IMG/VR virus record: IMGVR_UViG_3300007708_000003
Span: 1 to 64,000 of that record
Source of the DNA: a virus
Direction: 5' to 3' (one strand)
DNA: 64,000 nt
Each line of letters begins with the position of its first letter. The first letter of the stretch is position 1. The translations under genes and the position numbers were made by a program. A model generated the notes under the pieces. The model searched no databases, was not told where the DNA came from, and was given only the letters and a program-made list of their open reading frames with translations. Below, in pieces: positions 1 through 64,000 of this stretch.

Positions 1-246
1 AGTGACAGTTTATTACAATGTGCTGATGTTATGATTGCTTATAACAGACCTGCAAAGTATAATCTATCTTATTATGGACCTACCCAGTACATGATAACTC
101 CTTCTGACAAATATCTTTTAGCAGTGCATGTATTAAAGAACAGATATGGTGAAGTAGGTATTCAATGGTATAGAGCAAATTATGCTAAAATGCTTGTTGA
201 AGAAGCTGCAGAACCAAGCTGTAGAATTATTAGAAAAGTAATATAA
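1..246 (+). CDS. DnaB-like (SF4) replicative helicase, C-terminal fragment (5' truncated by window)
   Basis: Frame 1 is open from base 1: SDSLLQCADVMIAYNRP...VLKNRYGEVG, matching DnaB motif H4 (SGSIEQDAD-like) and the KNRxG arginine finger. Confidence 0.8.
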   Translation, partial: SDSLLQCADVMIAYNRPAKYNLSYYGPTQYMITPSDKYLLAVHVLKNRYGEVGIQWYRANYAKMLVEEAAEPSCRIIRKVI

Positions 247-261
247 ATTAAATTAGTTAAG

Positions 262-924
262 ATGGCAGAACTATTAAAAAAAAAGAAACACATTAATGTA
301 ATTACAGCAGAATTTAAACCTTATTGGGAACAACTATTTGTAGACAATGGAATGGAAAATCCTCCATTTTATGCAAAGCTGTGTTACCAAGGGAGTGAAT
401 TTGAGGTTGTAGATGGTGGAAAATCTGAATGTATTAGATTTTTTGCTAATGAACTTTCAAAAAATCAGGATATCTTTGTTGAATTATTTGATTGGTATGA
501 CAAACCTTATGAAGAAGGTTACAGAAATCTATACAGATTAAAAAACAAACCTGATTGGAAAACAGCTCCTAATTTCTGTGTTGAAGTTACACTAAAAAGT
601 GATGGTACTTCTTTACCATTTACCACATATGCTGTAAGATTATCAGATTTAGAATTGATAAGCAGAAACAAACTTGAAACTGCTTATCCAGAAATAACAA
701 AATCATCAACTGCAATAAAGGAAGAACAACAATCTTTAGATTTAGATTTTCCAAAACTTGATACAGTTGATTTTGAGGAAGAACTTCCTTTTACAGAAAA
801 AGAAGATAATCACTATGCACAAATGACAATCAGAGATATCTATTGTATTGTGAATAAAGTGCCCTTATCAAATAAAAAATGGTTAAATACTTTAATTGAC
901 AAAGGTAAAAAATGGCAGAAGTAA
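262..924 (+). CDS. Hypothetical protein, replication module
   Basis: 220-aa ORF overlapping the next gene; acidic linker with QQSLDLDF and EEELPF. Confidence 0.75.
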   Translation: MAELLKKKKHINVITAEFKPYWEQLFVDNGMENPPFYAKLCYQGSEFEVVDGGKSECIRFFANELSKNQDIFVELFDWYDKPYEEGYRNLYRLKNKPDWKTAPNFCVEVTLKSDGTSLPFTTYAVRLSDLELISRNKLETAYPEITKSSTAIKEEQQSLDLDFPKLDTVDFEEELPFTEKEDNHYAQMTIRDIYCIVNKVPLSNKKWLNTLIDKGKKWQK

Positions 925-1691
925 AAAAAGCAGCAGAGACAGTTGCAACAGGTATGGTATTACCAACTGGTATAGTACAGGCAGTTACAAAAAGTCCTAA
1001 GAATCTTGTAATCTTTAGTAAACCTAAAGTAGGTAAGACAACATTGTTGTCACAACTACCTAACAGTTTATTAATTGACTTAGAAGATGGTTCAGACTAT
1101 GTAGGAGCTGTAAAAATTAAGATTACAACTATTCAAGAATTGTTTAATCTTGAAAAAGCTATCACAGATGCTGGTAAGCCATACAAAATTATTGCTCTTG
1201 ACACAATAACTGCTTTAGAAGAATTATGTATTCCTTATGCAGAGTTCTTATATTCAAAATCTCCAATGGGAGCAAACTGGTTTACAACTGGTAAACCTAA
1301 ACATGGAAGCATCCTTAATATGGCAAATGGTGCAGGATATCCATGGTTAAGACAAGCTTTTGAAGATGTAGTAAAAAGATTTAAACTATTAGCACCACGT
1401 CTAATATTATTAGGTCACGTAAAAGATACAATGTTAGAAAAGAATGGAGGAACATTTGAAGCTCTTGACTTAAATCTAACAGGTAAGCTTAAACAATTTA
1501 CAACATCTAAATCAGATGCAATAGGATACCTTTATAGAAAAGGAAACAAAAATATCTTGAGTTTTAAGACACAAGATGAGATTTTATGTGGTGCAAGACC
1601 AGAACATCTAAGAAATAAAGAGATTGTTATCTCTGAAATTGCAGAAGATGGGACAGTAACTACACACTGGGATCAAATATTTATAGATTAA
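912..1691 (+). CDS. AAA-family ATPase (AAA_24/Sak4-like recombination ATPase)
   Basis: Walker A variant SKPKVGKTT, LLIDLEDGS, Walker B IALDT, ILLGH; adjacent to SSB-like gene. Confidence 0.8.
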   Translation: MAEVKKAAETVATGMVLPTGIVQAVTKSPKNLVIFSKPKVGKTTLLSQLPNSLLIDLEDGSDYVGAVKIKITTIQELFNLEKAITDAGKPYKIIALDTITALEELCIPYAEFLYSKSPMGANWFTTGKPKHGSILNMANGAGYPWLRQAFEDVVKRFKLLAPRLILLGHVKDTMLEKNGGTFEALDLNLTGKLKQFTTSKSDAIGYLYRKGNKNILSFKTQDEILCGARPEHLRNKEIVISEIAEDGTVTTHWDQIFID

Positions 1692-1717
1692 TTAATAACA
1701 TTTAAAAATTAGAAAAG

Positions 1718-2449
1718 ATGAGTTTTAGTTTAAACAATTATTCAGCAGCAGAGAGCAATTTTGTACAAAAGGGTTTACAACCAGGTACACATTTATGTAA
1801 AGTATTAGATTTAAAATTGGAGAGACCTCCATATGACGCAAATCAATACAATTTGATTTTTTCATTAGAAGGACCAGATTTAGGTGCAGATTTTGAAGGT
1901 TTTCCTATTAACAGATTAGATCCTTCTAAAGGTAACCATAAAGGTCAAACAAGCAATGTAAAAGCAAACCAATATGGTTTCAAAGATTGGGAATATAAAG
2001 GAAAAACAATTAGTAGAGATGAATCTATTCAAAACTTTTTAGGAACTTTCTTAAAACAAGTTAATTTGTTAGATCAGTTTCAAGGCATGGATATTAATGC
2101 AGATACTATTGAAGATCTTGTAGCAGAAATAAGAGCTTTTCTTATCAAAGGAAAGTATGAATTTTATTTTACTCTAGGTGCTCAGAAATATTATAAAGAA
2201 GGTTCTGAATATCCAAGTTATGCATTATATTTACCAAAGAAATTAGAAGGTAAGTTTGCATATGCAAATAGTGTAGAAGACGCTAAGTTTGCTCAATTTA
2301 ATGAAGCAATTCATGTATATGAGAAAAAAGTAGCTGAACCAAGTATAGGAGATACCATGAATGATTTAGCTGCAGGATTTGCTCCAGCTTCTGAAGTATT
2401 TTCAGCTCCTGTATTTGAAAATAATATAAATGATTTACAGCTTCCATAA
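1718..2449 (+). CDS. Putative single-stranded DNA-binding protein
   Basis: Position after Sak4-like ATPase; N-terminal PGTHLCKV beta-strand pattern; flexible tail ending NDLQLP. Confidence 0.5.
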   Translation: MSFSLNNYSAAESNFVQKGLQPGTHLCKVLDLKLERPPYDANQYNLIFSLEGPDLGADFEGFPINRLDPSKGNHKGQTSNVKANQYGFKDWEYKGKTISRDESIQNFLGTFLKQVNLLDQFQGMDINADTIEDLVAEIRAFLIKGKYEFYFTLGAQKYYKEGSEYPSYALYLPKKLEGKFAYANSVEDAKFAQFNEAIHVYEKKVAEPSIGDTMNDLAAGFAPASEVFSAPVFENNINDLQLP

Positions 2450-2477
2450 TTAAAAATTTGTTTTATTTTTTAAGATG

Positions 2478-2503
2478 AGGGTAGATGTAATGTCTACCCT
2501 TTT
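2478..2503 (+). terminator. Rho-independent terminator
   Basis: AGGGTAGA-tgtaatg-TCTACCCT stem-loop followed by TTT, after the SSB-like gene. Confidence 0.7.
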
Positions 2504-2522
2504 CATTTAAAACCAACAAATT

Positions 2523-3533
2523 ATGTTTAGTTTAAAGAATTTTACATGTGATGTTAAAGATATTCCAAGTGATTGGATATTTGAAACATATTTAGAATTA
2601 CCAGAAAGCTTAAAAGGTCAGCGTGTTAGATTAAACAGTGTATTTAATCCATTAGATAAAACTCCTTCTATGTATTTGTACTTTCATCCAGAAAGTAATA
2701 CGTACAAGTTTAAATGTTTTTCTACAGGTAGATCAGGTAGTGCTGTTGATTTGATGATGTACATTTGGAAAAAAGATTTTGGCAATACTGCAAGTACCCT
2801 TATAGATGATTATAGTAAATATTTAAAAGAAGGTAAGTGTATAAATAAAAAAGACTTTAGCAATGTAAAGTGGGTTATTTCTGATTATACAATTAGAGAA
2901 TGGAACTCAAATGACGCAAAGTTTTGGTTACAATTTAATATAGGCAGTGAATTATTGAATAAGTATAGAGTAGTCCCTATTGCAAGTTATACTATGTGTA
3001 AAAAAATCAATGATGATTTTACAGATGAGATATTTACTATTGCAAAAGAAAATACATATGGTTATTTTAATGAGAACAATGTCTTGTACAAGTTATACCA
3101 ACCTTTGAATATTGCTAAGAAGTTTTTAAAGTTAGAACAACATGTTCAAGGTACTGAACAATTAGAAGGTAAGAGATTTTTAATAATCACATCTTCCTTA
3201 AAAGATTGTATGGCAATCAAAAGTATTCCTGGACTAGATGTGGATGTAATAGCTCCTGATAGTGAGAATACAAAACTTCCAGACAAGTTGATTAAGAAGT
3301 TTAAACTAGAGTATGAAGCTGTTGTTACTTATATGGACAGTGACAAAGCAGGTGTTGATAGTATGCAGTACTATTTAGATAGATTTAATATACCATTTTG
3401 TTATATACCACTAGAAAAAGATTTTAGTGATATCATAAAAGTCTATGGTATTAAAAAAGCTGCTTATACTTTTATACCTATTTTAGATAAAGCAATTGCT
3501 AAATATAATATTTTAAATGAAATTATTTTGTAG
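2523..3533 (+). CDS. DNA primase (DnaG-type TOPRIM)
   Basis: Degenerate N-terminal Zn-binding region (SVFNPLDKTPS...FKCFSTG); TOPRIM IITSSLKD and YMDSDKAG; KDFSD motif. Confidence 0.85.
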   Translation: MFSLKNFTCDVKDIPSDWIFETYLELPESLKGQRVRLNSVFNPLDKTPSMYLYFHPESNTYKFKCFSTGRSGSAVDLMMYIWKKDFGNTASTLIDDYSKYLKEGKCINKKDFSNVKWVISDYTIREWNSNDAKFWLQFNIGSELLNKYRVVPIASYTMCKKINDDFTDEIFTIAKENTYGYFNENNVLYKLYQPLNIAKKFLKLEQHVQGTEQLEGKRFLIITSSLKDCMAIKSIPGLDVDVIAPDSENTKLPDKLIKKFKLEYEAVVTYMDSDKAGVDSMQYYLDRFNIPFCYIPLEKDFSDIIKVYGIKKAAYTFIPILDKAIAKYNILNEIIL

Positions 3534-3538
3534 TTTTG
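3531..3538 (+). promoter_or_regulatory. Possible Bacteroidota sigma-A -7 promoter element
   Basis: TAGTTTTG fits TAnnTTTG, 16 nt before the GIY-YIG start; short motif in AT-rich DNA. Confidence 0.3.
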
Positions 3539-3554
3539 TTACAAATATTTTATT

Positions 3555-4013
3555 ATGAGCAATTGGATACTACCTTCATGTAAGAACAAAGTAATTACAC
3601 AAATAGAAGATCTTCCTGATTATCAGAATCTTATAGGTTTTGTTTATAAAATCACACACATTAAAACAGGTAAGTTTTATATTGGCAAAAAAAGTTTGCA
3701 GTTTACCAAAAAGACTGCAGTTACAAAAAAAGAAAAGTTAGAAACAGGCACTAGAAAAAGAGTCAAAAGAGTTTCTAAAGAATCTAACTGGTCTGATTAC
3801 TATGGTAGTTGTAAAGAACTTACTGCAGAAATTAAAGCAGAAGGAAAATTAATGTATAAAAGAGAGATCTTAGAACTATGTTGTACTAAAAAATACCTCA
3901 ACTATTGTGAGTTAGCACATCAAATTAAAGCTGATGTGCTGACCAGCAATAGTTATAATGGTAATATATTAGGAAGATATTTTCTAAGAGACATGCAAAA
4001 TTGTAAAAAATGA
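3555..4013 (+). CDS. GIY-YIG family endonuclease
   Basis: GFVYKITHIKTGKFYIGKK (GIY...YIG), ESNWSDYYGS, conserved Glu (YCELAHQ) and YNGNI. Confidence 0.8.
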   Translation: MSNWILPSCKNKVITQIEDLPDYQNLIGFVYKITHIKTGKFYIGKKSLQFTKKTAVTKKEKLETGTRKRVKRVSKESNWSDYYGSCKELTAEIKAEGKLMYKREILELCCTKKYLNYCELAHQIKADVLTSNSYNGNILGRYFLRDMQNCKK

Positions 4014-5050
4014 GAGTATTTAAAATGCCAACACAAGCAGAAATGCTACAAAAACAAGATGAGTTTTTTGACAAAAAATTTATGATGTCTTATTCAGGTT
4101 TGAATAAGTTATTGTATAGTCCTAAACTATTTTATTTGCACTATATACTAGGGCAAAAAGATGACACATCTGACAAAAACATGATTGAAGGTAAGCTTAT
4201 TCATTGCTTATTCTTAAATCCTGATGACTTTGATAAAGAGTTTGTACTAATGGCAACCAGCGTTCCTAGTGCAAATCCAAAAGAAGTATTAGAAAGACTT
4301 TTTGTTCATTATTCAGAACTTAAAGCAATGGGTGATCCTAGATATTTACTAGAGCATTTTGAACATGCTATATTAGATATTTTAGTAGATATGAACTTGT
4401 ATCAAACATTAAAGACTGATCAACAGCGTATTGATAAAATAATTACTGATGACCTTAAAAGTTATTGGGAATACATGCAGAACTGTGAAGGTAAAACTAA
4501 AGTTGATCATGCAATGTATGACAATGCTAAGGATGTGGTAGAAATCATAAAACAATCTTCACATATAATGAAAATCATGGGTTACACCAAAGATAACATT
4601 ACTGATGAAGTTGAGATGATGAATGAGATTGAGCTTGCTGCTTTTCCAGAAGGTTTACCATTTGGTTTAAGAGGTTTTATTGACAATCTTGTATTTGATC
4701 ATACTAACAAAGTGATTAGAGTAAATGATTTAAAGAAAACTAGCAAAGATCTTAATTCTTTTCAAGATACAATTGAGTATTATAGATACTGGATTCAAGC
4801 TGGAATATACTATACATTAGTAAGAAGTGTATATTTGGATACTCCAAAATATGCTGACTATGATTTTGAATTTAGATTCATTGTTATAGATCAATACATG
4901 CAAGTTGGAGCAATCAAAGTATCTGATGCTTCATTAGAATTATGGGTTAAAGATACAGGATCTAAGTTAAGTGAAGCAATATATCATTTTAAGACCAGAA
5001 ACTTTGATCTACCTTGTGCATTTTTAGTAAACAATGAACTTGTAATATGA
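4010..5050 (+). CDS. PD-(D/E)xK nuclease (RecE/Cas4-like exonuclease superfamily)
   Basis: SYSGL...GKLIHC; LRGFIDNL...VNDLKKT; YWIQAGIY. Confidence 0.8.
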   Translation: MRVFKMPTQAEMLQKQDEFFDKKFMMSYSGLNKLLYSPKLFYLHYILGQKDDTSDKNMIEGKLIHCLFLNPDDFDKEFVLMATSVPSANPKEVLERLFVHYSELKAMGDPRYLLEHFEHAILDILVDMNLYQTLKTDQQRIDKIITDDLKSYWEYMQNCEGKTKVDHAMYDNAKDVVEIIKQSSHIMKIMGYTKDNITDEVEMMNEIELAAFPEGLPFGLRGFIDNLVFDHTNKVIRVNDLKKTSKDLNSFQDTIEYYRYWIQAGIYYTLVRSVYLDTPKYADYDFEFRFIVIDQYMQVGAIKVSDASLELWVKDTGSKLSEAIYHFKTRNFDLPCAFLVNNELVI

Positions 5051-5598
5051 TGAATGATTTGTATCGCAAATACTTTCAAAAATCTTTTACTTTTCTGTAT
5101 CCTTTATTAGAATTTAAAAAGAAAACTAAGCACAGACCTTTTCAGACATATGTTACCTGGGAAGGTGTGCATGATGAAAGTGCTAGAAAACTTATTTGTG
5201 TGTATAAAAGAGAAAATACAGATTCATGGAGGACATTTGAAAAAGAAGAGTTAATTAATCATAGAATGTTAGATTATTGTTTACCTATTGATGCTGAAAA
5301 CATAATCTATGTTTTTGATTTTAATATTTTTAAAAATGATTATGATAACTTTATTAATGGTAAATACTCAAAAATGTCTACGCGTGCTAAACAGCTATTA
5401 ACTAATTATTATGGTATACATACACCAGAATGGGTTTTTGTGGAGTCTTATGTCTTCCCTGAAGCTTATTTTGACAAATATGCTGAGATACTAGAAATAG
5501 ATGTAAGAGAATTAAAAAAAGTTGGAGAACTTTGTGATAAACTTGATCCTGAAAAGGAAAACTGCACACTTAAACACTCAGAATTTCATTTAACTTAA
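5047..5598 (+). CDS. Hypothetical protein
   Basis: 183-aa ORF coupled to neighbours (ATGA overlap); FINGKYSKMS motif. Confidence 0.75.
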   Translation: MMNDLYRKYFQKSFTFLYPLLEFKKKTKHRPFQTYVTWEGVHDESARKLICVYKRENTDSWRTFEKEELINHRMLDYCLPIDAENIIYVFDFNIFKNDYDNFINGKYSKMSTRAKQLLTNYYGIHTPEWVFVESYVFPEAYFDKYAEILEIDVRELKKVGELCDKLDPEKENCTLKHSEFHLT

Positions 5599-5608
5599 AA
5601 TAAAATTT

Positions 5609-5965
5609 ATGCAACAAAGCATGTTTATTTACAATACTGATTGGCATGGTAGTAAAACTTTTAGAATGCTGCCTATGGATATAAAATGCCCTTTTAATGA
5701 GGTAATTTATGATCCTGAAACTAAAGTACTAGCAATAGTTAGTAAAGAATACAAAGAAAAACCACACATGTTTCCTAAATTAACTGACAAAGGAGAACCA
5801 ATTATAAGAAAAGGAGATAGTAAAACACCTTCTTATATTGAACAACGTGTGGTTATGGATACTTATTATGAGTATTATATTGATACACCTGAAGACATTA
5901 GAGAATTTGTAGATTATTTTGCAAATAACAACAAACACCCTTCATTAAAAGTATTAGACTTGTAA
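5609..5965 (+). CDS. Hypothetical protein
   Basis: 118-aa ORF in operon with A-rich leader. Confidence 0.75.
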   Translation: MQQSMFIYNTDWHGSKTFRMLPMDIKCPFNEVIYDPETKVLAIVSKEYKEKPHMFPKLTDKGEPIIRKGDSKTPSYIEQRVVMDTYYEYYIDTPEDIREFVDYFANNNKHPSLKVLDL

Positions 5966-5966
5966 G

Positions 5967-6026
5967 ATGAGAGATAAAAAATTCTGGGTAATGGATTATG
6001 AAACCATTATTTTTAATAATTTATAG
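5967..6026 (+). pseudogene. Relic 5' end of the DNA polymerase gene (19-codon mini-ORF)
   Basis: Translates as MRDKKFWVMDYETIIFNNL*, versus the polB start MTRKKRFWVMDLETIVNC at 6628. Confidence 0.75.
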
Positions 6027-6077
6027 TTGCACAATACATTTTTATTTATTACATTGTTTATATAAACAATAAATGAT

Positions 6078-6635
6078 ATGAAAAAGTGTAACAAGTGTAA
6101 AGAATTAAAAACTTTAGATAATTTTACTAAAGATTTATCTAGAAAAGATGGTTTAAAGCATGTTTGTAAAACATGTGCTGATATTATGCATGCAAATTGG
6201 CTAATTAATAACAATGATAAAGCTAAAATGCATGCTGTTAACAGTTATCAAAAACGTAAAGAAGCAATTAGTCAAAGAAGAAAGGAATTAAGAACATTAA
6301 ATCCTGAAAAATACAGATTAAATGCAAAAAATACCAGAATAAAAAATTTAACTCACTATCAACAAAAAAGTCGTGAGGCTGCCTGGAAACAAGCAGGAAT
6401 CTTAGATATGACATATGATAAATATATTGAATTATTAGAAAATCAAAATAACAAATGTGCTATTTGTTTAACACATACTGATGATTTAAAAAGAAATTTA
6501 GCAGTTGATCATAATCATTCTACAGGTATAGTAAGAGGATTATTATGCGATGCTTGTAATAGAGCTATTGGATATTTAAAAGAATCAGAATCTATATTAA
6601 TTTCTGCTATAAATTATTTAAAAAAACATGACTAG
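6078..6635 (+). CDS. Endonuclease VII-type HNH endonuclease (putative free-standing homing endonuclease)
   Basis: N-terminal CNKC...CKTC zinc finger; C-terminal CAIC...LAVDHNHSTGIVRGLLCDACNRAIG, the EndoVII signature. Confidence 0.9.
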   Translation: MKKCNKCKELKTLDNFTKDLSRKDGLKHVCKTCADIMHANWLINNNDKAKMHAVNSYQKRKEAISQRRKELRTLNPEKYRLNAKNTRIKNLTHYQQKSREAAWKQAGILDMTYDKYIELLENQNNKCAICLTHTDDLKRNLAVDHNHSTGIVRGLLCDACNRAIGYLKESESILISAINYLKKHD

Positions 6636-8607
6636 AAAAAAAAGATTTTGGGTTATGGATCTAGAAACAATTGTTAATTGTTTTGTAGGTTGTTTCATAG
6701 CATATGACAATAATGAAACACACACATTTGTGATCAATAGAGATAGAAATGACCTTAAAAAGTTTTTAGCATTCTTAAAAGATAACAAACAAAACAATGA
6801 TTGGCATTTAGGATATAACAATCTTGCATTTGATGCTCAAATTACTGAATTTATATTGCATTTTGAAAAAGATCTCCTTGAGTTAGACTCAGATGAGATT
6901 ACTGCTTCTATAGCACAATATGCAGCTGAAGTAATAAGAAAATCTAATGCAGGAGAGTTCTTAGACTATCCAGAATTTAAATTAAGTATCAAGTGTATTG
7001 ATGTGTTTAAGCTCAATCACTGGGATAATATGGCAAAAAGAAGTTCATTGAAATGGATACAGTATTCTATGGATTGGTATAATGTTGAGGAAATGCCTCA
7101 TCATCATACTAAACCTGTATTAGATGACAAAACATTAACATCTATAATAGAGTATTGTATCAATGATGTGAACTCAACTAAACAAATATTTGTACATAAA
7201 AATGCAAAAGGTGAAAGACCTATGGCAGCACAGATTAATCTGAGAGCTGAACTTAGTAAAACCTATGATGTTCCATTGTTTTCTGCAAGTGAACCACGTA
7301 TAAGTAAAGAAATCTTTTTATTCTTCTTGTCTAAGAAACTAGGTAAGAGTAAAAAAGATATCAGAGCAATGCGCACATTCAGAGATTATGTGAACATTAG
7401 AGATATTATTTTACCCATGGTCAATTTTGATAATCCTGAATTCAAAGGTGTACACAACTGGTTTAAGAATCTGGTTGTAGATACTAAACTGTATGATGAC
7501 AGGGATGACAAGATTAAAGGTCCTAGGTATAGAATGATGTATAAAGGTGTGCCTACAGATTTTGGTTTAGGTGGTTTACATGGATGTATCAAATCTGGTA
7601 TATATAAATCTGGTAATGGTAAGATTATCTTATCTGCAGATGTAACATCTTTTTATCCAAATCTTGCAATTAGAAATCAATGGGGTCCTGCACAATTTCC
7701 TAAAAAGGATTTTTGTGAGTTGTATGAATGGTTCTTTGAAGAGAGAAAGAAATATGACAAAAAGGACCCATTGAACTATTTGTTTAAGATTATATTAAAT
7801 TCTACATATGGTTTAAGTAAAGAGAGAAACTCTTTCTTGTATGATCCTGAACTTACTTTTAGAATTACAGTCAATGGTCAATTACAACTAGCAATGTTGT
7901 ATGAGATGATAGCTACCAGAATTCCTGGTGCACAACCTCTTATGCAAAACACAGATGGTTTAGAATTTCTGTTAGATGAACAGTATGAAGATTTATTCTT
8001 TGAAATCTGTAAAGAGTGGGAAGTCTTAACTAATCTGCAGTTAGAAACTGTAAAATATGACAAGATGATCATTGGTGATGTAAACAATTACATCGCAGTG
8101 TATGATAATGGTGAGGTAAAATGCAAAGGTAGATTTGAATTTAAAGATTTACCTTTTCACAAAAACAAATCTTTCTTAATAGTACCAAAAGCTTTGTATG
8201 CTTATTTTATAAATGGTATAGATCCTAAACAATTTATTCAAGATAATAGAAACATCTTTGATTATTGTGCAGGTGCTAAACTTAAAGGTGATTGGTTCTT
8301 TGTTGAGCGTGGAGTAGTAGAAGGAGTATTTGTAGAAAACAAACTGCAGAAACTTATCAGATATTTCATGTCAGATAAAGGCACAAAGCTTATTAAGTGT
8401 AATCCTGATGGTAGAGAGCTTCAGTTAGAAAGTTGTAAGATTCAACAAACTATATTTAACAAGGCTGAACATAAACCATGGGAAGAGTATGGTGTAAATG
8501 ATGCATACTATCTTGATAAGATATATGATGAGATACACAAAATAGAAAGATTGTCTACAGTGCTACCATCTTCTGGTAGTTATGGACAACAATTAGAATT
8601 ATTTTAA
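6628..8607 (+). CDS. polB: DNA polymerase family B with 3'-5' exonuclease
   Basis: ExoI MDLET, ExoII GYNNLAFD, ExoIII YCIND; motif A ADVTSFYPN, motif B KIILNSTYG, motif C NTDG; KCKG; C-terminal QLELF. Confidence 0.95.
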   Translation: MTRKKRFWVMDLETIVNCFVGCFIAYDNNETHTFVINRDRNDLKKFLAFLKDNKQNNDWHLGYNNLAFDAQITEFILHFEKDLLELDSDEITASIAQYAAEVIRKSNAGEFLDYPEFKLSIKCIDVFKLNHWDNMAKRSSLKWIQYSMDWYNVEEMPHHHTKPVLDDKTLTSIIEYCINDVNSTKQIFVHKNAKGERPMAAQINLRAELSKTYDVPLFSASEPRISKEIFLFFLSKKLGKSKKDIRAMRTFRDYVNIRDIILPMVNFDNPEFKGVHNWFKNLVVDTKLYDDRDDKIKGPRYRMMYKGVPTDFGLGGLHGCIKSGIYKSGNGKIILSADVTSFYPNLAIRNQWGPAQFPKKDFCELYEWFFEERKKYDKKDPLNYLFKIILNSTYGLSKERNSFLYDPELTFRITVNGQLQLAMLYEMIATRIPGAQPLMQNTDGLEFLLDEQYEDLFFEICKEWEVLTNLQLETVKYDKMIIGDVNNYIAVYDNGEVKCKGRFEFKDLPFHKNKSFLIVPKALYAYFINGIDPKQFIQDNRNIFDYCAGAKLKGDWFFVERGVVEGVFVENKLQKLIRYFMSDKGTKLIKCNPDGRELQLESCKIQQTIFNKAEHKPWEEYGVNDAYYLDKIYDEIHKIERLSTVLPSSGSYGQQLELF

Positions 8608-8610
8608 TTA

Positions 8611-8632
8611 GAGGGAGTGTAAAAGCTCCCTC
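8611..8632 (+). terminator. Stem-loop after polB (probable terminator)
   Basis: GAGGGAG-tgtaaaag-CTCCCTC; weak U-tract. Confidence 0.55.
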
Positions 8633-8667
8633 ATAATTTATATTAACATTAAAAACAAATTAACAAA

Positions 8668-9312
8668 ATGATTATAGGTATAAATGGAAAAATAGGATCT
8701 GGTAAAGATACTGTTGGTAAAATTATTCAGTACTTAGTTGCAAATAAAAATTTACCAAAAAACATGCAATATCATTCTTTAGAAGAATTAGATAATGGGA
8801 TTGAACCTTATAGTAATTGGAAAATCAAGAAGTTTGCAGGAAAGTTGAAAACTATTGGTTCATTACTTACAGGTGTTCCTGTAAAAAAGTTTGAAAATCA
8901 AGCATTTAAAGAACAACAAATGCCTACAAGTTGGGGAATGACTTACAGAGAATTTCTTCAGAAGCTTGGTACAGAAGCAATGCGTGATGGATTACATACA
9001 AATGTATGGGTAAATGCTTTGTTTGCTGATTATAACCCTGTTGCAAAACTTAAAGGTGCAGATATATTACCTAACTGGTGTATAACAGACATGAGATTTC
9101 CTAATGAGATGGAAGCTGTTGTAGCTAGAGGTGGTATCACTATTAGAGTGGTAAGACCAGACATGAATTCTTTACAAGCTATGGTTCCAGCTCATGCTAG
9201 TGAGACAGCTCTGGATGAACACACAATGCATTATGACATCATCAATGATGGAACCATAGAAGATCTTATAGCAAAAGTGAAAGAAATTTTAGTTAAAGAA
9301 AAACTATTATGA
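8668..9312 (+). CDS. Deoxynucleoside monophosphate kinase (T4 gp1-like)
   Basis: IGINGKIGSGKDT P-loop, FAGKLK, REFLQKLGTE, ITDMRFPNE, HASE. Confidence 0.88.
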   Translation: MIIGINGKIGSGKDTVGKIIQYLVANKNLPKNMQYHSLEELDNGIEPYSNWKIKKFAGKLKTIGSLLTGVPVKKFENQAFKEQQMPTSWGMTYREFLQKLGTEAMRDGLHTNVWVNALFADYNPVAKLKGADILPNWCITDMRFPNEMEAVVARGGITIRVVRPDMNSLQAMVPAHASETALDEHTMHYDIINDGTIEDLIAKVKEILVKEKLL

Positions 9313-9671
9313 AAAATTTAGTTATAAGTATTGACTTTGATGGTACTATATGTGATTTGGCATACCCTGCAGTAGGTGAATTAAAAAAAGATGCTAGTAT
9401 TTACATAAGAAAATTATATAATGAAGGTCACAAGATTATTATTAATACTTGTAGATCTGGTAGATTTGAAGGTGATGCTCAAGAATTTCTTGATAATGCT
9501 ATGATACCTTATCATTATATAAACAGTAACTTGCCATATGTAATAGAACAATTTGGTGCAGACTGTAGAAAGATATCTGCAGATGTGTACATTGATGACA
9601 AATGTCTTATGGGATTACCAGAAACATGGGAAGAAATATATAACATAGTAAATAAAAAAGCTAATGAATAG
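9309..9671 (+). CDS. HAD-superfamily hydrolase (cap-less type)
   Basis: IDFDGTI motif I, NTCR motif II, KISADVYIDDK motifs III/IV. Confidence 0.85.
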   Translation: MKNLVISIDFDGTICDLAYPAVGELKKDASIYIRKLYNEGHKIIINTCRSGRFEGDAQEFLDNAMIPYHYINSNLPYVIEQFGADCRKISADVYIDDKCLMGLPETWEEIYNIVNKKANE

Positions 9672-10218
9672 CACTTATAAAAACAGATATGGTGATGTAT
9701 TTACCTTTACAAGAGATGAGAATCATGATATTCTCTGGGAAGGCAACTTTGAATATTGTAGAACTGGTATGCCTAACGACTATACAAGGGCATATGCAGC
9801 ATATCTAAAAGACAATGAACATGTTCAATCTTTGATGCCATTTCAACAATTTAAAGATGCTGTACATGAGTATGATGATGAAACACATCAGTACATTTAT
9901 GATAAGTATGTAAGGATGGTTGACTCACTGAAAGATGAGATTGATATGGTTGATCCAAGTGGTGGACCTTATATTACTAGAGGTATGTCAATGGACAGCT
10001 TTGGATTCAAGAACTATGTGGTAAAAGACTTCAAGCCTGTTGATACAGGAATCAAGATTATTACAGAGAAATGTGCTTATTGTAATCAAGCAGCTGGAAT
10101 ACATAAGATGGGATGTGAAACTAGAAAGATGACTGTTTTTCTTGATGATCAAGTTAAAGACTATTATGACCAGATGGATAAAGAAGTGCATCAGAATAGA
10201 GCAAATTTGAATGAATGA
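9664..10218 (+). CDS. Hypothetical protein
   Basis: 184-aa ORF with overlaps at both ends; MVDPSGGPY motif; C-terminal CAYC..H..C. Confidence 0.7.
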   Translation: MNSTYKNRYGDVFTFTRDENHDILWEGNFEYCRTGMPNDYTRAYAAYLKDNEHVQSLMPFQQFKDAVHEYDDETHQYIYDKYVRMVDSLKDEIDMVDPSGGPYITRGMSMDSFGFKNYVVKDFKPVDTGIKIITEKCAYCNQAAGIHKMGCETRKMTVFLDDQVKDYYDQMDKEVHQNRANLNE

Positions 10219-11066
10219 AAATAATAAATCAAAAAACCAGAACTCTTAAGACAAGAGATAATGGGAGAAGTAGCGACGCTGTTTCTCCCAATTTTATTTA
10301 TGGCTGTTTAGGTGGCTGTATGAAATCCTACTGTTATGTGGGTAGATTCAATACTGACAAAGTTTATCTTAATGATAACACAGGTGATATACTTTCATCT
10401 ATACTTCAATGGGCAGAACCACAGCCTATGCCTAAAATACCTAATCAGGTTGATGACAAATATTACTGTATAGATATTGGATGTAGCACTGATGTACCTT
10501 TACATAGTAAACATTACAACTGGCAAAGTGTATTTGATTTCTTCAATGTACATCCTAAGTTAAAATCAACATTTGCCACTAAGTATCCTACTAAGTTTCC
10601 AATAGACAAGTATAGCTTGACACTTGGTAAACATAGAATAAGAGTAAGTCTTATGCCTCAGAAGTATGCAAATATACTAGAACCTAATACTGATAGTATT
10701 GCTGATAGAATTGCAATGATTCCTAAGCTGCAAGAAAAGATGGAAGTACATATTAACTTTAGTCCTATCATATATCATGAAGGATGGCTTGATGAGTATA
10801 GAGATCTTTTTGAAATGCTAAAAGCTGCAGGTATAGATGTTAAGTGTGAATGTATATTTTTGACGTATAATGACACATCTTATAAAAATGCAGGTGATGA
10901 TGTAAATGTATTATGCTGGAAACCAGAAATTCAAGAATACAAAAATTCAAAATATGCAGATGACAACATTAGATATAAGCATGAACTTAAAGCAATAATG
11001 ATTGCTGAGTTTAAAACATTATATTCAGAGTATTTTGATCCTAAAAACATTAGATATATTTTTTAA
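10215..11066 (+). CDS. Spore photoproduct lyase-like radical SAM protein
   Basis: YGCLGGCMKSYCYV cluster motif, DIGCSTD, FATKY, RIRVSLMPQ, EPNT...RI, HINFSPII, RYK pattern of the SplB family. Confidence 0.8.
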   Translation: MKIINQKTRTLKTRDNGRSSDAVSPNFIYGCLGGCMKSYCYVGRFNTDKVYLNDNTGDILSSILQWAEPQPMPKIPNQVDDKYYCIDIGCSTDVPLHSKHYNWQSVFDFFNVHPKLKSTFATKYPTKFPIDKYSLTLGKHRIRVSLMPQKYANILEPNTDSIADRIAMIPKLQEKMEVHINFSPIIYHEGWLDEYRDLFEMLKAAGIDVKCECIFLTYNDTSYKNAGDDVNVLCWKPEIQEYKNSKYADDNIRYKHELKAIMIAEFKTLYSEYFDPKNIRYIF

Positions 11067-11083
11067 CACAAAACAAAAACACA

Positions 11084-11359
11084 ATGAAAAAACAAATATT
11101 TGTAGATGGTGAATACCATTATGACTATGAAAAAAATGGTATGATACATACATTATCATTTCCTAATATAGAATATTGGAGCAGTCATATAAGAGGTGAA
11201 GTAGCTCTTGTAATAAAAGATGATGGTAATGGGTATTCAATACAAACACCATTAAAAAAAAGTGATATAGATTATGCTGAAGCAGAAAGACTTGAGATAC
11301 TTTTAAGAATTTTAAATGAAGGTCCTATATATGAAATAGGCACTAAAGAATCTCTATGA
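11084..11359 (+). CDS. Hypothetical protein
   Basis: 91-aa ORF with A-rich leader. Confidence 0.7.
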   Translation: MKKQIFVDGEYHYDYEKNGMIHTLSFPNIEYWSSHIRGEVALVIKDDGNGYSIQTPLKKSDIDYAEAERLEILLRILNEGPIYEIGTKESL

Positions 11360-11547
11360 GAGTAATAGTAAATCTGGTGCACAAGCAAGAAGAAGATAAA
11401 GGTTGTGCGTATATATACTTATATGAAGAAGGATGTGGTGTAGAACCCCATGAACCTTTTGAAGAGTTTGATTCTTTACGCGAAGCATTGAGGCATAATA
11501 GAGGTGCAACAGTGATGAGGTATCCTGGTAAAGATGACATGTGGTAA
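11356..11547 (+). CDS. Hypothetical protein
   Basis: 63-aa ORF, ATGA overlap with previous gene, ends just before a terminator. Confidence 0.55.
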   Translation: MRVIVNLVHKQEEDKGCAYIYLYEEGCGVEPHEPFEEFDSLREALRHNRGATVMRYPGKDDMW

Positions 11548-11551
11548 AATA

Positions 11552-11578
11552 GAAAAACCCCCAGGAATGGGGGTCTTT
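11552..11578. terminator. Bidirectional Rho-independent terminator between convergent replication and lysis units
   Basis: AAAA-ACCCCCA-ggaa-TGGGGGT-CTTT; GNRA loop, A/T tracts on both sides. Confidence 0.8.
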
Positions 11579-11623
11579 CAACAGAAGAGAGAAGAAATCA
11601 ACTAACATTAAAGAACAGTTGTT

Positions 11624-12040
11624 TTATATTTTTGCAAGTTGGAAATGCATTCCATCCTTACGTGTCCATGTACCTCCCCAATCAAAACCTGCATCTGTAA
11701 AACATTTTACAAATCCTGCAGATAATACTGGTGTTTTACCAAGACCATTCCATGCTGCATTAACATCTATGGCAATTCCCCATGAATGTAATGACATTGA
11801 AGTCAAACCTCTCATCTTTCTTATATTAAAACATCCATCCCATGTTTTTAACTCTTTTACAAACCCTGTTGCTATAAGATTTTTAAATGCTTGCGTGAGT
11901 GGCGCAACCATATCTTTGTTACAGTATAATCTTTTAGGAATAACTCCTACTTCTAATTCAGCTGGTATATCCCATAGAATCATACTAGATTCTTTAGTAG
12001 GATCACCATACTTTTTTAAACATTGTGCACTTGTTACCAT
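11624..12040 (-). CDS. Endolysin, M15-family peptidase (L-Ala-D-Glu type)
   Basis: GCFNIR, SLHSWGIAIDVN, WGGTW..KDGMHFQL zinc-ligand motifs. Confidence 0.9.
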   Translation of the reverse strand: MVTSAQCLKKYGDPTKESSMILWDIPAELEVGVIPKRLYCNKDMVAPLTQAFKNLIATGFVKELKTWDGCFNIRKMRGLTSMSLHSWGIAIDVNAAWNGLGKTPVLSAGFVKCFTDAGFDWGGTWTRKDGMHFQLAKI

Positions 12041-12046
12041 TGGTTA

Positions 12047-12670
12047 TTATTTTTTATTTAAGTTGATTTTCCAGTATGTACCAACACCAAATATCAATGT
12101 ACCATCAAAATTTATACCAACATTAGCTTGGAAGATTCTATCTTTCCTGTCTTTATATAATAATCCAGGAGTAAATGATTGTAGGGTTTTCTTGTCACCA
12201 AACAAATTACCTCCTATATACAACTGTCTTTTAGGATCTGGTTGTTTTATAATTGTAACTGTTTTAGTAATAAGAGGTATTTTATAATCTTTAATGTAAG
12301 TTCTTTTACCAAGTTTGTTTAACCAAACAGTGTCAATCACTGTTATAGTTCCAAGACTGTCTAAAGCTATTGTATCTTTGTATGTTCTTCTTGCTATGTG
12401 TTGTTTTAGCAAGTAATTGAATCTTGCTCTACACGTATCTATATTTTCACCTGGAGTGTACTCAGGACCTTCTGGTTTAACATATTGTATTTTAACAACC
12501 TTTACTTCTTTTGTAATAGTGTCGTGAGTTTCTTTCCATACTGTATCATATTTTGTTATAACAATTGGTTCCTCACTAGTTGATACAGAAGAACAAGACC
12601 TTTGCAATAAGATTACTGCAACAAGTATAGCTATAATTATGTAAGTAAAGTTAATTTTTGATTTCATCAT
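12047..12670 (-). CDS. Putative spanin-like lysis protein
   Basis: Between holin and endolysin; N-terminal hydrophobic helix ending LLQRSC; beta-rich C-terminus ending GVGTYWKINLNKK. Confidence 0.5.
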   Translation of the reverse strand: MMKSKINFTYIIIAILVAVILLQRSCSSVSTSEEPIVITKYDTVWKETHDTITKEVKVVKIQYVKPEGPEYTPGENIDTCRARFNYLLKQHIARRTYKDTIALDSLGTITVIDTVWLNKLGKRTYIKDYKIPLITKTVTIIKQPDPKRQLYIGGNLFGDKKTLQSFTPGLLYKDRKDRIFQANVGINFDGTLIFGVGTYWKINLNKK

Positions 12671-13088
12671 AGTCAGTTGATACTTCTTTTGCTCTCTTAA
12701 TAAAGTTTTTTAATGTTTTCCAAATGTCAATATTTAAAGCTTTTTCTATATTTTCTTTAATTGATGTTAATTCTACAAGAATAACTGCTACACATGCTAT
12801 TTTTGTTGCAAAATAGTGAATTGATATTAACTGAAACAGTAATTCATTTAACAAAAACTTGTCAATTGGAAAGAGTGCAATTATACATATTTCATATAAA
12901 ACCATCTTACTTATGATGTTAGAAAGTTGCCTGCTTCTTATAGAACGCCATCCTTTAAGTTTTACACTTTTATAAATTCCTGTAAAAGTATCTAGTATAA
13001 CAGCAATTCCTACAGCCATCACTAATCCATTTATTGGACTAAAAAAAAGTAATAATCCTGCAATAAAGTTTGAAAAAAAAGTTTTCAT
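12651..13088 (-). CDS. Holin (phage holin 4/TcdE-like)
   Basis: Multiple TM segments; LDTFTGIYKS, SRQLSNIISK and ELTSIKENI motifs; start placed at MKTFF. Confidence 0.8.
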   Translation of the reverse strand: MKTFFSNFIAGLLLFFSPINGLVMAVGIAVILDTFTGIYKSVKLKGWRSIRSRQLSNIISKMVLYEICIIALFPIDKFLLNELLFQLISIHYFATKIACVAVILVELTSIKENIEKALNIDIWKTLKNFIKRAKEVSTDYDEIKN

Positions 13089-13141
13089 GAAAAATATACA
13101 TATAATCAATAATAAAATAAAAACATCATGCTCCCTTCTCT

Positions 13142-13153
13142 ATTATAATATAC
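13142..13153 (-). promoter_or_regulatory. Candidate phage late promoter motif GTATATTATAAT
   Basis: Exact 12-mer shared with 21100-21111; both are intergenic and upstream of minus-strand late genes. Confidence 0.45.
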
Positions 13154-13190
13154 TAATTTTTAAACAATAATTTAAACTTTAACTATTAAA

Positions 13191-13228
13191 AATTGCATAA
13201 TTGACAAGTTATTATCAATTTTGCAGTT
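13191..13228. repeat. Imperfect 17-bp inverted repeat in divergent intergenic region
   Basis: AATTGCATAATTGACAA-gtta-TTATCAATTTTGCAGTT (14/17 Watson-Crick pairs plus one G.T). Confidence 0.6.
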
Positions 13229-13251
13229 CTCACTTTTAAAATTATAAAACC

Positions 13252-13419
13252 ATGAACACAGACCTCCTTGATGAATTGATCAACAAGATCAGTAAGATAG
13301 ACCACAAGCTTTTTTTGTTACAATGTAAAGGTTCTAATGATGAACAATTAGTTGATAAAAAAAGAGCACTTTTAAAAGAATATTTTGAACTTAAAAAACA
13401 AAAAAATGACAAAAACTGA
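13252..13419 (+). CDS. Small hypothetical protein (55 aa, not in ORF track)
   Basis: MNTDLLDELINKISKIDHKLFLLQCKGSNDEQLVDKKRALLKEYFELKKQKNDKN*; A-rich leader; overlaps next start. Confidence 0.55.
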   Translation: MNTDLLDELINKISKIDHKLFLLQCKGSNDEQLVDKKRALLKEYFELKKQKNDKN

Positions 13420-13852
13420 TAAAATCAATTTACTTAAAGAAAGAGTTAATGCATTCTTTAAAGTAGACATAACAACAAAATCAAGAGAAAATGATGAAGT
13501 ATATGCACGAGCTGTATATTATCATATTTGTAAAATTCTTGATTCTACAATGACAACTGGAGCTATAGGAAACACTGTTAACAGAAGTCATTCTACTGTA
13601 ATATATACACTTAACAAGTTTAAAATTGCATATGAATATGATAAAAAGTTTAAACAAGTCTATGATGATTTTATAGCAGAAAATCCAGTTTATTTAAAAG
13701 AATACTTGTCAAAAAGAAGAAATACAAAAGACATAGTAAACATCATTGATTTTATATGCAGCTTAGACATTATAGAAAGAATGAATTTTATAAATGACGT
13801 AGAAAAATTAAAATTAACTTATAAACACCCAGTATATGAAGGAGTTCTATGA
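13406..13852 (+). CDS. DnaA domain IV-like helix-turn-helix DNA-binding protein
   Basis: KSRENDEVYARAVYYHIC...TTGAIGNTVNRSHSTVIY resembles the DnaA C-terminal signature (R...IG...RDHSTV); no AAA+ domain. Confidence 0.7.
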   Translation: MTKTDKINLLKERVNAFFKVDITTKSRENDEVYARAVYYHICKILDSTMTTGAIGNTVNRSHSTVIYTLNKFKIAYEYDKKFKQVYDDFIAENPVYLKEYLSKRRNTKDIVNIIDFICSLDIIERMNFINDVEKLKLTYKHPVYEGVL

Positions 13853-14459
13853 TTTTTTAATTAAAAATGAACTAACACCAAATGCTCACTATGTCTTATA
13901 TTGTATGGTTTATAATATACCTATTGTAGGTATACCTTATACTTTAGAACAATACAAGCTTTCATTAAATGACTATGTTAATGAACATATAGCTGAAGAC
14001 AAAACTATATTTTATACTATTACAGCAAAAGCTGCACATGTTATACATGAATCAGAGGTTTACATCTGTAACATTAAAACTGTTAAAAAAGTAAACAAAG
14101 TTGATTTTAAAGATTGGGAAGATAAAATTAAACAATACAATGAATTATTTCCTAAAGGTAAAAAAGAAGGTAGTAGCATTTCTTTTAGAACTAATCCTAA
14201 AGAGCTATATGAAAAGTTCAAATGGTTTTTTCAGGAGTATCCTGAATATGATTGGGATATGGTATTAGCAGCTACTGAAAAATATATAAAAGTATTTGAA
14301 GAGTCAAATGATTACACATACATGCAGACTTCTAAGTATTTTATCAAAAAAGATGACAAAAATAGAGTAACTACATCCACACTTTCTACACATTGTTATA
14401 ATATAGCAGAAGGAAATGATGAAGAATTGTCAACAGGAACTTATTATTTTGGACCATAA
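13836..14459 (+). CDS. Hypothetical protein, possible replication initiator/helicase-loader-like
   Basis: 207 aa; YNELFP...KFKWFF...ATEKYI...YMQTSKYFI pattern reminiscent of phage replisome-organiser C-terminal domains. Confidence 0.45.
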   Translation: MKEFYDFLIKNELTPNAHYVLYCMVYNIPIVGIPYTLEQYKLSLNDYVNEHIAEDKTIFYTITAKAAHVIHESEVYICNIKTVKKVNKVDFKDWEDKIKQYNELFPKGKKEGSSISFRTNPKELYEKFKWFFQEYPEYDWDMVLAATEKYIKVFEESNDYTYMQTSKYFIKKDDKNRVTTSTLSTHCYNIAEGNDEELSTGTYYFGP

Positions 14460-14680
14460 TGAAAACAATTATACACGTAAATCAACATGTAATAAAAGCT
14501 AACAGGAAGAATGGGGTCAATAATCCTATTTTAACTGTTAAAACTTACAAGGATAACAAGTATGCTCATGAAGTTGAGATATTAGGTCCTAGTAAGATAG
14601 TGTATGAACCAGACAAACCACTTAGTTGTGGTGCTCATGTTTGGATTGAAACACAAAGTGAAGTTAATATTATACTATAA
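14459..14680 (+). CDS. Small conserved phage hypothetical protein
   Basis: MKTIIHVNQHVIKAN...KPLSCGAHVWIET; coupled start. Confidence 0.7.
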   Translation: MKTIIHVNQHVIKANRKNGVNNPILTVKTYKDNKYAHEVEILGPSKIVYEPDKPLSCGAHVWIETQSEVNIIL

Positions 14681-14707
14681 AAGAGGGAGCTTAATGCTCC
14701 CTTTTTT
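14681..14707. terminator. Bidirectional Rho-independent terminator
   Basis: AAG-AGGGAGC-ttaat-GCTCCCT-TTTTT between convergent genes. Confidence 0.8.
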
Positions 14708-14840
14708 AATTACCTTGACCTCTATATAACTTTTTATAGTTTTTAGAAGTCTTTAAAGATGATGTTCCTTTTTTAGAATGAACACCAGGTCTTTTTACTC
14801 TTTCTCTAGGTTTAAATGTGCTTGTCTGTACTTTTGCCAT
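14706..14840 (-). CDS. Small very basic protein (44 aa, not in ORF track)
   Basis: MAKVQTSTFKPRERVKRPGVHSKKGTSSLKTSKNYKKLYRGQGN*; fills the gap before the terminator. Confidence 0.7.
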   Translation of the reverse strand: MAKVQTSTFKPRERVKRPGVHSKKGTSSLKTSKNYKKLYRGQGN

Positions 14841-14857
14841 TGATCAAAAATTATATA

Positions 14858-15148
14858 TTATGTGTTACTTGTTATTGCTAAAAATTCTTGTTCAGTAAGT
14901 TTCTTTTTTACTTCTTCACGTATAAAATTTTCTAAGTCTAATTCTCCTGCTGCTTTTATTTCTTTTTCATAAAATTCAATACCTTCACCTGTAAGTTTTA
15001 CGGATTCTAAATAATCTCTATAATCTCTAGCGTCTTGGTGTTCAATAAAAGAAACCTCTGTATCATCCATGTAAACTCTAAAATTTACATTTTGATTATT
15101 AACTGTAGTTTGTACAGTTATGTATTTAATTACTGTATATGTTTTCAT
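14858..15148 (-). CDS. Hypothetical protein (tail-fibre-associated)
   Basis: Start placed at MKTYTV, just after the upstream stop; 96 aa. Confidence 0.7.
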   Translation of the reverse strand: MKTYTVIKYITVQTTVNNQNVNFRVYMDDTEVSFIEHQDARDYRDYLESVKLTGEGIEFYEKEIKAAGELDLENFIREEVKKKLTEQEFLAITSNT

Positions 15149-15152
15149 AATT

Positions 15153-16598
15153 TTAATATAATAATATTCTAAATAATTCTGTATTTGCAGGTCTTTGACT
15201 ATATAGCCAAACAAGCTTATCTACTCCTGATTCTTGGTATTTTTTAATAGCCATTCTATGTCCTTGTAGTCCTGAACCATCGGGGAATATATTAGTTGTT
15301 AAAGGAGCAGTGAATCCTGTTACAACATCTAACGAAATATACCTATTAGTAACACCTAATTTATAAATAATTAAATTATTATATACTACTGCACAACTTC
15401 CAGACTGTGTATTAGTTGATGGTTCTGCAGTGCCTGATAAATTTAAAGTTGCCCACGACCCTGCTCCTGCTGTACCTCCTGCTATATCAAATCTTTCCAT
15501 TTGATTAAAAATAGCAGTACCTTTAAAACTCTAAATATATCTGCCATCTTGAATATTACTCTCATTAGCCCAATTTGCATCTCCTGTTTTGCCAATCCAA
15601 TTTGCAGAAATTCCTTGCGATGGTGCTGCTCCAGCTCTAGCCACAGTAGGCGACATTGTAGTCCACGTATTAGCAGAAATAGAATATCTATACATTGTAA
15701 TTGCATTATTACCTAATAGATAAAGAAAATCGTCATTGCCTGCAATTTCATATTGACTTGTAGCATCAGGATTAGTAGTCCAAGCACTTGAAGTTGTAAT
15801 TACTGTTGCAGTATTACTAGCAATAGTTCTTACTTGTCCTATTCCTGTTCCTGCTATAATTCTAATTTGGTAATTTGTCCATTGATTGACTGTCCAAGTC
15901 TTTGCACTATTTGTAATAGTACTTGCTCCTCCTGCTGTTGCTGTACCTGATGCAAATACATCATTACTAGGTGTAGCAATTAATCTACACTCTTGAGATG
16001 TAGTAGGCAATCCTGTAAAAGCTAAAGTAGTATACACCCCTGTTAAAGGGTCATAACTTCTAAACACTCCTGATGAAGCAGCTCCATTCCCCATAATATA
16101 AAACAATCCTGTATCAATTCTAAATGTGTCTGTATTAACAACAGCACTTGGTAAAGCTGCAAAAGTTATAGTAGAGGTTCCTCCTAAATTAATTACAACA
16201 TCTGTAATAACTCTATCTATTCCTATATTTGCCGCTGTTCCTGTTGCAAATCTTATAATTCTTCCTTTACATATTCCTGTTATAGCTGCAGTAGTTGTAA
16301 CAGTGGTTGTGCTTCCTCCTGTTGCTGTAATTGAGTTACTCCATCTAGCTAGTTCACCACAAGCTCCAACCCCAAAAGCAGAAAGAGCAGGAGAAGGTAA
16401 AGTTATACTAGAGTCTTGACTATATGTTGACAATATAGCTGTTGTTGTGCCTACTATTGTTAAAAAATAATCATATACACCCCTTTGGTCAGAGATAATG
16501 TTAGAACCTGACAAATTTGTAGTAACAGGTAATGGATTCATTTGTTGCCATTCTTTTTTATGGACACCTGCTATGTTGTTATTAATTGCTGTTGGCAT
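15153..16598 (-). pseudogene. Tail/receptor-binding beta-rich protein interrupted by one in-frame TAG at 15531-15533
   Basis: ORFs 15531-16598 and 15153-15500 are in the same frame: QDGRYI*SFKGTAIFNQMERFDIAG; Thr/Gly-rich with kelch-like YRYSISANTWTT repeats. Confidence 0.7.
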
Positions 16599-16600
16599 AA

Positions 16601-17107
16601 TTATGTTATTTTTATATTGTTAATATTAGATTGAATTGCTAATTGATTTCCTATATTTGGAATAAGAGATGTAGCCGCTACACTTCCTATTTGTACTATA
16701 TTAGTAAGTGAATTTATAGAACTTACTGAATTTATTTGTGAATTAGTGTCTAAAATAACTCTTAACATACCACCTGTTGTACTTCTAAGTGAAGTTAATA
16801 TATTATTTATAGATTCTGTATTGGCTGCCGTATCTTGTAATGCATAATCTAAAGAAGGGTCATCATATATAAACTGTAATTCATTAGTACTTGCTTGAGC
16901 TGTTGTATCAAACTGAAGAGTAAGAATATCTGTAGTTGAATTATATGATGTGTATCCTGCTGTTGTTGATGCAGTAGAGTATATTATCAATCCATTGGTT
17001 TGATTTATAATAGCGTAAAGTCTATTTATATCAAAATATGGAATATTTGTTTTAATCTGCTTTAGAGCAGGAGTAAAAATGTAACTTGGTGTTATTATTG
17101 TTTTCAT
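16601..17107 (-). CDS. Tail-fibre-associated structural protein
   Basis: 168 aa; YIFTPA...RLYAIINQTNGLIIY...LQFIYD; tightly packed behind the fibre gene. Confidence 0.6.
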   Translation of the reverse strand: MKTIITPSYIFTPALKQIKTNIPYFDINRLYAIINQTNGLIIYSTASTTAGYTSYNSTTDILTLQFDTTAQASTNELQFIYDDPSLDYALQDTAANTESINNILTSLRSTTGGMLRVILDTNSQINSVSSINSLTNIVQIGSVAATSLIPNIGNQLAIQSNINNIKIT

Positions 17108-17110
17108 ATT

Positions 17111-20100
17111 TTATCCAAATATTAATGCGATTGCTATTGATTCTGCTTGTGTAACTCCGCCTCCTGTAGGCGCTGCAAATGTACCATCTCCACGTAAAAA
17201 TGTAGTTGTGTTATTTGGAGGTGTTGGTACTAAACCACCAACAGTTGCAGTCATTGTATTTGCAAAAAACCTGCTACTAATGTTATTAGCTATTGTATTT
17301 GGAGAAGCAAATGTTCCACTATTTGCAAACACCAAATCATCTAAGATTCTATTATTACCTACTGCTACAAAACTATTAATTAATGTTATTTCAGTAAGTA
17401 GTATAACCCTACTGTTAATTATATTAAAATCAGAGTTAAGGCAATTAATTCCTCTAAGACCTGTCGAGGTTCCTGAGTTATAATAATTACCCCACTGCAT
17501 ATTTCTTATCTTAACATTTCCAATTAAAAGAATAGCAGAATCGCAAGTAAAATTACAATAATGGTTCCTTCTTGAATAAATCATTTCAAATTCTATACTG
17601 TAAGAAACATTATCCATTACTACATTGTAAAACAATGGGTTACTTTCTATATTAAATCCACCGCCTAATTCATAGTTATTTATATTAGCACCAGGCAGTA
17701 CTATACTAGCACCATTTGTCCATATTAATCCTCCCCAAATTACATAGTCAAACCCATTATATTGTAATGTTGTGTTATAAATACTATATGAGTCATATTT
17801 TGGGTCATAAAATTCTGCAATAGCATTTTCTTCATCTATAGTACTAGTTGAAGTAGCTTTAACATAAACATAAACAGTGGATAAATTATTATAAAACTTT
17901 GTTTCTTCTACTTTATATACTTGACCTATAACAAGAGAATCTGTATTAGCTAAAGCAAGTAAGGCTGCTGAACTTATAGGTGTTAATCCTGAGAATTCAT
18001 CTTTAGGAGCTCCACCTAATCCATTTAGTGTATATGTTGGAACATTTAATATTCCTGTTCCTGAATTATATGTTGAGGCTCCACTTGCCCCTGTAGTTGT
18101 TAAAGCAGTCATTCCTGTTCCTGCCATTATACCTGATTGCTGAGTAACTGTAAGTACTACAGAAGCAGTAGATGGAGGAGGACTTCCTGCAGGTTCAAAT
18201 GAAATAAATACATTTGTATCTGCTGTACTCCATACAAATTCATAATAATCTCCTGCTATAGGATCAAGTAGAAAGTTCCAAGAAGGAAGTGTATGCCCAT
18301 CAAAGGCTCCGTGTTTTTTAGGAACTAATACAACACCTGCAGATCCAGGCACATCAACACCATTCTTTCTAAGCCATATTGTTACATCGTGTTCTGCTGC
18401 TGTTGGATTTCTAAATTGTGCTGACCATTGTATATTATATATTCCTGTATTTGCTATTGTAACTCTTGAACCACTAACTACTGTAACTCCATTAGTTAAA
18501 TCAGTTACGCCTAATAGCATTGGATAACCTGTATTAATTACAGCAGCAAATTGGTCTGTTACATCAGAAAATGCTCCATAATATCCTGCAGGTGTAGTAG
18601 CTGTATTAGTCCCCCACTTTAATCCTGTTGGTGTTGTACTATCTGCTATAAGAATTTGTGTATTTAATCCTACAGGTAATCTTGTATCAACTGTAGTATT
18701 TCTAACAAATATATCTCCTTTGGTTGTAAGAGGAGAAGTATATGTAGCTGTGTTTGTTAATGTTCCTGCACTTAAACTTAACCCTGTACCAATAGTTATT
18801 TCTTCCATAACACCTGTACCTGCTGTACTTCTACCAATAAGTTTATTAGTAGCCATAGATGTAGAAATAACAGGAGTTGTACCTCCTGAAGATGTAATAG
18901 GACTTGTTGCTGTTACAGATGTAATTCCACCAACTGAATTCATATTAGTTGAAGTCCAAGCTGTACCATTAAAAAATCTGTAAACTAAAGAACCTGTTGT
19001 ATATCCAACTCCACCTATTGTAGTTGTACCACCTACAACATAAACTATATATCCTTGATTTGTTTCAGGAACTGCATCTGTTACTGTTATTGTACCATTA
19101 GTACTATAAATGCCTGAATTTGCTGCTGTAAATGATGTTGTTTTAGCAACACTTCTATTTATAAATTTTTTAGGAACTAATTCATTTTGTCCTAAATCTT
19201 CATAAACAAGGTTTGGACTTAAATTATATTCTGCCTTACCATTTGTTTTATTAAATGTTAATGATTGGTTTAGCGTTAAATATTCAACATTATTTTTTAT
19301 AAAAACTAATTTATCAATATTTACTCCACTAAGAGCTAGACTTAATAATGCATTGTTAACATATAGACTAGTAGAATATTGATTAACATAAGTTTCAATT
19401 ATATTACCAACTAAATCTATAAGAACAGTACCATTAGTAGGAACTCCTTTAAATGAAGTAAAGTATCCAGTACATAAATACTTAGTATCATTATCTACTA
19501 ATTGAATAGAAGAAACTAAAATACCACCAGGTGGTACAATACCAGCAAATCCTGTCCCTGCTACAAATGATGTATCTATAGTACCATCTTGATTAATTTT
19601 TATAATTCCATTAGTAGGTGTTCCATTATAAGAAGTATGAGTACCAACTGCAATTATCTTATTATCAGGAGTTTTTAATAAATAATTAGCTTGATAACCT
19701 GACGGACTAAATCCTGTTGATACAAATGAAAAATCTCTATCGCCATTTGGTAATAGTTTAATGATATTTGGTATTGCAAGTCCTTTGTATGTAGTAGCGT
19801 AAGAAGTTATAAATAAAGTGTCATCTGAATTTACAGCAATAGATATAGTAGCGTTATTGAAACCTGAACCTATTATAAAAGATGAGTCTATATCTCCATT
19901 TAATAATAATTTTGCTAATCTATTTTGACTTACTCCTTTATAAGTGTTGTAAATACCTGTTACGTAAACAGCAGTTTTTGCAACATTAAAATCTAAATCT
20001 AATGTATAATCATTAAATCCAGTTCCTACATTAAAAGAAGTATCTCTACTACCATCAGTATTTAGTTTAAGTATTCTATTTGCAGAAACTGAATTATATG

Positions 20101-21082
20101 TGGTAAAAGTTCCTGAAATATATAATTTACCAAAATTATCTTCTAATAAAGAAGTACCTGCATAAGGAAAATTATTAAGTCCAGTTCCTGTAGCAAAAGA
20201 AGTGTCTATTTGACCATTAGTAAGAATTTTTACAATACCTTTACTTGCACCACCATCATAACCATTAAAATTTCCATATACATAATATCCTCCATTTTGT
20301 GCTAATTTTATAGCTACTGAATAAAGAAGATATCCTGGAGGTGAAGTGGCAGGTGTAAAAGCTTTCCCTGTAAAAAATGCATAAAGTAATTCTATTTCAT
20401 CAGCAGTTTTATTTACAGTAATTGTTTGTTGTAAACTTGGAGTAGTTATATCAGAAGTTAAAGCTATTGTACCACTTGCATCTGGTAAATTATATTTTTG
20501 TGTGGCTGTTAAATCAGTAGTTGATATACGAGCCATAATAGTACCATCCTTTGAAAGTACTGTTTGACCATCTTCATCCGCATTTGCATTTGCTCCAAAT
20601 AGGTTTACATTGTTGAAATTGTTAGTAAATCCAGCACTATCACCTAAAGCATTAACATTAATTCCTGTATTATTAACTCCAGCTCCTGTTCCCTGAAAGT
20701 TATTACCATCAACTAAATCATGGTTGTTGTCTAAAACTTGTTGCAATGTACTAGTAGGCAGTGCTGCTATATACGCTATAAGATCTGTTTGTGCTAATAT
20801 ATTACCTGTAATATTACCCCAAAGAATATTTGGTGTAATAACACTACTAATAGCATAATCTAACTTTTCAATTGCTGTAAGTACAGTATCACTTGAAGTA
20901 ATAGTACCAATAATTGGTACATAGTTATCCAAAGGTCTATCTAATACAACATCAATTTCTGTTATACCATTATATAATTTAAACCACTCACCTCTTAAAT
21001 AGAATTTTTTAAATCCTACATCTACATTTCCTGGCGTAGTGTTTAATTTTGCAAAATGTAATGGTACAATTATTTTTGACAT
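17111..21082 (-). CDS. Tail fibre/receptor-binding protein with delta-60-type beta-propeller repeats
   Basis: 1323 aa, Thr/Gly-rich; repeats such as KLNTDGSRDTSFNVGTGFN; fibre linkers LPDASGTIALTSD and FLRGDGTFA; C-terminal IAIALIFG. Confidence 0.8.
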   Translation of the reverse strand: MSKIIVPLHFAKLNTTPGNVDVGFKKFYLRGEWFKLYNGITEIDVVLDRPLDNYVPIIGTITSSDTVLTAIEKLDYAISSVITPNILWGNITGNILAQTDLIAYIAALPTSTLQQVLDNNHDLVDGNNFQGTGAGVNNTGINVNALGDSAGFTNNFNNVNLFGANANADEDGQTVLSKDGTIMARISTTDLTATQKYNLPDASGTIALTSDITTPSLQQTITVNKTADEIELLYAFFTGKAFTPATSPPGYLLYSVAIKLAQNGGYYVYGNFNGYDGGASKGIVKILTNGQIDTSFATGTGLNNFPYAGTSLLEDNFGKLYISGTFTTYNSVSANRILKLNTDGSRDTSFNVGTGFNDYTLDLDFNVAKTAVYVTGIYNTYKGVSQNRLAKLLLNGDIDSSFIIGSGFNNATISIAVNSDDTLFITSYATTYKGLAIPNIIKLLPNGDRDFSFVSTGFSPSGYQANYLLKTPDNKIIAVGTHTSYNGTPTNGIIKINQDGTIDTSFVAGTGFAGIVPPGGILVSSIQLVDNDTKYLCTGYFTSFKGVPTNGTVLIDLVGNIIETYVNQYSTSLYVNNALLSLALSGVNIDKLVFIKNNVEYLTLNQSLTFNKTNGKAEYNLSPNLVYEDLGQNELVPKKFINRSVAKTTSFTAANSGIYSTNGTITVTDAVPETNQGYIVYVVGGTTTIGGVGYTTGSLVYRFFNGTAWTSTNMNSVGGITSVTATSPITSSGGTTPVISTSMATNKLIGRSTAGTGVMEEITIGTGLSLSAGTLTNTATYTSPLTTKGDIFVRNTTVDTRLPVGLNTQILIADSTTPTGLKWGTNTATTPAGYYGAFSDVTDQFAAVINTGYPMLLGVTDLTNGVTVVSGSRVTIANTGIYNIQWSAQFRNPTAAEHDVTIWLRKNGVDVPGSAGVVLVPKKHGAFDGHTLPSWNFLLDPIAGDYYEFVWSTADTNVFISFEPAGSPPPSTASVVLTVTQQSGIMAGTGMTALTTTGASGASTYNSGTGILNVPTYTLNGLGGAPKDEFSGLTPISSAALLALANTDSLVIGQVYKVEETKFYNNLSTVYVYVKATSTSTIDEENAIAEFYDPKYDSYSIYNTTLQYNGFDYVIWGGLIWTNGASIVLPGANINNYELGGGFNIESNPLFYNVVMDNVSYSIEFEMIYSRRNHYCNFTCDSAILLIGNVKIRNMQWGNYYNSGTSTGLRGINCLNSDFNIINSRVILLTEITLINSFVAVGNNRILDDLVFANSGTFASPNTIANNISSRFFANTMTATVGGLVPTPPNNTTTFLRGDGTFAAPTGGGVTQAESIAIALIFG

Positions 21083-21098
21083 AATACAGAATGTGTTA

Positions 21099-21118
21099 CA
21101 TTATAATATACAAAATTA
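21099..21118 (-). promoter_or_regulatory. Candidate promoter for the tail fibre operon
   Basis: Minus strand TAATTTTG-TATATTATAATG: a TAnnTTTG element overlapping the GTATATTATAAT motif. Confidence 0.45.
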
Positions 21119-24100
21119 TTGATTACGTTTAAGTATGTCTATTCTATAATTAGGATCAAACATATCTCTAAAATTTTTATATCCAGTAAGATCTACAAAA
21201 TCTTTTGCTAATTTCATATCTCCTTTTTCATATGCTCCTGATTTTCTATTGTAGTATGCTTCTTTCCATATAGCAGTGTAAAGTTCACTGTCATATTCTG
21301 GATCTGGTTCTTCACCACCTTGCATACTTAATGCCATTATAGTACTTAATGCATGAGTTGTTAATTTCTTAGCAGCTGTAAGTTCTCGCGTATATGTGGT
21401 CAAACTTGTAAAGTTTTTAATATATTCAGAAGATCCTCCTCCTAATGGGAACATTGCAGTAGTTTCACCTTTTACACCCCATAAAAGTCTTATAGCATTA
21501 CCTTCAAGAAAACCTAATTCTTCATCATCATCATCTTTACGTCTTACATATTGTGTAGCAGCCATTGAAGCAATTGTTAATATTGCCATTGCTACAGCAT
21601 CTCTTCTTGCATGAGATATACTTCTAGTATATACTTTTCCTATTGTTGCAGTATTAATAGCTTTTGTGCCTTGTTTACCAAAATTAAAAAAATACTTAGT
21701 AGTTTCTACAAATCCATATGCTTTATATACTTTTGCTAAAGCTCTCCAGTAACCTATAGTTACCTCAGCTCCCTCCCAGTTAGGTCTAAGATATCCAAAT
21801 CTATTTAAAAATTGTGGTATAATATACTTTCTATAATAGAATACTAACTTACCAATTATATTTTCTTCAAATTTAGTTTTATCCCATCCTGCATAGTTAC
21901 CTTGTGCTCTACGCATTTCTGAGTAAATTATATTTCTAAGGAACTTTTCATCTTCTTTTGTAAACTCTACATCTTTTCTTATTTGTAATAATTTATTAGC
22001 ATCTTGATAATATACTTCATGTGCACTTACTGTCATATCAGTACCATCTGCATTTTTTTTGTATACTTTATTACCAGCTGTATCAGTAGTAAATACTTTG
22101 TATTTGTAACTATCTAATACAGAATACATTACTACAATACCTATAGCTCCATCACCTTTTTCTTGCACCATATATCCAAGCTCTACAGGATTCATAAATT
22201 TACCTATAGCTCTTCTTTCTCTACTTCCAGATGCCTCATTTAAATACTTATCAAATTCTTTTTGTAAAGGGTTGAATTTTCTATATAACATAGTAGACTC
22301 ACTTACATCATTTACTTTACCCCAATCAGCAAAATAGTTTGGCATAAATGTTCCAAAAAATTGTTTTTGTGCCCACATCCAGTTTTGTTTAGAATAATGT
22401 GAACTGTCATCTATACCACCTGCAGAAAGAAAAGATTGTACATTACCAGATATGTAGTTTTTAGTCTGGTTCACAACATCAAATCCCATTCTTACAAAAC
22501 TTGTATATGCCATTACTTGTTTTACAATTTTTGTAAGCTGTCTATTTTTTTCTTCAGGATTATCAGCTTGTCCATTTACAAACTTTCTTTTTTCATATTT
22601 TAAAATCTCAATAACCTTATTGATTTCTTTAAATCTTTTATTCCAATCTACTGTAGATTTTTTGTTTGTGACAGGGTCTATATATGTAAAATCTTTTGCT
22701 TGTATTTTATTTTGAATATTTTCAGATAACATCTCAAGATATTCTATTGTCATATTAGCAACTGGTGCTGCTTCTTGCATTGCTGCTTTATAATGTGCCT
22801 CACCTGCATAACGCATTAATGCACCTATACTATCAGTAGTCTGCAATGTTAATGGTAACTGGTTAGCTCCAGAAAGTCTTATTACATCACCTAAAGCTCC
22901 ATAACTATTATCAATATAATCTTGTTGACTACCTGTAGTTCTTAATTCTTTATCTATATACGTATCCATTTGTTTACGTATACTATCTGTAATACCTAAT
23001 GTAGAAAAGTTTTCTATTGTAGATGCTGCCATTCCTGGTACTAAGTATCCTGTTCTTCTACCATCAACTTTGTTCTGTAGTTTAAAATACATATTCATAA
23101 GTTGATTGTAAAAATTAAATACTTCAGGATTATTCATCAACTGCATGTATTTAGGATTTACTGCAGGAAAAGATTGACCTGTTAATGGATCTGTTATCAT
23201 CATGTTTTCCATACCTGGTATAACAGTGTATACACCATTTACTTCTTGTATGTTTTTAGGCATAGGAATACCATCTGCAGATTTTAAAAAGTTTTTATTA
23301 TATGCACCTTCAATAAACTCAAGTTCACCTGTTGCAACTAAGTCATTTAATTCTTCTTCTGTAAAGTTATCTATTTGTTCATCTGTAAGTTGCTCACCTG
23401 TTCTGGTATCATAATACTCATCTGTTCTTAAAGTTTTAATTCTATATCTACCACCTGGTTTTTCTTCCATGTATACAGATTTCATTTCATCAGATACAGT
23501 TCTTTGATAGTTAAAACCTTTAGGTATCTTATTATCCTTAAAGTAGTTTTCATCTTCTCTAATAGATTTATAAGTTATATTGTGAAAACTTTCATACCAG
23601 TTTTTGTACTCAGCTTCACCTATATAAAATTGATTTTCATATTTTAAATAGTCAGCTTCTAACTCAGCTAATCTTTCAGGTGTTGCAGAATCTCTTTCTA
23701 ACTGATATGCAACTGATGCATTAATATAGTTAGAATACTTATTTTCTAAGTTTCTAGTTTTACTTTTAAACTGCAAGTCATAATCTTTTACTAATGACAT
23801 TGTAGACATTTTATCTAATGCCATATTTAACTCAGATAACATTTCAGCATCTTCAGGTTGCATTTTTACTCTAGGTTTACCTTCTGAATTTGTAATAGCA
23901 TTTATCTCAACTTCTATTTGATCAAGTCTTAGTATAGTATTCTCATCTAAGTTTTTAATCTTAAGCTCACCTAATACTTTATGTGGAGCTAATAAGTTTT
24001 TTCTTTCCTCAAACAAATCTTGCAATACAGGATTTTCACCATAGTATATACTTAGTATGGCGTTTCTTTCATCATATATGGTACTAAGATCTTTGTACCA

Positions 24101-27100
24101 TTGATCAGTAGGTTTTACAACAGTATTTCTGTCTAACCATTTCTGCCATTTTTCTGGATCATCAATCTCATATTTAATCTTTGCATTTTGATATGCTAAC
24201 TCATATTTATTTGTGTCTTCTTCAAACTTATATAATTGATTGAACATGTCTATATACTTTTCATAATCAGGGTTTTGCAATTTTGCTTCCTGTTTAAGCT
24301 GTCTTAATTCATACTCAATCTGTTCTAGTCTATCTAAATCTTCATCACTTAAAAACTCTTCTGATGATACATCAAGACTTGCTTTTATAATTTCAATCTC
24401 ATGATATTTCTTTTGAAGTTCATTTCTGATTTCAAATGGTAACATTTTTTGAAACTCATAAAACTTTGTTTTATATGGTAAACTTGTATTATCTACAAGC
24501 CACTGTATATTAGCTTCTGTAAATACATTTCTTTCATTTATCTTATCATAGTATTCTTTTTCAAGATCTGTAAACTCTTGTGTTCCAGGTTCTTTACTTG
24601 AAAATGCAGCTTTTAAACTTTTAATTTCTTTTTGGATTTTAGCATACTGGTTTGAGAAATCTTTATAGATTCTATCATATTCATTAGAAGTAGGTTTTAC
24701 AAAATATCTTGCAGTCTTTTCTTCTTCCTGCATTGTTTCATAGTTAAAAACTTTTGTAGTTCTTTCTTCATGCATCATTTCATTAAGCTGTTGTAAAGTA
24801 TAGTTTTTTAACAACTCACCTTTTACTTTATCAAATTGCATAATAGCAAAGTCTTCCTGTACATTTTCTACAGCAATACTTTTTACATTTTTTAAGAACA
24901 TGGTGAATGCAGCAATCATTTTATCAGAGTTACCTGCAGATGCAATAAAGTTATCTAGCATCATACCATTCATAACACCATCTGGATTCATAATATCCTG
25001 TGCTCCTATGTATATACCTGATGCAGGATCTGTAACAGCATTGATATACTTTTTTAAAGAGTCTGCGTCATAGTTAAAATTTTGTCTTCCTCTAAGAGTT
25101 AGTATTTTAAATTCTAAGTCTTCAATTTGTGTTATTAAATCTTTTTGAGGCTGTGTAAGATTTTGTTGGAAACCATCTTTGTATGTTTTACTTAACATAC
25201 TTAATGTTGCATGTTTTAGTTTACTTAAAAACCCTGCAGATTTACCATCTTTTAAATCTTGTATCTTTCTTTCAAGCATCATTATTTCTATATCAAGAGG
25301 TTCCTTAGAAAGTTCTTTTACTCTTGACATTGTTTTTTCTCCAAGTGAAGCTAGTATTTTTACATTAGATTCCAAACTTACTTCAGCAAACATAGAGTTT
25401 ATAATCTCTATATTTGTTTTTAAAGCATTCATCTTTTTTACAATCTCACTGTTTTGATCCAGTTTGTTTTCAGGATTTTGCATTGCATCTCTAACAACTT
25501 GATCTAAAAGATTTACAATTTCAGACATTGATCTTGTTCTCTTAAATACTTGAGATACAACTTCAGAATGTTTTAAAAACTCACGTGTGTTAGATATAGA
25601 TTTTCTAAATTTTAATATAGCATCTGTTGCTTCTGTTAATGCATTACTGATTTCATTACTAGTAATTTCATGCACTACAGCAAAGTTGTGCATTAAGCGA
25701 TTATCAGATACAGAATGTGGCTTATTGTAGTTTTCATAAAATCCTTCTAGTGTTTTCTTTTGTTCTTCATATACACGTATAAGAGCAGGATTCTTTTTCT
25801 TATCTCTTGCATCCTGCAGTCTAGTTTGTACATCACGTATCTGTGAGTCAAACATGTTTTTAATTGTTTGAATTACTCTTTCATCTTGTTCTACAGTAGG
25901 TAAGAAGTCAAGTATTTTTACATCTTTCTTTTCTTCTTCTTCTTGTATTTCTTGACCAGTAGGTATTTCAAACTCAACAGCATTTCTAAGCTTAGTAACC
26001 TTATTACGTAGTGTACCTAGTTTGTCATCATCCATAGAAAGAAAACCTGCTACATAACCATAGTAGTCTTCAGTATCAAACATATGTACAGCTCTTCCTA
26101 ACATTTTTTTATTATCTTTATCCATCTGATAGAATAAAGCAATAATAGAAGAGTCTCCTCCTTTTTCTAATCCAGATTGTCTAAGTATGTTTTCATACAA
26201 CATCAGCTGTAAAGACCATGTGTCATATACAGTTCTTTTATAATCACTAGCTTTTAGTATATTAATAGATGCTTTTTTGGCAACAATGTCTTCAGCTTTA
26301 GTAAGAGTAGGAAAGTTTTTATTTGTCATACTCATTAATACACGTGTTACATTATCTAATTCTAACACGCCATCAATAAGAGGATCTTTGTCACCTAAAA
26401 GATTGCTTACTTTTTTAGTTTTAAAGTCATACACTTTGAACTTACCATTTGTATCTATTGCAAGTAAGTCAATTCTACCTATGATAAAACTATCTTCAGA
26501 TCTACCTTTACCAATTACAGTAAGCTCTGGTATAATAATATGTTCTGTACCTTTTAATGCAGCTATTTTTTCAACTACATCTCTTACCATATTAAACAAT
26601 TCTTTATCAGATAAGTTTTCTAACTGAAAATAATTTTCTTTATAGAATGCAGCTAAGTCATCTTCAAACAATTTATAATCTCCAACTACATCTGTAATTC
26701 TTTTATTATCTTCATTAGCTATCTTGATCACTTTATCTGCAAAGTTATGTACAAATATTCCAAATCTTTTTGTTTTTTCAAATTGAGATGTATCACCAAC
26801 AAAGTTAGAACCAATAAGATTTGTAACAGAGTTTTTATTTACTGCTACACCTTCTTTTATACTTTTATTTAAAGCTCTTTGAAAATCTTTATTAGACTCT
26901 ATAAGTCCTTTAATTGCAGCTGTTTGCGCTTTTGTATTTACTCTAGATTTTAAAACTTCTAACATTATCTGCTCTTCTTGCATTTTTTTTAAAGTAAATG
27001 CATCATTAGATTTGCGAATTTTATCATCTTCATTTACTAAGAGTGTAGCATCTAAAAGAGATTGTGCTGTAGCAGTATCAGGTATAACATCGTTATTTAA

Positions 27101-27187
27101 AGCAACAGCAGCTCTAGCAGCTGCAGTACTTTTTAAATCTGATACTAATGCATCAAACTCAGGACCAATAGGACATGATAAACTCAT
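21116..27187 (-). CDS. Giant virion cargo/ejection protein with N-terminal PD-(D/E)xK nuclease domain
   Basis: 2023 aa; GIFVH...PELTV...GRIDLL...VYDFKT...LQLMLY; long helical body; single Cys at residue 5. Confidence 0.75.
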   Translation of the reverse strand: MSLSCPIGPEFDALVSDLKSTAAARAAVALNNDVIPDTATAQSLLDATLLVNEDDKIRKSNDAFTLKKMQEEQIMLEVLKSRVNTKAQTAAIKGLIESNKDFQRALNKSIKEGVAVNKNSVTNLIGSNFVGDTSQFEKTKRFGIFVHNFADKVIKIANEDNKRITDVVGDYKLFEDDLAAFYKENYFQLENLSDKELFNMVRDVVEKIAALKGTEHIIIPELTVIGKGRSEDSFIIGRIDLLAIDTNGKFKVYDFKTKKVSNLLGDKDPLIDGVLELDNVTRVLMSMTNKNFPTLTKAEDIVAKKASINILKASDYKRTVYDTWSLQLMLYENILRQSGLEKGGDSSIIALFYQMDKDNKKMLGRAVHMFDTEDYYGYVAGFLSMDDDKLGTLRNKVTKLRNAVEFEIPTGQEIQEEEEKKDVKILDFLPTVEQDERVIQTIKNMFDSQIRDVQTRLQDARDKKKNPALIRVYEEQKKTLEGFYENYNKPHSVSDNRLMHNFAVVHEITSNEISNALTEATDAILKFRKSISNTREFLKHSEVVSQVFKRTRSMSEIVNLLDQVVRDAMQNPENKLDQNSEIVKKMNALKTNIEIINSMFAEVSLESNVKILASLGEKTMSRVKELSKEPLDIEIMMLERKIQDLKDGKSAGFLSKLKHATLSMLSKTYKDGFQQNLTQPQKDLITQIEDLEFKILTLRGRQNFNYDADSLKKYINAVTDPASGIYIGAQDIMNPDGVMNGMMLDNFIASAGNSDKMIAAFTMFLKNVKSIAVENVQEDFAIMQFDKVKGELLKNYTLQQLNEMMHEERTTKVFNYETMQEEEKTARYFVKPTSNEYDRIYKDFSNQYAKIQKEIKSLKAAFSSKEPGTQEFTDLEKEYYDKINERNVFTEANIQWLVDNTSLPYKTKFYEFQKMLPFEIRNELQKKYHEIEIIKASLDVSSEEFLSDEDLDRLEQIEYELRQLKQEAKLQNPDYEKYIDMFNQLYKFEEDTNKYELAYQNAKIKYEIDDPEKWQKWLDRNTVVKPTDQWYKDLSTIYDERNAILSIYYGENPVLQDLFEERKNLLAPHKVLGELKIKNLDENTILRLDQIEVEINAITNSEGKPRVKMQPEDAEMLSELNMALDKMSTMSLVKDYDLQFKSKTRNLENKYSNYINASVAYQLERDSATPERLAELEADYLKYENQFYIGEAEYKNWYESFHNITYKSIREDENYFKDNKIPKGFNYQRTVSDEMKSVYMEEKPGGRYRIKTLRTDEYYDTRTGEQLTDEQIDNFTEEELNDLVATGELEFIEGAYNKNFLKSADGIPMPKNIQEVNGVYTVIPGMENMMITDPLTGQSFPAVNPKYMQLMNNPEVFNFYNQLMNMYFKLQNKVDGRRTGYLVPGMAASTIENFSTLGITDSIRKQMDTYIDKELRTTGSQQDYIDNSYGALGDVIRLSGANQLPLTLQTTDSIGALMRYAGEAHYKAAMQEAAPVANMTIEYLEMLSENIQNKIQAKDFTYIDPVTNKKSTVDWNKRFKEINKVIEILKYEKRKFVNGQADNPEEKNRQLTKIVKQVMAYTSFVRMGFDVVNQTKNYISGNVQSFLSAGGIDDSSHYSKQNWMWAQKQFFGTFMPNYFADWGKVNDVSESTMLYRKFNPLQKEFDKYLNEASGSRERRAIGKFMNPVELGYMVQEKGDGAIGIVVMYSVLDSYKYKVFTTDTAGNKVYKKNADGTDMTVSAHEVYYQDANKLLQIRKDVEFTKEDEKFLRNIIYSEMRRAQGNYAGWDKTKFEENIIGKLVFYYRKYIIPQFLNRFGYLRPNWEGAEVTIGYWRALAKVYKAYGFVETTKYFFNFGKQGTKAINTATIGKVYTRSISHARRDAVAMAILTIASMAATQYVRRKDDDDEELGFLEGNAIRLLWGVKGETTAMFPLGGGSSEYIKNFTSLTTYTRELTAAKKLTTHALSTIMALSMQGGEEPDPEYDSELYTAIWKEAYYNRKSGAYEKGDMKLAKDFVDLTGYKNFRDMFDPNYRIDILKRNQ

Positions 27188-27188
27188 A

Positions 27189-29123
27189 TTATAAACATTT
27201 TATTTTTTCTAAAATCTCTTGATTTGTTAGGTTTGAACCTTGCAATATACTACTTATTTCTTTAGCTTGTATACCAAATTGTTCTTTACTAAGTCTAAAT
27301 GAACTTTGTCCATATAAGTAATTTACAACTTCTGGAGTTAAATTCAAACTATTAGTATCTAATTCTAAGCTGTCTACTTGTTTAGCTTCCATAATTTCTG
27401 CACCTGGTTCAGCAAAACTAAAATATCTATAACCTTTATTTGTAAACTTAAACACATCTTTAATAAATGGATCAAAGTATATAAAATCTACAAGGTCTTT
27501 TAACCTTCCCATTTTTAACTTAGCTTCATATATACCTTTCCAAGTTTTCCAGTAGTTATCAAACTCTTCTATACTGTCTTCTGATTCTTTTGTTCTTACA
27601 AAAAAGTCTACTACTGTTCCTGTTTTTTCAATATGTTTTCCTTTTTTAAATTTACCATCTATAACACCTGAAATTGTAATTGATTCACCTTTTTTATGAT
27701 CTCTACCTACAAAAGCATTTGTTATTTTAAAAGTAGGATATAAAGCTTTAAAGTTTTTATACCATGATTGTTGTTGTATAAGTGGTAAAAGTTCTTTTCT
27801 AACAAGCTCAGGCGTTAAAGCAGTGATGTTATCATTAACAATCTTTAATATCTCTTGATAGGTAGCTTCTGTTTCATGTAGTGACATTGGTATTACAATA
27901 TCAAAATCATGAAATGCCTCATCTTCAGGTCTATATGTTTTACCATATTTTCTTGTTGCTGCAGAACCAGATAATTTAGGACCAATAGTTTTATCTTTGT
28001 TAAGATATATGTTATTTAATATATTATTCATAATAGACATGGCAACAGGATCTGAGTTGACTGATTCTTCATAATCTTTTAGAACTAACTCTTGACCTTT
28101 AGGTGTAATAATCTTATCACCTACCATTTTAAATCCTCTTGTAAACTTAACATAATCTTCTTTATATATATCATCAACCATATCTAATACAAGGTCATTT
28201 AATTTGTCTATATCATATTTCTCAAATCTTTCATTATTAAAAACTTTTTCATTAAGCCAGTTTAATATTTGATTCATCAATCTGATTAATACATTTCTTT
28301 CATATATATTTCTAAATCCTCTTTTTTCAAAGTATTCTTTTGTAACATCTTCAGACAATCTTTTTGTATTAGGTGTAACACCTAAATCATTAAATGTGAT
28401 TAATGTTTGATGTATAAACTCTACAATAGCCATCTTTTTAGCAAAAGGATTTATACCTCTTTCTAATTCATTATTAGCTTTACCCATCTCTTCTGGAGTA
28501 AGGTCCATATAATCTTGTATACTATCATCTAAGTTTTCATATTTATACTGATCATGTATAGCTTGAAATCCTGACCACTGTTCTATATTAAACCACAAGT
28601 CTTTACTTAACTTGTTTTTTCTTCCTAGCATTTCATACATGATATATGCAGCTTGTTTAGGAAGTTCTATTGTTTCTTTATTACTTGCAATAGCTACAAA
28701 CTTTTGCATAACATCTACAGCTGATACAAGACTTTGAGAATTTTTAATTTTGTTTTGAGTTTGTACTTTTAAAAATTGTTCTGCATTAAACATTATATCA
28801 AAGTTCAAAGCTTCTAAAAACTTTTTAGATGCTTCAACAGGTGTATTTTGAAATTCAGTTTGTGGTATAATTGTTACTGGCTCCTGTTTTTCAATTGACT
28901 GTTCATTATTATAATATATTTCTACAAGACTTTGAGGCACATATATATTTCTATCTAACTTACCAGTTGAAGTTTTTGAAAATGTAACAACAGTATCATT
29001 AAACTTTTTGTTTACATCTGCAGCAACTTTAGTTGCATTGACAAGTGACATGTTAAATGCATCACTTGTCATCATCTCAATCTTCTTGGTAATATTCTGT
29101 TTAATTTTTATTTTACAAGGCAT
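27189..29123 (-). CDS. Virion cargo protein with putative Pol-beta-superfamily nucleotidyltransferase domain
   Basis: LSGSAA...HDFDIVI...VDFF...AKLKMGRLKDLVDF; Cys only at residues 3 and 643. Confidence 0.6.
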   Translation of the reverse strand: MPCKIKIKQNITKKIEMMTSDAFNMSLVNATKVAADVNKKFNDTVVTFSKTSTGKLDRNIYVPQSLVEIYYNNEQSIEKQEPVTIIPQTEFQNTPVEASKKFLEALNFDIMFNAEQFLKVQTQNKIKNSQSLVSAVDVMQKFVAIASNKETIELPKQAAYIMYEMLGRKNKLSKDLWFNIEQWSGFQAIHDQYKYENLDDSIQDYMDLTPEEMGKANNELERGINPFAKKMAIVEFIHQTLITFNDLGVTPNTKRLSEDVTKEYFEKRGFRNIYERNVLIRLMNQILNWLNEKVFNNERFEKYDIDKLNDLVLDMVDDIYKEDYVKFTRGFKMVGDKIITPKGQELVLKDYEESVNSDPVAMSIMNNILNNIYLNKDKTIGPKLSGSAATRKYGKTYRPEDEAFHDFDIVIPMSLHETEATYQEILKIVNDNITALTPELVRKELLPLIQQQSWYKNFKALYPTFKITNAFVGRDHKKGESITISGVIDGKFKKGKHIEKTGTVVDFFVRTKESEDSIEEFDNYWKTWKGIYEAKLKMGRLKDLVDFIYFDPFIKDVFKFTNKGYRYFSFAEPGAEIMEAKQVDSLELDTNSLNLTPEVVNYLYGQSSFRLSKEQFGIQAKEISSILQGSNLTNQEILEKIKCL

Positions 29124-29133
29124 GACTTTTTAT

Positions 29134-32100
29134 TTAACAGGTTTCAGATGTTCTATCTATTGAAGGTAAACCTTCAGGATTATTCATTGCAAATTTATCA
29201 CTTGCTAGTTTAAGTATTGCTATTCTATTACCATTGTTTGAATCCCACTGCATTAACTTACCAGTCTTATCAGATAGTATTTGTTGTTTTTCATTTACTA
29301 CATACTTGGTATTGTCATATGTAACTACAACAGCACGCTTTTGTAATACAGCAACATTAGCAAATATCTTATATCTATCTACACCATTTTCTTTGAAGAC
29401 TTCTTTACCATCTTTATTGATAATCTTAGATCCTCTTACAGCATATATTTGTTCTTCTTTACCTTTAGGCGTATATCTAACAAGTATTTCTTTAGGTGAT
29501 TGTGATACTATTTCAGTTAAAGGTTTAGTAACATCTTCAGCAAAAACTTCTTCTTCATATAATACATCAACATATGTCTTAATAGCATTTGTTGTTCTTC
29601 TGCCTGTAGCAATTAAGTTTCTGTAAACTTGTGTTTCTTCTTGACTTAATGTACCAGGGTTAAGAGTGTCTGAGTATGATACATTCTTTTCTAACTTAGT
29701 ATAATTAGCTTTGTAACCTTGAGTATTAATACCTGTTTCAATATTATCCATAAAGTTTTCAGCAAGTGAACTGTATGGTTTTGAAAACTCTTGCGATTCT
29801 TCAACACTTTCTAGTACAAATGTTTGATTATCTATTTTAATAAATGCAGGAAACTCATATACTAATGTTTGATAGTTATACTTTACACCAAACTTTTGTG
29901 CAATTAGCTTATTAATATCATCACTAATACCATCAGTAGATTTTCTAAAATCAAAATTAAGAATATTACTTCTTGTAGATGCTTTAAAAGTTGGTCTACC
30001 ATAATTGTTAGATAATCCAAAAGTAACACCTGAAACAACGCCATCTAAATGTAATTTGATTTCACGTCTAAGAGTATCTTCATAAGCTTCTTTTGGTGTT
30101 GCAGCTTTTAACTTCATCTTCTCTTCATTTATGAATTGTGATTCATAATTGTTTTCAAAAAAATATAATCCTGGAGCTTTTAGATTAACTATGTCTTCAG
30201 AACCAAGTATAGCAATTGTGTTAAATATATTATTCAATACTTCATATGTTCCTTCTTTGTTTTCAGCTGCAATAAAACTTTGTATTACTTGTCCAAAATC
30301 TTTTACTTCATCACCTTTAAGTTTATCTGTAAAGATATTCATGAACTTTGAAACATTTTTAATGTACACAGGATCAAGGAATTGCAAATAAGAATTAGCT
30401 TTATATAACAAACCTGTTCTTGCAAGTTCATGATAAAAAAGTTTACTCATAAATAAAGGTTCTGCAGATGATAAATATTTAGCATCATTTGCAATAGTAT
30501 TTGCAAGATCACCTGCTACTTTAGATTTAGTAGTAAGTCCTATATATGATTCAGTTATTCTTCTATTATCACTTGTTAAAGCAACATTTTTAGTTTTATA
30601 TTCACGTAAGAAAGACAAGAATTTATTGTTAGGATCTTTTTCTTTTAGCTCTGCTAATTCTTCACCTAGACCATGTGTAAACCAATATCTTGCACTAAAT
30701 GCATTTCTTAAGTTATCATCATCCATATCAAGCATTAGTTGATGCATGTCATCTGCTGCTTTTCTACTACCAGGATACTCTGTTCTAAACTTATATAAAG
30801 AAAGCATAGATGTAAGTGTATTAGCAATAATAGACTTATCTTTTAAGCTTGATTTAAATAAGTTAGTAATACTTCTAAAGTAAGGACTTCTTTCTAAGAA
30901 TATTCTACTTGCTTGTTCTTGAAGATCACTTACAATTTCATATTGTACTGACCAAAGTTTATTTTTACTAAAGATTGTGTCTACTATGTCATCTTCTAAG
31001 AATAGTTGTTTAGTTTTTAATTCTACTATGTTTCTATACATGAACTCAAAAGAATTAAAATCAGGTTTAAATGACTTAATAGTATTAATCAAAGATGCTA
31101 TCTGAGATAACTGGAATGATTGCAACCCTTGTTCTTTTATCATCTGTAACAAAATAATCTTTTGTTGCACATCTGATAAAGGTGTGATTGTTTTACCTGT
31201 TATTTCAGTAGTTACTTTTTTGTTTTTAGTAACAGTTTTTTTAATATACTGCAGAGATGAAACTTTTATACCTAGGTCTTCAAGTGACAATGTGTTATTT
31301 AACCATTTGTTTTTATCTAACTCAGATGGGTTAAACTCTAGTACAATATTTTCTTTATTGATTTTAAAATTAGTAACACCACTGTTTCTAGGTATAACAC
31401 CTTGTGCTTTTAATACATCTACAGCTGTAGGATCTGAAGCAATAAGTTTTTTAATTTCAGCATTCAGTGCTCTGTATATACTTAATGACTGAATAGCTTC
31501 ACCTCTTGTAATAGCTTTAGTTGAACTTAATACTTCTTGTGTAGCATTAATAAACTCAGGTATTCTGATCATGTTAAAAATTAAGTTGTCATCTAAACCT
31601 AATGCTGTAGCAGATAGTATAAAGTTAGAATTTGCATCATTTACACCAAGAAGAGCTGGTATTGGATCATTTCCTGCATCAGCAAACATACCAATACTGT
31701 CTCCTACTTTTTGTATAACTCTGTTACCTTTTTTATCTAAAATTCCATATGCACTATGTTCAACAAGTTCATAATCTACAGGTTCTATACTACCTTCTTT
31801 ATATATAGGAATATTATACTTAAATACAACAGCATCTTCTTTAATGTTTCTTTTACCAGGTTTAGTATAAAGATTTATAAAAGAAACTGTTTTATTCATT
31901 ACAGCAGCTTTACCTAAATTTGAACCATCAGATTGACTCATTGATTTAGATGCAATTGTAGCTGCTATAGTATGATGATCATATGGTACGTTATTAGCTG
32001 TATTATTATAATCAACACCTTGATTTGTAAGTACAGCTTTGAAACTATCTGCAGATGCTTTTTGATTTGAGTATAAGTTCTTGAATACTATCTCATTAGA

Positions 32101-35100
32101 CAGTATATCCATTGCACTTGTTAAAAGGTCATTCTGATATACAGGTCTTACTGAATATCTATACTCTGGTTTTTTGTTAAATGTGTTAAGAGATGTAGGT
32201 AAATTATATTTACTAAATACTTTTAGAGTAGCTTCTGTTTTTAACAGTGTTCTATAAAATTCAAAAGCACGTTTGCTCTTATCATATAGTTCAGTTTTTG
32301 CAGTTTTAACAGCATCTATTTCAGCTTGCTTTTCTTTAATCTCAGTAAATATAGAATGCAACTGTCTTCTAGCAACATTATTATTTTTGTTTTTGTTTAG
32401 TTTTTCTTGTAGTGCATCTATACCAGATCTTAACTCATGTTTTGCATCAAACAATGGACCATATGAATCATTATAACTTTGTATAACAGCTTTGAAATCC
32501 ATCTCAGACATTTCTAAATAGTTTTCAAAATCATCTTCTGTAAAGCCATAAAGCTTCATTAAGTTTTTAGCTGCAGTGCTCATTTTATAATCATCAGACT
32601 CTGACAACTTATCAAACTCTGATCTTATAAGTGTTCTGAGATCTTTATCTTTTAACTTGTACTGCATAAATTCTAAAAATCTACCTTGCTCTTCATTAGC
32701 ATATTGACTGTAATCTCCATATAATACAGTTTCACCTTTGAAATCTTCATAAGTATTGTACATCTGAGTGTACAAAGTATCAATATCAAAATCAGAACCT
32801 GCAAGATAGTGTGCTAATTGTGGTAATATAATAGTGTTACCATGTGCAGAGTTTACAAAATCTACAACTTTAACAACAATCATTGAACGCTTGTCCTCAG
32901 TAGGAACACGTTGACCAAAAAACTTGTTAAGTTTTTCAAGATAATATTCTTTTTCTTCTGTACTTGCAAAATATGGCATTGCTACAATAGCTTCTATAGT
33001 GTATACTTTAACACCTTCGCTGTTAATTTCTACACTTACACCAAGAGGTCTTACATGATTGTTTTCATATAGATCAGGATCAGCTTCTATTACTTCTTCT
33101 CTGATTACATTGTTGTTATCATCTACTGTAACATTGTGTCCCCATGAACTTGCATGTATAAACTTGGTCCCTGTAGATTTTTCATCAGTGGCTTTACTAT
33201 ACAATGAAAAGAAGTAGTACTCTAACATCTTTCTTATTGTACCAATGTTTTGATTTATAATAGGTTCACCTTTAGCATCTGTTTTAAATAAATCTTTAAC
33301 ACTGTCTGGTGCATTTTGTGCATCAAGGTTTTCTCTTATAATATCATATATCTGACCTACAACAAGATTATTATTCTTATCTCTTAAAAATGTTTTAGCT
33401 AAATTAAATCCAGCTTCTGCACTGTCATGCATTGCTGTTTCATATCTGTTTAATGCACTTAACAAAGCATCATACTGTAAAGACTCTTCTTTAGTAAAAT
33501 CTCTACCTATAATTTCTCTCATATGCACAATATCTGCAGGAAGTAAAAGTTTTCTTTGTATAGAAATTTTAGATTCATTTTTAACTTTAGATGTTTCTAC
33601 CTGGTTATACTTCCATTCATTGCTTACCAGCTGAGAAGCTATCTCTAAGTTTACATACTCAGAGTCTTGATTCATTTCATTATAGAAATCAATAGGAAAC
33701 ATAGTAGTAGTCTTAGATGCTGTTGGATCAACAACCTGATCAACACCATCTAACTCCATACTGTTTAATAATACATGTAATTCTTTCTTACTCTTTTTTG
33801 CTTTAAAATATTTGTGAGCTTCTTTTATAAGCCTCTGATTTAATAATGCAATATCAGATATACCAGACAGCTCATTGCTTAAACGCATGTTCTGCATTAG
33901 TATTCTGTTGCTGTATATTTCAGAATATATCTGATGCAATTCATCATATGTATTTGCAATGTATTCATCTTTTTGCTCATCAGTTAAACCAGAAGGAACA
34001 ATTAATGTACTCACATCATTTCTGTCAATATAGTCTTCTGATAATTTAAAATATACTGTTCTTGAACCTGTAGCTGTCTTCTTAGGGTTCATGATAATTT
34101 TATCTTTTTTCAGTGTATTAAACTCTCTTTCTGTTATATCTCTATAATGTTTTGCAATAAGTATATCTGTTGCTTCAGGTGAAAGTTTTCCAATAGCTTC
34201 AAAACCATCCATCTGATGCATAATTGATGAATAACTTTGTCCATCAAACACATCAAACATATATGGTTTTTTACCAAAGTTTTCTGCTAATATAGCTTTT
34301 GTTGCATTATCAGTAAATGGATCATTGTTAATTTGATCTATTGAATAATACTGACCAGCTTCTACATATTCTGGATGTAAAAATACTTGAAGTTTATTAA
34401 GTGTAGCAACTTTATGAAATCCATTTTTAAAGTTATTACCTGCAATAATAAATCTTTTGTTTCTTTTAACTAACTGTACAGCACCTTTAACATTCAATGC
34501 TTCATCAGCATCAAACATTTGATTAAACATCAAGGAGTTGTGCATGTGATTAAATACTTTGTCAAAAAGAAACCCTTCAAGATTTATAGATGTAAATGCT
34601 GAACTTGGTTTATAAGTTTTAGTAGCTTCATCATAAGTCATAATTGCTTCTTTACCAGTACCTTTACCATATAAAGAAGACAAGTCTTCTAATCTAAAAC
34701 CTAATTGTATTTGCTGATCATCTGTGATAAAATCACTTGTTATCTTTTTAGTAATGTTTACTCTACCACGATCTTGTTTAAATATACGCTCATTTGTTTC
34801 TTTATTAACACCAACAATTTCTGCAGTATCAACATATTTTATTATACCTTGTTTAGCATAATTTTCTACAGCATAGTTAAACTGATCATATGCATAATCA
34901 TCCAATGTATCTAAAAACTTTTTAGTCTTGTCATCATTATATAACTCATCAAAGTTTACCTGATTAAAAGGTACACCTTGTTTAGCACTATTAATAAGTG
35001 ATTGCTTAATACTTTTATTGTTTTGAAAATACTTAGGTAACTTACTAAAGTTATATGCTCTTAAACTGTTATCTTTTTGATCTTCTACATCCGCAGTTTT

Positions 35101-38100
35101 ATCTTCATTAAAAATAGCATTATACTCACCTCTAAGCATATTATACTTTCTACTATCATATGCTTCTTTTAATACTTTTCTTCTGGACCACTCTTTTCTT
35201 ATTCTTTCATACTCTTGTCCAATAACATTTTTAAATGTATCAGTAATCTTTAATCTACCATTTACTTTGATAATACCTTTTGAGTCTGCAAATTGCTCAT
35301 ATAATCCTGATACTAAGAAGTTAGTTGGAGATGTTTCATTCTGACCATACTGACGCATATAAGTATATATAGTGTCACCACTCTCTGTTACTATCTCATC
35401 CCTTTTTAAGAAAGAGTATATGTCAAGTAAGTGCATGTCTCTTTCTTGCAATTTATTATATGATGTTCCACTGATAGGTTTACCATCTACAAATTGTTGA
35501 GTACCACCATATAAGCTTATGTCAAAGTTTTTGATAAATGTATTTAACTTATCATAGTTTCTTTTAGCTAATTCTCTTGCAGCAGTTTGTTCTGCAGTTT
35601 CACCTTTTTTCTTTTTAAAAGCTGTTTCAGGATTAGGTATCATCAACTGAGATAACAATACATTGTCACCATAAAAAGATTCTAAAAAGTTGTTAAACTC
35701 AAAATCATCTTTTACAAAATCTACAAATCCTTCTTCTCTTAATGTTTTAACCATATAGATAAGAGGAGTATATTTTACATATCTGTATATAAGTTTACCC
35801 TCAGCATTTCTTACAACGCTTGGTAATTCTGTTGGATCATATTTTACAATATACTCAGAAGCTTTTCTAAGAATAGAATTGAATGCACCATACTCTTTTG
35901 ATGCATCATCAAATTTCTTATTTAAAACAGCAGGAGCAGGTTTTGCTTTAAGTATATCATAGACATTGTTAAAGAAACTTTTAGTCAAATATTTATCTGA
36001 CTTTATAAAGTTCTCATTTATTTCTAAATGATTTTTTACAGTTTTATTGTATATTGAAACATTTCCACCATTTTCTTTTGTTTCAATGCCTATAAGAGAT
36101 AATCTAACTAATGACTTAGGAACATTTAGTCCTACATCTTTCATTGCAGTATGCAATCTTTCAGTAAGTTCTTTTAATATTTTATCATTATATTTTTTAC
36201 CTGTATCTAATATTAATTTTTGAGTTTTGATTTCTGCTAATATATACACTAACTTTTGTATTTTATCTTGATAATCACTAGATGTATACTCATTATTATA
36301 TTTATACAAGAAGCTATCTACAATATCTTTTTTCTTTTTGTTAATGTCTTCATATAAGATTTTATCTTTTAAAGAAATCTTACCAGCTGCAATATAACTA
36401 TCACCCTGTTCATCTACTTTGTTTTCAAAAGACAAGTTAAATAACGCGTAGTTCATTGCTGTAACATGCAATACTTCAACAAACATATTATATAACTGTT
36501 TGTTTTTTGTTGCCATGTTATTACTATCCAGACCAGATGCTTTTTTAAGATTGTTGTATATGGTCATGATGTCATTACCAGCTTTTACATTACCATCATT
36601 AATCATAATCTCAGCTGCATTAAGCAACTGATCAATAATTTTATCAGGTTTAACATCACTAGTAATTTTTAACAATATTGGAAACAATGTAGCACCATCA
36701 ATAACACGTGGAAGTTTTACACCAATATACTTTTCATGTGGAGCATAGTACATGTTGATAGCTAAGAACTTCTTAATCTGATTTGGTAAAGACTCTAATG
36801 TATTCTTTTGTACAAAATTATCAAAGTCTTCAGTACCATCTTCACCTAGTTCTTCATCTGCAGTATCTTCAACATCTTTAACAACCTCTTGTTCTTGATT
36901 GGCAATGTTTTGCATTGTTTCAGCATCAACGCTTGTATCATCAGCTTCCTCTAATTCAGAAAGCAAGTTGTTCAATGTTACGTATTGTTTTTTAACAGTC
37001 TTACGTAACAAATCATTGGATACTTGACCATTAGTATTATCTAAAACATCTGTTGTTAAACTGTCAACATAGTCATTTGCTTCAGACATGAAGTTATAAT
37101 TTTCATCTCCTGTAAGGTTTATATCAAATACTTCTTTGTTTTGAAGTTTAGCTCCTAGTATAAATCTGTATTGTTTGTATAAATCATTTAACTCCTCAGT
37201 AAGTTCATCTTTACCTTCTTGAGTATTTTCTTGTGCAGTAACAATATTTATATCTAGCACATTGTCTAATAAATGTTTTGTAGCAAGATCAAATTTCTCA
37301 TCAAAAGATAACTTAGTATTGTTATTGTTTAATACTTCATACAACACCATCCCAGTCAATTGATTTGCATGGAATGAGTCAAGTGTGCTATCTTTATACT
37401 CTACTTGATTTGTAATACTATTATTGTATATAACAGGTAGTCCTGGTATTGCTAGATATTTAATATTACCTTCATCTGCAATCTCAGCAACTTGTCTGTT
37501 TGCATACTTACCACGTTGTACATTTCTAAATGTAGAATCTATTACATCAGAGTTTCTGCTAAACATTCTTAATAAGTTGCTTAACATCTTAAAGAATCTT
37601 TCCAATAATGTTTTTGGAGCATTCTCTTTAATCATATAGTTTTGGAAAGCATCAGCTAATATTTCTTCAGCTTGAAGTTCTCTTAATCTTTCTAATGACT
37701 CTGTGTAGTTTCTATCTTCAGCAAATTTATTTAATGCATCTTCAGTAAACATTTTTGCATACTTAGAATTGTTATACACAGATTCTAATAATGCTTGTCT
37801 TTCTCTTGCATTCATCAAGTATTTAAACACTCCGTGGAATGCTTCATGATATGCAGTACCTTTTGCTTTTAAAGTATCATTTAAGTATATAAACTTATCT
37901 TTTATAAAACCAAGTACAGTAGGATTGATTTCTGTTAATGCATTAATATCTTCTATATCTAAAAGATTTAATCCAAACATTGAGTATGTTCTTTGTAACC
38001 ATGCAATCTCACTTGCCCATTCTTGTTCTGACGCAGTATCAAAACCTTCACCTATATCTATAGAAAAATAGTTATGTAAACCACCTGATTTTTTAATAGG

Positions 38101-40683
38101 TTTAGGAGTCACTTTAGGTTGTTCTGCCTCAACTTTTTCTTCTTGCTTTTCAGTATCACGTTGCACTTCTTCTAAAGTAGCATTTACCTTTTCAAAATAA
38201 GGTGTACTCTTAGGAGATATGATGCTAGTCATACTTCTATTTCTGTTAGCTATTTGAATATCATTGATGCCAAAATCACTATCAAGTTGTAGACCAGTAT
38301 ATTTTTTTACTTTGCCTAACTTTAATTTTGTAATTTCATCATTGTTGTCATAATCAAAGAATATAAGATCAGGTCTAAAGTTACCATTAATGGTAAAATC
38401 TTCTCTAAACTTTTTACCAAAGTCTTCACCAAATTGCTCTGGATTTTCTAACTTTTTTACAACAGTATCTTTAATAATATCAATAAATCTTTCTTGTGCG
38501 TCTTTTATATTTTGTCCAGATAAACCTTGACCAAGAAGTTCTTTATAAATACTTTGTATTTCTTTTTCAGGTAGTGCTATATTATATTTACCTCTATTAG
38601 ATTTTATAAAATTATATCTATCATTTGTTGAGTATGGTCTTATTTCTAATACAAAATTACCTGCTGTATCTGTAGAATATTTAAAATCTAATACAGCATT
38701 TCTATCTACTGCAGAATTTCTTAATGGTATTTGATAAAAATTAAAACTAAATTGACGCATATCAGATATTCTATTATTACTTGATAACGTGGCATTTAGC
38801 ACAGAAATAAAATCAGCAAATGTTTTTTGATTATTGTTTGCTGCTTCAATAAGTATAGGTTTGTATCTACCATCAAGACTGCCATCTTTAAATGTAACAA
38901 TAAGTTTTTCTTGTCTTTGATCTGATTCTGTTAAAATACTTTTAGCATATGAATCTATAGAGTTACCTCTGTTTAATATTTCTTTAAAGTATACATTAAG
39001 AGATGTTTGTTTATTTTTAAACAAGACTCTCTCATTATTTGCTAGTACATTCTTTACATCAAATATATTTGTGTCAGCTCTTCTTAGTAATATAAAAGGA
39101 ATGTTTCTTTCTTCAGTGCTTAGTATCTCACCTTCTTCATTAATAGTAACTATTGTTAATGGTACAGATAAATTGTTATCTTCTTCAAGAACATCTGCAA
39201 GTTTTATATTATCATCAACTCTATTACTATAAGAATTGATATCATAGTACCCATGGAACAAACTACTAACATCTGTTATATTATTACTATCTAAACTTTT
39301 AAGTAACTCTTCATTTTCTAAAACAGCTTTCTTAAACATTTGAAATGTTTCATAATTGCTTTTTATCAGTTGCAGTTCATCTAATGATAAAGACTCTGTA
39401 ACAGTGGCTCCTTTTGGCATCTTTGCAAAAGTATTAGATACTAATTCTAAATTCTCTGTATTAGAAAAATCAATTTTTGTAGTTCTATTATTAGAATCTA
39501 AGAATGCATAGTTATCTAATGTGTAGATGTTAAATCTTTTACCATTGTATTCTCCTACTAAAGTAAAAGTATTCTCAGATTTTTTTGGTGAGTACAATGT
39601 AGATACAACAGCACTGCTATTTCTTTGAAGTTCAGCTACTTGCTGTGCAAATTCAAAAGTTTCATGGTTTCTATTTGCAAGTTGTGCATACTCTGGAGCA
39701 GCTACTGCAATATTTTTAAACTCTGTAATTCTTTCATCTGTAGTTTCACTAATTGGCACAGCATATATTTTAACTTGACCAACAGCATTTCTTACAGTAT
39801 TTAATCCAACATTAGTATCAATATCTACTATTGTAATGCCTGATAAAATAAGACTTTCATACAGTATAGTTTTTGCATTATCTCCAAGATTTTTTGCAAC
39901 AAGAGGTAATACTAAAAGAGGTCTTTTACTTCTAATATCTGAATCATCTACAACTTCATTTGTAGCAGTGTCTATAAAATAACCTGCTTGATTTCTGATA
40001 CTGTCAACATATCTACCATCTTTTAATTGTAATAGTACTCTATTAGATATCTCATCTCCAAATTCATATTTGTTTAAGTCTATAGAACTTAAATCAATGA
40101 ACTTTGTATCTCTTAAGTGTTTCTTTATTTTAGTATCAAATAAAGCTTTTAATGCTATCTCACTTGGACTACCTTGAATAGCTACTTCATATGCTGCAGT
40201 TATTTCATTTATAGTATCAGTTTTTACATCCTGACTTTTAAAACTGGTAGAACTTAAAAAGTTATCTATGTCAGTAAGAGCACTCATGACAGGATAACTT
40301 AATGTAGTAATAGTATCTTTTACCTTGAATAGTTTTTTAATTTCTGATAAGACATTGGCTTTTGTTATCTTTTTAACTTCAAGATCTTTGTATATGGTTT
40401 TTAATACTGTGCTAATATATTTTTTATCATCTGTATTAATAAAGTCCACTAAACTTACTATAGCATTTGCCTGACCTTTCTGTATTTCACCATTACTAGC
40501 ATCATGTAACTGATCATATATAATAGCAAGATGATGCAAAGTATTTGTTTTTGCATTATCTTTTAAGGGATTGCTTAGTATAAACTTTGCAACATTGTCA
40601 AAGTTTGAATAATATTCTGGATCTTTTTTAAGAAATTGAGAAACTAAATTTTTATACTTGTCAGTATTGCTAGTACAGTTCAT
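29134..40683 (-). CDS. Virion-packaged single-chain RNA polymerase (crAss-like) with zincin-like domain
   Basis: 3849 aa; catalytic AGSDFDID at 32779-32793 preceded by RVPTEDKRSM; FDGQ motif; HEAFH (37834-37848)...EEILADAF zincin; Cys only at residues 3 and 3849. Confidence 0.9.
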   Translation of the reverse strand: MNCTSNTDKYKNLVSQFLKKDPEYYSNFDNVAKFILSNPLKDNAKTNTLHHLAIIYDQLHDASNGEIQKGQANAIVSLVDFINTDDKKYISTVLKTIYKDLEVKKITKANVLSEIKKLFKVKDTITTLSYPVMSALTDIDNFLSSTSFKSQDVKTDTINEITAAYEVAIQGSPSEIALKALFDTKIKKHLRDTKFIDLSSIDLNKYEFGDEISNRVLLQLKDGRYVDSIRNQAGYFIDTATNEVVDDSDIRSKRPLLVLPLVAKNLGDNAKTILYESLILSGITIVDIDTNVGLNTVRNAVGQVKIYAVPISETTDERITEFKNIAVAAPEYAQLANRNHETFEFAQQVAELQRNSSAVVSTLYSPKKSENTFTLVGEYNGKRFNIYTLDNYAFLDSNNRTTKIDFSNTENLELVSNTFAKMPKGATVTESLSLDELQLIKSNYETFQMFKKAVLENEELLKSLDSNNITDVSSLFHGYYDINSYSNRVDDNIKLADVLEEDNNLSVPLTIVTINEEGEILSTEERNIPFILLRRADTNIFDVKNVLANNERVLFKNKQTSLNVYFKEILNRGNSIDSYAKSILTESDQRQEKLIVTFKDGSLDGRYKPILIEAANNNQKTFADFISVLNATLSSNNRISDMRQFSFNFYQIPLRNSAVDRNAVLDFKYSTDTAGNFVLEIRPYSTNDRYNFIKSNRGKYNIALPEKEIQSIYKELLGQGLSGQNIKDAQERFIDIIKDTVVKKLENPEQFGEDFGKKFREDFTINGNFRPDLIFFDYDNNDEITKLKLGKVKKYTGLQLDSDFGINDIQIANRNRSMTSIISPKSTPYFEKVNATLEEVQRDTEKQEEKVEAEQPKVTPKPIKKSGGLHNYFSIDIGEGFDTASEQEWASEIAWLQRTYSMFGLNLLDIEDINALTEINPTVLGFIKDKFIYLNDTLKAKGTAYHEAFHGVFKYLMNARERQALLESVYNNSKYAKMFTEDALNKFAEDRNYTESLERLRELQAEEILADAFQNYMIKENAPKTLLERFFKMLSNLLRMFSRNSDVIDSTFRNVQRGKYANRQVAEIADEGNIKYLAIPGLPVIYNNSITNQVEYKDSTLDSFHANQLTGMVLYEVLNNNNTKLSFDEKFDLATKHLLDNVLDINIVTAQENTQEGKDELTEELNDLYKQYRFILGAKLQNKEVFDINLTGDENYNFMSEANDYVDSLTTDVLDNTNGQVSNDLLRKTVKKQYVTLNNLLSELEEADDTSVDAETMQNIANQEQEVVKDVEDTADEELGEDGTEDFDNFVQKNTLESLPNQIKKFLAINMYYAPHEKYIGVKLPRVIDGATLFPILLKITSDVKPDKIIDQLLNAAEIMINDGNVKAGNDIMTIYNNLKKASGLDSNNMATKNKQLYNMFVEVLHVTAMNYALFNLSFENKVDEQGDSYIAAGKISLKDKILYEDINKKKKDIVDSFLYKYNNEYTSSDYQDKIQKLVYILAEIKTQKLILDTGKKYNDKILKELTERLHTAMKDVGLNVPKSLVRLSLIGIETKENGGNVSIYNKTVKNHLEINENFIKSDKYLTKSFFNNVYDILKAKPAPAVLNKKFDDASKEYGAFNSILRKASEYIVKYDPTELPSVVRNAEGKLIYRYVKYTPLIYMVKTLREEGFVDFVKDDFEFNNFLESFYGDNVLLSQLMIPNPETAFKKKKGETAEQTAARELAKRNYDKLNTFIKNFDISLYGGTQQFVDGKPISGTSYNKLQERDMHLLDIYSFLKRDEIVTESGDTIYTYMRQYGQNETSPTNFLVSGLYEQFADSKGIIKVNGRLKITDTFKNVIGQEYERIRKEWSRRKVLKEAYDSRKYNMLRGEYNAIFNEDKTADVEDQKDNSLRAYNFSKLPKYFQNNKSIKQSLINSAKQGVPFNQVNFDELYNDDKTKKFLDTLDDYAYDQFNYAVENYAKQGIIKYVDTAEIVGVNKETNERIFKQDRGRVNITKKITSDFITDDQQIQLGFRLEDLSSLYGKGTGKEAIMTYDEATKTYKPSSAFTSINLEGFLFDKVFNHMHNSLMFNQMFDADEALNVKGAVQLVKRNKRFIIAGNNFKNGFHKVATLNKLQVFLHPEYVEAGQYYSIDQINNDPFTDNATKAILAENFGKKPYMFDVFDGQSYSSIMHQMDGFEAIGKLSPEATDILIAKHYRDITEREFNTLKKDKIIMNPKKTATGSRTVYFKLSEDYIDRNDVSTLIVPSGLTDEQKDEYIANTYDELHQIYSEIYSNRILMQNMRLSNELSGISDIALLNQRLIKEAHKYFKAKKSKKELHVLLNSMELDGVDQVVDPTASKTTTMFPIDFYNEMNQDSEYVNLEIASQLVSNEWKYNQVETSKVKNESKISIQRKLLLPADIVHMREIIGRDFTKEESLQYDALLSALNRYETAMHDSAEAGFNLAKTFLRDKNNNLVVGQIYDIIRENLDAQNAPDSVKDLFKTDAKGEPIINQNIGTIRKMLEYYFFSLYSKATDEKSTGTKFIHASSWGHNVTVDDNNNVIREEVIEADPDLYENNHVRPLGVSVEINSEGVKVYTIEAIVAMPYFASTEEKEYYLEKLNKFFGQRVPTEDKRSMIVVKVVDFVNSAHGNTIILPQLAHYLAGSDFDIDTLYTQMYNTYEDFKGETVLYGDYSQYANEEQGRFLEFMQYKLKDKDLRTLIRSEFDKLSESDDYKMSTAAKNLMKLYGFTEDDFENYLEMSEMDFKAVIQSYNDSYGPLFDAKHELRSGIDALQEKLNKNKNNNVARRQLHSIFTEIKEKQAEIDAVKTAKTELYDKSKRAFEFYRTLLKTEATLKVFSKYNLPTSLNTFNKKPEYRYSVRPVYQNDLLTSAMDILSNEIVFKNLYSNQKASADSFKAVLTNQGVDYNNTANNVPYDHHTIAATIASKSMSQSDGSNLGKAAVMNKTVSFINLYTKPGKRNIKEDAVVFKYNIPIYKEGSIEPVDYELVEHSAYGILDKKGNRVIQKVGDSIGMFADAGNDPIPALLGVNDANSNFILSATALGLDDNLIFNMIRIPEFINATQEVLSSTKAITRGEAIQSLSIYRALNAEIKKLIASDPTAVDVLKAQGVIPRNSGVTNFKINKENIVLEFNPSELDKNKWLNNTLSLEDLGIKVSSLQYIKKTVTKNKKVTTEITGKTITPLSDVQQKIILLQMIKEQGLQSFQLSQIASLINTIKSFKPDFNSFEFMYRNIVELKTKQLFLEDDIVDTIFSKNKLWSVQYEIVSDLQEQASRIFLERSPYFRSITNLFKSSLKDKSIIANTLTSMLSLYKFRTEYPGSRKAADDMHQLMLDMDDDNLRNAFSARYWFTHGLGEELAELKEKDPNNKFLSFLREYKTKNVALTSDNRRITESYIGLTTKSKVAGDLANTIANDAKYLSSAEPLFMSKLFYHELARTGLLYKANSYLQFLDPVYIKNVSKFMNIFTDKLKGDEVKDFGQVIQSFIAAENKEGTYEVLNNIFNTIAILGSEDIVNLKAPGLYFFENNYESQFINEEKMKLKAATPKEAYEDTLRREIKLHLDGVVSGVTFGLSNNYGRPTFKASTRSNILNFDFRKSTDGISDDINKLIAQKFGVKYNYQTLVYEFPAFIKIDNQTFVLESVEESQEFSKPYSSLAENFMDNIETGINTQGYKANYTKLEKNVSYSDTLNPGTLSQEETQVYRNLIATGRRTTNAIKTYVDVLYEEEVFAEDVTKPLTEIVSQSPKEILVRYTPKGKEEQIYAVRGSKIINKDGKEVFKENGVDRYKIFANVAVLQKRAVVVTYDNTKYVVNEKQQILSDKTGKLMQWDSNNGNRIAILKLASDKFAMNNPEGLPSIDRTSETC

Positions 40684-40708
40684 AGTGATTGAAGTGTTTA
40701 TTTATAGA

Positions 40709-43700
40709 TTAGCATCCAGGCTCGTCATGAATGTCATTGATTTCATCAAGTAATGACTGATCACCCTTCTCTACAAATTTACTACTTTTTTTGGAAATAT
40801 CACTCTTTGCTTGATTGTAATCTTCTAAAATAGATTGAATATCATTGTTTTGTATTTCTGTTGGTGCTGTTTCATCTACTGTAATCTTAGCATCTTCTTC
40901 TACTTCAGTTACATCACTCATGTTAAAAAAGTCTTCAAAATCAACAGCGTCTTCTTCATCAAACTCATCTGTTACAACAGCTAATACATTCTTACGCATT
41001 TCTTCTACTGAATCTTTTACAGATGGTATTCTTGAAAACATGCTTAGTAATTCAATAGTACCATTTACTTCTTTATTATATTTATCCATAGCTTCAATAG
41101 CTCTAGACATAAAAGCATTTATTAAATCTTCATCTTCAGTATTCAGATAATCTTTTACAAACTCTCTGTTTTCTTTTTGTATTTCAATTTTGCGTTCTAA
41201 TTGATCTCCAAATATACTATCAAAGTCTACAGCTCCAGACATATCATCTGCCATCTCTGTGTAGTCTTCATCTTTTTTAAGTTTGTTATCTTGTTCTTTC
41301 TGAAACTTAACTTCCTCTTCTTTTTGAATATCCATTTTTCTTTGAACAGGAACTTTATTCATTAAATCTTGTTCTTCAGAAGTAAATTTATTAATAGTTT
41401 TACCATTAGGTTTAACCATCTCTCTTACAAGTTCTTCAGCTTTCTGCATATCTACTGCAGGTTCTACAGGTTTACTTTCTAAAGCTTTATATTTAGTATT
41501 AATTTTATTTATTGCTTCTTCTCTTGTATATCCAAGTATTTTATCTTTTCTATTTTTTAAATCATCTTTAGTAATTTCTTCTGAAACAAATGCTCCTGCC
41601 CAAATTCCTCCATATCTATTAGGAGATAATTGATGTAAATTAGAAATTTCTTTTTCCTTTTCAGTTTCTATATTAGAAACAATAGGAGCTACTTGTGATG
41701 GAGCTGTACTAGCAGGTTGATTAGGTTGACTGTTTACATCAGTAGATGTATTACTGTCTTGTGCTTTAGCTTTATCTAATAATACTTTAAGAGTTAATTC
41801 TTCTGCACCTTTTTTAAATATGGTAGCATTGATTTTATCTACTTCAGCTTGATACTGATCTTTACTAATCTCTTGTTTACCAAATCTTGTTTTAAGAGCT
41901 TTGTATGCAGGATTAAATTCTCTAACCATCTCTAAGGTTTTTATCTTAGATGCGTCAGACATAGATAAAAATTCCTGCACCATTGACTCAGGAGAAATAA
42001 CTTCAACAGATTTTGCTTCTGTATCTTCTTCATCATCTTCAATAACAGGAGTTTTTATAGTTGATGGATCTGGAATATTTTGTACAGTAGTTTCACTAGG
42101 TAGATTGTCAATTTCTGCTTTTAATGTTTCTGCTGCCTCAACACTAAGAGGTTCTTCATTTACTACATCACCTGTAGCAATATCAACAACATCTGCTGTA
42201 CCATCTTCATTTTGTACAACATTAACTTTAGGAGCATATCCTATTATACCTAACTCTTGAATTTTATAATCTATTTGTTCTTTGTATATAGGATCTTCAT
42301 ACAACTTTGCCTCATTAGGTAATAACTCAGTATTATTCATTATCTTTTCAGCAATAATTAATAGTCTGTAGTCATCTAATGATTTCTTTTCTTGTATGTC
42401 ATTCATCTCACCTTCAGTAATGTCTTCATTGTATTGCTGAGGTGTATATTGTTTTATTGCTTTATGTACTTCTAATGATATAATTTTCTCAATCTCATTA
42501 ACATATTTCTTAGCATCTTTATATGCTTCTATTCCTATCTTAGGATCTGTGATAATAATGTTTAATGCAATGTATGCGTCAGATTCTTTTACTCTATCAA
42601 ATATCTGTTGGTATATTTCATTTGCAATTTTAAAATGTTCAACAGGATCTGCAGATACATTTGATGCAATGCCACTACTAACTTTAACAACAGCTTCTTC
42701 TAGATTAGATATTAATGACTCTAAGTTATATTTAAATAAACCTGCCTCTGATCTTTTAACCATAGACATAAATTTATCAGGATCAGATAATACTTCTACA
42801 GCTCTTAAATAGTCTTTAGAATCTTTATCTAATCTAATGTAATCTACAATTTTTTCAAAGCTATCATTAAGAGCACTTTGACCTAACTCTGAATCTAAAC
42901 CTGCTTGTGAATTTTTAAGATTAATAATCTCTCTAAATAATTTAGATATCTTTTTGTTTTTAATATCCCATGTTTTAACTGGTGTCCAAAGTTTTTTACC
43001 ATCTGCATTTTCAACTCTTTGTTTTTTGTTTTGCTCAATACCTGCAAAAACAAAATCTGTATGTTCTACAACACCTGTTACTTCACTACGTTGTTTCCAA
43101 AGTTTTGCCCATTCATTTAATAAGTCAAGTTCTTTCTTAGTACTTTTTAATTGCTTTTCAGTTTGCTTTTTAACATCACCTGTAAGATTACCTTCTTCAA
43201 GTGTAGTGTTAAGTTGTTTTATTTGAGACATCACTGTATCAATTTCATTTGATAAAAATGATGGGTTACTCAATACACGCATTGCATAATCAGAAGACAT
43301 AGAAAGACCAGGAATAGCTGATAAATCTGCAGTAACACCTTTCAACCTTTCAGCTGTCATGTCTGCTTTAATAGCATTCATTGCAATAATAGATATAGCT
43401 TCTTCTTGTGCAGCTCTTGTATGATTTGCAATAGTTCTGTCTATAGTTCCTTCTTGGTATGCTTGAGGATCAACTAATTTATTTTTTACACCTCTTTTCA
43501 TATCTTCAATGATATTAGTGTATTTTTGTAAATCACTTGCTACTTTTTCTGCATACTCTTGTGGAGTATTATAATTTGTATCTGCAATATCTATATTAAA
43601 TTCTTTTTGGAATGCTTCAGCAGTATAATCCTGCCCCATATCTCTAATAGCACTTACAAAACCCTTAATAGTATTTGTTCTATATGCAGCCATAGTTGCT

Positions 43701-45802
43701 GCAAGAAGTGCATTATTCTTAGAATTTTGAAATTCATATTGTAATCCTTTTGCTGCTGCTTCAGCCATTTCAGCAGAACTAATAGTTTGTGCATTAAAAT
43801 TAACAACTTTATTTGAAAAAGCATTTGGACCACCTGATTCAAAAACAGAATTAACCATTCTTATATCAGCTTGCAATCTTTCTTTTGCTTGAACAATAGG
43901 GTTTTGATTTGGATTATCTTTATACTTGTTATTATAATATTGCTCTTGTGTTTTTTGTACAACATTATTTAATACCTTACTTGGTCCTTTAACCATCATA
44001 CCTGTCAATGCACCAGTAAGAAAAGTTTTTAAACCTTGCTTAGACCACTGATCTTTAAATCCTTGACCAAAGTAATCTGACAAAGTATATTTTAAATTGT
44101 TACCATATTTATCTACATAGTAATTTTTCCATGCATTACCTGATGCTTCTTGGTATATCTCTTGCGCACCTTCTGCAATTTCAAAAGATAATGTGTTTCT
44201 TAAAAAAGATTTACCTAGCATCTTGCCAGCTTCTTTAGTACCAAACTCTGATCTTACTTGACCTAATATACCAAAGGTTCCAAAGAAACCACTCTTGTCA
44301 AATATTTTAAATGCACCTTTTTTACGAACAGCAGCAATTGTATTGTTTGCCATTGTTTCTTCTATTGCTTGTAATGCTTTATTTGCTGGTACAAATTTAT
44401 TAAACAAGTTTCCAAACTGTAACTTGTTGGTTGCTAATAAGATAGCAGTGTTTGTATCATAGTTAGATGAACTTGCTTGTACAGCATAGTCACGCATTTT
44501 ATTAAATTCTGTAGCATCTGGTAATTCACCTTCATGTGTACTTTGATAATTTTTTACCATCATGTCAAGTGAATCTCCATAAGAAGATACTGATTCAAAC
44601 ATTGCTTCTGACATAGACATGTTTAACTCTTGTGCTACACGTCTAAAGCCTTGCACTGCCATTCCTGTAAGTTCTGCTCCGCCTGCACCTGCTCTAAAAG
44701 CAACTACACCTTTTTCACCAAAGTTTACAGCTGTACCAAGAAGTGGTGTACCTCTTAATATATTTTCTGCAAACTCACCTACACTTTTTGATTTGGCTAC
44801 ATTTAATATATTATTACTAAATATTCTTGTATAAGAATTAAAAGTCTCTCTTGCTGTAGCAGAAGGTATTCTTCTAAATGAACCTGCAATTTCAGCTTCT
44901 GTAGCTTCTCTTACTATAGGTTTTATTACATCAACAGATTTATCAGCTAATGATAAACCACTTCCAAATCTTGTAAAAAGATTTCTTTTTGCTGCAAGTT
45001 CTACACCTTCTTTAGCTGCAGTCTTTAATCCTAATTTACTTAATGCTCTTGCACCTGTAGCACCAAAACTTCCAACACCTCCACCACCTGTAAGACCTGT
45101 TATTAAAACATCAGCTACTAACTCAGTACCTATAGCTGCAATAGTACCATATGTAAAACCAACATTACCTAAAAATTCAGAGAAAAACTTTTTATTAAAT
45201 ATTCCATCTTCATCTTCTTCTGGTACAAATACATAGTTTTGACTTGCATTCTTTTGATCTAAATAGTATTGACTTATTAACTCACTTTCAGATGGTTTTA
45301 CTAAATCCCAATCACCTTCAGATATTGCATCAAACATTTTACCATAGTCAGAAAACCAGGATGTATATGTATTACCTGCATTATATAACATGCTATCAAA
45401 TCCTTTAGCTAATGCAGAACCCCATGTTTCATTTTCAATGGCTTGCTTAGTATTACTTTCATAAAAGTTAGGATTAAACTCTAAAGGATTATAACCTTTT
45501 TGTTCTTTAAATTTATCTACATATTCTGGATTAACAGACTTAACAGCACTACCTAAATAGTTTTCTGCTGTCATAGGTGTAGGAGCAGACATCTTATCTA
45601 AGAAATCTGTATTACTTTTTTGTAATTGTAAATTTAAAGCAGCTGCTCCTTTTTTAGTTGGATCAATAGCACCATCTGCCTGCATATCATCTGCAGGTAT
45701 ATCACCTGTAACAACAGCTTGAGTTTCAACTATAGAAGGGTCATCAGATACTAAATTATTAAAAACATTATCTGTATCAGTAAAATTAAAAATATCACTC
45801 AT
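40709..45802 (-). CDS. Giant virion cargo/ejection protein
   Basis: 1697 aa; Gly/Ala-rich hydrophobic segments near N-terminus, EGAQEIYQ motif, acidic tail; only Cys is the last residue. Confidence 0.7.
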   Translation of the reverse strand: MSDIFNFTDTDNVFNNLVSDDPSIVETQAVVTGDIPADDMQADGAIDPTKKGAAALNLQLQKSNTDFLDKMSAPTPMTAENYLGSAVKSVNPEYVDKFKEQKGYNPLEFNPNFYESNTKQAIENETWGSALAKGFDSMLYNAGNTYTSWFSDYGKMFDAISEGDWDLVKPSESELISQYYLDQKNASQNYVFVPEEDEDGIFNKKFFSEFLGNVGFTYGTIAAIGTELVADVLITGLTGGGGVGSFGATGARALSKLGLKTAAKEGVELAAKRNLFTRFGSGLSLADKSVDVIKPIVREATEAEIAGSFRRIPSATARETFNSYTRIFSNNILNVAKSKSVGEFAENILRGTPLLGTAVNFGEKGVVAFRAGAGGAELTGMAVQGFRRVAQELNMSMSEAMFESVSSYGDSLDMMVKNYQSTHEGELPDATEFNKMRDYAVQASSSNYDTNTAILLATNKLQFGNLFNKFVPANKALQAIEETMANNTIAAVRKKGAFKIFDKSGFFGTFGILGQVRSEFGTKEAGKMLGKSFLRNTLSFEIAEGAQEIYQEASGNAWKNYYVDKYGNNLKYTLSDYFGQGFKDQWSKQGLKTFLTGALTGMMVKGPSKVLNNVVQKTQEQYYNNKYKDNPNQNPIVQAKERLQADIRMVNSVFESGGPNAFSNKVVNFNAQTISSAEMAEAAAKGLQYEFQNSKNNALLAATMAAYRTNTIKGFVSAIRDMGQDYTAEAFQKEFNIDIADTNYNTPQEYAEKVASDLQKYTNIIEDMKRGVKNKLVDPQAYQEGTIDRTIANHTRAAQEEAISIIAMNAIKADMTAERLKGVTADLSAIPGLSMSSDYAMRVLSNPSFLSNEIDTVMSQIKQLNTTLEEGNLTGDVKKQTEKQLKSTKKELDLLNEWAKLWKQRSEVTGVVEHTDFVFAGIEQNKKQRVENADGKKLWTPVKTWDIKNKKISKLFREIINLKNSQAGLDSELGQSALNDSFEKIVDYIRLDKDSKDYLRAVEVLSDPDKFMSMVKRSEAGLFKYNLESLISNLEEAVVKVSSGIASNVSADPVEHFKIANEIYQQIFDRVKESDAYIALNIIITDPKIGIEAYKDAKKYVNEIEKIISLEVHKAIKQYTPQQYNEDITEGEMNDIQEKKSLDDYRLLIIAEKIMNNTELLPNEAKLYEDPIYKEQIDYKIQELGIIGYAPKVNVVQNEDGTADVVDIATGDVVNEEPLSVEAAETLKAEIDNLPSETTVQNIPDPSTIKTPVIEDDEEDTEAKSVEVISPESMVQEFLSMSDASKIKTLEMVREFNPAYKALKTRFGKQEISKDQYQAEVDKINATIFKKGAEELTLKVLLDKAKAQDSNTSTDVNSQPNQPASTAPSQVAPIVSNIETEKEKEISNLHQLSPNRYGGIWAGAFVSEEITKDDLKNRKDKILGYTREEAINKINTKYKALESKPVEPAVDMQKAEELVREMVKPNGKTINKFTSEEQDLMNKVPVQRKMDIQKEEEVKFQKEQDNKLKKDEDYTEMADDMSGAVDFDSIFGDQLERKIEIQKENREFVKDYLNTEDEDLINAFMSRAIEAMDKYNKEVNGTIELLSMFSRIPSVKDSVEEMRKNVLAVVTDEFDEEDAVDFEDFFNMSDVTEVEEDAKITVDETAPTEIQNNDIQSILEDYNQAKSDISKKSSKFVEKGDQSLLDEINDIHDEPGC

Positions 45803-45805
45803 GTT

Positions 45806-48415
45806 TTAATATTTTATTTGTTGTGCAGATGAGCTTTTTAAATAGGTAGCATTTGCATTTTGTATCATTGCAAGATATTGAGAAAAATCCATACTTATGC
45901 CATTTTCAATTTCTAATAGTTTTGATTTATCATCAATGCTCATTGGTATAAATCTTCCAGGACTGTTATTCCATGTATTATTAAAATGATTCTTTTTACC
46001 TATTGTAACATATACACCAGGCTTACCATCAACATCGTTTGTTCTTTGGATGTCATATTTGTATCCAAACTTCTCCATGTATGCAGGAGAACTAATGCTG
46101 CCATTAGGATTTTTATACAAGTCAACAGCTATACCTAATGATCTATTACTTATTGTATTTGCCATTATACCTGATTTTAATCTTTCAGATGGTATTGCAG
46201 ATGCTTCATCATATGTCATTGTGAAAGTAACAGGACCTGACACACCAGATTTTTTGGTTTCACCTGCAGCAAGATTAGGTTTTAATGTAAAATTAACAGT
46301 TTTATCTACAGGGTTAAATGTTACTGTAGCATAGTCAGAAAATATTTTTCCTAGTTGTTCTTTTGACATTGTTGCAAGTCTTTCTGTAACACCTTGATTA
46401 TCAGACTTTGATCTTATAACATTCATGATTTCAGAATCAGATAGCTTATTAAAAGTATATTGTGTACTTGTAACAGCACCATTTTGAAATTGATTTGCTA
46501 CTGTTGTAGATATAAATTTCTTAGCATCCTCACTAGCATTTGTAAAATCATATATAGGTTTACCTGCTGATGTTCTACCTGTTACTTTTACACCTTTAAA
46601 TGTTGGATTAATATATCCATTGTTACCAGGTGATACAATGTCAGCTATGTTATTATATGACTCTTCAAGAGTTTTATCAGTTGCTAATAATGTTCTTAAG
46701 TTAGATTGTATTTCTTGAAAAGGTTTTGAGTTAAGTATGTTACCTGCTTTAATGTGATCATCTATAATATGAGAAGATGCTTTACCTATTGCACCTATTG
46801 AGATTTTCTTTAACAAACTTTGTGCAGATGTTGGATCATTAGGATTAAACTTAGCATCTTCAATTTCAAAGGTTTTAAACATACTATTTAAGTTCTTGCG
46901 ATCTTCTTCATTAAATGTTGCTTTTTCATTTTTAGTAACATTTCTTAGTTTGTTAATTGTGTTAGTCATTTTATTGAACGTAGCAGCATCATACACCATA
47001 CTTAGTATACCTCCTGCACCATAAGTATTATCCATAATACCTTCAGTAACTCTTTCTTTGCTTGCTTGTAAACTAGATATTGCTGGTAAATCAGTGCCTC
47101 CTACTTGACCTATATAGTTAGTAGTAGGTAGTTTTCCATCAGCAGTAAGTTTTAACATTGCAAGTTTACGATTCTCATCATCATTGTACATTTGATATTT
47201 AAACTTTCTTTCATTTAAATCTAATGTTCTACTAAACTGTGATTCAGATTGTGCCATTCTCCACTTGGTAAGTTGAACTTCATCAGCTTTCATTTCAACT
47301 TTTGCAGTTACTCCAGCTTGATTAACTGCCCATTCAGATGCAGCATTATGTTTATATTTATCAGCAATAATGTTACCCATGTTTGATAAAACATATTCTA
47401 CACCTTTAGTACTTAAATTAGATAAGTCTGTTTTAGATTTTGCAAGTTCATTTACATAGTTATTTCTTTCTGCAACAAGTTTATCATATGCAGGTTTGTT
47501 AACTATCTTACCACCATTTTTACCAGCAACTTGATGAAAGACATTCAATCGTAAATCATAATCTTTTATTTTTTCATCAGACTGTTGACCTCTTATAGTA
47601 GCTTCATTAATAAGTGACTTTGTCATATCAGTAGCCATAAGTTGTGTAGCTTCAGTTCTTGATATGTTTCTTTGTGTCATTAAATTATTTACAGTTGACT
47701 CAGATTGAACTTTACCAACTTGATTAAAGTATCTATCATACTTTTTACCCATAGTAGTTACTGCCCAGTTAGTAAAAGGATCTACAGCTATCTTACCATT
47801 TTTAAATGTTTTTAAATAACCATCACCCATTGCTTGTGTAATTTCTATATCAAGTCCTATTTCTTTTGCAGCTTTATTTAATAGGTCAGCAGGATTTTCA
47901 TAAGGTACAAACTCTCCAGGTTGTACTTGCATAATACTACCATCACCACGTTTAGCAGTTTTTAATTTTTGTGCTTGTTGTTGTATATCTAATTCTGAAT
48001 ACTCATTGTACATATTACGCACATCAGCATCAAAACTATTTTTCACAGAATCTAATCTGGATGCAGCTTCTTGATTTTGTCTTGTTACAGACATGTCATA
48101 TAATATCTCCTTATCATTTACAATAGGATCAAGTATACTCATTGCTTGAGCAACATTAGATTGATTAGATAAATCTAAACCTGCAGTAGCTTTTAGATTG
48201 TCTTGTATTTTTTTAAAGATGTCTTGTCTAGTTTTTTGATTCTCACTATTTGTTAATGCAGAATTTAAAGCAGAACTTGCAAGAGTTTTAAATGCATTAA
48301 AACCCTTATCATATCTTGCTTGTCTTTGACCCATGGCTGTACTTAAAAAAGCAAAGTCTGGAGTATAAAGTTCTTGATCAAAAGTATCTGTTACGCCTTG
48401 TACAAAAGTAGCCAT
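45806..48415 (-). CDS. Virion cargo/structural protein
   Basis: 869 aa, MATFVQG..YTPDF start, cysteine-free, in ejection-protein operon. Confidence 0.65.
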   Translation of the reverse strand: MATFVQGVTDTFDQELYTPDFAFLSTAMGQRQARYDKGFNAFKTLASSALNSALTNSENQKTRQDIFKKIQDNLKATAGLDLSNQSNVAQAMSILDPIVNDKEILYDMSVTRQNQEAASRLDSVKNSFDADVRNMYNEYSELDIQQQAQKLKTAKRGDGSIMQVQPGEFVPYENPADLLNKAAKEIGLDIEITQAMGDGYLKTFKNGKIAVDPFTNWAVTTMGKKYDRYFNQVGKVQSESTVNNLMTQRNISRTEATQLMATDMTKSLINEATIRGQQSDEKIKDYDLRLNVFHQVAGKNGGKIVNKPAYDKLVAERNNYVNELAKSKTDLSNLSTKGVEYVLSNMGNIIADKYKHNAASEWAVNQAGVTAKVEMKADEVQLTKWRMAQSESQFSRTLDLNERKFKYQMYNDDENRKLAMLKLTADGKLPTTNYIGQVGGTDLPAISSLQASKERVTEGIMDNTYGAGGILSMVYDAATFNKMTNTINKLRNVTKNEKATFNEEDRKNLNSMFKTFEIEDAKFNPNDPTSAQSLLKKISIGAIGKASSHIIDDHIKAGNILNSKPFQEIQSNLRTLLATDKTLEESYNNIADIVSPGNNGYINPTFKGVKVTGRTSAGKPIYDFTNASEDAKKFISTTVANQFQNGAVTSTQYTFNKLSDSEIMNVIRSKSDNQGVTERLATMSKEQLGKIFSDYATVTFNPVDKTVNFTLKPNLAAGETKKSGVSGPVTFTMTYDEASAIPSERLKSGIMANTISNRSLGIAVDLYKNPNGSISSPAYMEKFGYKYDIQRTNDVDGKPGVYVTIGKKNHFNNTWNNSPGRFIPMSIDDKSKLLEIENGISMDFSQYLAMIQNANATYLKSSSAQQIKY

Positions 48416-48430
48416 GTATTTATTTTTTTA

Positions 48431-51400
48431 TTAAAACATATTACCTAATCCTTCAGCCATAGCTTGTCCAGGATTGTATGGATCATATGTATTATTTCTA
48501 GATTTTTTAGCCATAATTATTTTACTTGCAAGAGAATATGCTTGGTCTTTACTCAAACCATTTTCTATACCTTTATTTGTAAAAGCAGATATTTGTTTCC
48601 AGTCATCATCATCCCAATCATCAGCATATCCTTTATTACCTTTAGCACTTGCTGCAGCTGTTAATGGATTTATGTAAGTATCAACTCCAAAAGGATTTCT
48701 ACCTTCACCTGAATATCCAATATCACCATATACTCTATCAATACCAACTTGAGGGAACATATCTTCTAGAATATTACCTTTAAATGCATTACCCCATCCT
48801 TGATTAAATGCTTTTGTCATTCCTAACATTTTAGCATTTTCAGCATTAACACGTTGTTGACCATAAATAGCATTCTCTTGATTAAATTTTGATCTAAGTT
48901 CTGCGTTTGCTAGTGCTTCTTGATTAGCTACACCAGAACCATAACGTGATGCCTCATTAGATATACCAACATTAGCATTAGAGTATTTACCTTGTGTGTC
49001 AGTTACTTTATCTATTGCTTGCCCTTGTACACCAAGTCCTGCTCCAAATGCAACATTACCTGCCATTGTATTTGCAGCTTGGTTACTTAACATATTACCT
49101 GTAGATTGTATTTTAGCAATCTCACCTTCAGGACTTAATAAGTTATAAGGACCTGTTTGAAAATCAACTTGTTGTAGTGTAGGTGGAAAATTACCTATTT
49201 TTCTACCAAAAGCATTTGCAAGATTTAATACATCAGGTGTAAACCATCCTCTTGTTTTATTTACAATAGAAGGAGTTATAGTTTTTTCCTGTACATCCAC
49301 AGTTGTATTTATTGAAGCAGGAGTTGTTGTTTGTGCAACTTGTGCAGGAGCTTTTTTAAATTTTTTAAGAGTAAAAACATCTTGTCCTGGTACATATGCA
49401 TCTTCTTGAGTAACATCAACTTGAGGTCCAAAACCTGCAGCAACAGAATATTCATTTGCTTTATCAACTAAATATTTAGAAGCAGGTCCTTCTTGACCTT
49501 TTTGACTAATAAAATCTTTTCTCCATGCCTCAACACCTTTACCTGATGGTCCATTGTATTGTTCTAACTCATCTTTCCAATTATTAATAGTCTCATCTAA
49601 ACCTTGTTTTCCTACAGGAAATTGTTTGCTTTCATAATACCCTGATTCAGGATTCCAAGTAAAACCAGTTTTAGATGTTTGCTCAGGTATATAACTTACA
49701 TTAGGTGCATATTTATTGCCTATAATTTCATAGCCTGCAGCTGCTGCTTTATCTAAAAGTTCTTTATCTCTTACATTGTATGTAGTACCTGCTTTATATG
49801 GTGTACCAACAGGCTTACCTTGTGCATCATAATTTTGATACATACCTGTAGCAGAATTAAATCTTGGTGTACCACCTACTTGCATTTTATATATTGAACC
49901 ACCATATGCTTTTTGTTCTTCACCAGAAGTATCAATTATAAAAGGTGATAAAGATGTATCTGTTTTTAAAGAAGAAGTTTGTTTTTTTACTACAGAAGCA
50001 GGTTTTGATTCAGCAGGTTTTGGTTTACCAACCTCTTTACTTTTTACTTGTTCATCAACTCCCATACTATTTGTTGTAGTTGAATCATTTCCTGTAACAG
50101 TCCACTCACCTGTTGTAGGTGTACCACCAGGATTGATATCTGCTGCTTCAGGATATTTAGTTAAGTTTTTAGCAAATCCTGCATCAAACTTTTCTTTTAA
50201 CTCATCTAATCTTAATTCTTCTACTTGTCCTGTAGTTAAGTTTTTAGCACGTATCTTTTCATTATACAAATCAGAAGGAACACCTAAAAATCTTTCAGGT
50301 GCTAATAATGGATTATTTTCACCAACACCATATTGTGTATCAATTACTTTAAACCTACCATTTGGTAATTCTAATATATCATTTTGATCTATTGCAATAT
50401 TGTTATCTCTAGAACCATAGTATCTTGTAGGTTGAGAAGTTGGTACAGTTGAAAAGTTATAAGCTCTATTATTATCAGCTGTCCACCATGAACTTGCTGT
50501 TCTACCATGTTTTCTAAGTACAGGTGCATTACCTGTTTCAGGATCTAATTTTCTTAATGCTTTAAACTCATCAAAAGTTAAATAATACTTTTTATTTTTA
50601 TTATCATAATCAGTAGTTCCTTGTGGACTAAAATAAATACCTTGAGGATCATTTAACCAGTTAGGCAACCAGTCACCTGTAGATGACATTTCTATATCAC
50701 TTACTTTAATAGGTTGACCATTTACATAATATACATCTCCTATTTTAGGAATAGCACTTAATTTTTGTTGTCTTATAACAACTTCATCTAATGGTATAGT
50801 ACCTGGTGCTGTGTACATAGTGTCTTCTGAAAAGTTCCAATTTGGTTCAGCTTTAGTTGTTGCTGTTTTATCTTTAGCAGTTTCTGCACTTTCTTTATCA
50901 GTAGGTATAATAGTAGGTATTGGTGGGATAGGTAAAGGAACACCAAATTGTGCTTTAGGTAATTGTGTACCACCATAACGTCTAGTTAGTGTATGATCAT
51001 ATTGGTTTAGCAATTCTTTAGAAGCAGGTAAATTTATATAGTTACCTTGTGCATCTTTAGTACCTTGTCTATCTATATTATTTGCAGAATAAACTTCTGG
51101 TACATTAAAACCTTTATTTTGATTTTGTTTATAATATTTCATAGCAGTTGCTAATCTTTCATCTGCAGTATATTTTGTTTTATTAGATGTTACACTATTA
51201 TAATTATCATCATTTATTTCTGTTAATATGTCATAATCATTTTTGTTCATCAAAGTGTGTTGTCCTTTACTATCACCATCACCTCTCCAGTTATTATTTT
51301 CTATTGAATATCTATATTCAGCAGGTGTTTGAAAGTTTGGAACTTGTCTATTTAAGTTTGTATCAAAATGAGTTTCTCCAGGTTTAATTACATTTTTAAA

Positions 51401-52147
51401 AAATGGATCAGATAAATCAGCATCTGAATTATTTTGTAAATATGTTGCTGCATATGTATCTTTTACCTCACCTTTAGTTTGATACTTAGTAAGACCACCA
51501 TATCTTGCTTGAGGTTGTCCTTGTTGTTCTTCTTCTTGTTGTTCAGCAGAACCACCACCCATCATGCCTTCCATAACAGATTCTGCAATAGCAGGTACAC
51601 CATCAGGAAATCCTTTCATTGATTCTTGTACAAGTGCAAGCATTCCTAATTTTTTAAGATTGCTGTCTAACATTACTTGTGCTGTTTCTTTAGAGTACTT
51701 ATCTTTAGTATCATCTTTAAGAATAGCCATGTAATCATTTACTTGATATTTCTTTGCTATTTCTGCAGGAGTATAACCTTTTTTATTAGCAGACATACCA
51801 AACATTTTAAGAATCTCAGGATCTTTAATTTTAAGTTTATCTGTATCAGAAAATATAAAGGAACCTTCAGGTACATTAAGAGGAACTCCACCTTTAGAGT
51901 GACGTTTACCTACAATAGTTTGATGCTCTAAAAATCCATCATTGTTTGTATCACCTATAATAGTTTCTCCACCTTCAGCTTCAATGTTAGCTTTATCACG
52001 TGGTACTGCACTTATAGTATTCTTTACATCACTTTGTACTTGAGTATCTGGTTTTAAAAATAAAGTGTTTCTATCAACTAAACTATAATCTAATTGTTGA
52101 CCAGTTTTTGCTCTATTGGGTACTGACTTAATCTTGATATTGTACAT
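48431..52147 (-). CDS. Virion cargo protein with xxGG motifs
   Basis: 1238 aa; NIEAEGGET...GKRHSKGGV..IFSD N-terminal domain; paired motifs ARYGG/KYQTKG, RRYGG/KAQFG, KAYGG/KMQVGG; cysteine-free. Confidence 0.7.
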   Translation of the reverse strand: MYNIKIKSVPNRAKTGQQLDYSLVDRNTLFLKPDTQVQSDVKNTISAVPRDKANIEAEGGETIIGDTNNDGFLEHQTIVGKRHSKGGVPLNVPEGSFIFSDTDKLKIKDPEILKMFGMSANKKGYTPAEIAKKYQVNDYMAILKDDTKDKYSKETAQVMLDSNLKKLGMLALVQESMKGFPDGVPAIAESVMEGMMGGGSAEQQEEEQQGQPQARYGGLTKYQTKGEVKDTYAATYLQNNSDADLSDPFFKNVIKPGETHFDTNLNRQVPNFQTPAEYRYSIENNNWRGDGDSKGQHTLMNKNDYDILTEINDDNYNSVTSNKTKYTADERLATAMKYYKQNQNKGFNVPEVYSANNIDRQGTKDAQGNYINLPASKELLNQYDHTLTRRYGGTQLPKAQFGVPLPIPPIPTIIPTDKESAETAKDKTATTKAEPNWNFSEDTMYTAPGTIPLDEVVIRQQKLSAIPKIGDVYYVNGQPIKVSDIEMSSTGDWLPNWLNDPQGIYFSPQGTTDYDNKNKKYYLTFDEFKALRKLDPETGNAPVLRKHGRTASSWWTADNNRAYNFSTVPTSQPTRYYGSRDNNIAIDQNDILELPNGRFKVIDTQYGVGENNPLLAPERFLGVPSDLYNEKIRAKNLTTGQVEELRLDELKEKFDAGFAKNLTKYPEAADINPGGTPTTGEWTVTGNDSTTTNSMGVDEQVKSKEVGKPKPAESKPASVVKKQTSSLKTDTSLSPFIIDTSGEEQKAYGGSIYKMQVGGTPRFNSATGMYQNYDAQGKPVGTPYKAGTTYNVRDKELLDKAAAAGYEIIGNKYAPNVSYIPEQTSKTGFTWNPESGYYESKQFPVGKQGLDETINNWKDELEQYNGPSGKGVEAWRKDFISQKGQEGPASKYLVDKANEYSVAAGFGPQVDVTQEDAYVPGQDVFTLKKFKKAPAQVAQTTTPASINTTVDVQEKTITPSIVNKTRGWFTPDVLNLANAFGRKIGNFPPTLQQVDFQTGPYNLLSPEGEIAKIQSTGNMLSNQAANTMAGNVAFGAGLGVQGQAIDKVTDTQGKYSNANVGISNEASRYGSGVANQEALANAELRSKFNQENAIYGQQRVNAENAKMLGMTKAFNQGWGNAFKGNILEDMFPQVGIDRVYGDIGYSGEGRNPFGVDTYINPLTAAASAKGNKGYADDWDDDDWKQISAFTNKGIENGLSKDQAYSLASKIIMAKKSRNNTYDPYNPGQAMAEGLGNMF

Positions 52148-52186
52148 AAACTTCTAAAGTTTAAAGGTTTGATATTAAACATCTTA

Positions 52187-52207
52187 CATTTAGAAGATAC
52201 AAATATA
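52187..52207 (-). promoter_or_regulatory. Candidate promoter
   Basis: Minus strand TATATTTG-TATCTTCTAAATG: TAnnTTTG plus a degenerate late motif, intergenic. Confidence 0.35.
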
Positions 52208-52229
52208 AGTTGTTTTTTCCAATTATATA

Positions 52230-54296
52230 TTATAAAAATTCAATTTCTGCTCCATCACGTAAGAGCTGTAGTAACTGTTCATGTGATACTTTGTATTGTC
52301 CACCTGCAGCAAAATTCATTTGACCTCCTGCTTTAGCAATAACATTTCCTCTAGTACCATAATCTTGTATTGCAGTATATCTATTAGGAATATAATCATT
52401 ACCACCACCTTGAACATTTGGTGTATATATACCTGTAGTATTTACAGGATTATATACCATACTTGCTTCACGTTGTTGATTAACTTGTGCTTTACTCATT
52501 GCTTTTGGACCACGTTCTCCTAATGAATTATTGAAAATTGATAAACCTAATAATGCATTATTAGCCATTTGTCTACCTGATACATTGTTAACAGTTTTTT
52601 TATTTACTTTTTTATTATATGTTTCAGGAGAATTTTGAGGAAATGCATATCCATCATACATACCTTTTTTATTTGCTACTTGCTCATCTGTAAGAGATAT
52701 AGTATTTTGTCCTGCTGCACCTAAAGCTTGTTGATCATTATATGATTTTATACTAGCTGCAGTTGGTGCATTTGGATCATTACGATCATATCTAGTATTA
52801 TCAGCTCCACCATATCCTTCTTGTCCTACACCCATTCCTTCTACAAAACCAGGAGTTGAATAAACACTTGTATATCTATCACGTATAGGTTGTCCATTAG
52901 TATATCCTCTTGTATCTGCAAAGTTAGCAGTCTGTCCAAATCTAGGTTGTTGTAAACCATAAGGATCATTAAAATCAAATCCTGGAGGTATACCTACTTG
53001 TGCTAATGGTAATCCACCATATTCCATATTAGCAATAATTTTTTCTTGTACATAATCTGGTAATGCTTTAAATCCTGGATTATTAATTCCTCCACCTTCA
53101 GCTTTCATATCATATGGAACACCTTTCCAACTTTGCATTTGTTGTTCTTGTTGTGATAAATCTTCAAATCTTTGAGGACCAACTCTTGGAGATGAAGTCA
53201 TTGGATTTATATTTGACGTTACATTACCTGTAACACTATATGATGTAGCAGGTTTATTTTTTTTACCAAACACAGCATTTGCTGCACCTTTGTATCCTTG
53301 AAAAGCACCAGCTAACCCACTTGCTAAACTTGCTATACCAGCTATTTGTTTTAATGGTTTAATATTAGTAGCTGCCATAGCTGCTGCAGGCATACTTAAC
53401 ATATTAATATCTGTCATTGCATTATTAAATGCATCTTGTGGTAAGAAATCAGCATAATATTTTTTATCAGCATATATACCACCATAAGGATATTTAGCAA
53501 TACCTCCATATTTCATTCCTTGTTGAGCAGGTTCTTCCATACCTTGCTCTTGCATTTGCTCTTGTGGAACTTCTTGTTCTTGTCCACCACCCATTTGTTG
53601 CATTACTTCTTGAACTACTGGAACTACTTGTTCTTGAGGCATACCAAGTTGTACAAATATTTCTACAATCATTTGTGGATCTATTTGTAATTGTAATAAC
53701 TGAGCTATAACTTCTTGAGGTTGAGCACCTTGCTGTAGCATTTGTTGTATTTGCTGAATCAGCTGTTCTATATCACCACCTTGTTGTTGTGGAGCTTGTT
53801 GCATTTGAGATGGATCACCACCCATTTGCATAGCAGGTTGTTGAGATACAGTCTGAACTTGTTTTACAATTTCTTGCATAGCTGCTTGTTGTTGCTCAGG
53901 TTTCATTTGTTGTAATTGCCCCATAAGTTCTTGATAAACTTTATTTGGATCTTCACCTGATTGTTGTGCAACCATTTGTGCATATGTTTGAATCATCTGC
54001 ATCATTTGTTGATTACCTTGATCACCTTGTGCAACACCACCTTCTTGTTTAGCAAAGTTTTTAGCAAAGTTTGCTTTCTTTACCATAGTAGAAGAATAGT
54101 CATCTTTGTTTGCTAATATATGTGAAGCAGCTTCTTGTACTCCCATGTTCATGCGAGTTGCTTGAGCTTTAAAAGTTCCTTTTTTAGATGGATCAATATG
54201 TATACCGCCACCTGCTGCATATTCATATACATCATGAATAGTTGCTGGTACATAACCATTCATAAATTCCATTTGTGCTTTTGTGAGTCTATCCAT
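52230..54296 (-). CDS. Gln/Met-rich virion cargo or scaffold-like protein with many xxGG motifs
   Basis: 688 aa; IHIDPSKKGTF...KKANFAKNF module, Q/M-rich helices, about 9 xxGG motifs; cysteine-free. Confidence 0.7.
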   Translation of the reverse strand: MDRLTKAQMEFMNGYVPATIHDVYEYAAGGGIHIDPSKKGTFKAQATRMNMGVQEAASHILANKDDYSSTMVKKANFAKNFAKQEGGVAQGDQGNQQMMQMIQTYAQMVAQQSGEDPNKVYQELMGQLQQMKPEQQQAAMQEIVKQVQTVSQQPAMQMGGDPSQMQQAPQQQGGDIEQLIQQIQQMLQQGAQPQEVIAQLLQLQIDPQMIVEIFVQLGMPQEQVVPVVQEVMQQMGGGQEQEVPQEQMQEQGMEEPAQQGMKYGGIAKYPYGGIYADKKYYADFLPQDAFNNAMTDINMLSMPAAAMAATNIKPLKQIAGIASLASGLAGAFQGYKGAANAVFGKKNKPATSYSVTGNVTSNINPMTSSPRVGPQRFEDLSQQEQQMQSWKGVPYDMKAEGGGINNPGFKALPDYVQEKIIANMEYGGLPLAQVGIPPGFDFNDPYGLQQPRFGQTANFADTRGYTNGQPIRDRYTSVYSTPGFVEGMGVGQEGYGGADNTRYDRNDPNAPTAASIKSYNDQQALGAAGQNTISLTDEQVANKKGMYDGYAFPQNSPETYNKKVNKKTVNNVSGRQMANNALLGLSIFNNSLGERGPKAMSKAQVNQQREASMVYNPVNTTGIYTPNVQGGGNDYIPNRYTAIQDYGTRGNVIAKAGGQMNFAAGGQYKVSHEQLLQLLRDGAEIEFL

Positions 54297-54321
54297 AATT
54301 GTAAGTTTTTGATACTAGTAT

Positions 54322-54334
54322 CATTATAATTTAG
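54322..54334 (-). promoter_or_regulatory. Candidate late promoter motif variant
   Basis: Minus strand CTAAATTATAATG, 11/13 match to GTATATTATAATG at 21099-21111; intergenic. Confidence 0.35.
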
Positions 54335-54355
54335 TGATTTTTATTGAGATATGCA

Positions 54356-57300
54356 TTATGAACTAAGCCAACTTAGTGCTTTCTTTTGTTTTCCTACAGT
54401 GCCACCTTGTTTTTCTTTTGATAATCCAACTGCTGTTGCACCTGTTGCTAATCCAACTGGTAATATTGCAGGAAGTTTATTAAAAGCATCTGATAAGAAT
54501 TTTAAAGTTTGTGGTGAATCATTAGCAAAATCAAATATTCTATGATATGATTGTTCAGTATAAGGATTTTTATAAGGTTGAGTTTTAAAATGTTTCATTG
54601 CATCAAAAACTTTTTTAGGAGTAATTGGCTCATAAATATCTTTTATCAATCCTCTTTCTAACATCGCTCTTCTTGCTTCTGCTAAAAATGATGATGGCTC
54701 TTTTGATGGTATACCATGTTTACTTTTTCTAAAATAGTTATATGCTTTATTTGTTTTTTCTGAAAAGTCTTTTAATAAATTTTGTGAGTTATTAAAGTAT
54801 TTTCTAAGCATATCATCTAATGCAGTATTTCTACTGTTTTGCAAAGCATGATTTATTTCATGGTCATAAACAGGCATACCTTCTGCATACTCTCTACCAA
54901 TAGCAATTTCACCTGGCATTTCAACACCATAGAATTCTTTTGCAAAAATATTATTTCTTAATTCTGCAGGTGAGTTAGCTTTAGATAAATCAATAACACT
55001 ATCTGAAAAATTGCTTGATCCTAGACCTGGTCTAAAGAATGCATTGTTTCTAGGTATTCCAAATTTTTGAGGTGTTAATGCAGAATTTAATTTTTTTGCT
55101 TCAAGATAATTTGCATTAAAGTTTCCTTGTAAAGCTGTTTGATATAATTCTGATATTCTTGTTTGTGCATTACTGATAGCTTTGTTTTCTAAATCTACCA
55201 TTCCTGGAAAATCTCTTTTTAACATTTCAGCTTCTTGTGCAACTAATCTATTAAATCCTTCAGGAGATTCAAGTTGAGTTATCTTTTTTAATAATTCTTT
55301 ATCTAGATTTTCAGCACCAATAGTTATTAATTTTTTATTTCTATTTTTAAAAGTTGCTGCAAGATCTTTTATAGGATTAGCATAATCAATTGCAGCATTT
55401 TCAACTTTACTTGTAGCAGATAATCCTTTACCTATAGTTTTAGCAGCAGGTCCAGCAATAGGTGCTATTTCTAAAATATCCATACCTAAAGAACCTGCAT
55501 TACTCCAACTAGGATTTTTATACATCTCTGCAGCATCAGGTCCAACATTAGCCAAACCATGTCCTGCAAATCCTGCTGTAATAGCATTACCAACAGTTGC
55601 TCCAGGAACAGCTGCCATACCAGGTAGTTGAGTTGCTAATGCACCTGTAATATATGGTGCAGCTGCAGCACCTGCTGCTTCTAAACCAAGAAGACCTAAT
55701 CCTCCAGTAGCTATAACACCTGGTGCATACCATAAAGGATTTTTATATACTTCATCCCATTGATCTCTAACTACTGCTTTTCTACGTTTTGTATTTACTT
55801 CATTGATAATATCTTGTTGCCATTCAGGTAATTTTTCAATTTGTGCATCTTGAGATTTAGTTGTAAATCCTTGAGGTGCATGTAAATCATCAAATATTCT
55901 GCTTCCTATAAACTGATCTTTTTTACTTAATCCCTTTACAGGTTTCTTTAAAGGAAAAGTTCCTCCTGTTGTAGGATCAAAACCAAACTTACCTGAATCA
56001 ATTTGTTTATTAATCCAATCATCTGCTCTAACATCGCCTGTAAAAGAAATTCTGTTACCACCTTTAGTAGTAGATGTTATGTATCCTTCAGGAGTTAAAG
56101 TATTACCTAACCATTTTTTTACAGGACCTGCATTTTGATATTTGGTAAGACCTCCATCTTCATATTGTATAGAGTTTAATTGAGGTTTTATATAATCAAT
56201 AATAGGATCTATAGTGTTTTTATTTAACCATTTTACATTGCGTTTAGCACCTTCACTTCCATTAGCAATATAACCTGCAGCAGCTAAAGGACCTGCATAA
56301 CTTGCATATTTTTCAACTAATGATTGAACATGAGGTAATTGTGTTGCAAGTTGAAATTTACCATCTATTAATTTTTGTTTATCTACTTTTACATATCTTG
56401 TTGAAAAAGGTAGTCTTCTATTAAAAGAAAGTCCTGGGTCTGTTAATGGTATATCTACATTATTATCTATCATTCTATATACTGTTCCATTCCTTGTACT
56501 ACCCATGTCTACTTCTTTTATTTTAGAACCTATAACATTAGGATTCATAGTTGCTTCAAAAACACCACTGTATGCTTCATCAGGAGCACCTGTTGCTGCC
56601 CAGTTACCTTCACTGATGATTTGATCTCTACCCATAGAAAATTTTCCACTTCCTTTTGGACTTAATGCTTGTCTATCAATAACATCTTGTAGTGAGTTTC
56701 CAAATTTTCTAAAACCTATTGCTGGAGAATTAGAATTCATAGGGTTAATTCCTTTTTTAACAAGTGGTCCACTTGAATTAAAAAGTTGTGATTCACCAGG
56801 ATAACCATATAGTTCTCCTTTTGATGATATTTTTTTTCCATATCCAGGAAGCCAGTTCAAAGGACTTAATGAATTCCAACCACCAGCATTATTTCCCATA
56901 ACTATAGCTTGTGGTTGTAAGTTCATTGGAACAACATCATCAATAATTTTTACAGGATTGGGAAATCTTTGTGTAGCTAATGCTTCTCTTAACTCAGGAG
57001 CTATACTTGTTGGTATATTTTTTAATTTAGAAAGAGCTTGTGCTTTTGTTAATCTACCTAATGATGTTAAATTACCTGCTCCAATTAAATTTGTAGGATC
57101 AGTTATAGCATTAACAGCAAACGCTCCATAAGGATTTTGTATATCCATTGCTTCAGAAGGTCTTTGCATTTCTCCTGTTAAACCTTTCATCATTGCTAAT
57201 TGTGGAAAACTTGTTATAGCAGAAATAGGTGTACCAATAATAGCACCTAATACTCCAGCATCTTTATTTTCTTCAACAATCTTATCTCTATACTTTTCTA

Positions 57301-57925
57301 AGAATCCTCTTTTATAATTATTTTGAATTGAAACCTCGTCTAACATACCTCCTTGTAATGTTACAGGAGATGTTACACCTTGTTCTGTTACTACTTGTCC
57401 AGCATTATATGCTCTTTCATATTCAGGTGTTCCCCAGTCTACTATATTACCAGTAGTAGTATAATATTTACCTCCACCTACTTGATATTTTTTATCAGCA
57501 TACATCATACCTGCTCCACCCATTTGCATAATTTTATTTTCAGCACCACATTTGTGACATGTTGAAACATCATTACCACCATCAGCAGCTTTCCAACTCC
57601 AACCACAATTAGAACATGTAATAGTTTTATTAAGTAAACCACCATACTTTGCAACACGTGTTTCAGTAACTTGACTACCAGGAAATTGATACTCTTGTCC
57701 AGGTTGCATGTACTGTTTATTTCCGTACTCATCCATACCTATAAGAGGTGTACTTACACCTTTCATAGTAATAGAAGTAGGTTGTCCTGGCTGTCCTTGT
57801 ATAAGATTAAAAGGATTATTTTTATAGGGAGAGTTATCTTTATATCCTTGTTTAGATATATCATCCTGCAACTTTTGATTTTGTGCAGAAATAAATTTCA
57901 TCAAAGTTTCTCTATGTCTATTCAT
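54356..57925 (-). CDS. Modular cargo polyprotein: Zn ribbon, membrane hairpins, two effector-like domains (second with HExxH)
   Basis: 1189 aa; CSNC..CHKC; hydrophobic hairpins; HEINH (54848-54862)...EPSSFLAE; xxGG motifs at module borders. Confidence 0.7.
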   Translation of the reverse strand: MNRHRETLMKFISAQNQKLQDDISKQGYKDNSPYKNNPFNLIQGQPGQPTSITMKGVSTPLIGMDEYGNKQYMQPGQEYQFPGSQVTETRVAKYGGLLNKTITCSNCGWSWKAADGGNDVSTCHKCGAENKIMQMGGAGMMYADKKYQVGGGKYYTTTGNIVDWGTPEYERAYNAGQVVTEQGVTSPVTLQGGMLDEVSIQNNYKRGFLEKYRDKIVEENKDAGVLGAIIGTPISAITSFPQLAMMKGLTGEMQRPSEAMDIQNPYGAFAVNAITDPTNLIGAGNLTSLGRLTKAQALSKLKNIPTSIAPELREALATQRFPNPVKIIDDVVPMNLQPQAIVMGNNAGGWNSLSPLNWLPGYGKKISSKGELYGYPGESQLFNSSGPLVKKGINPMNSNSPAIGFRKFGNSLQDVIDRQALSPKGSGKFSMGRDQIISEGNWAATGAPDEAYSGVFEATMNPNVIGSKIKEVDMGSTRNGTVYRMIDNNVDIPLTDPGLSFNRRLPFSTRYVKVDKQKLIDGKFQLATQLPHVQSLVEKYASYAGPLAAAGYIANGSEGAKRNVKWLNKNTIDPIIDYIKPQLNSIQYEDGGLTKYQNAGPVKKWLGNTLTPEGYITSTTKGGNRISFTGDVRADDWINKQIDSGKFGFDPTTGGTFPLKKPVKGLSKKDQFIGSRIFDDLHAPQGFTTKSQDAQIEKLPEWQQDIINEVNTKRRKAVVRDQWDEVYKNPLWYAPGVIATGGLGLLGLEAAGAAAAPYITGALATQLPGMAAVPGATVGNAITAGFAGHGLANVGPDAAEMYKNPSWSNAGSLGMDILEIAPIAGPAAKTIGKGLSATSKVENAAIDYANPIKDLAATFKNRNKKLITIGAENLDKELLKKITQLESPEGFNRLVAQEAEMLKRDFPGMVDLENKAISNAQTRISELYQTALQGNFNANYLEAKKLNSALTPQKFGIPRNNAFFRPGLGSSNFSDSVIDLSKANSPAELRNNIFAKEFYGVEMPGEIAIGREYAEGMPVYDHEINHALQNSRNTALDDMLRKYFNNSQNLLKDFSEKTNKAYNYFRKSKHGIPSKEPSSFLAEARRAMLERGLIKDIYEPITPKKVFDAMKHFKTQPYKNPYTEQSYHRIFDFANDSPQTLKFLSDAFNKLPAILPVGLATGATAVGLSKEKQGGTVGKQKKALSWLSS

Positions 57926-60141
57926 TACTTAGGACTATTAAGCATTTTACTATTAACAAGTTTTAACAACATCTTCTTATCACCACTCTGTGTTTTTCTA
58001 AGAATTATTTTATTACCAAAATGTCTAAACTTTTTATGTTCAGTAGCTGGTTTAAATACATCTACATATGCAGGATTAATAGTTTTATGATAACCATCAG
58101 GTGCTGTAATAAACATTGGTACTATTGGATTAGTACTTGGAAACTCATGTCTATCTTTAGTTATATCATAAAAGTTATTAAATCTATATTTGTTTTCTTC
58201 TTTTGATGCAAGTATCTGTGTATTTACTGGACCAACAATTGGATATTGTAATGGTTGTAATGGATTGTTTTTATCTTTTACAGTTAATGATAAAAGAGGT
58301 GATACTTGTTCAGAGTTATATATGATAGCTCTATTAAAATTTTCATCTAATATATGAAACATATCTTTACCATCATTATAATATTTATATGCTTCCATAT
58401 AATATTCAATACTTCTTAAAGTAGTAATTTGATTAGGTGTTACAATATTATACTCAACTTCCCAACCATAATCTTTACTACGATCAGCATCATTAATATT
58501 ATAATAATTTGTAAAGCTATCAAATCTTTCATTATGTTTCCAAAAAGTATTACCTTTTATTGTTAAAAAATGACTGTATGAAGGTATCATAAATGAAGGA
58601 TGCCAATCATGAAAGCTTATCCACATTTTATTTTTAGGATCATAACTAACAGTCCATTCTATTTTTTCAAAATAGTTAGGATCATCTAAACTAATAGGTG
58701 TGTAAGTTGGAATTATAACAGGATTAACTGATATTATATTTACACATTCACCATCTACTATATTTTCAATAGAACATAAAGCAGGGGCAGGTATTGAACA
58801 TACACAATTTGAACTTGTTCCTGAAGGTGGTGATACTGTACAAGGTGAAGCACAATCAACTGTTGTAGGTACTGTTACTAAACAACTACATTGATTAGTA
58901 TTAACAAGAGTACATCCTGGAGGACAACTATATGAATTAGTAGTAGAACATACTGCTGGAGTTCCTGGTAATGCTAATATATCAGCATATACTTGATTAG
59001 CAATAGTTACTCCATTAGCATTATTTACAATAGAAACTGGAGAAGTTCCCGCATTTCTTATATCAGTATAATATTGACTCTGTCCTGTTGCACCTCCCCA
59101 TCCTGAACCACCAATGGTTCCATCAGTTACTGTAAATATATTTAATGCAGAATAATTATTTTTTAAACATTGTGCAGCATTTACTGCATTACGCATTGCA
59201 GTATAATTAGTATATGAACTAGGATAACCTGGAGTTCCAAAGTTAGCATTATTATTTGATGTACATGAACCAAAAAATGAAGGTGAAGGAGCTGAAGCAT
59301 AATAATCTGGCGAATCAGTTAATACAATGATGATTTTTCTCACATTTGTTCTTACTGGAACAAGATTACCACTATTAACAACGTTGTCATTTATATAGAG
59401 TGGATTCATTGCTTCTAACATTTTTTTAGCAATAGAATTTCCCACATTAATTTGACAGGTAGGTGTATTAAAATTAATACTTTGAAAATATCCTGAAGCT
59501 CCACCAGGTTGACCACTAAAAGTACCTGTTCCTGAAAGTAATCGAACAGTTGTAGTACTTGTAGAAAATGATGAACTCATAACTGCTAATCTAATATTTC
59601 CTGAATCTAAACCTGGAGTTAAGTTAGCTATAAGTTGATCATAAAAAGCTTGTCTACGACTTACATCATAACAAGGACTTACTAGTAATACTATATCAGC
59701 TCTACATGCTTCAGTTGAGGTAACTGCTGCAGGACTTGTTGTTGTAGCACTACATATTCCAGGAGTATTTCCTGAACCTGGAGTATATGTATATCCAACA
59801 GGACACATTGGTATACTAGTAGGTGCAGGAACACATGGAGGATTTGATAAAGGATTATATGTAAATCCTTCTGTGCATGCAGGTGTTACTATTGTTTTTT
59901 CACATTTGTTTGTTGTAGGGTTGTATACAAAACCATTTGCTTCATCACATGTTACTTCATTGCATTCAAAAGTTGTAGCAGTTTGAATTGTTCTACAAAT
60001 CCAAGTACCATTTTCAAGTTCAACAAGTTCTCCTGAACATGGTACTGATGATACTGACTCTACACAATTACAAATTACTTGTTCTCCAGCTGTAGATTCT
60101 GTGCATATTTTTGTTGGTGTGCTGGTGCATATACAAGCCAT
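57925..60141 (-). CDS. Cys-rich/vWA-like protein carrying the C-terminal part of a tail stabilisation (muzzle-type) protein
   Basis: 738 aa; CPxGYT-type repeats; ADIVLLV...RKIIIVLTD vWA-like core; C-terminal WTVSYDPKNKMWISFHDWHP...KEENKYRFN. Confidence 0.65.
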   Translation of the reverse strand: MACICTSTPTKICTESTAGEQVICNCVESVSSVPCSGELVELENGTWICRTIQTATTFECNEVTCDEANGFVYNPTTNKCEKTIVTPACTEGFTYNPLSNPPCVPAPTSIPMCPVGYTYTPGSGNTPGICSATTTSPAAVTSTEACRADIVLLVSPCYDVSRRQAFYDQLIANLTPGLDSGNIRLAVMSSSFSTSTTTVRLLSGTGTFSGQPGGASGYFQSINFNTPTCQINVGNSIAKKMLEAMNPLYINDNVVNSGNLVPVRTNVRKIIIVLTDSPDYYASAPSPSFFGSCTSNNNANFGTPGYPSSYTNYTAMRNAVNAAQCLKNNYSALNIFTVTDGTIGGSGWGGATGQSQYYTDIRNAGTSPVSIVNNANGVTIANQVYADILALPGTPAVCSTTNSYSCPPGCTLVNTNQCSCLVTVPTTVDCASPCTVSPPSGTSSNCVCSIPAPALCSIENIVDGECVNIISVNPVIIPTYTPISLDDPNYFEKIEWTVSYDPKNKMWISFHDWHPSFMIPSYSHFLTIKGNTFWKHNERFDSFTNYYNINDADRSKDYGWEVEYNIVTPNQITTLRSIEYYMEAYKYYNDGKDMFHILDENFNRAIIYNSEQVSPLLSLTVKDKNNPLQPLQYPIVGPVNTQILASKEENKYRFNNFYDITKDRHEFPSTNPIVPMFITAPDGYHKTINPAYVDVFKPATEHKKFRHFGNKIILRKTQSGDKKMLLKLVNSKMLNSPK

Positions 60142-60159
60142 AGATTTATTTTTTTATTA

Positions 60160-63100
60160 TTAACAAGATGCTATATCATTAAAGTTTGTTATTGCAGTTA
60201 CAACTCCTGCTACAACAGTTATTACAACTCTATTTGGTGGTATAATACCTGGAGAAGTACCTGGAATACCTTCAACACTATCACCTACAAAATTACCATT
60301 CATTCCAGTATCTATAAGACTATTGGCAGGATGATACACTATAGAACCAACAGCTATATCTCCTATTAATCCACGCCCAAGACCTTCTCTATTTGCATTA
60401 TAAGTATTACATGTAATATTTGGTGCATTTAGATATGAACATTTTGCAAATTGTAAACTACCTTGTGTAAAGTTGGTCAATGTTGAACCACATTCTACTT
60501 TAGCTTTATTCCAAAAAGTAAATAAAATAATTGTTATAGCTGGATCACATGCAGGATTTTCAGTAGTCATTTTTTCACAATTACCTGTTTCTGGATTATA
60601 AGTATAAGTTGGATCAGCACATAACGCAGTATCAAAATTTCTTGTACAAACTCCATCAACTAAAATATAATTATCAGGACAATCTCCACAATTACACGCA
60701 TCATAAAAACCAAAGTTAGGATCATATCCTACACAATCAAGTGGTTTGTAATCTTTTTTAGTTATATATAATAATTCATATTGTGCATCATATATTGCTT
60801 GAACAGCAACACCTGCAACAGGATTGTCATATTCTGTAAAATTAGGAAATGCTTGTAATAAAGGAGAAGGTAAGTTTTGAAGAAACCAGTTTTTCATTCC
60901 TGATTTAGATATTTCATTCATACCTTCTGCACCATACTGTATTACTTTACCAGCTTTTTGTGATACAAAGAATAAACCATAAGGTGTATTTAGTGTAGCT
61001 CTATTTGATATACTAGCTCCATACTCAATAACATCTTCTGCATTTACAAGAGATTGTATATTATTAGCAAATAATCCACCATCACCAATTGTAATCTTAG
61101 TACCACCAGTATCTGTTTTAAGTGTATCAACACCCACAAATTGTGAAGGACTAAAATCTTCATATAAGATTAAAGCACCACTAGAGTTTACTGATTTTAT
61201 ATTTGTTACTATTCCTTCAAAGGTATAATAGTTAAGAGGTAAGAAGTTTCTCCAGTTGTCTCTTTTAAGTCCATCTTGTTGTTGTAATGAATAGATACCT
61301 CTGTATGGAAAGTATTCATAACATGTTTCGTACAACACTGGGTCATAGTCTGCTGGTAAGAGTAATCCCCAAGATATGAAATTGTTGTAGAGTTTTGCTG
61401 TGCTAAGTGATAAATCATATTTATAAAATACTGGTTTAGTTATTAAATCTGATCTAAACATTGTTTGAAGATCATTAAAAGTGTTTCCATATACATCATA
61501 GAATTTCTCATAATCATTTTCACCATAGTCTCTATATGCCATATTTAATTCTGATTCAGCAAAGAAGTCTTTTACTCCATTGTTAAATAAATATATCCAT
61601 GAATTGTTAACTGAAAAACTTACACCTTGTGTACTACCATACCAATTAAATTTACTACTAGGTGTACTTATATTAAAATATATCCAACCTACGTTAAATC
61701 CAAAATCTTCATACACATCATAGTCTTCAAAATTTGCCCAATACGTTGCTTCAGGTCCATTAAAATAATTTTGATAATTAAACTGTGTACCATCAGGTTC
61801 ATTTATTAACCATGTGTTAAAAAAGAAATATGGATTTTTATCAGTATATCTATTGATATAAACATCACCTCCAAATATTGGTAATGTAACATGTGTAGTA
61901 TTTAATTCTGGTGGAGTAAAATATATACATGAATCAGTTGGTATTTGCACAATAGAACTTAATTGTCCATATTGATTTTCATAATCAAGTTTTAAAGCTC
62001 CATAGTATGAAGCTATATTAGTATTTTTAATATCAAAAGGACTATTTGTGGTAACATGAACTTTTGAAAAATCTGTATTAGTACCTGTTATATCTGGTAA
62101 TGTAGTATTATTAGTTAAATTAAGACAAACATATTTACCTCTAAATAAATTGTTTATTCTATAAGTTGCATTAAAATCTTGAACACCTGTTCCTATATAT
62201 TTAACCCCACTTGGTGCAAGTGTTCTATTAAATGAGGGTTGTACTCCAACTGGTACATTTGTATTTTTAACATTTCCATGACTGTTATAAAATCCATGAC
62301 TATTATATTGCAACACATAATTTTTATAAGGAATCATTTTCCTAAATATTTCAATCATTTGTGCTGTTGCTTCATAGAAATAAAATGCACCTGAAATTAC
62401 TGTAGCAACTGTAGATGCTATAGCAGCTATTGTTGAAAATGAACTAAGTCCAGTAGTAAGCGCGTTTGTAGTACCTTGTGCCAGATAAGTAACAAGATTG
62501 GCAGCAGCAGATCCTGCACTACCTTCAGTACTCATTCCAACACTGTCGTCAAAATTTGCTTGAGGTAAATGTAAAGTTCTTGCTTCAACACCAACACCAT
62601 AAAGAGCACCCCAAGTTGTTTGCCAAGCTCTTGTTTGTCCACTATTACTTGTACTAGTACTTGTTTTACCCATTATAGATAATAAAGCTATTCCTAATCC
62701 TACTATAGAGGAAAAAGTAAAAGCAAGATCAGTTATAACTTTAAATTTAGGATGTTTATATGGAAACTCATATGCTCCAGTAGCAACACCGTATTGTTCT
62801 TTATATATTCTAGTATATACACCTCTACCTAAATAAGGTTTAACAAATGCTGTTTCAGGTGAATTAAAAGAAAAATAATTTCTTACTGGTGTTATACCAG
62901 AACTTAAAAAAGGATCAGGGCGTAAATCATTATAAGGATAGTTTTGAATAAGTCCTTTTCTATTACCAGCAGTAGAACCAGGTATATTATACTCAAGCAT
63001 GTTATTAAACAAACCTTTAGCAACAATTGTTCTATTACCTTCTCTTGAACCTCTTAATATTTCATATCCTGCAATATCTATAAGAGGATTACCTTGGTTA

Positions 63101-63999
63101 TCTATTGGATGTAATATGTTACTAAACTGAACACCAAGTATATTTATAAAATTACCTGTTGTGTCATGTATGTGTATAGTTTCATTTGAAGGCATCTTAT
63201 GATGTCTTATAGGCGTATTGCATAAATTTCCCCAAATCTCTGGATGATTGTTAGGGTATAATTGACTAGATTCCCAATAAGCCATATTACCTTTTGCAAT
63301 TATAACACCACCATCAGGTAATGTACCAGAAAATGCTCCTGTTGTAGAAGTATCATACGTCTGCCATACTTTAGTTTTGCCAGGTAATAGATCTGGATTA
63401 CTTGCTGATAATATTGTAAGGTCAGAAGATATTGATGTTCTACCAGGAATATGATAAGATGCAGATTTTGCACCTGTTTTATATACCCATCTAATAAAAA
63501 ATGAATATACTTCATCACGCATGTATCCTGTTTTATTACCACCTTTCCAGTAATAATCTGCAGGATATTTTACAGCAACCCATTCTGTTTTTATTCTATT
63601 TGCAAAAGGTTGATAATTAAAATAAGGTTGTGTTGTTACACTTGTTCTTATAAGATAGTTATTAAGAGAAAACATCTTTTTACTTTTCTCATATATTTGT
63701 GATCTTAAAGGAATTAATGATAATGGTATTGTTTCTAAACTTGCTAAATACTGATCTAAATGTACTTTAGTTTGTGAAATGTCATAGTTACCAACTTTTT
63801 TTGCAACAGTTTGATTTGCAATAACTGATACAATAACTAATTCATACTCTTCAAAATTAGTATCTAATCCTGTTATATTTATATCAAGTGAACCACCAAA
63901 AGAAGAATGATCCCATAGTGCTTGTGGAGTTGAAGGAGTAGTGTAATCTGTTAACCTTATACCATTATTTGAATATGCTATAACTGCTTGATAACTACC
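60160..63999 (-). CDS. Tail stabilisation/muzzle-type protein, N-terminal part (5' truncated by window)
   Basis: Frame open to window end (GSYQAVIAYS...); GYMRDEVYSF, IRHHKMP, GYEILRG, FGGDVYINRY, TPYGLFFVSQ; Cys-rich C-terminal extension. Confidence 0.7.
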   Translation of the reverse strand, partial: GSYQAVIAYSNNGIRLTDYTTPSTPQALWDHSSFGGSLDINITGLDTNFEEYELVIVSVIANQTVAKKVGNYDISQTKVHLDQYLASLETIPLSLIPLRSQIYEKSKKMFSLNNYLIRTSVTTQPYFNYQPFANRIKTEWVAVKYPADYYWKGGNKTGYMRDEVYSFFIRWVYKTGAKSASYHIPGRTSISSDLTILSASNPDLLPGKTKVWQTYDTSTTGAFSGTLPDGGVIIAKGNMAYWESSQLYPNNHPEIWGNLCNTPIRHHKMPSNETIHIHDTTGNFINILGVQFSNILHPIDNQGNPLIDIAGYEILRGSREGNRTIVAKGLFNNMLEYNIPGSTAGNRKGLIQNYPYNDLRPDPFLSSGITPVRNYFSFNSPETAFVKPYLGRGVYTRIYKEQYGVATGAYEFPYKHPKFKVITDLAFTFSSIVGLGIALLSIMGKTSTSTSNSGQTRAWQTTWGALYGVGVEARTLHLPQANFDDSVGMSTEGSAGSAAANLVTYLAQGTTNALTTGLSSFSTIAAIASTVATVISGAFYFYEATAQMIEIFRKMIPYKNYVLQYNSHGFYNSHGNVKNTNVPVGVQPSFNRTLAPSGVKYIGTGVQDFNATYRINNLFRGKYVCLNLTNNTTLPDITGTNTDFSKVHVTTNSPFDIKNTNIASYYGALKLDYENQYGQLSSIVQIPTDSCIYFTPPELNTTHVTLPIFGGDVYINRYTDKNPYFFFNTWLINEPDGTQFNYQNYFNGPEATYWANFEDYDVYEDFGFNVGWIYFNISTPSSKFNWYGSTQGVSFSVNNSWIYLFNNGVKDFFAESELNMAYRDYGENDYEKFYDVYGNTFNDLQTMFRSDLITKPVFYKYDLSLSTAKLYNNFISWGLLLPADYDPVLYETCYEYFPYRGIYSLQQQDGLKRDNWRNFLPLNYYTFEGIVTNIKSVNSSGALILYEDFSPSQFVGVDTLKTDTGGTKITIGDGGLFANNIQSLVNAEDVIEYGASISNRATLNTPYGLFFVSQKAGKVIQYGAEGMNEISKSGMKNWFLQNLPSPLLQAFPNFTEYDNPVAGVAVQAIYDAQYELLYITKKDYKPLDCVGYDPNFGFYDACNCGDCPDNYILVDGVCTRNFDTALCADPTYTYNPETGNCEKMTTENPACDPAITIILFTFWNKAKVECGSTLTNFTQGSLQFAKCSYLNAPNITCNTYNANREGLGRGLIGDIAVGSIVYHPANSLIDTGMNGNFVGDSVEGIPGTSPGIIPPNRVVITVVAGVVTAITNFNDIASC

Positions 64000-64000
64000 A

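Follow-up and report, generated by a model that had tools for sequence, protein, structure and literature searches.

Paired terminal cysteines suggest end-to-end disulfide links between predicted RNA-polymerase cargo proteins of a crAss-like phage

Introduction

Among viruses of the human gut, crAss-like phages are the most abundant. The locus described here, from a 64,000-nucleotide stretch of viral DNA (the window), raises the question of how megadaltons of protein, including an RNA polymerase (RNAP), might be delivered through a narrow tail. The original prediction was that four giant ORFs in the window carry cysteines only at their ends, arranged so that disulfides could join the proteins head to tail in a single chain. 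We examined the cysteine pattern of the window, of some 110 related loci and of phages phi14:2, crAss001, crAss002 and crAssphage, and compared it with known systems.

Results

The candidate chain consists of four minus-strand ORFs of 1697, 3849, 644 and 2023 aa (8213 aa in total; Table 1). Translation and a cysteine count confirmed the predicted pattern at every coordinate: the four ORFs contain six cysteines, one on each side of each of the three gene junctions, and the outer ends are free of cysteine. At the mean cysteine content of the 37 window ORFs that were taken as genes (0.69%), about 57 cysteines would be expected in 8213 aa, and by our own arithmetic six randomly placed cysteines would all fall no more than 5 residues from a terminus with a probability of ~(40/8213)^6, or ~1e-14. 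The original prediction would have failed if the true start codons lay downstream of the N-terminal cysteines. This is not what we found, as each of the four start ATGs is the first in frame, 1 to 25 nt past the upstream stop, and the N-terminal peptides, cysteine included, are kept down to 27-40% identity.

Table 1. Features of the putative cargo chain and its surroundings in the window.
Feature	Position	Strand	Basis or remark
Three upstream ORFs, 869 + 1238 + 688 aa	45806..54296	-	0 Cys in 2795 aa
1697-aa putative chain initiator	40709..45802	-	Sole Cys is residue 1697 (codon 40712-40714); no N-terminal Cys
3849-aa virion-type RNA polymerase with zincin motif	29134..40683	-	Only Cys at 3 (40675-40677) and 3849 (29137-29139)
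Zincin HEAFH motif, RNAP residue 946	37834-37848	-	Sequence motif
crAss RNAP DFDID motif, RNAP residue 2631	32779-32793	-	Sequence motif
644-aa putative middle link	27189..29123	-	Only Cys at 3 (29115-29117) and 643 (27195-27197)
N-terminal end module of 644-aa protein, residues 1 to ~77, starts MPCKIKI	28893..29123	-	blastp, AlphaFold2
C-terminal end module of 644-aa protein, last ~70 aa, ends EKIKCL	27192..27401	-	blastp
2023-aa putative chain terminator	21116..27187	-	Sole Cys is residue 5 (27173-27175); no C-terminal Cys
2023-aa conserved N-terminal head, residues 1 to ~130	26798-27187	-	Invariant Cys in alignment A4
2023-aa PD-(D/E)XK-like stretch, residues 134-259	26411-26788	-	Sequence

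The three ORFs upstream of the chain probably encode unlinked ejected or cargo proteins, judging from their lack of cysteine; in related loci, a ~870-aa homologue starting MATF likewise has 0 Cys. The 1323-aa ORF downstream contains four internal cysteines and no terminal one.

In PHROGs, none of the four chain proteins had a match. Pfam likewise gave no match to the RNAP and the 644-aa protein, and sequence searches of the PDB returned no significant match to the RNAP or to the 1697-aa and 2023-aa proteins. The four are not all of unknown type, however, because the 3849-aa ORF carries both the HEAFH and the DFDID motifs. In tblastn, the DFDID region matched 82 records, among them crAss001 gp50; nearly all carry a crAss-like phage name or classification. 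Two features place the locus in the Crassvirales virion RNA-polymerase cargo block, namely a DFDxD giant similar to crAss RNAPs, and giant partner genes that are fused to the RNAP in some relatives (seen here as fusions of the 1697+RNAP and 644+2023 families).

If the terminal cysteines do form links, they should co-occur in pairs at each junction in relatives and vanish where genes are fused. Both expectations were borne out, and pairs reappeared where a gene is split elsewhere. The C-terminal cysteine lies mostly at -1 to -3 (range -1 to -9) and the N-terminal one mostly at 3 to 5 (range 3 to 8), with gaps of -23 to 191 nt between the genes, and the pattern persists at 23-30% protein identity. 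Among 394 unique junctions, both cysteines are present at 125, neither at 231 and only one at 38 (odds ratio 92, p 5e-61, a statistic that ignores the kinship of junctions related by descent). When both ORFs are at least 300 aa long, the figures are 112 with both, 107 with neither and 3 + 3 with only one. Fused 644+2023 forms retain the N-terminal cysteine only (L008, L010-16), and fused 1697+RNAP forms retain the C-terminal cysteine, lack an N-terminal one and have at most one internal cysteine, distant from the fusion point (L039, L040, L074, L098, L101, L102, L118). New pairs appear at splits in other positions in L029, L004, L088 and L099, and some relatives have up to four or more links as compared with three in the window.

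The families follow the same rule when taken singly. RNAP homologues have a C-terminal cysteine in 119/120 cases and an N-terminal one in 101/120, those without the latter being mostly apparent fragments or forms seemingly fused to the upstream protein. Homologues of the 1697-aa protein never have an N-terminal cysteine (0/40), nearly always have a C-terminal one (39/40) and contain 5 internal cysteines in 67,569 aa. The 2023-aa homologues end in cysteine-free KRNQ-type tails. Exactly two cysteines, at 3-4 and at -1 to -3, are found in 27 of 29 homologues of the 644-aa protein, down to 27% identity; the remaining two lack one end. Among representatives clustered at 50%, 123/148 have a cysteine within the first 8 residues, with 32 internal cysteines in 174,624 aa, and the internal density in chain proteins is 0.24 per 1000 aa. 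Exceptions are an RNAP with 27 internal cysteines and no C-terminal one (L110), an upstream cysteine at -18 (L004) and Intestiviridae RNAP fusions that retain 3-8 internal cysteines. Across these sequences, terminal cysteine pairing is a rule and not chance.

The ends of the 644-aa protein behave as modules. All 62 blastp matches to its first 90 aa lie at the extreme N-terminus of the target, and AlphaFold2 predicts a helix-helix-hairpin-helix fold with Cys 3 just before helix 1 (pLDDT ~84-91 over residues 11-70). The C-terminal module lies at the extreme C-terminus in 100/100 blastp matches, ~60 of which are RNAPs, and in 24/24 instances in related loci; no blastp match is internal to a protein. 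Its carriers are RNAPs, 644-like proteins or adaptors of 149-326 aa, and the ORF that follows is a homologue of the 2023-aa protein in 15/15 unique cases. In fused 644+2000-aa forms, the alignment to the 644-aa protein mostly stops at about residue 570-600. By these alignments, the ~70 C-terminal residues of the 644-aa protein are a portable end module. RNAPs ending in EKIKCL were considered as RNAP+644 fusions, a reading that we rejected because blastp finds only the ~70-aa C-terminal module shared. A mirror-image pairing of KIKC with CKIK was also dropped, since no junction in the window brings these motifs opposite each other.

The co-folding of cognate and control ends that the original prediction had proposed gave weak support: the C-terminal module with the next head scored 0.35, a mark reached by 58/80 solved complexes and 2/110 mismatched pairs (at scores up to 0.60, by only 7/80 solved complexes but by both mismatched pairs), and the best control scored 0.00. 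The co-fold runs share at least 60% of contacts, with a partner pLDDT of at least 70. Invariant residues of the modules are Y35, C74 and L75 in alignment A3, and C5, A24, P36, A41, D54, Q88 and L106 in alignment A4 (2023-aa head). The 644-aa protein probably has a nucleotidyltransferase core of the Pol-beta type. Invariant in the family are G386, S387, D406, D408 and D506; Foldseek with the model returned weak Pol beta/OAS1 matches (E 0.06-0.2) and none at E <=0.001, and tblastn of the protein against GenBank phages found nothing.

The rule extends to cultured crAss-like phages. In phi14:2, gp67 has a cysteine at -1, gp66 at 3 and -2, and gp65 at 3, with no other cysteine in these proteins; in crAss001, gp47 has one at -3, gp50 at 5 and -9, and gp49 at 5. 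Both sets combine a DFDxD RNAP with giant partners, fused in some phages, and the window differs from them in having the additional 644-aa link. The giant RNAP and giant partners of both phages have been found in virions by mass spectrometry (10.1101/2020.03.07.982082; PMC10172136). In crAss001 the gene for gp47, the first link, is encoded on the other strand, which makes gene order dispensable and rules out a cause at the nucleotide level. In the virions of this phage, intermolecular disulfides occur both in the tail and at its portal vertex (PMC10172136); the same paper names none for the cargo proteins, and neither "Cys" nor "disulfide" occurs in the other (10.1101/2020.03.07.982082). In that preprint, Drobysheva et al. 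(2020) suggest cleavage of the fused forms to yield individual proteins, and if so, a covalent chain would not be essential.

The original prediction was made in the belief that such a mechanism might not have been described. This has to be corrected, as cryo-EM of cyanopodophage A4 (Anabaena phage A-4L) revealed a disulfide between gp27 Cys1715 and gp26 Cys5, with the C-terminal helix of one protein docked into the next (PMC12002296), and the head-to-tail mechanism is thus not wholly undescribed. The A-4L genome has the same signature: the sole cysteine of the 1717-aa upstream protein is at -3, and that of the 1114-aa downstream protein is at 5. In both A4 and the window, consecutive ejection-type proteins have their sole or near-sole cysteines at facing termini. 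In A4 a single link joins two proteins and there is no RNA polymerase, whereas the window has three links and portable end modules, and relatives have dedicated adaptors. The A4 authors describe a disulfide that stabilises the folded pentameric gp27/gp26 ring of a pre-ejectosome, and no chain (PMC12002296). BLASTP of the 1697-aa protein against gp27, the one A4 protein compared, gave no homology (best E 0.54); the likeness to A4 is one of proposed mechanism and not of family. For crAss-like phages, our literature searches for a cargo-protein cysteine or disulfide found no description.

Other ejected proteins are likewise poor in cysteine. The Schitoviridae ejection operon (N4 gp50-52, DEV gp71-73), which includes a giant virion RNAP, is cysteine-suppressed (PMC11445570), and N4 gp50-52 have 0 Cys in 4294 aa; unlike the window proteins, these belong to unrelated families and have no terminal cysteine and no tether.

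Functional parallels exist outside phage cargo. Docking domains of modular polyketide and non-ribosomal peptide synthases are matched C- and N-terminal modules that order separate polypeptides, and in AB toxins an interchain disulfide holds the translocated chain until its reduction in the cytosol. Neither is homologous to the window proteins.

Two other explanations of terminal cysteines were rejected. Split inteins comprise an N-intein of ~100 aa, which begins with Cys and ends the first protein, and a C-intein of ~35 aa ahead of a Cys in the second; cysteines 0-8 residues from the C-terminus and at position 3-8 leave no room for either half. Bacterial lipoproteins have a signal peptide whose lipobox precedes the cysteine, and a hydrophobic leader is missing before the cysteines at residues 3-5; no hydrophobic 19-mer was found in any of the four chain proteins.

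Discussion

The sequence comparisons suggest end-to-end disulfide links between the four proteins. We propose that together these make up the RNA-polymerase cargo block carried in the particle of a crAss-like phage, in which internal cysteines have been purged, as in other ejected phage proteins, and a single one has been retained wherever an end meets its neighbour. The end modules (at minimum EKIKCL and the 2023-aa head) would dock a C-terminus against the following N-terminus. After the virion has left the reducing cytoplasm, the two thiols would become bonded to each other, most likely as an intermolecular disulfide. Joined in this way, the four proteins would make a chain without branches in the order 1697-3849-644-2023 (8213 residues, ~0.9 MDa). 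With its links at the very ends, such a chain would be a single thread able to pass a narrow tail channel. That the cargo block is a head-to-tail, end-clasped chain, most likely held by disulfides formed in the virion, is in our judgement probable. Because the hosts of crAss-like phages are anaerobes, the time and place of oxidation are uncertain. We infer the disulfide in crAss virions, the ordered threading and the uncoupling of the proteins by host thiol reductases. No glutaredoxin was found in the phage genome. More tentatively, and with rather less than even confidence, we extend the proposal to Crassvirales as a whole: matched end modules and a cysteine clasp may specify cargo order, with adaptors as couplers, so that a covalent thread of ~1 MDa exits in fixed stoichiometry and host thiol reductases free the proteins.

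The same tether might instead serve assembly, the terminal clasps locking a folded cargo core or fixing equal copy numbers at packaging, with no need of exit as one thread or in gene order. The folded gp27/gp26 ring stabilised by the A4 disulfide (PMC12002296), the assignment of the crAss001 RNAP proteins to a capsid cargo zone (PMC10172136) and the fact that the end modules are folded domains and not loose tails all agree with this. A static staple, however, could sit anywhere on a surface, whereas an unbranched chain that can be threaded calls for strictly terminal cysteines, an internal purge and outer ends free of cysteine. We therefore regard an assembly role without threading as rather unlikely, although the two readings of the tether are mutually compatible. 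The pairing rule by itself requires merely two nearby thiols, and oxidation is less certain in anaerobic hosts, so that docked ends might be joined by a metal ion or another thiol link. This seems to us improbable, given that the modules have no further conserved Cys or His, that the variable offsets are easier to reconcile with a flexible disulfide than with a metal site, and that the A4 precedent is a disulfide.

Alternatively, like thiols could pair with like (N-N, C-C), or pairing could be random, to give dimers or mixed concatemers in place of an ordered chain. Such pairing would not account for a first protein that never has an N-terminal cysteine and a last one that never has a C-terminal cysteine, for pairs that come and go together at splits and fusions, or for a C-terminal module that in every case has one and the same partner family next to it, regardless of its carrier; the A4 bond also joins a C-terminus to an N-terminus. 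We consider it very improbable. A nucleotide-level junction signal, such as translational coupling, could encode cysteine incidentally, as the codons lie within ~30 nt of stop and start codons. The opposite-strand partner gene in crAss001, the widely varying offsets and gaps, and the persistence of the pattern among distant homologues argue against this, and the arithmetic above against plain chance. By these comparisons, either cause is refuted for practical purposes, and we give it almost no weight.

A conserved end-to-end tether, if true, would explain how delivery order and stoichiometry are set and why these genes can be split and fused freely. The cysteine rule also aids annotation, by identifying chain members and flagging true start codons. 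In the RNAPs of crAssphage and crAss002, a conserved MSC follows 21-32 codons after the annotated start, and the rule would place the true start there.

Cysteine positions in the chain proteins

The minus strand of the window carries a run of large ORFs, and the original prediction had assigned to four consecutive ones a few cysteines placed only at their ends; every detail of these positions was confirmed by translating the ORFs and counting (see the table). Each of the four starts at the first ATG in frame, 1-25 nt past the previous stop codon. Mean Cys content over the 37 window ORFs taken as genes is 0.69%, and the 869-, 1238- and 688-aa ORFs upstream of the chain contain zero Cys. The Cys-rich 738-aa virion structural protein is in sharp contrast to the adjoining Cys-free cargo block.

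Features of the window and the cysteines that they contain
Feature	Position	Strand	Cysteines	Basis
1697-aa protein	40709-45802	-	final residue (sole Cys)	translation and count
3849-aa protein (RNAP)	29134-40683	-	Cys 3 and Cys 3849	translation and count
Zincin HEAFH motif, residue 946 of the 3849-aa protein	37834-37848	-		
644-aa protein	27189-29123	-	Cys 3 and Cys 643	translation and count
2023-aa protein	21116-27187	-	Cys 5 only	translation and count
PD-(D/E)XK nuclease, residues 134-259 of the 2023-aa protein	26411-26788	-		Pfam PF12705, E 2e-6, above curated cut-off
738-aa virion structural protein	57925-60141	-	30 (4.1%), many within the first 150 residues	

Identity of the proteins

PHROGs and Pfam searches of the chain proteins gave almost no matches. 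Judged by sequence, the window belongs to a crAss-like phage and the chain region is its RNA-polymerase cargo block, because the 3849-aa protein carries the HEAFH motif and a DFDID motif (residue 2631), its catalytic region matches 82 GenBank records, which include crAss001 gp50 and almost all of which are labelled or classified as crAss-like phages, and the replication genes of the window are phage-like. Homologues of the window proteins have been detected by mass spectrometry in phi14:2 and crAss001 virions (10.1101/2020.03.07.982082; PMC10172136). The zincin motif lies here within the RNAP polypeptide, whereas the annotations of crAssphage and crAss002 place the zincin domain in the upstream protein. 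The core of the 644-aa protein resembles a Pol-beta-type nucleotidyltransferase: G386, S387, D406, D408 and D506 are invariant in the family alignment (A1), and Pol beta, OAS1 and Pol lambda are weak Foldseek matches (E 0.06-0.2). The protein may be an injected enzyme.

Conservation of the terminal cysteines

Of 29 homologues of the 644-aa protein, 27, with identities down to 27%, have one Cys at position 3-4, another at -1 to -3 (negative numbers count from the C-terminus) and no others; the remaining two are shortened at one end. RNAP homologues possess a C-terminal Cys in 119/120 and an N-terminal Cys in 101/120 cases, and homologues of the 1697-aa protein in 39/40 and 0/40, respectively. 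An exhaustive profile-free search yielded 150 representatives, and the 148 tallied total 174,624 aa with 32 internal Cys; 123 of them have a Cys among the first 8 residues. Chain proteins average 0.24 internal Cys per 1000 aa, against 2.55 for the remaining large ORFs of their loci. The terminal-Cys rule is real, strongly selected and order-wide.

Many RNAP homologues (P0195-P0259 and related) share a single internal Cys at approximately residue 2620-2670, near DFDxD, which is absent from the window RNAP. An outlier lineage (L110:5627-17408) has an RNAP homologue that lacks a C-terminal Cys and contains 27 internal ones, next to a protein with 10 internal Cys; both keep Cys 5.

Among cultured phages, phi14:2 displays the pure pattern (gp67, Cys -1; gp66, Cys 3 and -2; gp65, Cys 3), and crAss001 has Cys -3 in gp47, Cys 5 and -9 plus one internal Cys in gp50, and Cys 5 in gp49. 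The crAss001 gp47 gene lies on the opposite strand; therefore, the rule is not explicable by a nucleotide signal at the level of the junction, and this source is excluded. In crAss002, crAssphage and Rudgehvirus, a Cys occupies position -2 of the zincin protein, which in two of these three contains no other Cys. The RNAP fusions of all three have MSC or MAC in frame, downstream of the annotated start in the first two: the annotated starts of crAss002 gp33 (L033:15624) and the crAssphage ZA fusion (L034:15771) lie 32 and 21 codons, respectively, upstream of an MSC matching the conserved N-terminus, and are probably wrong.

Gene fusions, splits and end modules

Across 110 IMG/VR loci, paired terminal Cys are gone where genes fuse, as the original prediction would have it: fused 644 and 2023 families are left with the N-terminal Cys alone, and fusions of the 1697 family with RNAP retain the C-terminal Cys and have no N-terminal one. 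Breaks at other sites (loci L029, L004, L088 and L099) lie between the two Cys of a new pair. At 394 unique neighbouring-ORF junctions, which are not phylogenetically independent, both Cys occur in 125, neither in 231 and a single one in 38 (odds ratio 92); when the set is restricted to junctions between ORFs that each reach 300 aa, the numbers, likewise not independent, are 112, 107, and 3 and 3. Discordant junctions mostly reflect the crAss001 layout, with the partner gene on the other strand, miscalled starts or unrelated small ORFs.

The C-terminal ~70 aa of the 644-aa protein, which close with EKIKCL (the C-module), matched 100 proteins, ~60 of them RNAPs, at the extreme C-terminus every time, with no internal matches. 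With the first 90 aa of the 644-aa protein, 62 proteins matched, in each case at the extreme N-terminus. Alignment of fused forms to the 644-aa protein mostly stops at ~residue 570-600. Carriers of the C-module are RNAPs, 644-like proteins, another 665-aa protein, or 149-326-aa adaptors with little else, and the following gene encodes a homologue of the 2023-aa protein in 15/15 unique cases. The C-module and the N-terminal domain (head) of the 2023-aa protein are conserved small domains, each with an invariant Cys, and the N-terminal module of the 644-aa protein has a high-confidence predicted fold. When the C-module was co-folded with the head that follows it, the score was 0.35 versus 0.00 for the best control, a weakly supportive result.

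Three adaptor ORFs (L048, 193 aa; L056, 195 aa; L061, 149 aa) lie between RNAP and the ~2000-aa protein, just upstream of the gene for the latter, each with one Cys at residue 3-5, one at -2, and a terminal EKIKCL C-module; the L061 adaptor additionally matches the 644-aa protein in its N-terminal module. All three look like pure couplers.

A probable head-to-tail tether and a possible redox link

The best explanation of the rule is, in our estimate, probably that the proteins are tethered head to tail, most likely through disulfides; plausibly, the putative chain would thread out in order and reduction would release it. For N4-like phages, suppression of Cys in ejected proteins has been published (PMC11445570), and N4 gp50-52 have 0 Cys by our count. 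The original prediction knew of no description of the mechanism. This held for crAss-like phages, for which we found no description of the terminal-Cys rule in the searchable literature, but cryo-EM of cyanopodophage A4 has revealed a head-to-tail disulfide between gp27 Cys1715 and gp26 Cys5 (PMC12002296). These two Cys, at -3 and 5, are the only ones in the respective 1717- and 1114-aa proteins encoded by the A-4L genome. No sequence similarity links the A4 proteins to those of the window in BLASTP of the 1697-aa protein with gp27 (best E 0.54). The crAss001 virion paper, in which the cargo termini are not mentioned, locates intermolecular disulfides to the tail and the portal vertex (PMC10172136); in the phi14:2 preprint (10.1101/2020.03.07.982082), the words cysteine and disulfide are both absent.

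A phage thioredoxin may be linked to making or breaking the putative cargo disulfides. The phage of the window encodes one (PF00085, 49.9 bits) outside the window, at G000:C1:95109-95321 of its own genome (locus L123), and the crAssphage ZA annotation includes two.

Follow-up and report, generated by a model that had tools for sequence, protein, structure and literature searches.

The Crassvirales rank with the most abundant of all known phages and, to our knowledge, the roles of their giant cargo proteins beyond transcription are largely obscure. In phage T4, the ADP-ribosyltransferase (ART) Alt is packed in the capsid, delivered with the DNA and acts before phage gene expression; loading of the T4 capsid depends on a cleaved N-terminal capsid-targeting sequence. 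The polyvalent proteins of phages and conjugative elements, reportedly described by Iyer, Burroughs, Anand, de Souza and Aravind in 2017, are strings of effector domains (zincin-like peptidase, ART, nucleases) delivered with DNA. We know of no description of a nucleotidyltransferase (NTase) of the kind discussed here as a module of such proteins. By mass spectrometry, three giant proteins of the crAss-like phage crAss001, gp47, gp50 and gp49, have been identified in its virions (PMC10172136). In cyanopodophage A4, which is not crAss-like, cryo-EM revealed a disulfide between the near-C-terminal Cys1715 of ejection protein gp27 and Cys5 of the next, gp26 (PMC12002296). The AbiEii/MenT NTases (DUF1814, PF08843) of bacterial defence or toxin-antitoxin loci are defined by the motifs hG[GS]x15DhD plus an Arg, KLxAaxxR and +DxxD (Dy et al. 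2014; PMC3985639).

We analysed a window of 64,000 nucleotides (positions 1 to 64,000 of IMG/VR virus record IMGVR_UViG_3300007708_000003), in which a 644-aa protein is encoded between two giant cargo proteins. The explanation we favour, mechanism included, is that this gene probably encodes a four-part link (head, zincin-like domain, NTase, tail) in the chain of cargo proteins encoded by a distant crAss-like phage. The features are as follows, with the evidence for each in brackets.

40709..45802, minus strand: first chain member, 1697 aa, whose sole Cys is its last residue, 40712-40714 (translation)
29134..40683, minus strand: upstream RNA-polymerase-bearing giant, 3849 aa (polymerase motif, crAss001 gp50 match)
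27189..29123, minus strand: link gene P0001, 644 aa (ORF call)
28860..29123, minus strand: head adaptor, residues 1-88 (MPCKIKIK...), with C3 at 29115-29117 (common to links with other middles)
28122..28856, minus strand: predicted zincin-like domain lacking metal ligands, residues 90-334 (fold matches, alignment)
28626-28676, minus strand: former HExxH helix ETIELPKQAAYIMYEML, with K156-Q157-A-A-Y160 (translation, alignment)
27414..28121, minus strand: predicted Pol-beta-fold NTase domain, residues 335-570 (model, fold matches, conserved motifs)
27963-27968, minus strand: motif I, G386-S387 (translation)
27930-27932, minus strand: R398 (translation)
27900-27908, minus strand: motif II, D406-F-D408 (translation)
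27606-27608, minus strand: third carboxylate, D506 in VDFF (translation)
27486-27521, minus strand: motifs III/IV, K535-L-K-M-G-R540-L-K542-D543-L-V-D546 (translation)
27192..27386, minus strand: tail adaptor, residues 580-644 (..NLNLTPEVVNYLY...EILEKIKCL), with C643 at 27195-27197 (common to links with other middles)
21116..27187, minus strand: downstream giant, 2023 aa, with a PD-(D/E)XK domain at residues 134-259 (domain match)

Between the stop of the 3849-aa gene and the beginning of the link gene lie 10 nt, and 1 nt lies between the end of the link gene and the 2023-aa gene. C3 and C643 are the only cysteines in the whole 644-aa translation, bearing out the first-pass annotation, which had placed a Cys near each terminus; translating the coordinates likewise recovered every motif at the site it had given. 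Cys makes up 1.58% of residues across the genome's other ORFs, and at this background a Cys-free stretch of 638 internal residues has a probability of ~4e-5, so the restriction of Cys to the link's termini is not due to chance. The four neighbouring proteins contain no internal Cys in a total of 8213 aa. The 3849-aa giant has just two cysteines, C3 (40675-40677) and, as its final residue, C3849 (29137-29139); the latter faces C3 of the link, and the sole Cys of the 2023-aa giant, C5 (27173-27175), faces C643. Each junction thus presents a C-terminal Cys to a near-N-terminal one (C3849/C3 and C643/C5), the geometry of the A4 disulfide (PMC12002296). The A4 pair, in contrast, is a single link within a pentameric ring, with no four-protein chain, enzyme cassette or shared adaptor modules.

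This terminal-Cys pattern is kept at all loci examined. It tracks gene breaks: a C-terminal Cys is present in 47 of 51 proteins that end just past the zincin-like plus NTase module, versus 8 of 55 in which the module is fused to further sequence. Among 13 phylogenetically independent contrasts, about 10 had the Cys going along with the gene break and about 0.1 had it going the other way (median p 0.002), and internal Cys is nearly purged (23 in 168,474 residues). The virion giants of crAss001 (PMC10172136) have the same terminal arrangement, with C2339 of 2341 residues in gp47, C5 and C2404 of 2412 in gp50 and C5 in gp49; they differ in that gp50 has one internal Cys and that no separate link gene lies between them. 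Both gp50 and gp47 share segments with the 3849-aa protein of the window. At residue 2631 the latter has DFDID, a polymerase motif of the crAss type, and around it is 44% identical to gp50, so the name vRNAP (virion RNA polymerase), which it had been given at first pass, is reasonable. A six-frame profile search did not find the zincin-like plus NTase module in crAss001, phi14:2, cr1_1 or phi17:2, and the virion evidence is therefore borrowed from orthologues of the neighbouring proteins.

Structure prediction, earlier suggested for residues 370-560 of the link, was run on residues 90-580 using an alignment of 50 sequences (model residue i is protein residue i+89). The model is of high quality (pLDDT 91.8, pTM 0.90) and comprises two domains, of which the second, residues 335-570, is a predicted Pol-beta-fold NTase. 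The closest matches to it are MenT1 (8an5_A; Z 6.2, rmsd 3.6, 153 of 194 residues aligned), ANT(2'') (4xje; Z 6.0, with a range of 6.0-7.2 across models), MenT3 (6y5u; Z 5.8), the Pol beta palm (Z 5.7) and LnuA (Z 5.4-5.5, 5.4-6.9 across models), followed by CdnC (Z 5.1-5.2) and CdnB/CdnE (Z 4.5-4.6). Z was at least 5 for 121 of 998 chains, and the matches listed over residues 335-570 are almost all NTases; an earlier model of the whole protein retrieved the same structural families. The best Z for the 90-580 model, 6.2, is middling, and Foldseek searches of the PDB gave E values of at least 0.016, or 0.03 and worse in the later one. In the model, L384-S-G386-S387 lies at a strand-helix junction (strand at model residues 294-296, helix from 297), D406-F-D408 opens the strand 317-322 and D506 falls within the strand 414-421, a predicted placement of the GS, DxD and third carboxylate on Pol-beta-type secondary structure elements. 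Among protein-language-model neighbours we found phage poly(A)-polymerase-like and ANT(2'')-like clusters, and an ANT(2'')-family cluster scored 0.89 in the atlas search.

Conservation was examined in ~140 homologues, most of them each standing for a cluster built at 50% identity, and otherwise as low as ~25% identical. G386, S387 and R398 are each present in 143 of 143 sequences, D406 and D408 in 142 of 142, D506 in 141 of 141 and K535 and K542 in 139 of 139, with D546 in 138 and D543 and R540 in 137 of 139. This pattern indicates that the NTase motifs are under selection, and the domain, having kept every catalytic-type residue, is apparently active.

Like AbiEii/MenT, the link NTase has a predicted Pol-beta fold and a +DxxD motif, and it has candidate counterparts of their extended spacer between G[GS] and DhD, their family-specific Arg and the Lys motif III that precedes +DxxD; MenT1 and MenT3 are its best and most complete structural matches. 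All four AbiEii/DUF1814 motifs appear to be reproduced, with differing spacings: LSGS-x18-DFD has a spacer of 18 versus 15 residues, R398 precedes D406 by 8 residues versus 4 for the Arg in AbiEii, and the K-to-R spacing in A534-K535-L-K-M-G-R540 is 5 versus 7 in KLxAaxxR. K542-D543-L-V-D546 fits the +DxxD pentad. Motifs III and IV are contiguous in the link, unlike those of AbiEii/MenT. The genes also differ in setting: AbiEii/MenT belong to bacterial defence or toxin-antitoxin loci, whereas the link sits in a phage cargo block, with the 3849-aa and 2023-aa giants as neighbours and no adjacent antitoxin (AbiEi/MenA), and its NTase shares one polypeptide with a zincin-like domain and adaptors that end in Cys.

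Sequence profiles did not detect this relationship. Phmmer and profile searches with P0001 and its family found nothing in Pfam, PHROGs or PDB sequences, and the NTase domain went undetected when 50 family members were compared with Pfam, NCBIfam and PADLOC, which gave only single weak matches (Polbeta, E 0.02; NTP_transf_2, E 0.067; CpaA metallopeptidase, E 1.8e-4). None of the 50 matched PF08843 or the AbiEii/MenT models of NCBIfam and PADLOC at E<=5, and PF08843 was not found in the six frames of the genome. Tblastn of P0001, P0125 and P0103 against 50,697 GenBank phages returned no matches. The original proposal of an NTase fold stands on structure searches, led by MenT1 and MenT3, but not on profile searches; its assignment of the motifs to the AbiEii/MenT set holds for +DxxD (motif IV) but finds no HMM match to the AbiEii Pfam family. 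The NTase family is large, with 380 clusters at 50% identity, and is annotated by no profile library tried.

Residues 90-334 form a predicted zincin-like domain that has lost its metal site. The nearest structures are the N-domain of anthrax EF (6uzb_H; Z 5.8, 157 residues aligned), LF (1j7n; Z 5.4), Certhrax (4fxq; Z 5.3) and PPEP-3 (Z 5.1). As a group, LF, EF, Certhrax, PPEP-2/3 and PprI give Z values of 4.5-5.8 over 93-158 residues, which are consistent with one another, none being clear of background. P0001 has no HExxH metal-binding helix, and only one of 176 aligned segments retains the motif, a second, paralogous copy in P0102, whose intact HEAIH aligns on helix ETIELPKQAAYIMYEML. In the family, column 157 is E (99) or Q (60) and column 160 is Y (89) or H (42). 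The suspicion that the N-terminal half is a decayed zincin-like fold is supported by fold matches of modest Z and by the alignment of HEAIH with the very helix that had been singled out. The LF and EF N-domains and Certhrax offer a parallel as inactive zincin-like folds without metal-binding histidines, from which the link domain differs in its modest Z, lack of sequence similarity and lack of any sign of a protective-antigen-type partner.

We compared the link gene's surroundings at seven syntenic metagenome loci (L037-L045; +/-10 kb at those without the NTase), each with a polymerase-bearing giant upstream and a ~2028-aa giant downstream. The flanks are orthologous at 31-36% identity, or 64% in the close relative L044. 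At all seven the link has a common ~85-aa head and ~65-aa tail, each Cys-tipped, around a middle that is an NTase, an NTase plus an ART, an ART alone, or nothing. The ART middles are ART-PolyVal domains (Pfam E 5e-12 and 3e-10), links L042 and L045 have no middle at all, and a GHKL ATPase forms the middle of link protein P0138. The position flanked by the polymerase giant and the terminal giant is therefore a cassette site. Relatives that lack the enzyme and relatives with other enzymes between the same terminal Cys residues were both seen, in agreement with the initial idea of a plug-in link. Scans of IMG/VR for ART-type and GHKL-type links yielded no loci; loci with alternative-middle links were recovered by the metagenome scan. 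The head adaptor is predicted with a pLDDT of 74-90. We dropped the notion that the link tail is a copy of the polymerase's tail, as the tail HMM has no match there.

Most distant relatives are organised differently. They carry the module at the N-terminal end of the terminal giant, the C-terminal portion of which is homologous to the 2023-aa protein of the window, and they lack the junction Cys; Pfam identified no domains past the module in four fused giants. The description of the NTase as accessory cargo therefore applies to the window's own clade but not to these relatives.

In the mechanism that we favour, the link would be packed in the capsid together with the virion RNA polymerase and tied to both neighbours by disulfides between C-terminal and N-terminal Cys residues. 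The chain would be threaded into the host as a single string and the link freed by reduction in the cytoplasm, where the NTase would, right at the outset of infection, nucleotidylate a target that belongs to the host or to the phage. We tentatively prefer an RNA 3' end, most likely of tRNA as for MenT, as this target, in host takeover or counter-defence, and regard the choice as possible rather than probable; a toxin-like tRNA block would hurt phage translation too, unless it were selective, which counts against reading the enzyme as a tRNA toxin. It is unlikely, in our judgement, that the transferase instead serves the phage's own nucleic acids, tailing or repairing early transcripts of the co-delivered polymerase or acting on the leading genome end with the PD-(D/E)XK domain of the next protein. 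That role would suit the fusion of the module to the terminal giant in most of the distant relatives, the PD-(D/E)XK domain of the giant's 2023-aa homologue, the Poly_A_pol_cat domains in the nearest language-model clusters and the presence of Megavirus poly(A) polymerase, TUTases and Pol beta/lambda among the fold matches. In the window's clade, however, the module appears dispensable, since an ART or nothing can take its place (loci read over +/-10 kb), and an effector role fits this better than a core function in transcription or entry; moreover, MenT1 and MenT3 are the matches of best coverage and +DxxD is DUF1814-specific according to Dy et al. (PMC3985639). We consider it very unlikely that the enzyme acts like ANT(2'')/LnuA or the CD-NTases, making or consuming a nucleotide signal or modifying a metabolite to blunt host defence. 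ANT(2''), LnuA, CdnC and CdnB/CdnE are among its fold neighbours and the atlas cluster mentioned above is of the ANT(2'') family, but RNA-acting enzymes reach equal Z, the motif II Arg and +DxxD match DUF1814 instead, and the invariant or near-invariant basic residues R391, R398, K535, R540 and K542 suit a nucleic-acid substrate.

The adaptor role needs no enzyme, since L042 and L045 have links without a middle, and the adjoining zincin-like domain demonstrably lacks an active site; both would fit a structural spacer whose NTase-like domain is a catalytically silent relic like its neighbour. Invariance or near-invariance of the catalytic-type residues in ~140 sequences makes this hardly credible, because relics behave otherwise, as the decayed zincin helix of the same proteins illustrates. 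It also seems improbable, less strikingly so, that the terminal Cys residues, heads and tails are not disulfide couplers and act as packaging (capsid-targeting or scaffold-binding) signals or bind metal or another partner. The head and tail HMMs have no match in the flanking giants or in the termini of the crAss001 cargo, and a docking partner in the flanking giants is not evident from sequence. Set against this are the appearance of Cys at both new ends where genes break and its absence in fusions, the near-purging of internal Cys, and the same geometry seen as an actual disulfide in phage A4 (PMC12002296). Beyond the link itself, we find it plausible, though as a whole somewhat short of probable, that head and tail are general docking adaptors with which a phage could add any enzyme to its ejected protein thread, that the slot is a plug-and-play site where phages exchange effectors (NTase, ART, GHKL ATPase, others), each effector held by two reducible disulfides and set free in the reducing cytoplasm, and that the NTase is the first phage-delivered member of the MenT-like lineage, a bacterial anti-phage weapon turned phage weapon.

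Motifs and fold connect the link NTase family to toxins that bacteria deploy against phages, and the family sits in a slot of effector swapping between otherwise collinear phages. If the NTase modifies tRNA, the phage would inject a translation-targeting enzyme along with its own polymerase. With its flanking adaptors, the cassette makes the disulfide-chain idea sharply predictive, as each link should yield two specific Cys-Cys peptides; it also suggests a natural route by which phage particles could be loaded with foreign proteins and deliver them.

Literature searches brought up neither an NTase nor a cysteine chain described for crAss cargo. ART, which T4 delivers as Alt, is also an alternative cargo in the link slot; the T4 system has neither Cys-tipped adaptors nor an end-to-end chain. 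The polyvalent proteins are similar in content, and the alternative cassettes at the link locus are ART-PolyVal domains (PF18760). Here, in contrast, the string is cut into separate polypeptides with Cys ends and dedicated adaptors, and the link's zincin-like domain lacks HExxH. One neighbour in BFVD is annotated 'Large polyvalent protein-associated domain'.

The 644-residue protein P0001, here called the link, is the third of four consecutive cargo proteins (1697, 3849, 644 and 2023 aa), the chain, encoded by a phage whose record spans 98,360 bp. Genes for terminase, portal and major capsid protein are found further upstream, in the same orientation, and the terminase has its closest relatives (~26% identity) in the Crassvirales. 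The link gene is separated from the 3849-aa gene by 10 nt and from the 2023-aa gene by 1 nt:

29134-40683 (-), upstream 3849-aa protein (polymerase giant), crAss-type polymerase motif DFDID at residue 2631
27189-29123 (-), P0001, 644 aa
21116-27187 (-), downstream 2023-aa protein (terminal giant), PD-(D/E)XK nuclease domain at residues 134-259 (Pfam E 2.2e-6)
17111-21082 (-), 1323-aa protein following directly on the chain, with four DUF5122 beta-propeller repeats (Pfam E 1e-32), internal cysteines

The 1323-aa protein is probably outside the chain. Around DFDID, the polymerase giant is 44% identical to crAss001 gp50; its residues 892-1064 and 2583-2641 unite segments that are divided between gp47 and gp50 in crAss001. 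The terminal giant matches gp47 (residues 191-261) and also gp49 (residues 1759-1870), so domain content appears shuffled among chain members of different crassviruses.

Translation recovered every P0001 motif named in the first-pass annotation, while no profile library or PDB sequence search that we tried recognised the protein. Its relatives comprise 29 close ones, 31 IMG/VR loci and 380 clusters at 50% identity with E ≤ 1e-3 (212 with E ≤ 1e-10), some database members being fragments. The conserved unit, residues ~90-580, forms a module of a zincin-like domain (residues 90-334) and a nucleotidyltransferase (NTase) domain (residues 335-570). In the majority of distant relatives the module forms the N-terminal portion of a 2000-2700-aa protein, and sometimes it is internal to proteins of 3000-6000 aa; the C-terminal parts of several of these fused giants match the 2023-aa protein, and the "644 + 2023" pair is thus one protein elsewhere. 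The extreme fused state of the chain is a single 6093-aa ORF (L006:113-18394 (+)) combining polymerase giant, module and downstream region; its sole cysteine lies three residues short of the C-terminus, and the protein that follows begins MKC.

A whole-protein model of P0001 from 24 sequences was poor (pLDDT 63), and residues 90-580 were modelled from 50 sequences with pLDDT 91.8 and pTM 0.90. Residues 335-570 of the model aligned with MenT1 (Z 6.2, rmsd 3.6, 153/194 residues), ANT(2″) (Z 6.0), MenT3 (Z 5.8), the Pol beta palm (Z 5.7) and LnuA (Z 5.4-5.5), Z values that are middling on the tool's own calibration, with Foldseek E-values of 0.03 or worse. TUTases, CdnC and poly(A) polymerases were also among the fold neighbours, and other structure searches of P0001 models recovered the same NTase families. 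A protein-language-model search, taken as a lead only, independently brought up phage poly(A)-polymerase-like and ANT(2″)-like clusters of the same superfamily. The model puts G386-S387 where a strand meets a helix, D406-x-D408 at the beginning of the following core strand and D506 on a strand further along. Across ~140 homologues whose identity elsewhere falls to ~25%, these positions and R398, K535, R540, K542, D543 and D546 show little or no variation, leaving the predicted catalytic constellation intact. AbiEii/DUF1814 proteins are defined by hG[GS]x15DhD, an additional Arg, a motif III built around Lys (KLxAaxxR) and a motif IV, "+DxxD", that is particular to the family (Dy et al. 2014); P0001 has LSGS-x18-DFD with R398, then K535-L-K-M-G-R540 and K542-D-L-V-D546. 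The AbiEii/DUF1814 HMM matched neither the 50 family members searched nor the window's genome, and we therefore do not file the domain as a member. Taken together, the consistent fold matches, the coverage of whole small enzymes and the correctly placed motifs bear out the NTase-like C-half proposed at first pass; we read residues 335-570 as an unannotated domain remotely related to the MenT/AbiEii lineage and very probably catalytically active.

The first-pass suggestion of a decayed zincin-like N-half also gains support from the model. Residues 90-334 matched the Edema factor N-domain (Z 5.8), Lethal factor (Z 5.4), the Certhrax N-domain (Z 5.3), PPEP-3 (Z 5.1) and PprI (Z 4.8), and helix ETIELPKQAAYIMYEML, the one originally named, aligns to an intact GHEAIHLF in the second domain copy of P0102, a fused relative. 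At the former HExxH helix the Glu is kept in 99 of ~170 sequences and the second His in 42, and the first His is lost, consistent with a decayed zincin domain. The P0102 copy (residues 786-894 of 2366) retains HEAIH, suggesting that active and decayed copies coexist in the family. One member of the 50-sequence alignment matches the NCBIfam metalloendopeptidase CpaA (E 1.8e-4).

Several database proteins share with P0001 only its first ~85 residues (head) and last ~65 (tail), both cysteines included, around different middles. A metagenome scan with their alignment gave nine loci, of which we examined seven. Link architectures were:

No middle: P0105, P0137
ART-PolyVal (ADP-ribosyltransferase, ART) middle: P0129, P0135
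GHKL ATPase middle: P0138
Unknown middle: P0136, P0139, P0140
Zincin-like and NTase domains between head and tail: window, L044, L040
As above, with an added ART-PolyVal domain: L039 (920 aa)
ART between head and tail: L037, L038
Nothing between head and tail: L042 (161 aa), L045 (195 aa)

In every version one Cys stands at position 3-5 and another is the last residue but one. The downstream protein is a 2023-aa orthologue at all seven loci (64% identity in the close relative L044, 30-36% in the others), matched end to end where the contig allows. Upstream, the four loci long enough to compare carry an orthologue of the 3849-aa protein (31-33% identity); L038, L039 and L044 show only a Cys-ended C-terminal fragment. 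These comparisons show a cassette slot with common adaptors, besides the domain architecture of P0001. Since the middles vary between a constant head and tail, the link is always present and the enzymes it carries can be exchanged or dispensed with in the window's clade, the loci without the module being viewed over ±10 kb only. Across seven loci, this favours the "plug-in link" of the first-pass annotation. Its description as accessory cargo fits the window's clade, where the slot holds NTase, ART, both or none, but not the wider family, where the module is a regular part of the terminal giant. A further Cys-tipped link of 478 aa (L004/L005:16676-18112 (+); C3 and C478, plus C118 and C119) follows a module-bearing 2342-aa protein and precedes another MFC.. 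protein, which points to extra links at other junctions.

C3 and C643 are the only cysteines of P0001, and all four chain proteins carry cysteines solely at mutually facing ends. Given 1.58% Cys in the rest of the genome, 638 internal residues without one has P of about 4e-5. In a census of 118 module-bearing proteins, those ending ≤130 residues past the module (n = 51) had a C-terminal Cys in 47 cases and an N-terminal Cys in 47, and those running >400 residues past it (n = 55) had a C-terminal Cys in 8; internal cysteines numbered 23 in 168,474 residues. The split or fused state changes at least 22 times on the FastTree module tree, and over 13 independent contrasts on it the C-terminal Cys tracks a gene break in ~10 and goes against it in ~0.1 (median p 0.002). 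In these sequences, terminal cysteines thus co-vary with gene breaks. The same pattern occurs in crAss001 gp47, gp50 and gp49, detected in virions by mass spectrometry (PMC10172136). The phage A4 pre-ejectosome has a disulfide from Cys1715 of gp27 to Cys5 of gp26 (PMC12002296), exactly the geometry of the facing cysteines here, whose bonds are predicted.

The link would be packaged with the polymerase, tethered end-to-end to its neighbours by disulfides, threaded N-to-C into the cell and freed by reduction, and its NTase would, as infection begins, transfer a nucleotide to a target. ADP-ribosyltransferase is a classic injected host-modifying enzyme. With this as the alternative cargo in the slot, an effector role is more likely than one in entry mechanics. 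The MenT-like motifs suggest, as a tentative first guess, an RNA 3′ end, probably of tRNA, as the target. The next candidates, phage transcripts or DNA ends, seem rather unlikely, and small-molecule chemistry is improbable.

Elsewhere in the genome, cysteine is wholly absent from three cargo-like proteins encoded upstream of the chain (869, 1238 and 688 aa; window 45806-54296 (-)) and from the 549-aa major capsid protein and the neighbouring 419-aa protein (genome 82205-85140; L032:4205-7140). Cysteines abound in the tail and fibre proteins (30 in 738 aa, 42 in 986 aa), and the genome as a whole seems divided into capsid contents free of Cys and an exterior rich in disulfides. Many chain proteins share the start M-x(1-3)-C-[PI]-x(3-6)-[FW]-x-x-L (e.g. 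MATCPIKSDPNFQRL, MANCPNKNTAEWKQL), found at window 27145-27187 (MSLSCPIGPEFDAL), in L017-L024 and L029-L031, and in P0025-P0030 and others; distinct from the MPCKIKIK head, it may represent another kind of N-terminal coupling element, with a wider distribution.
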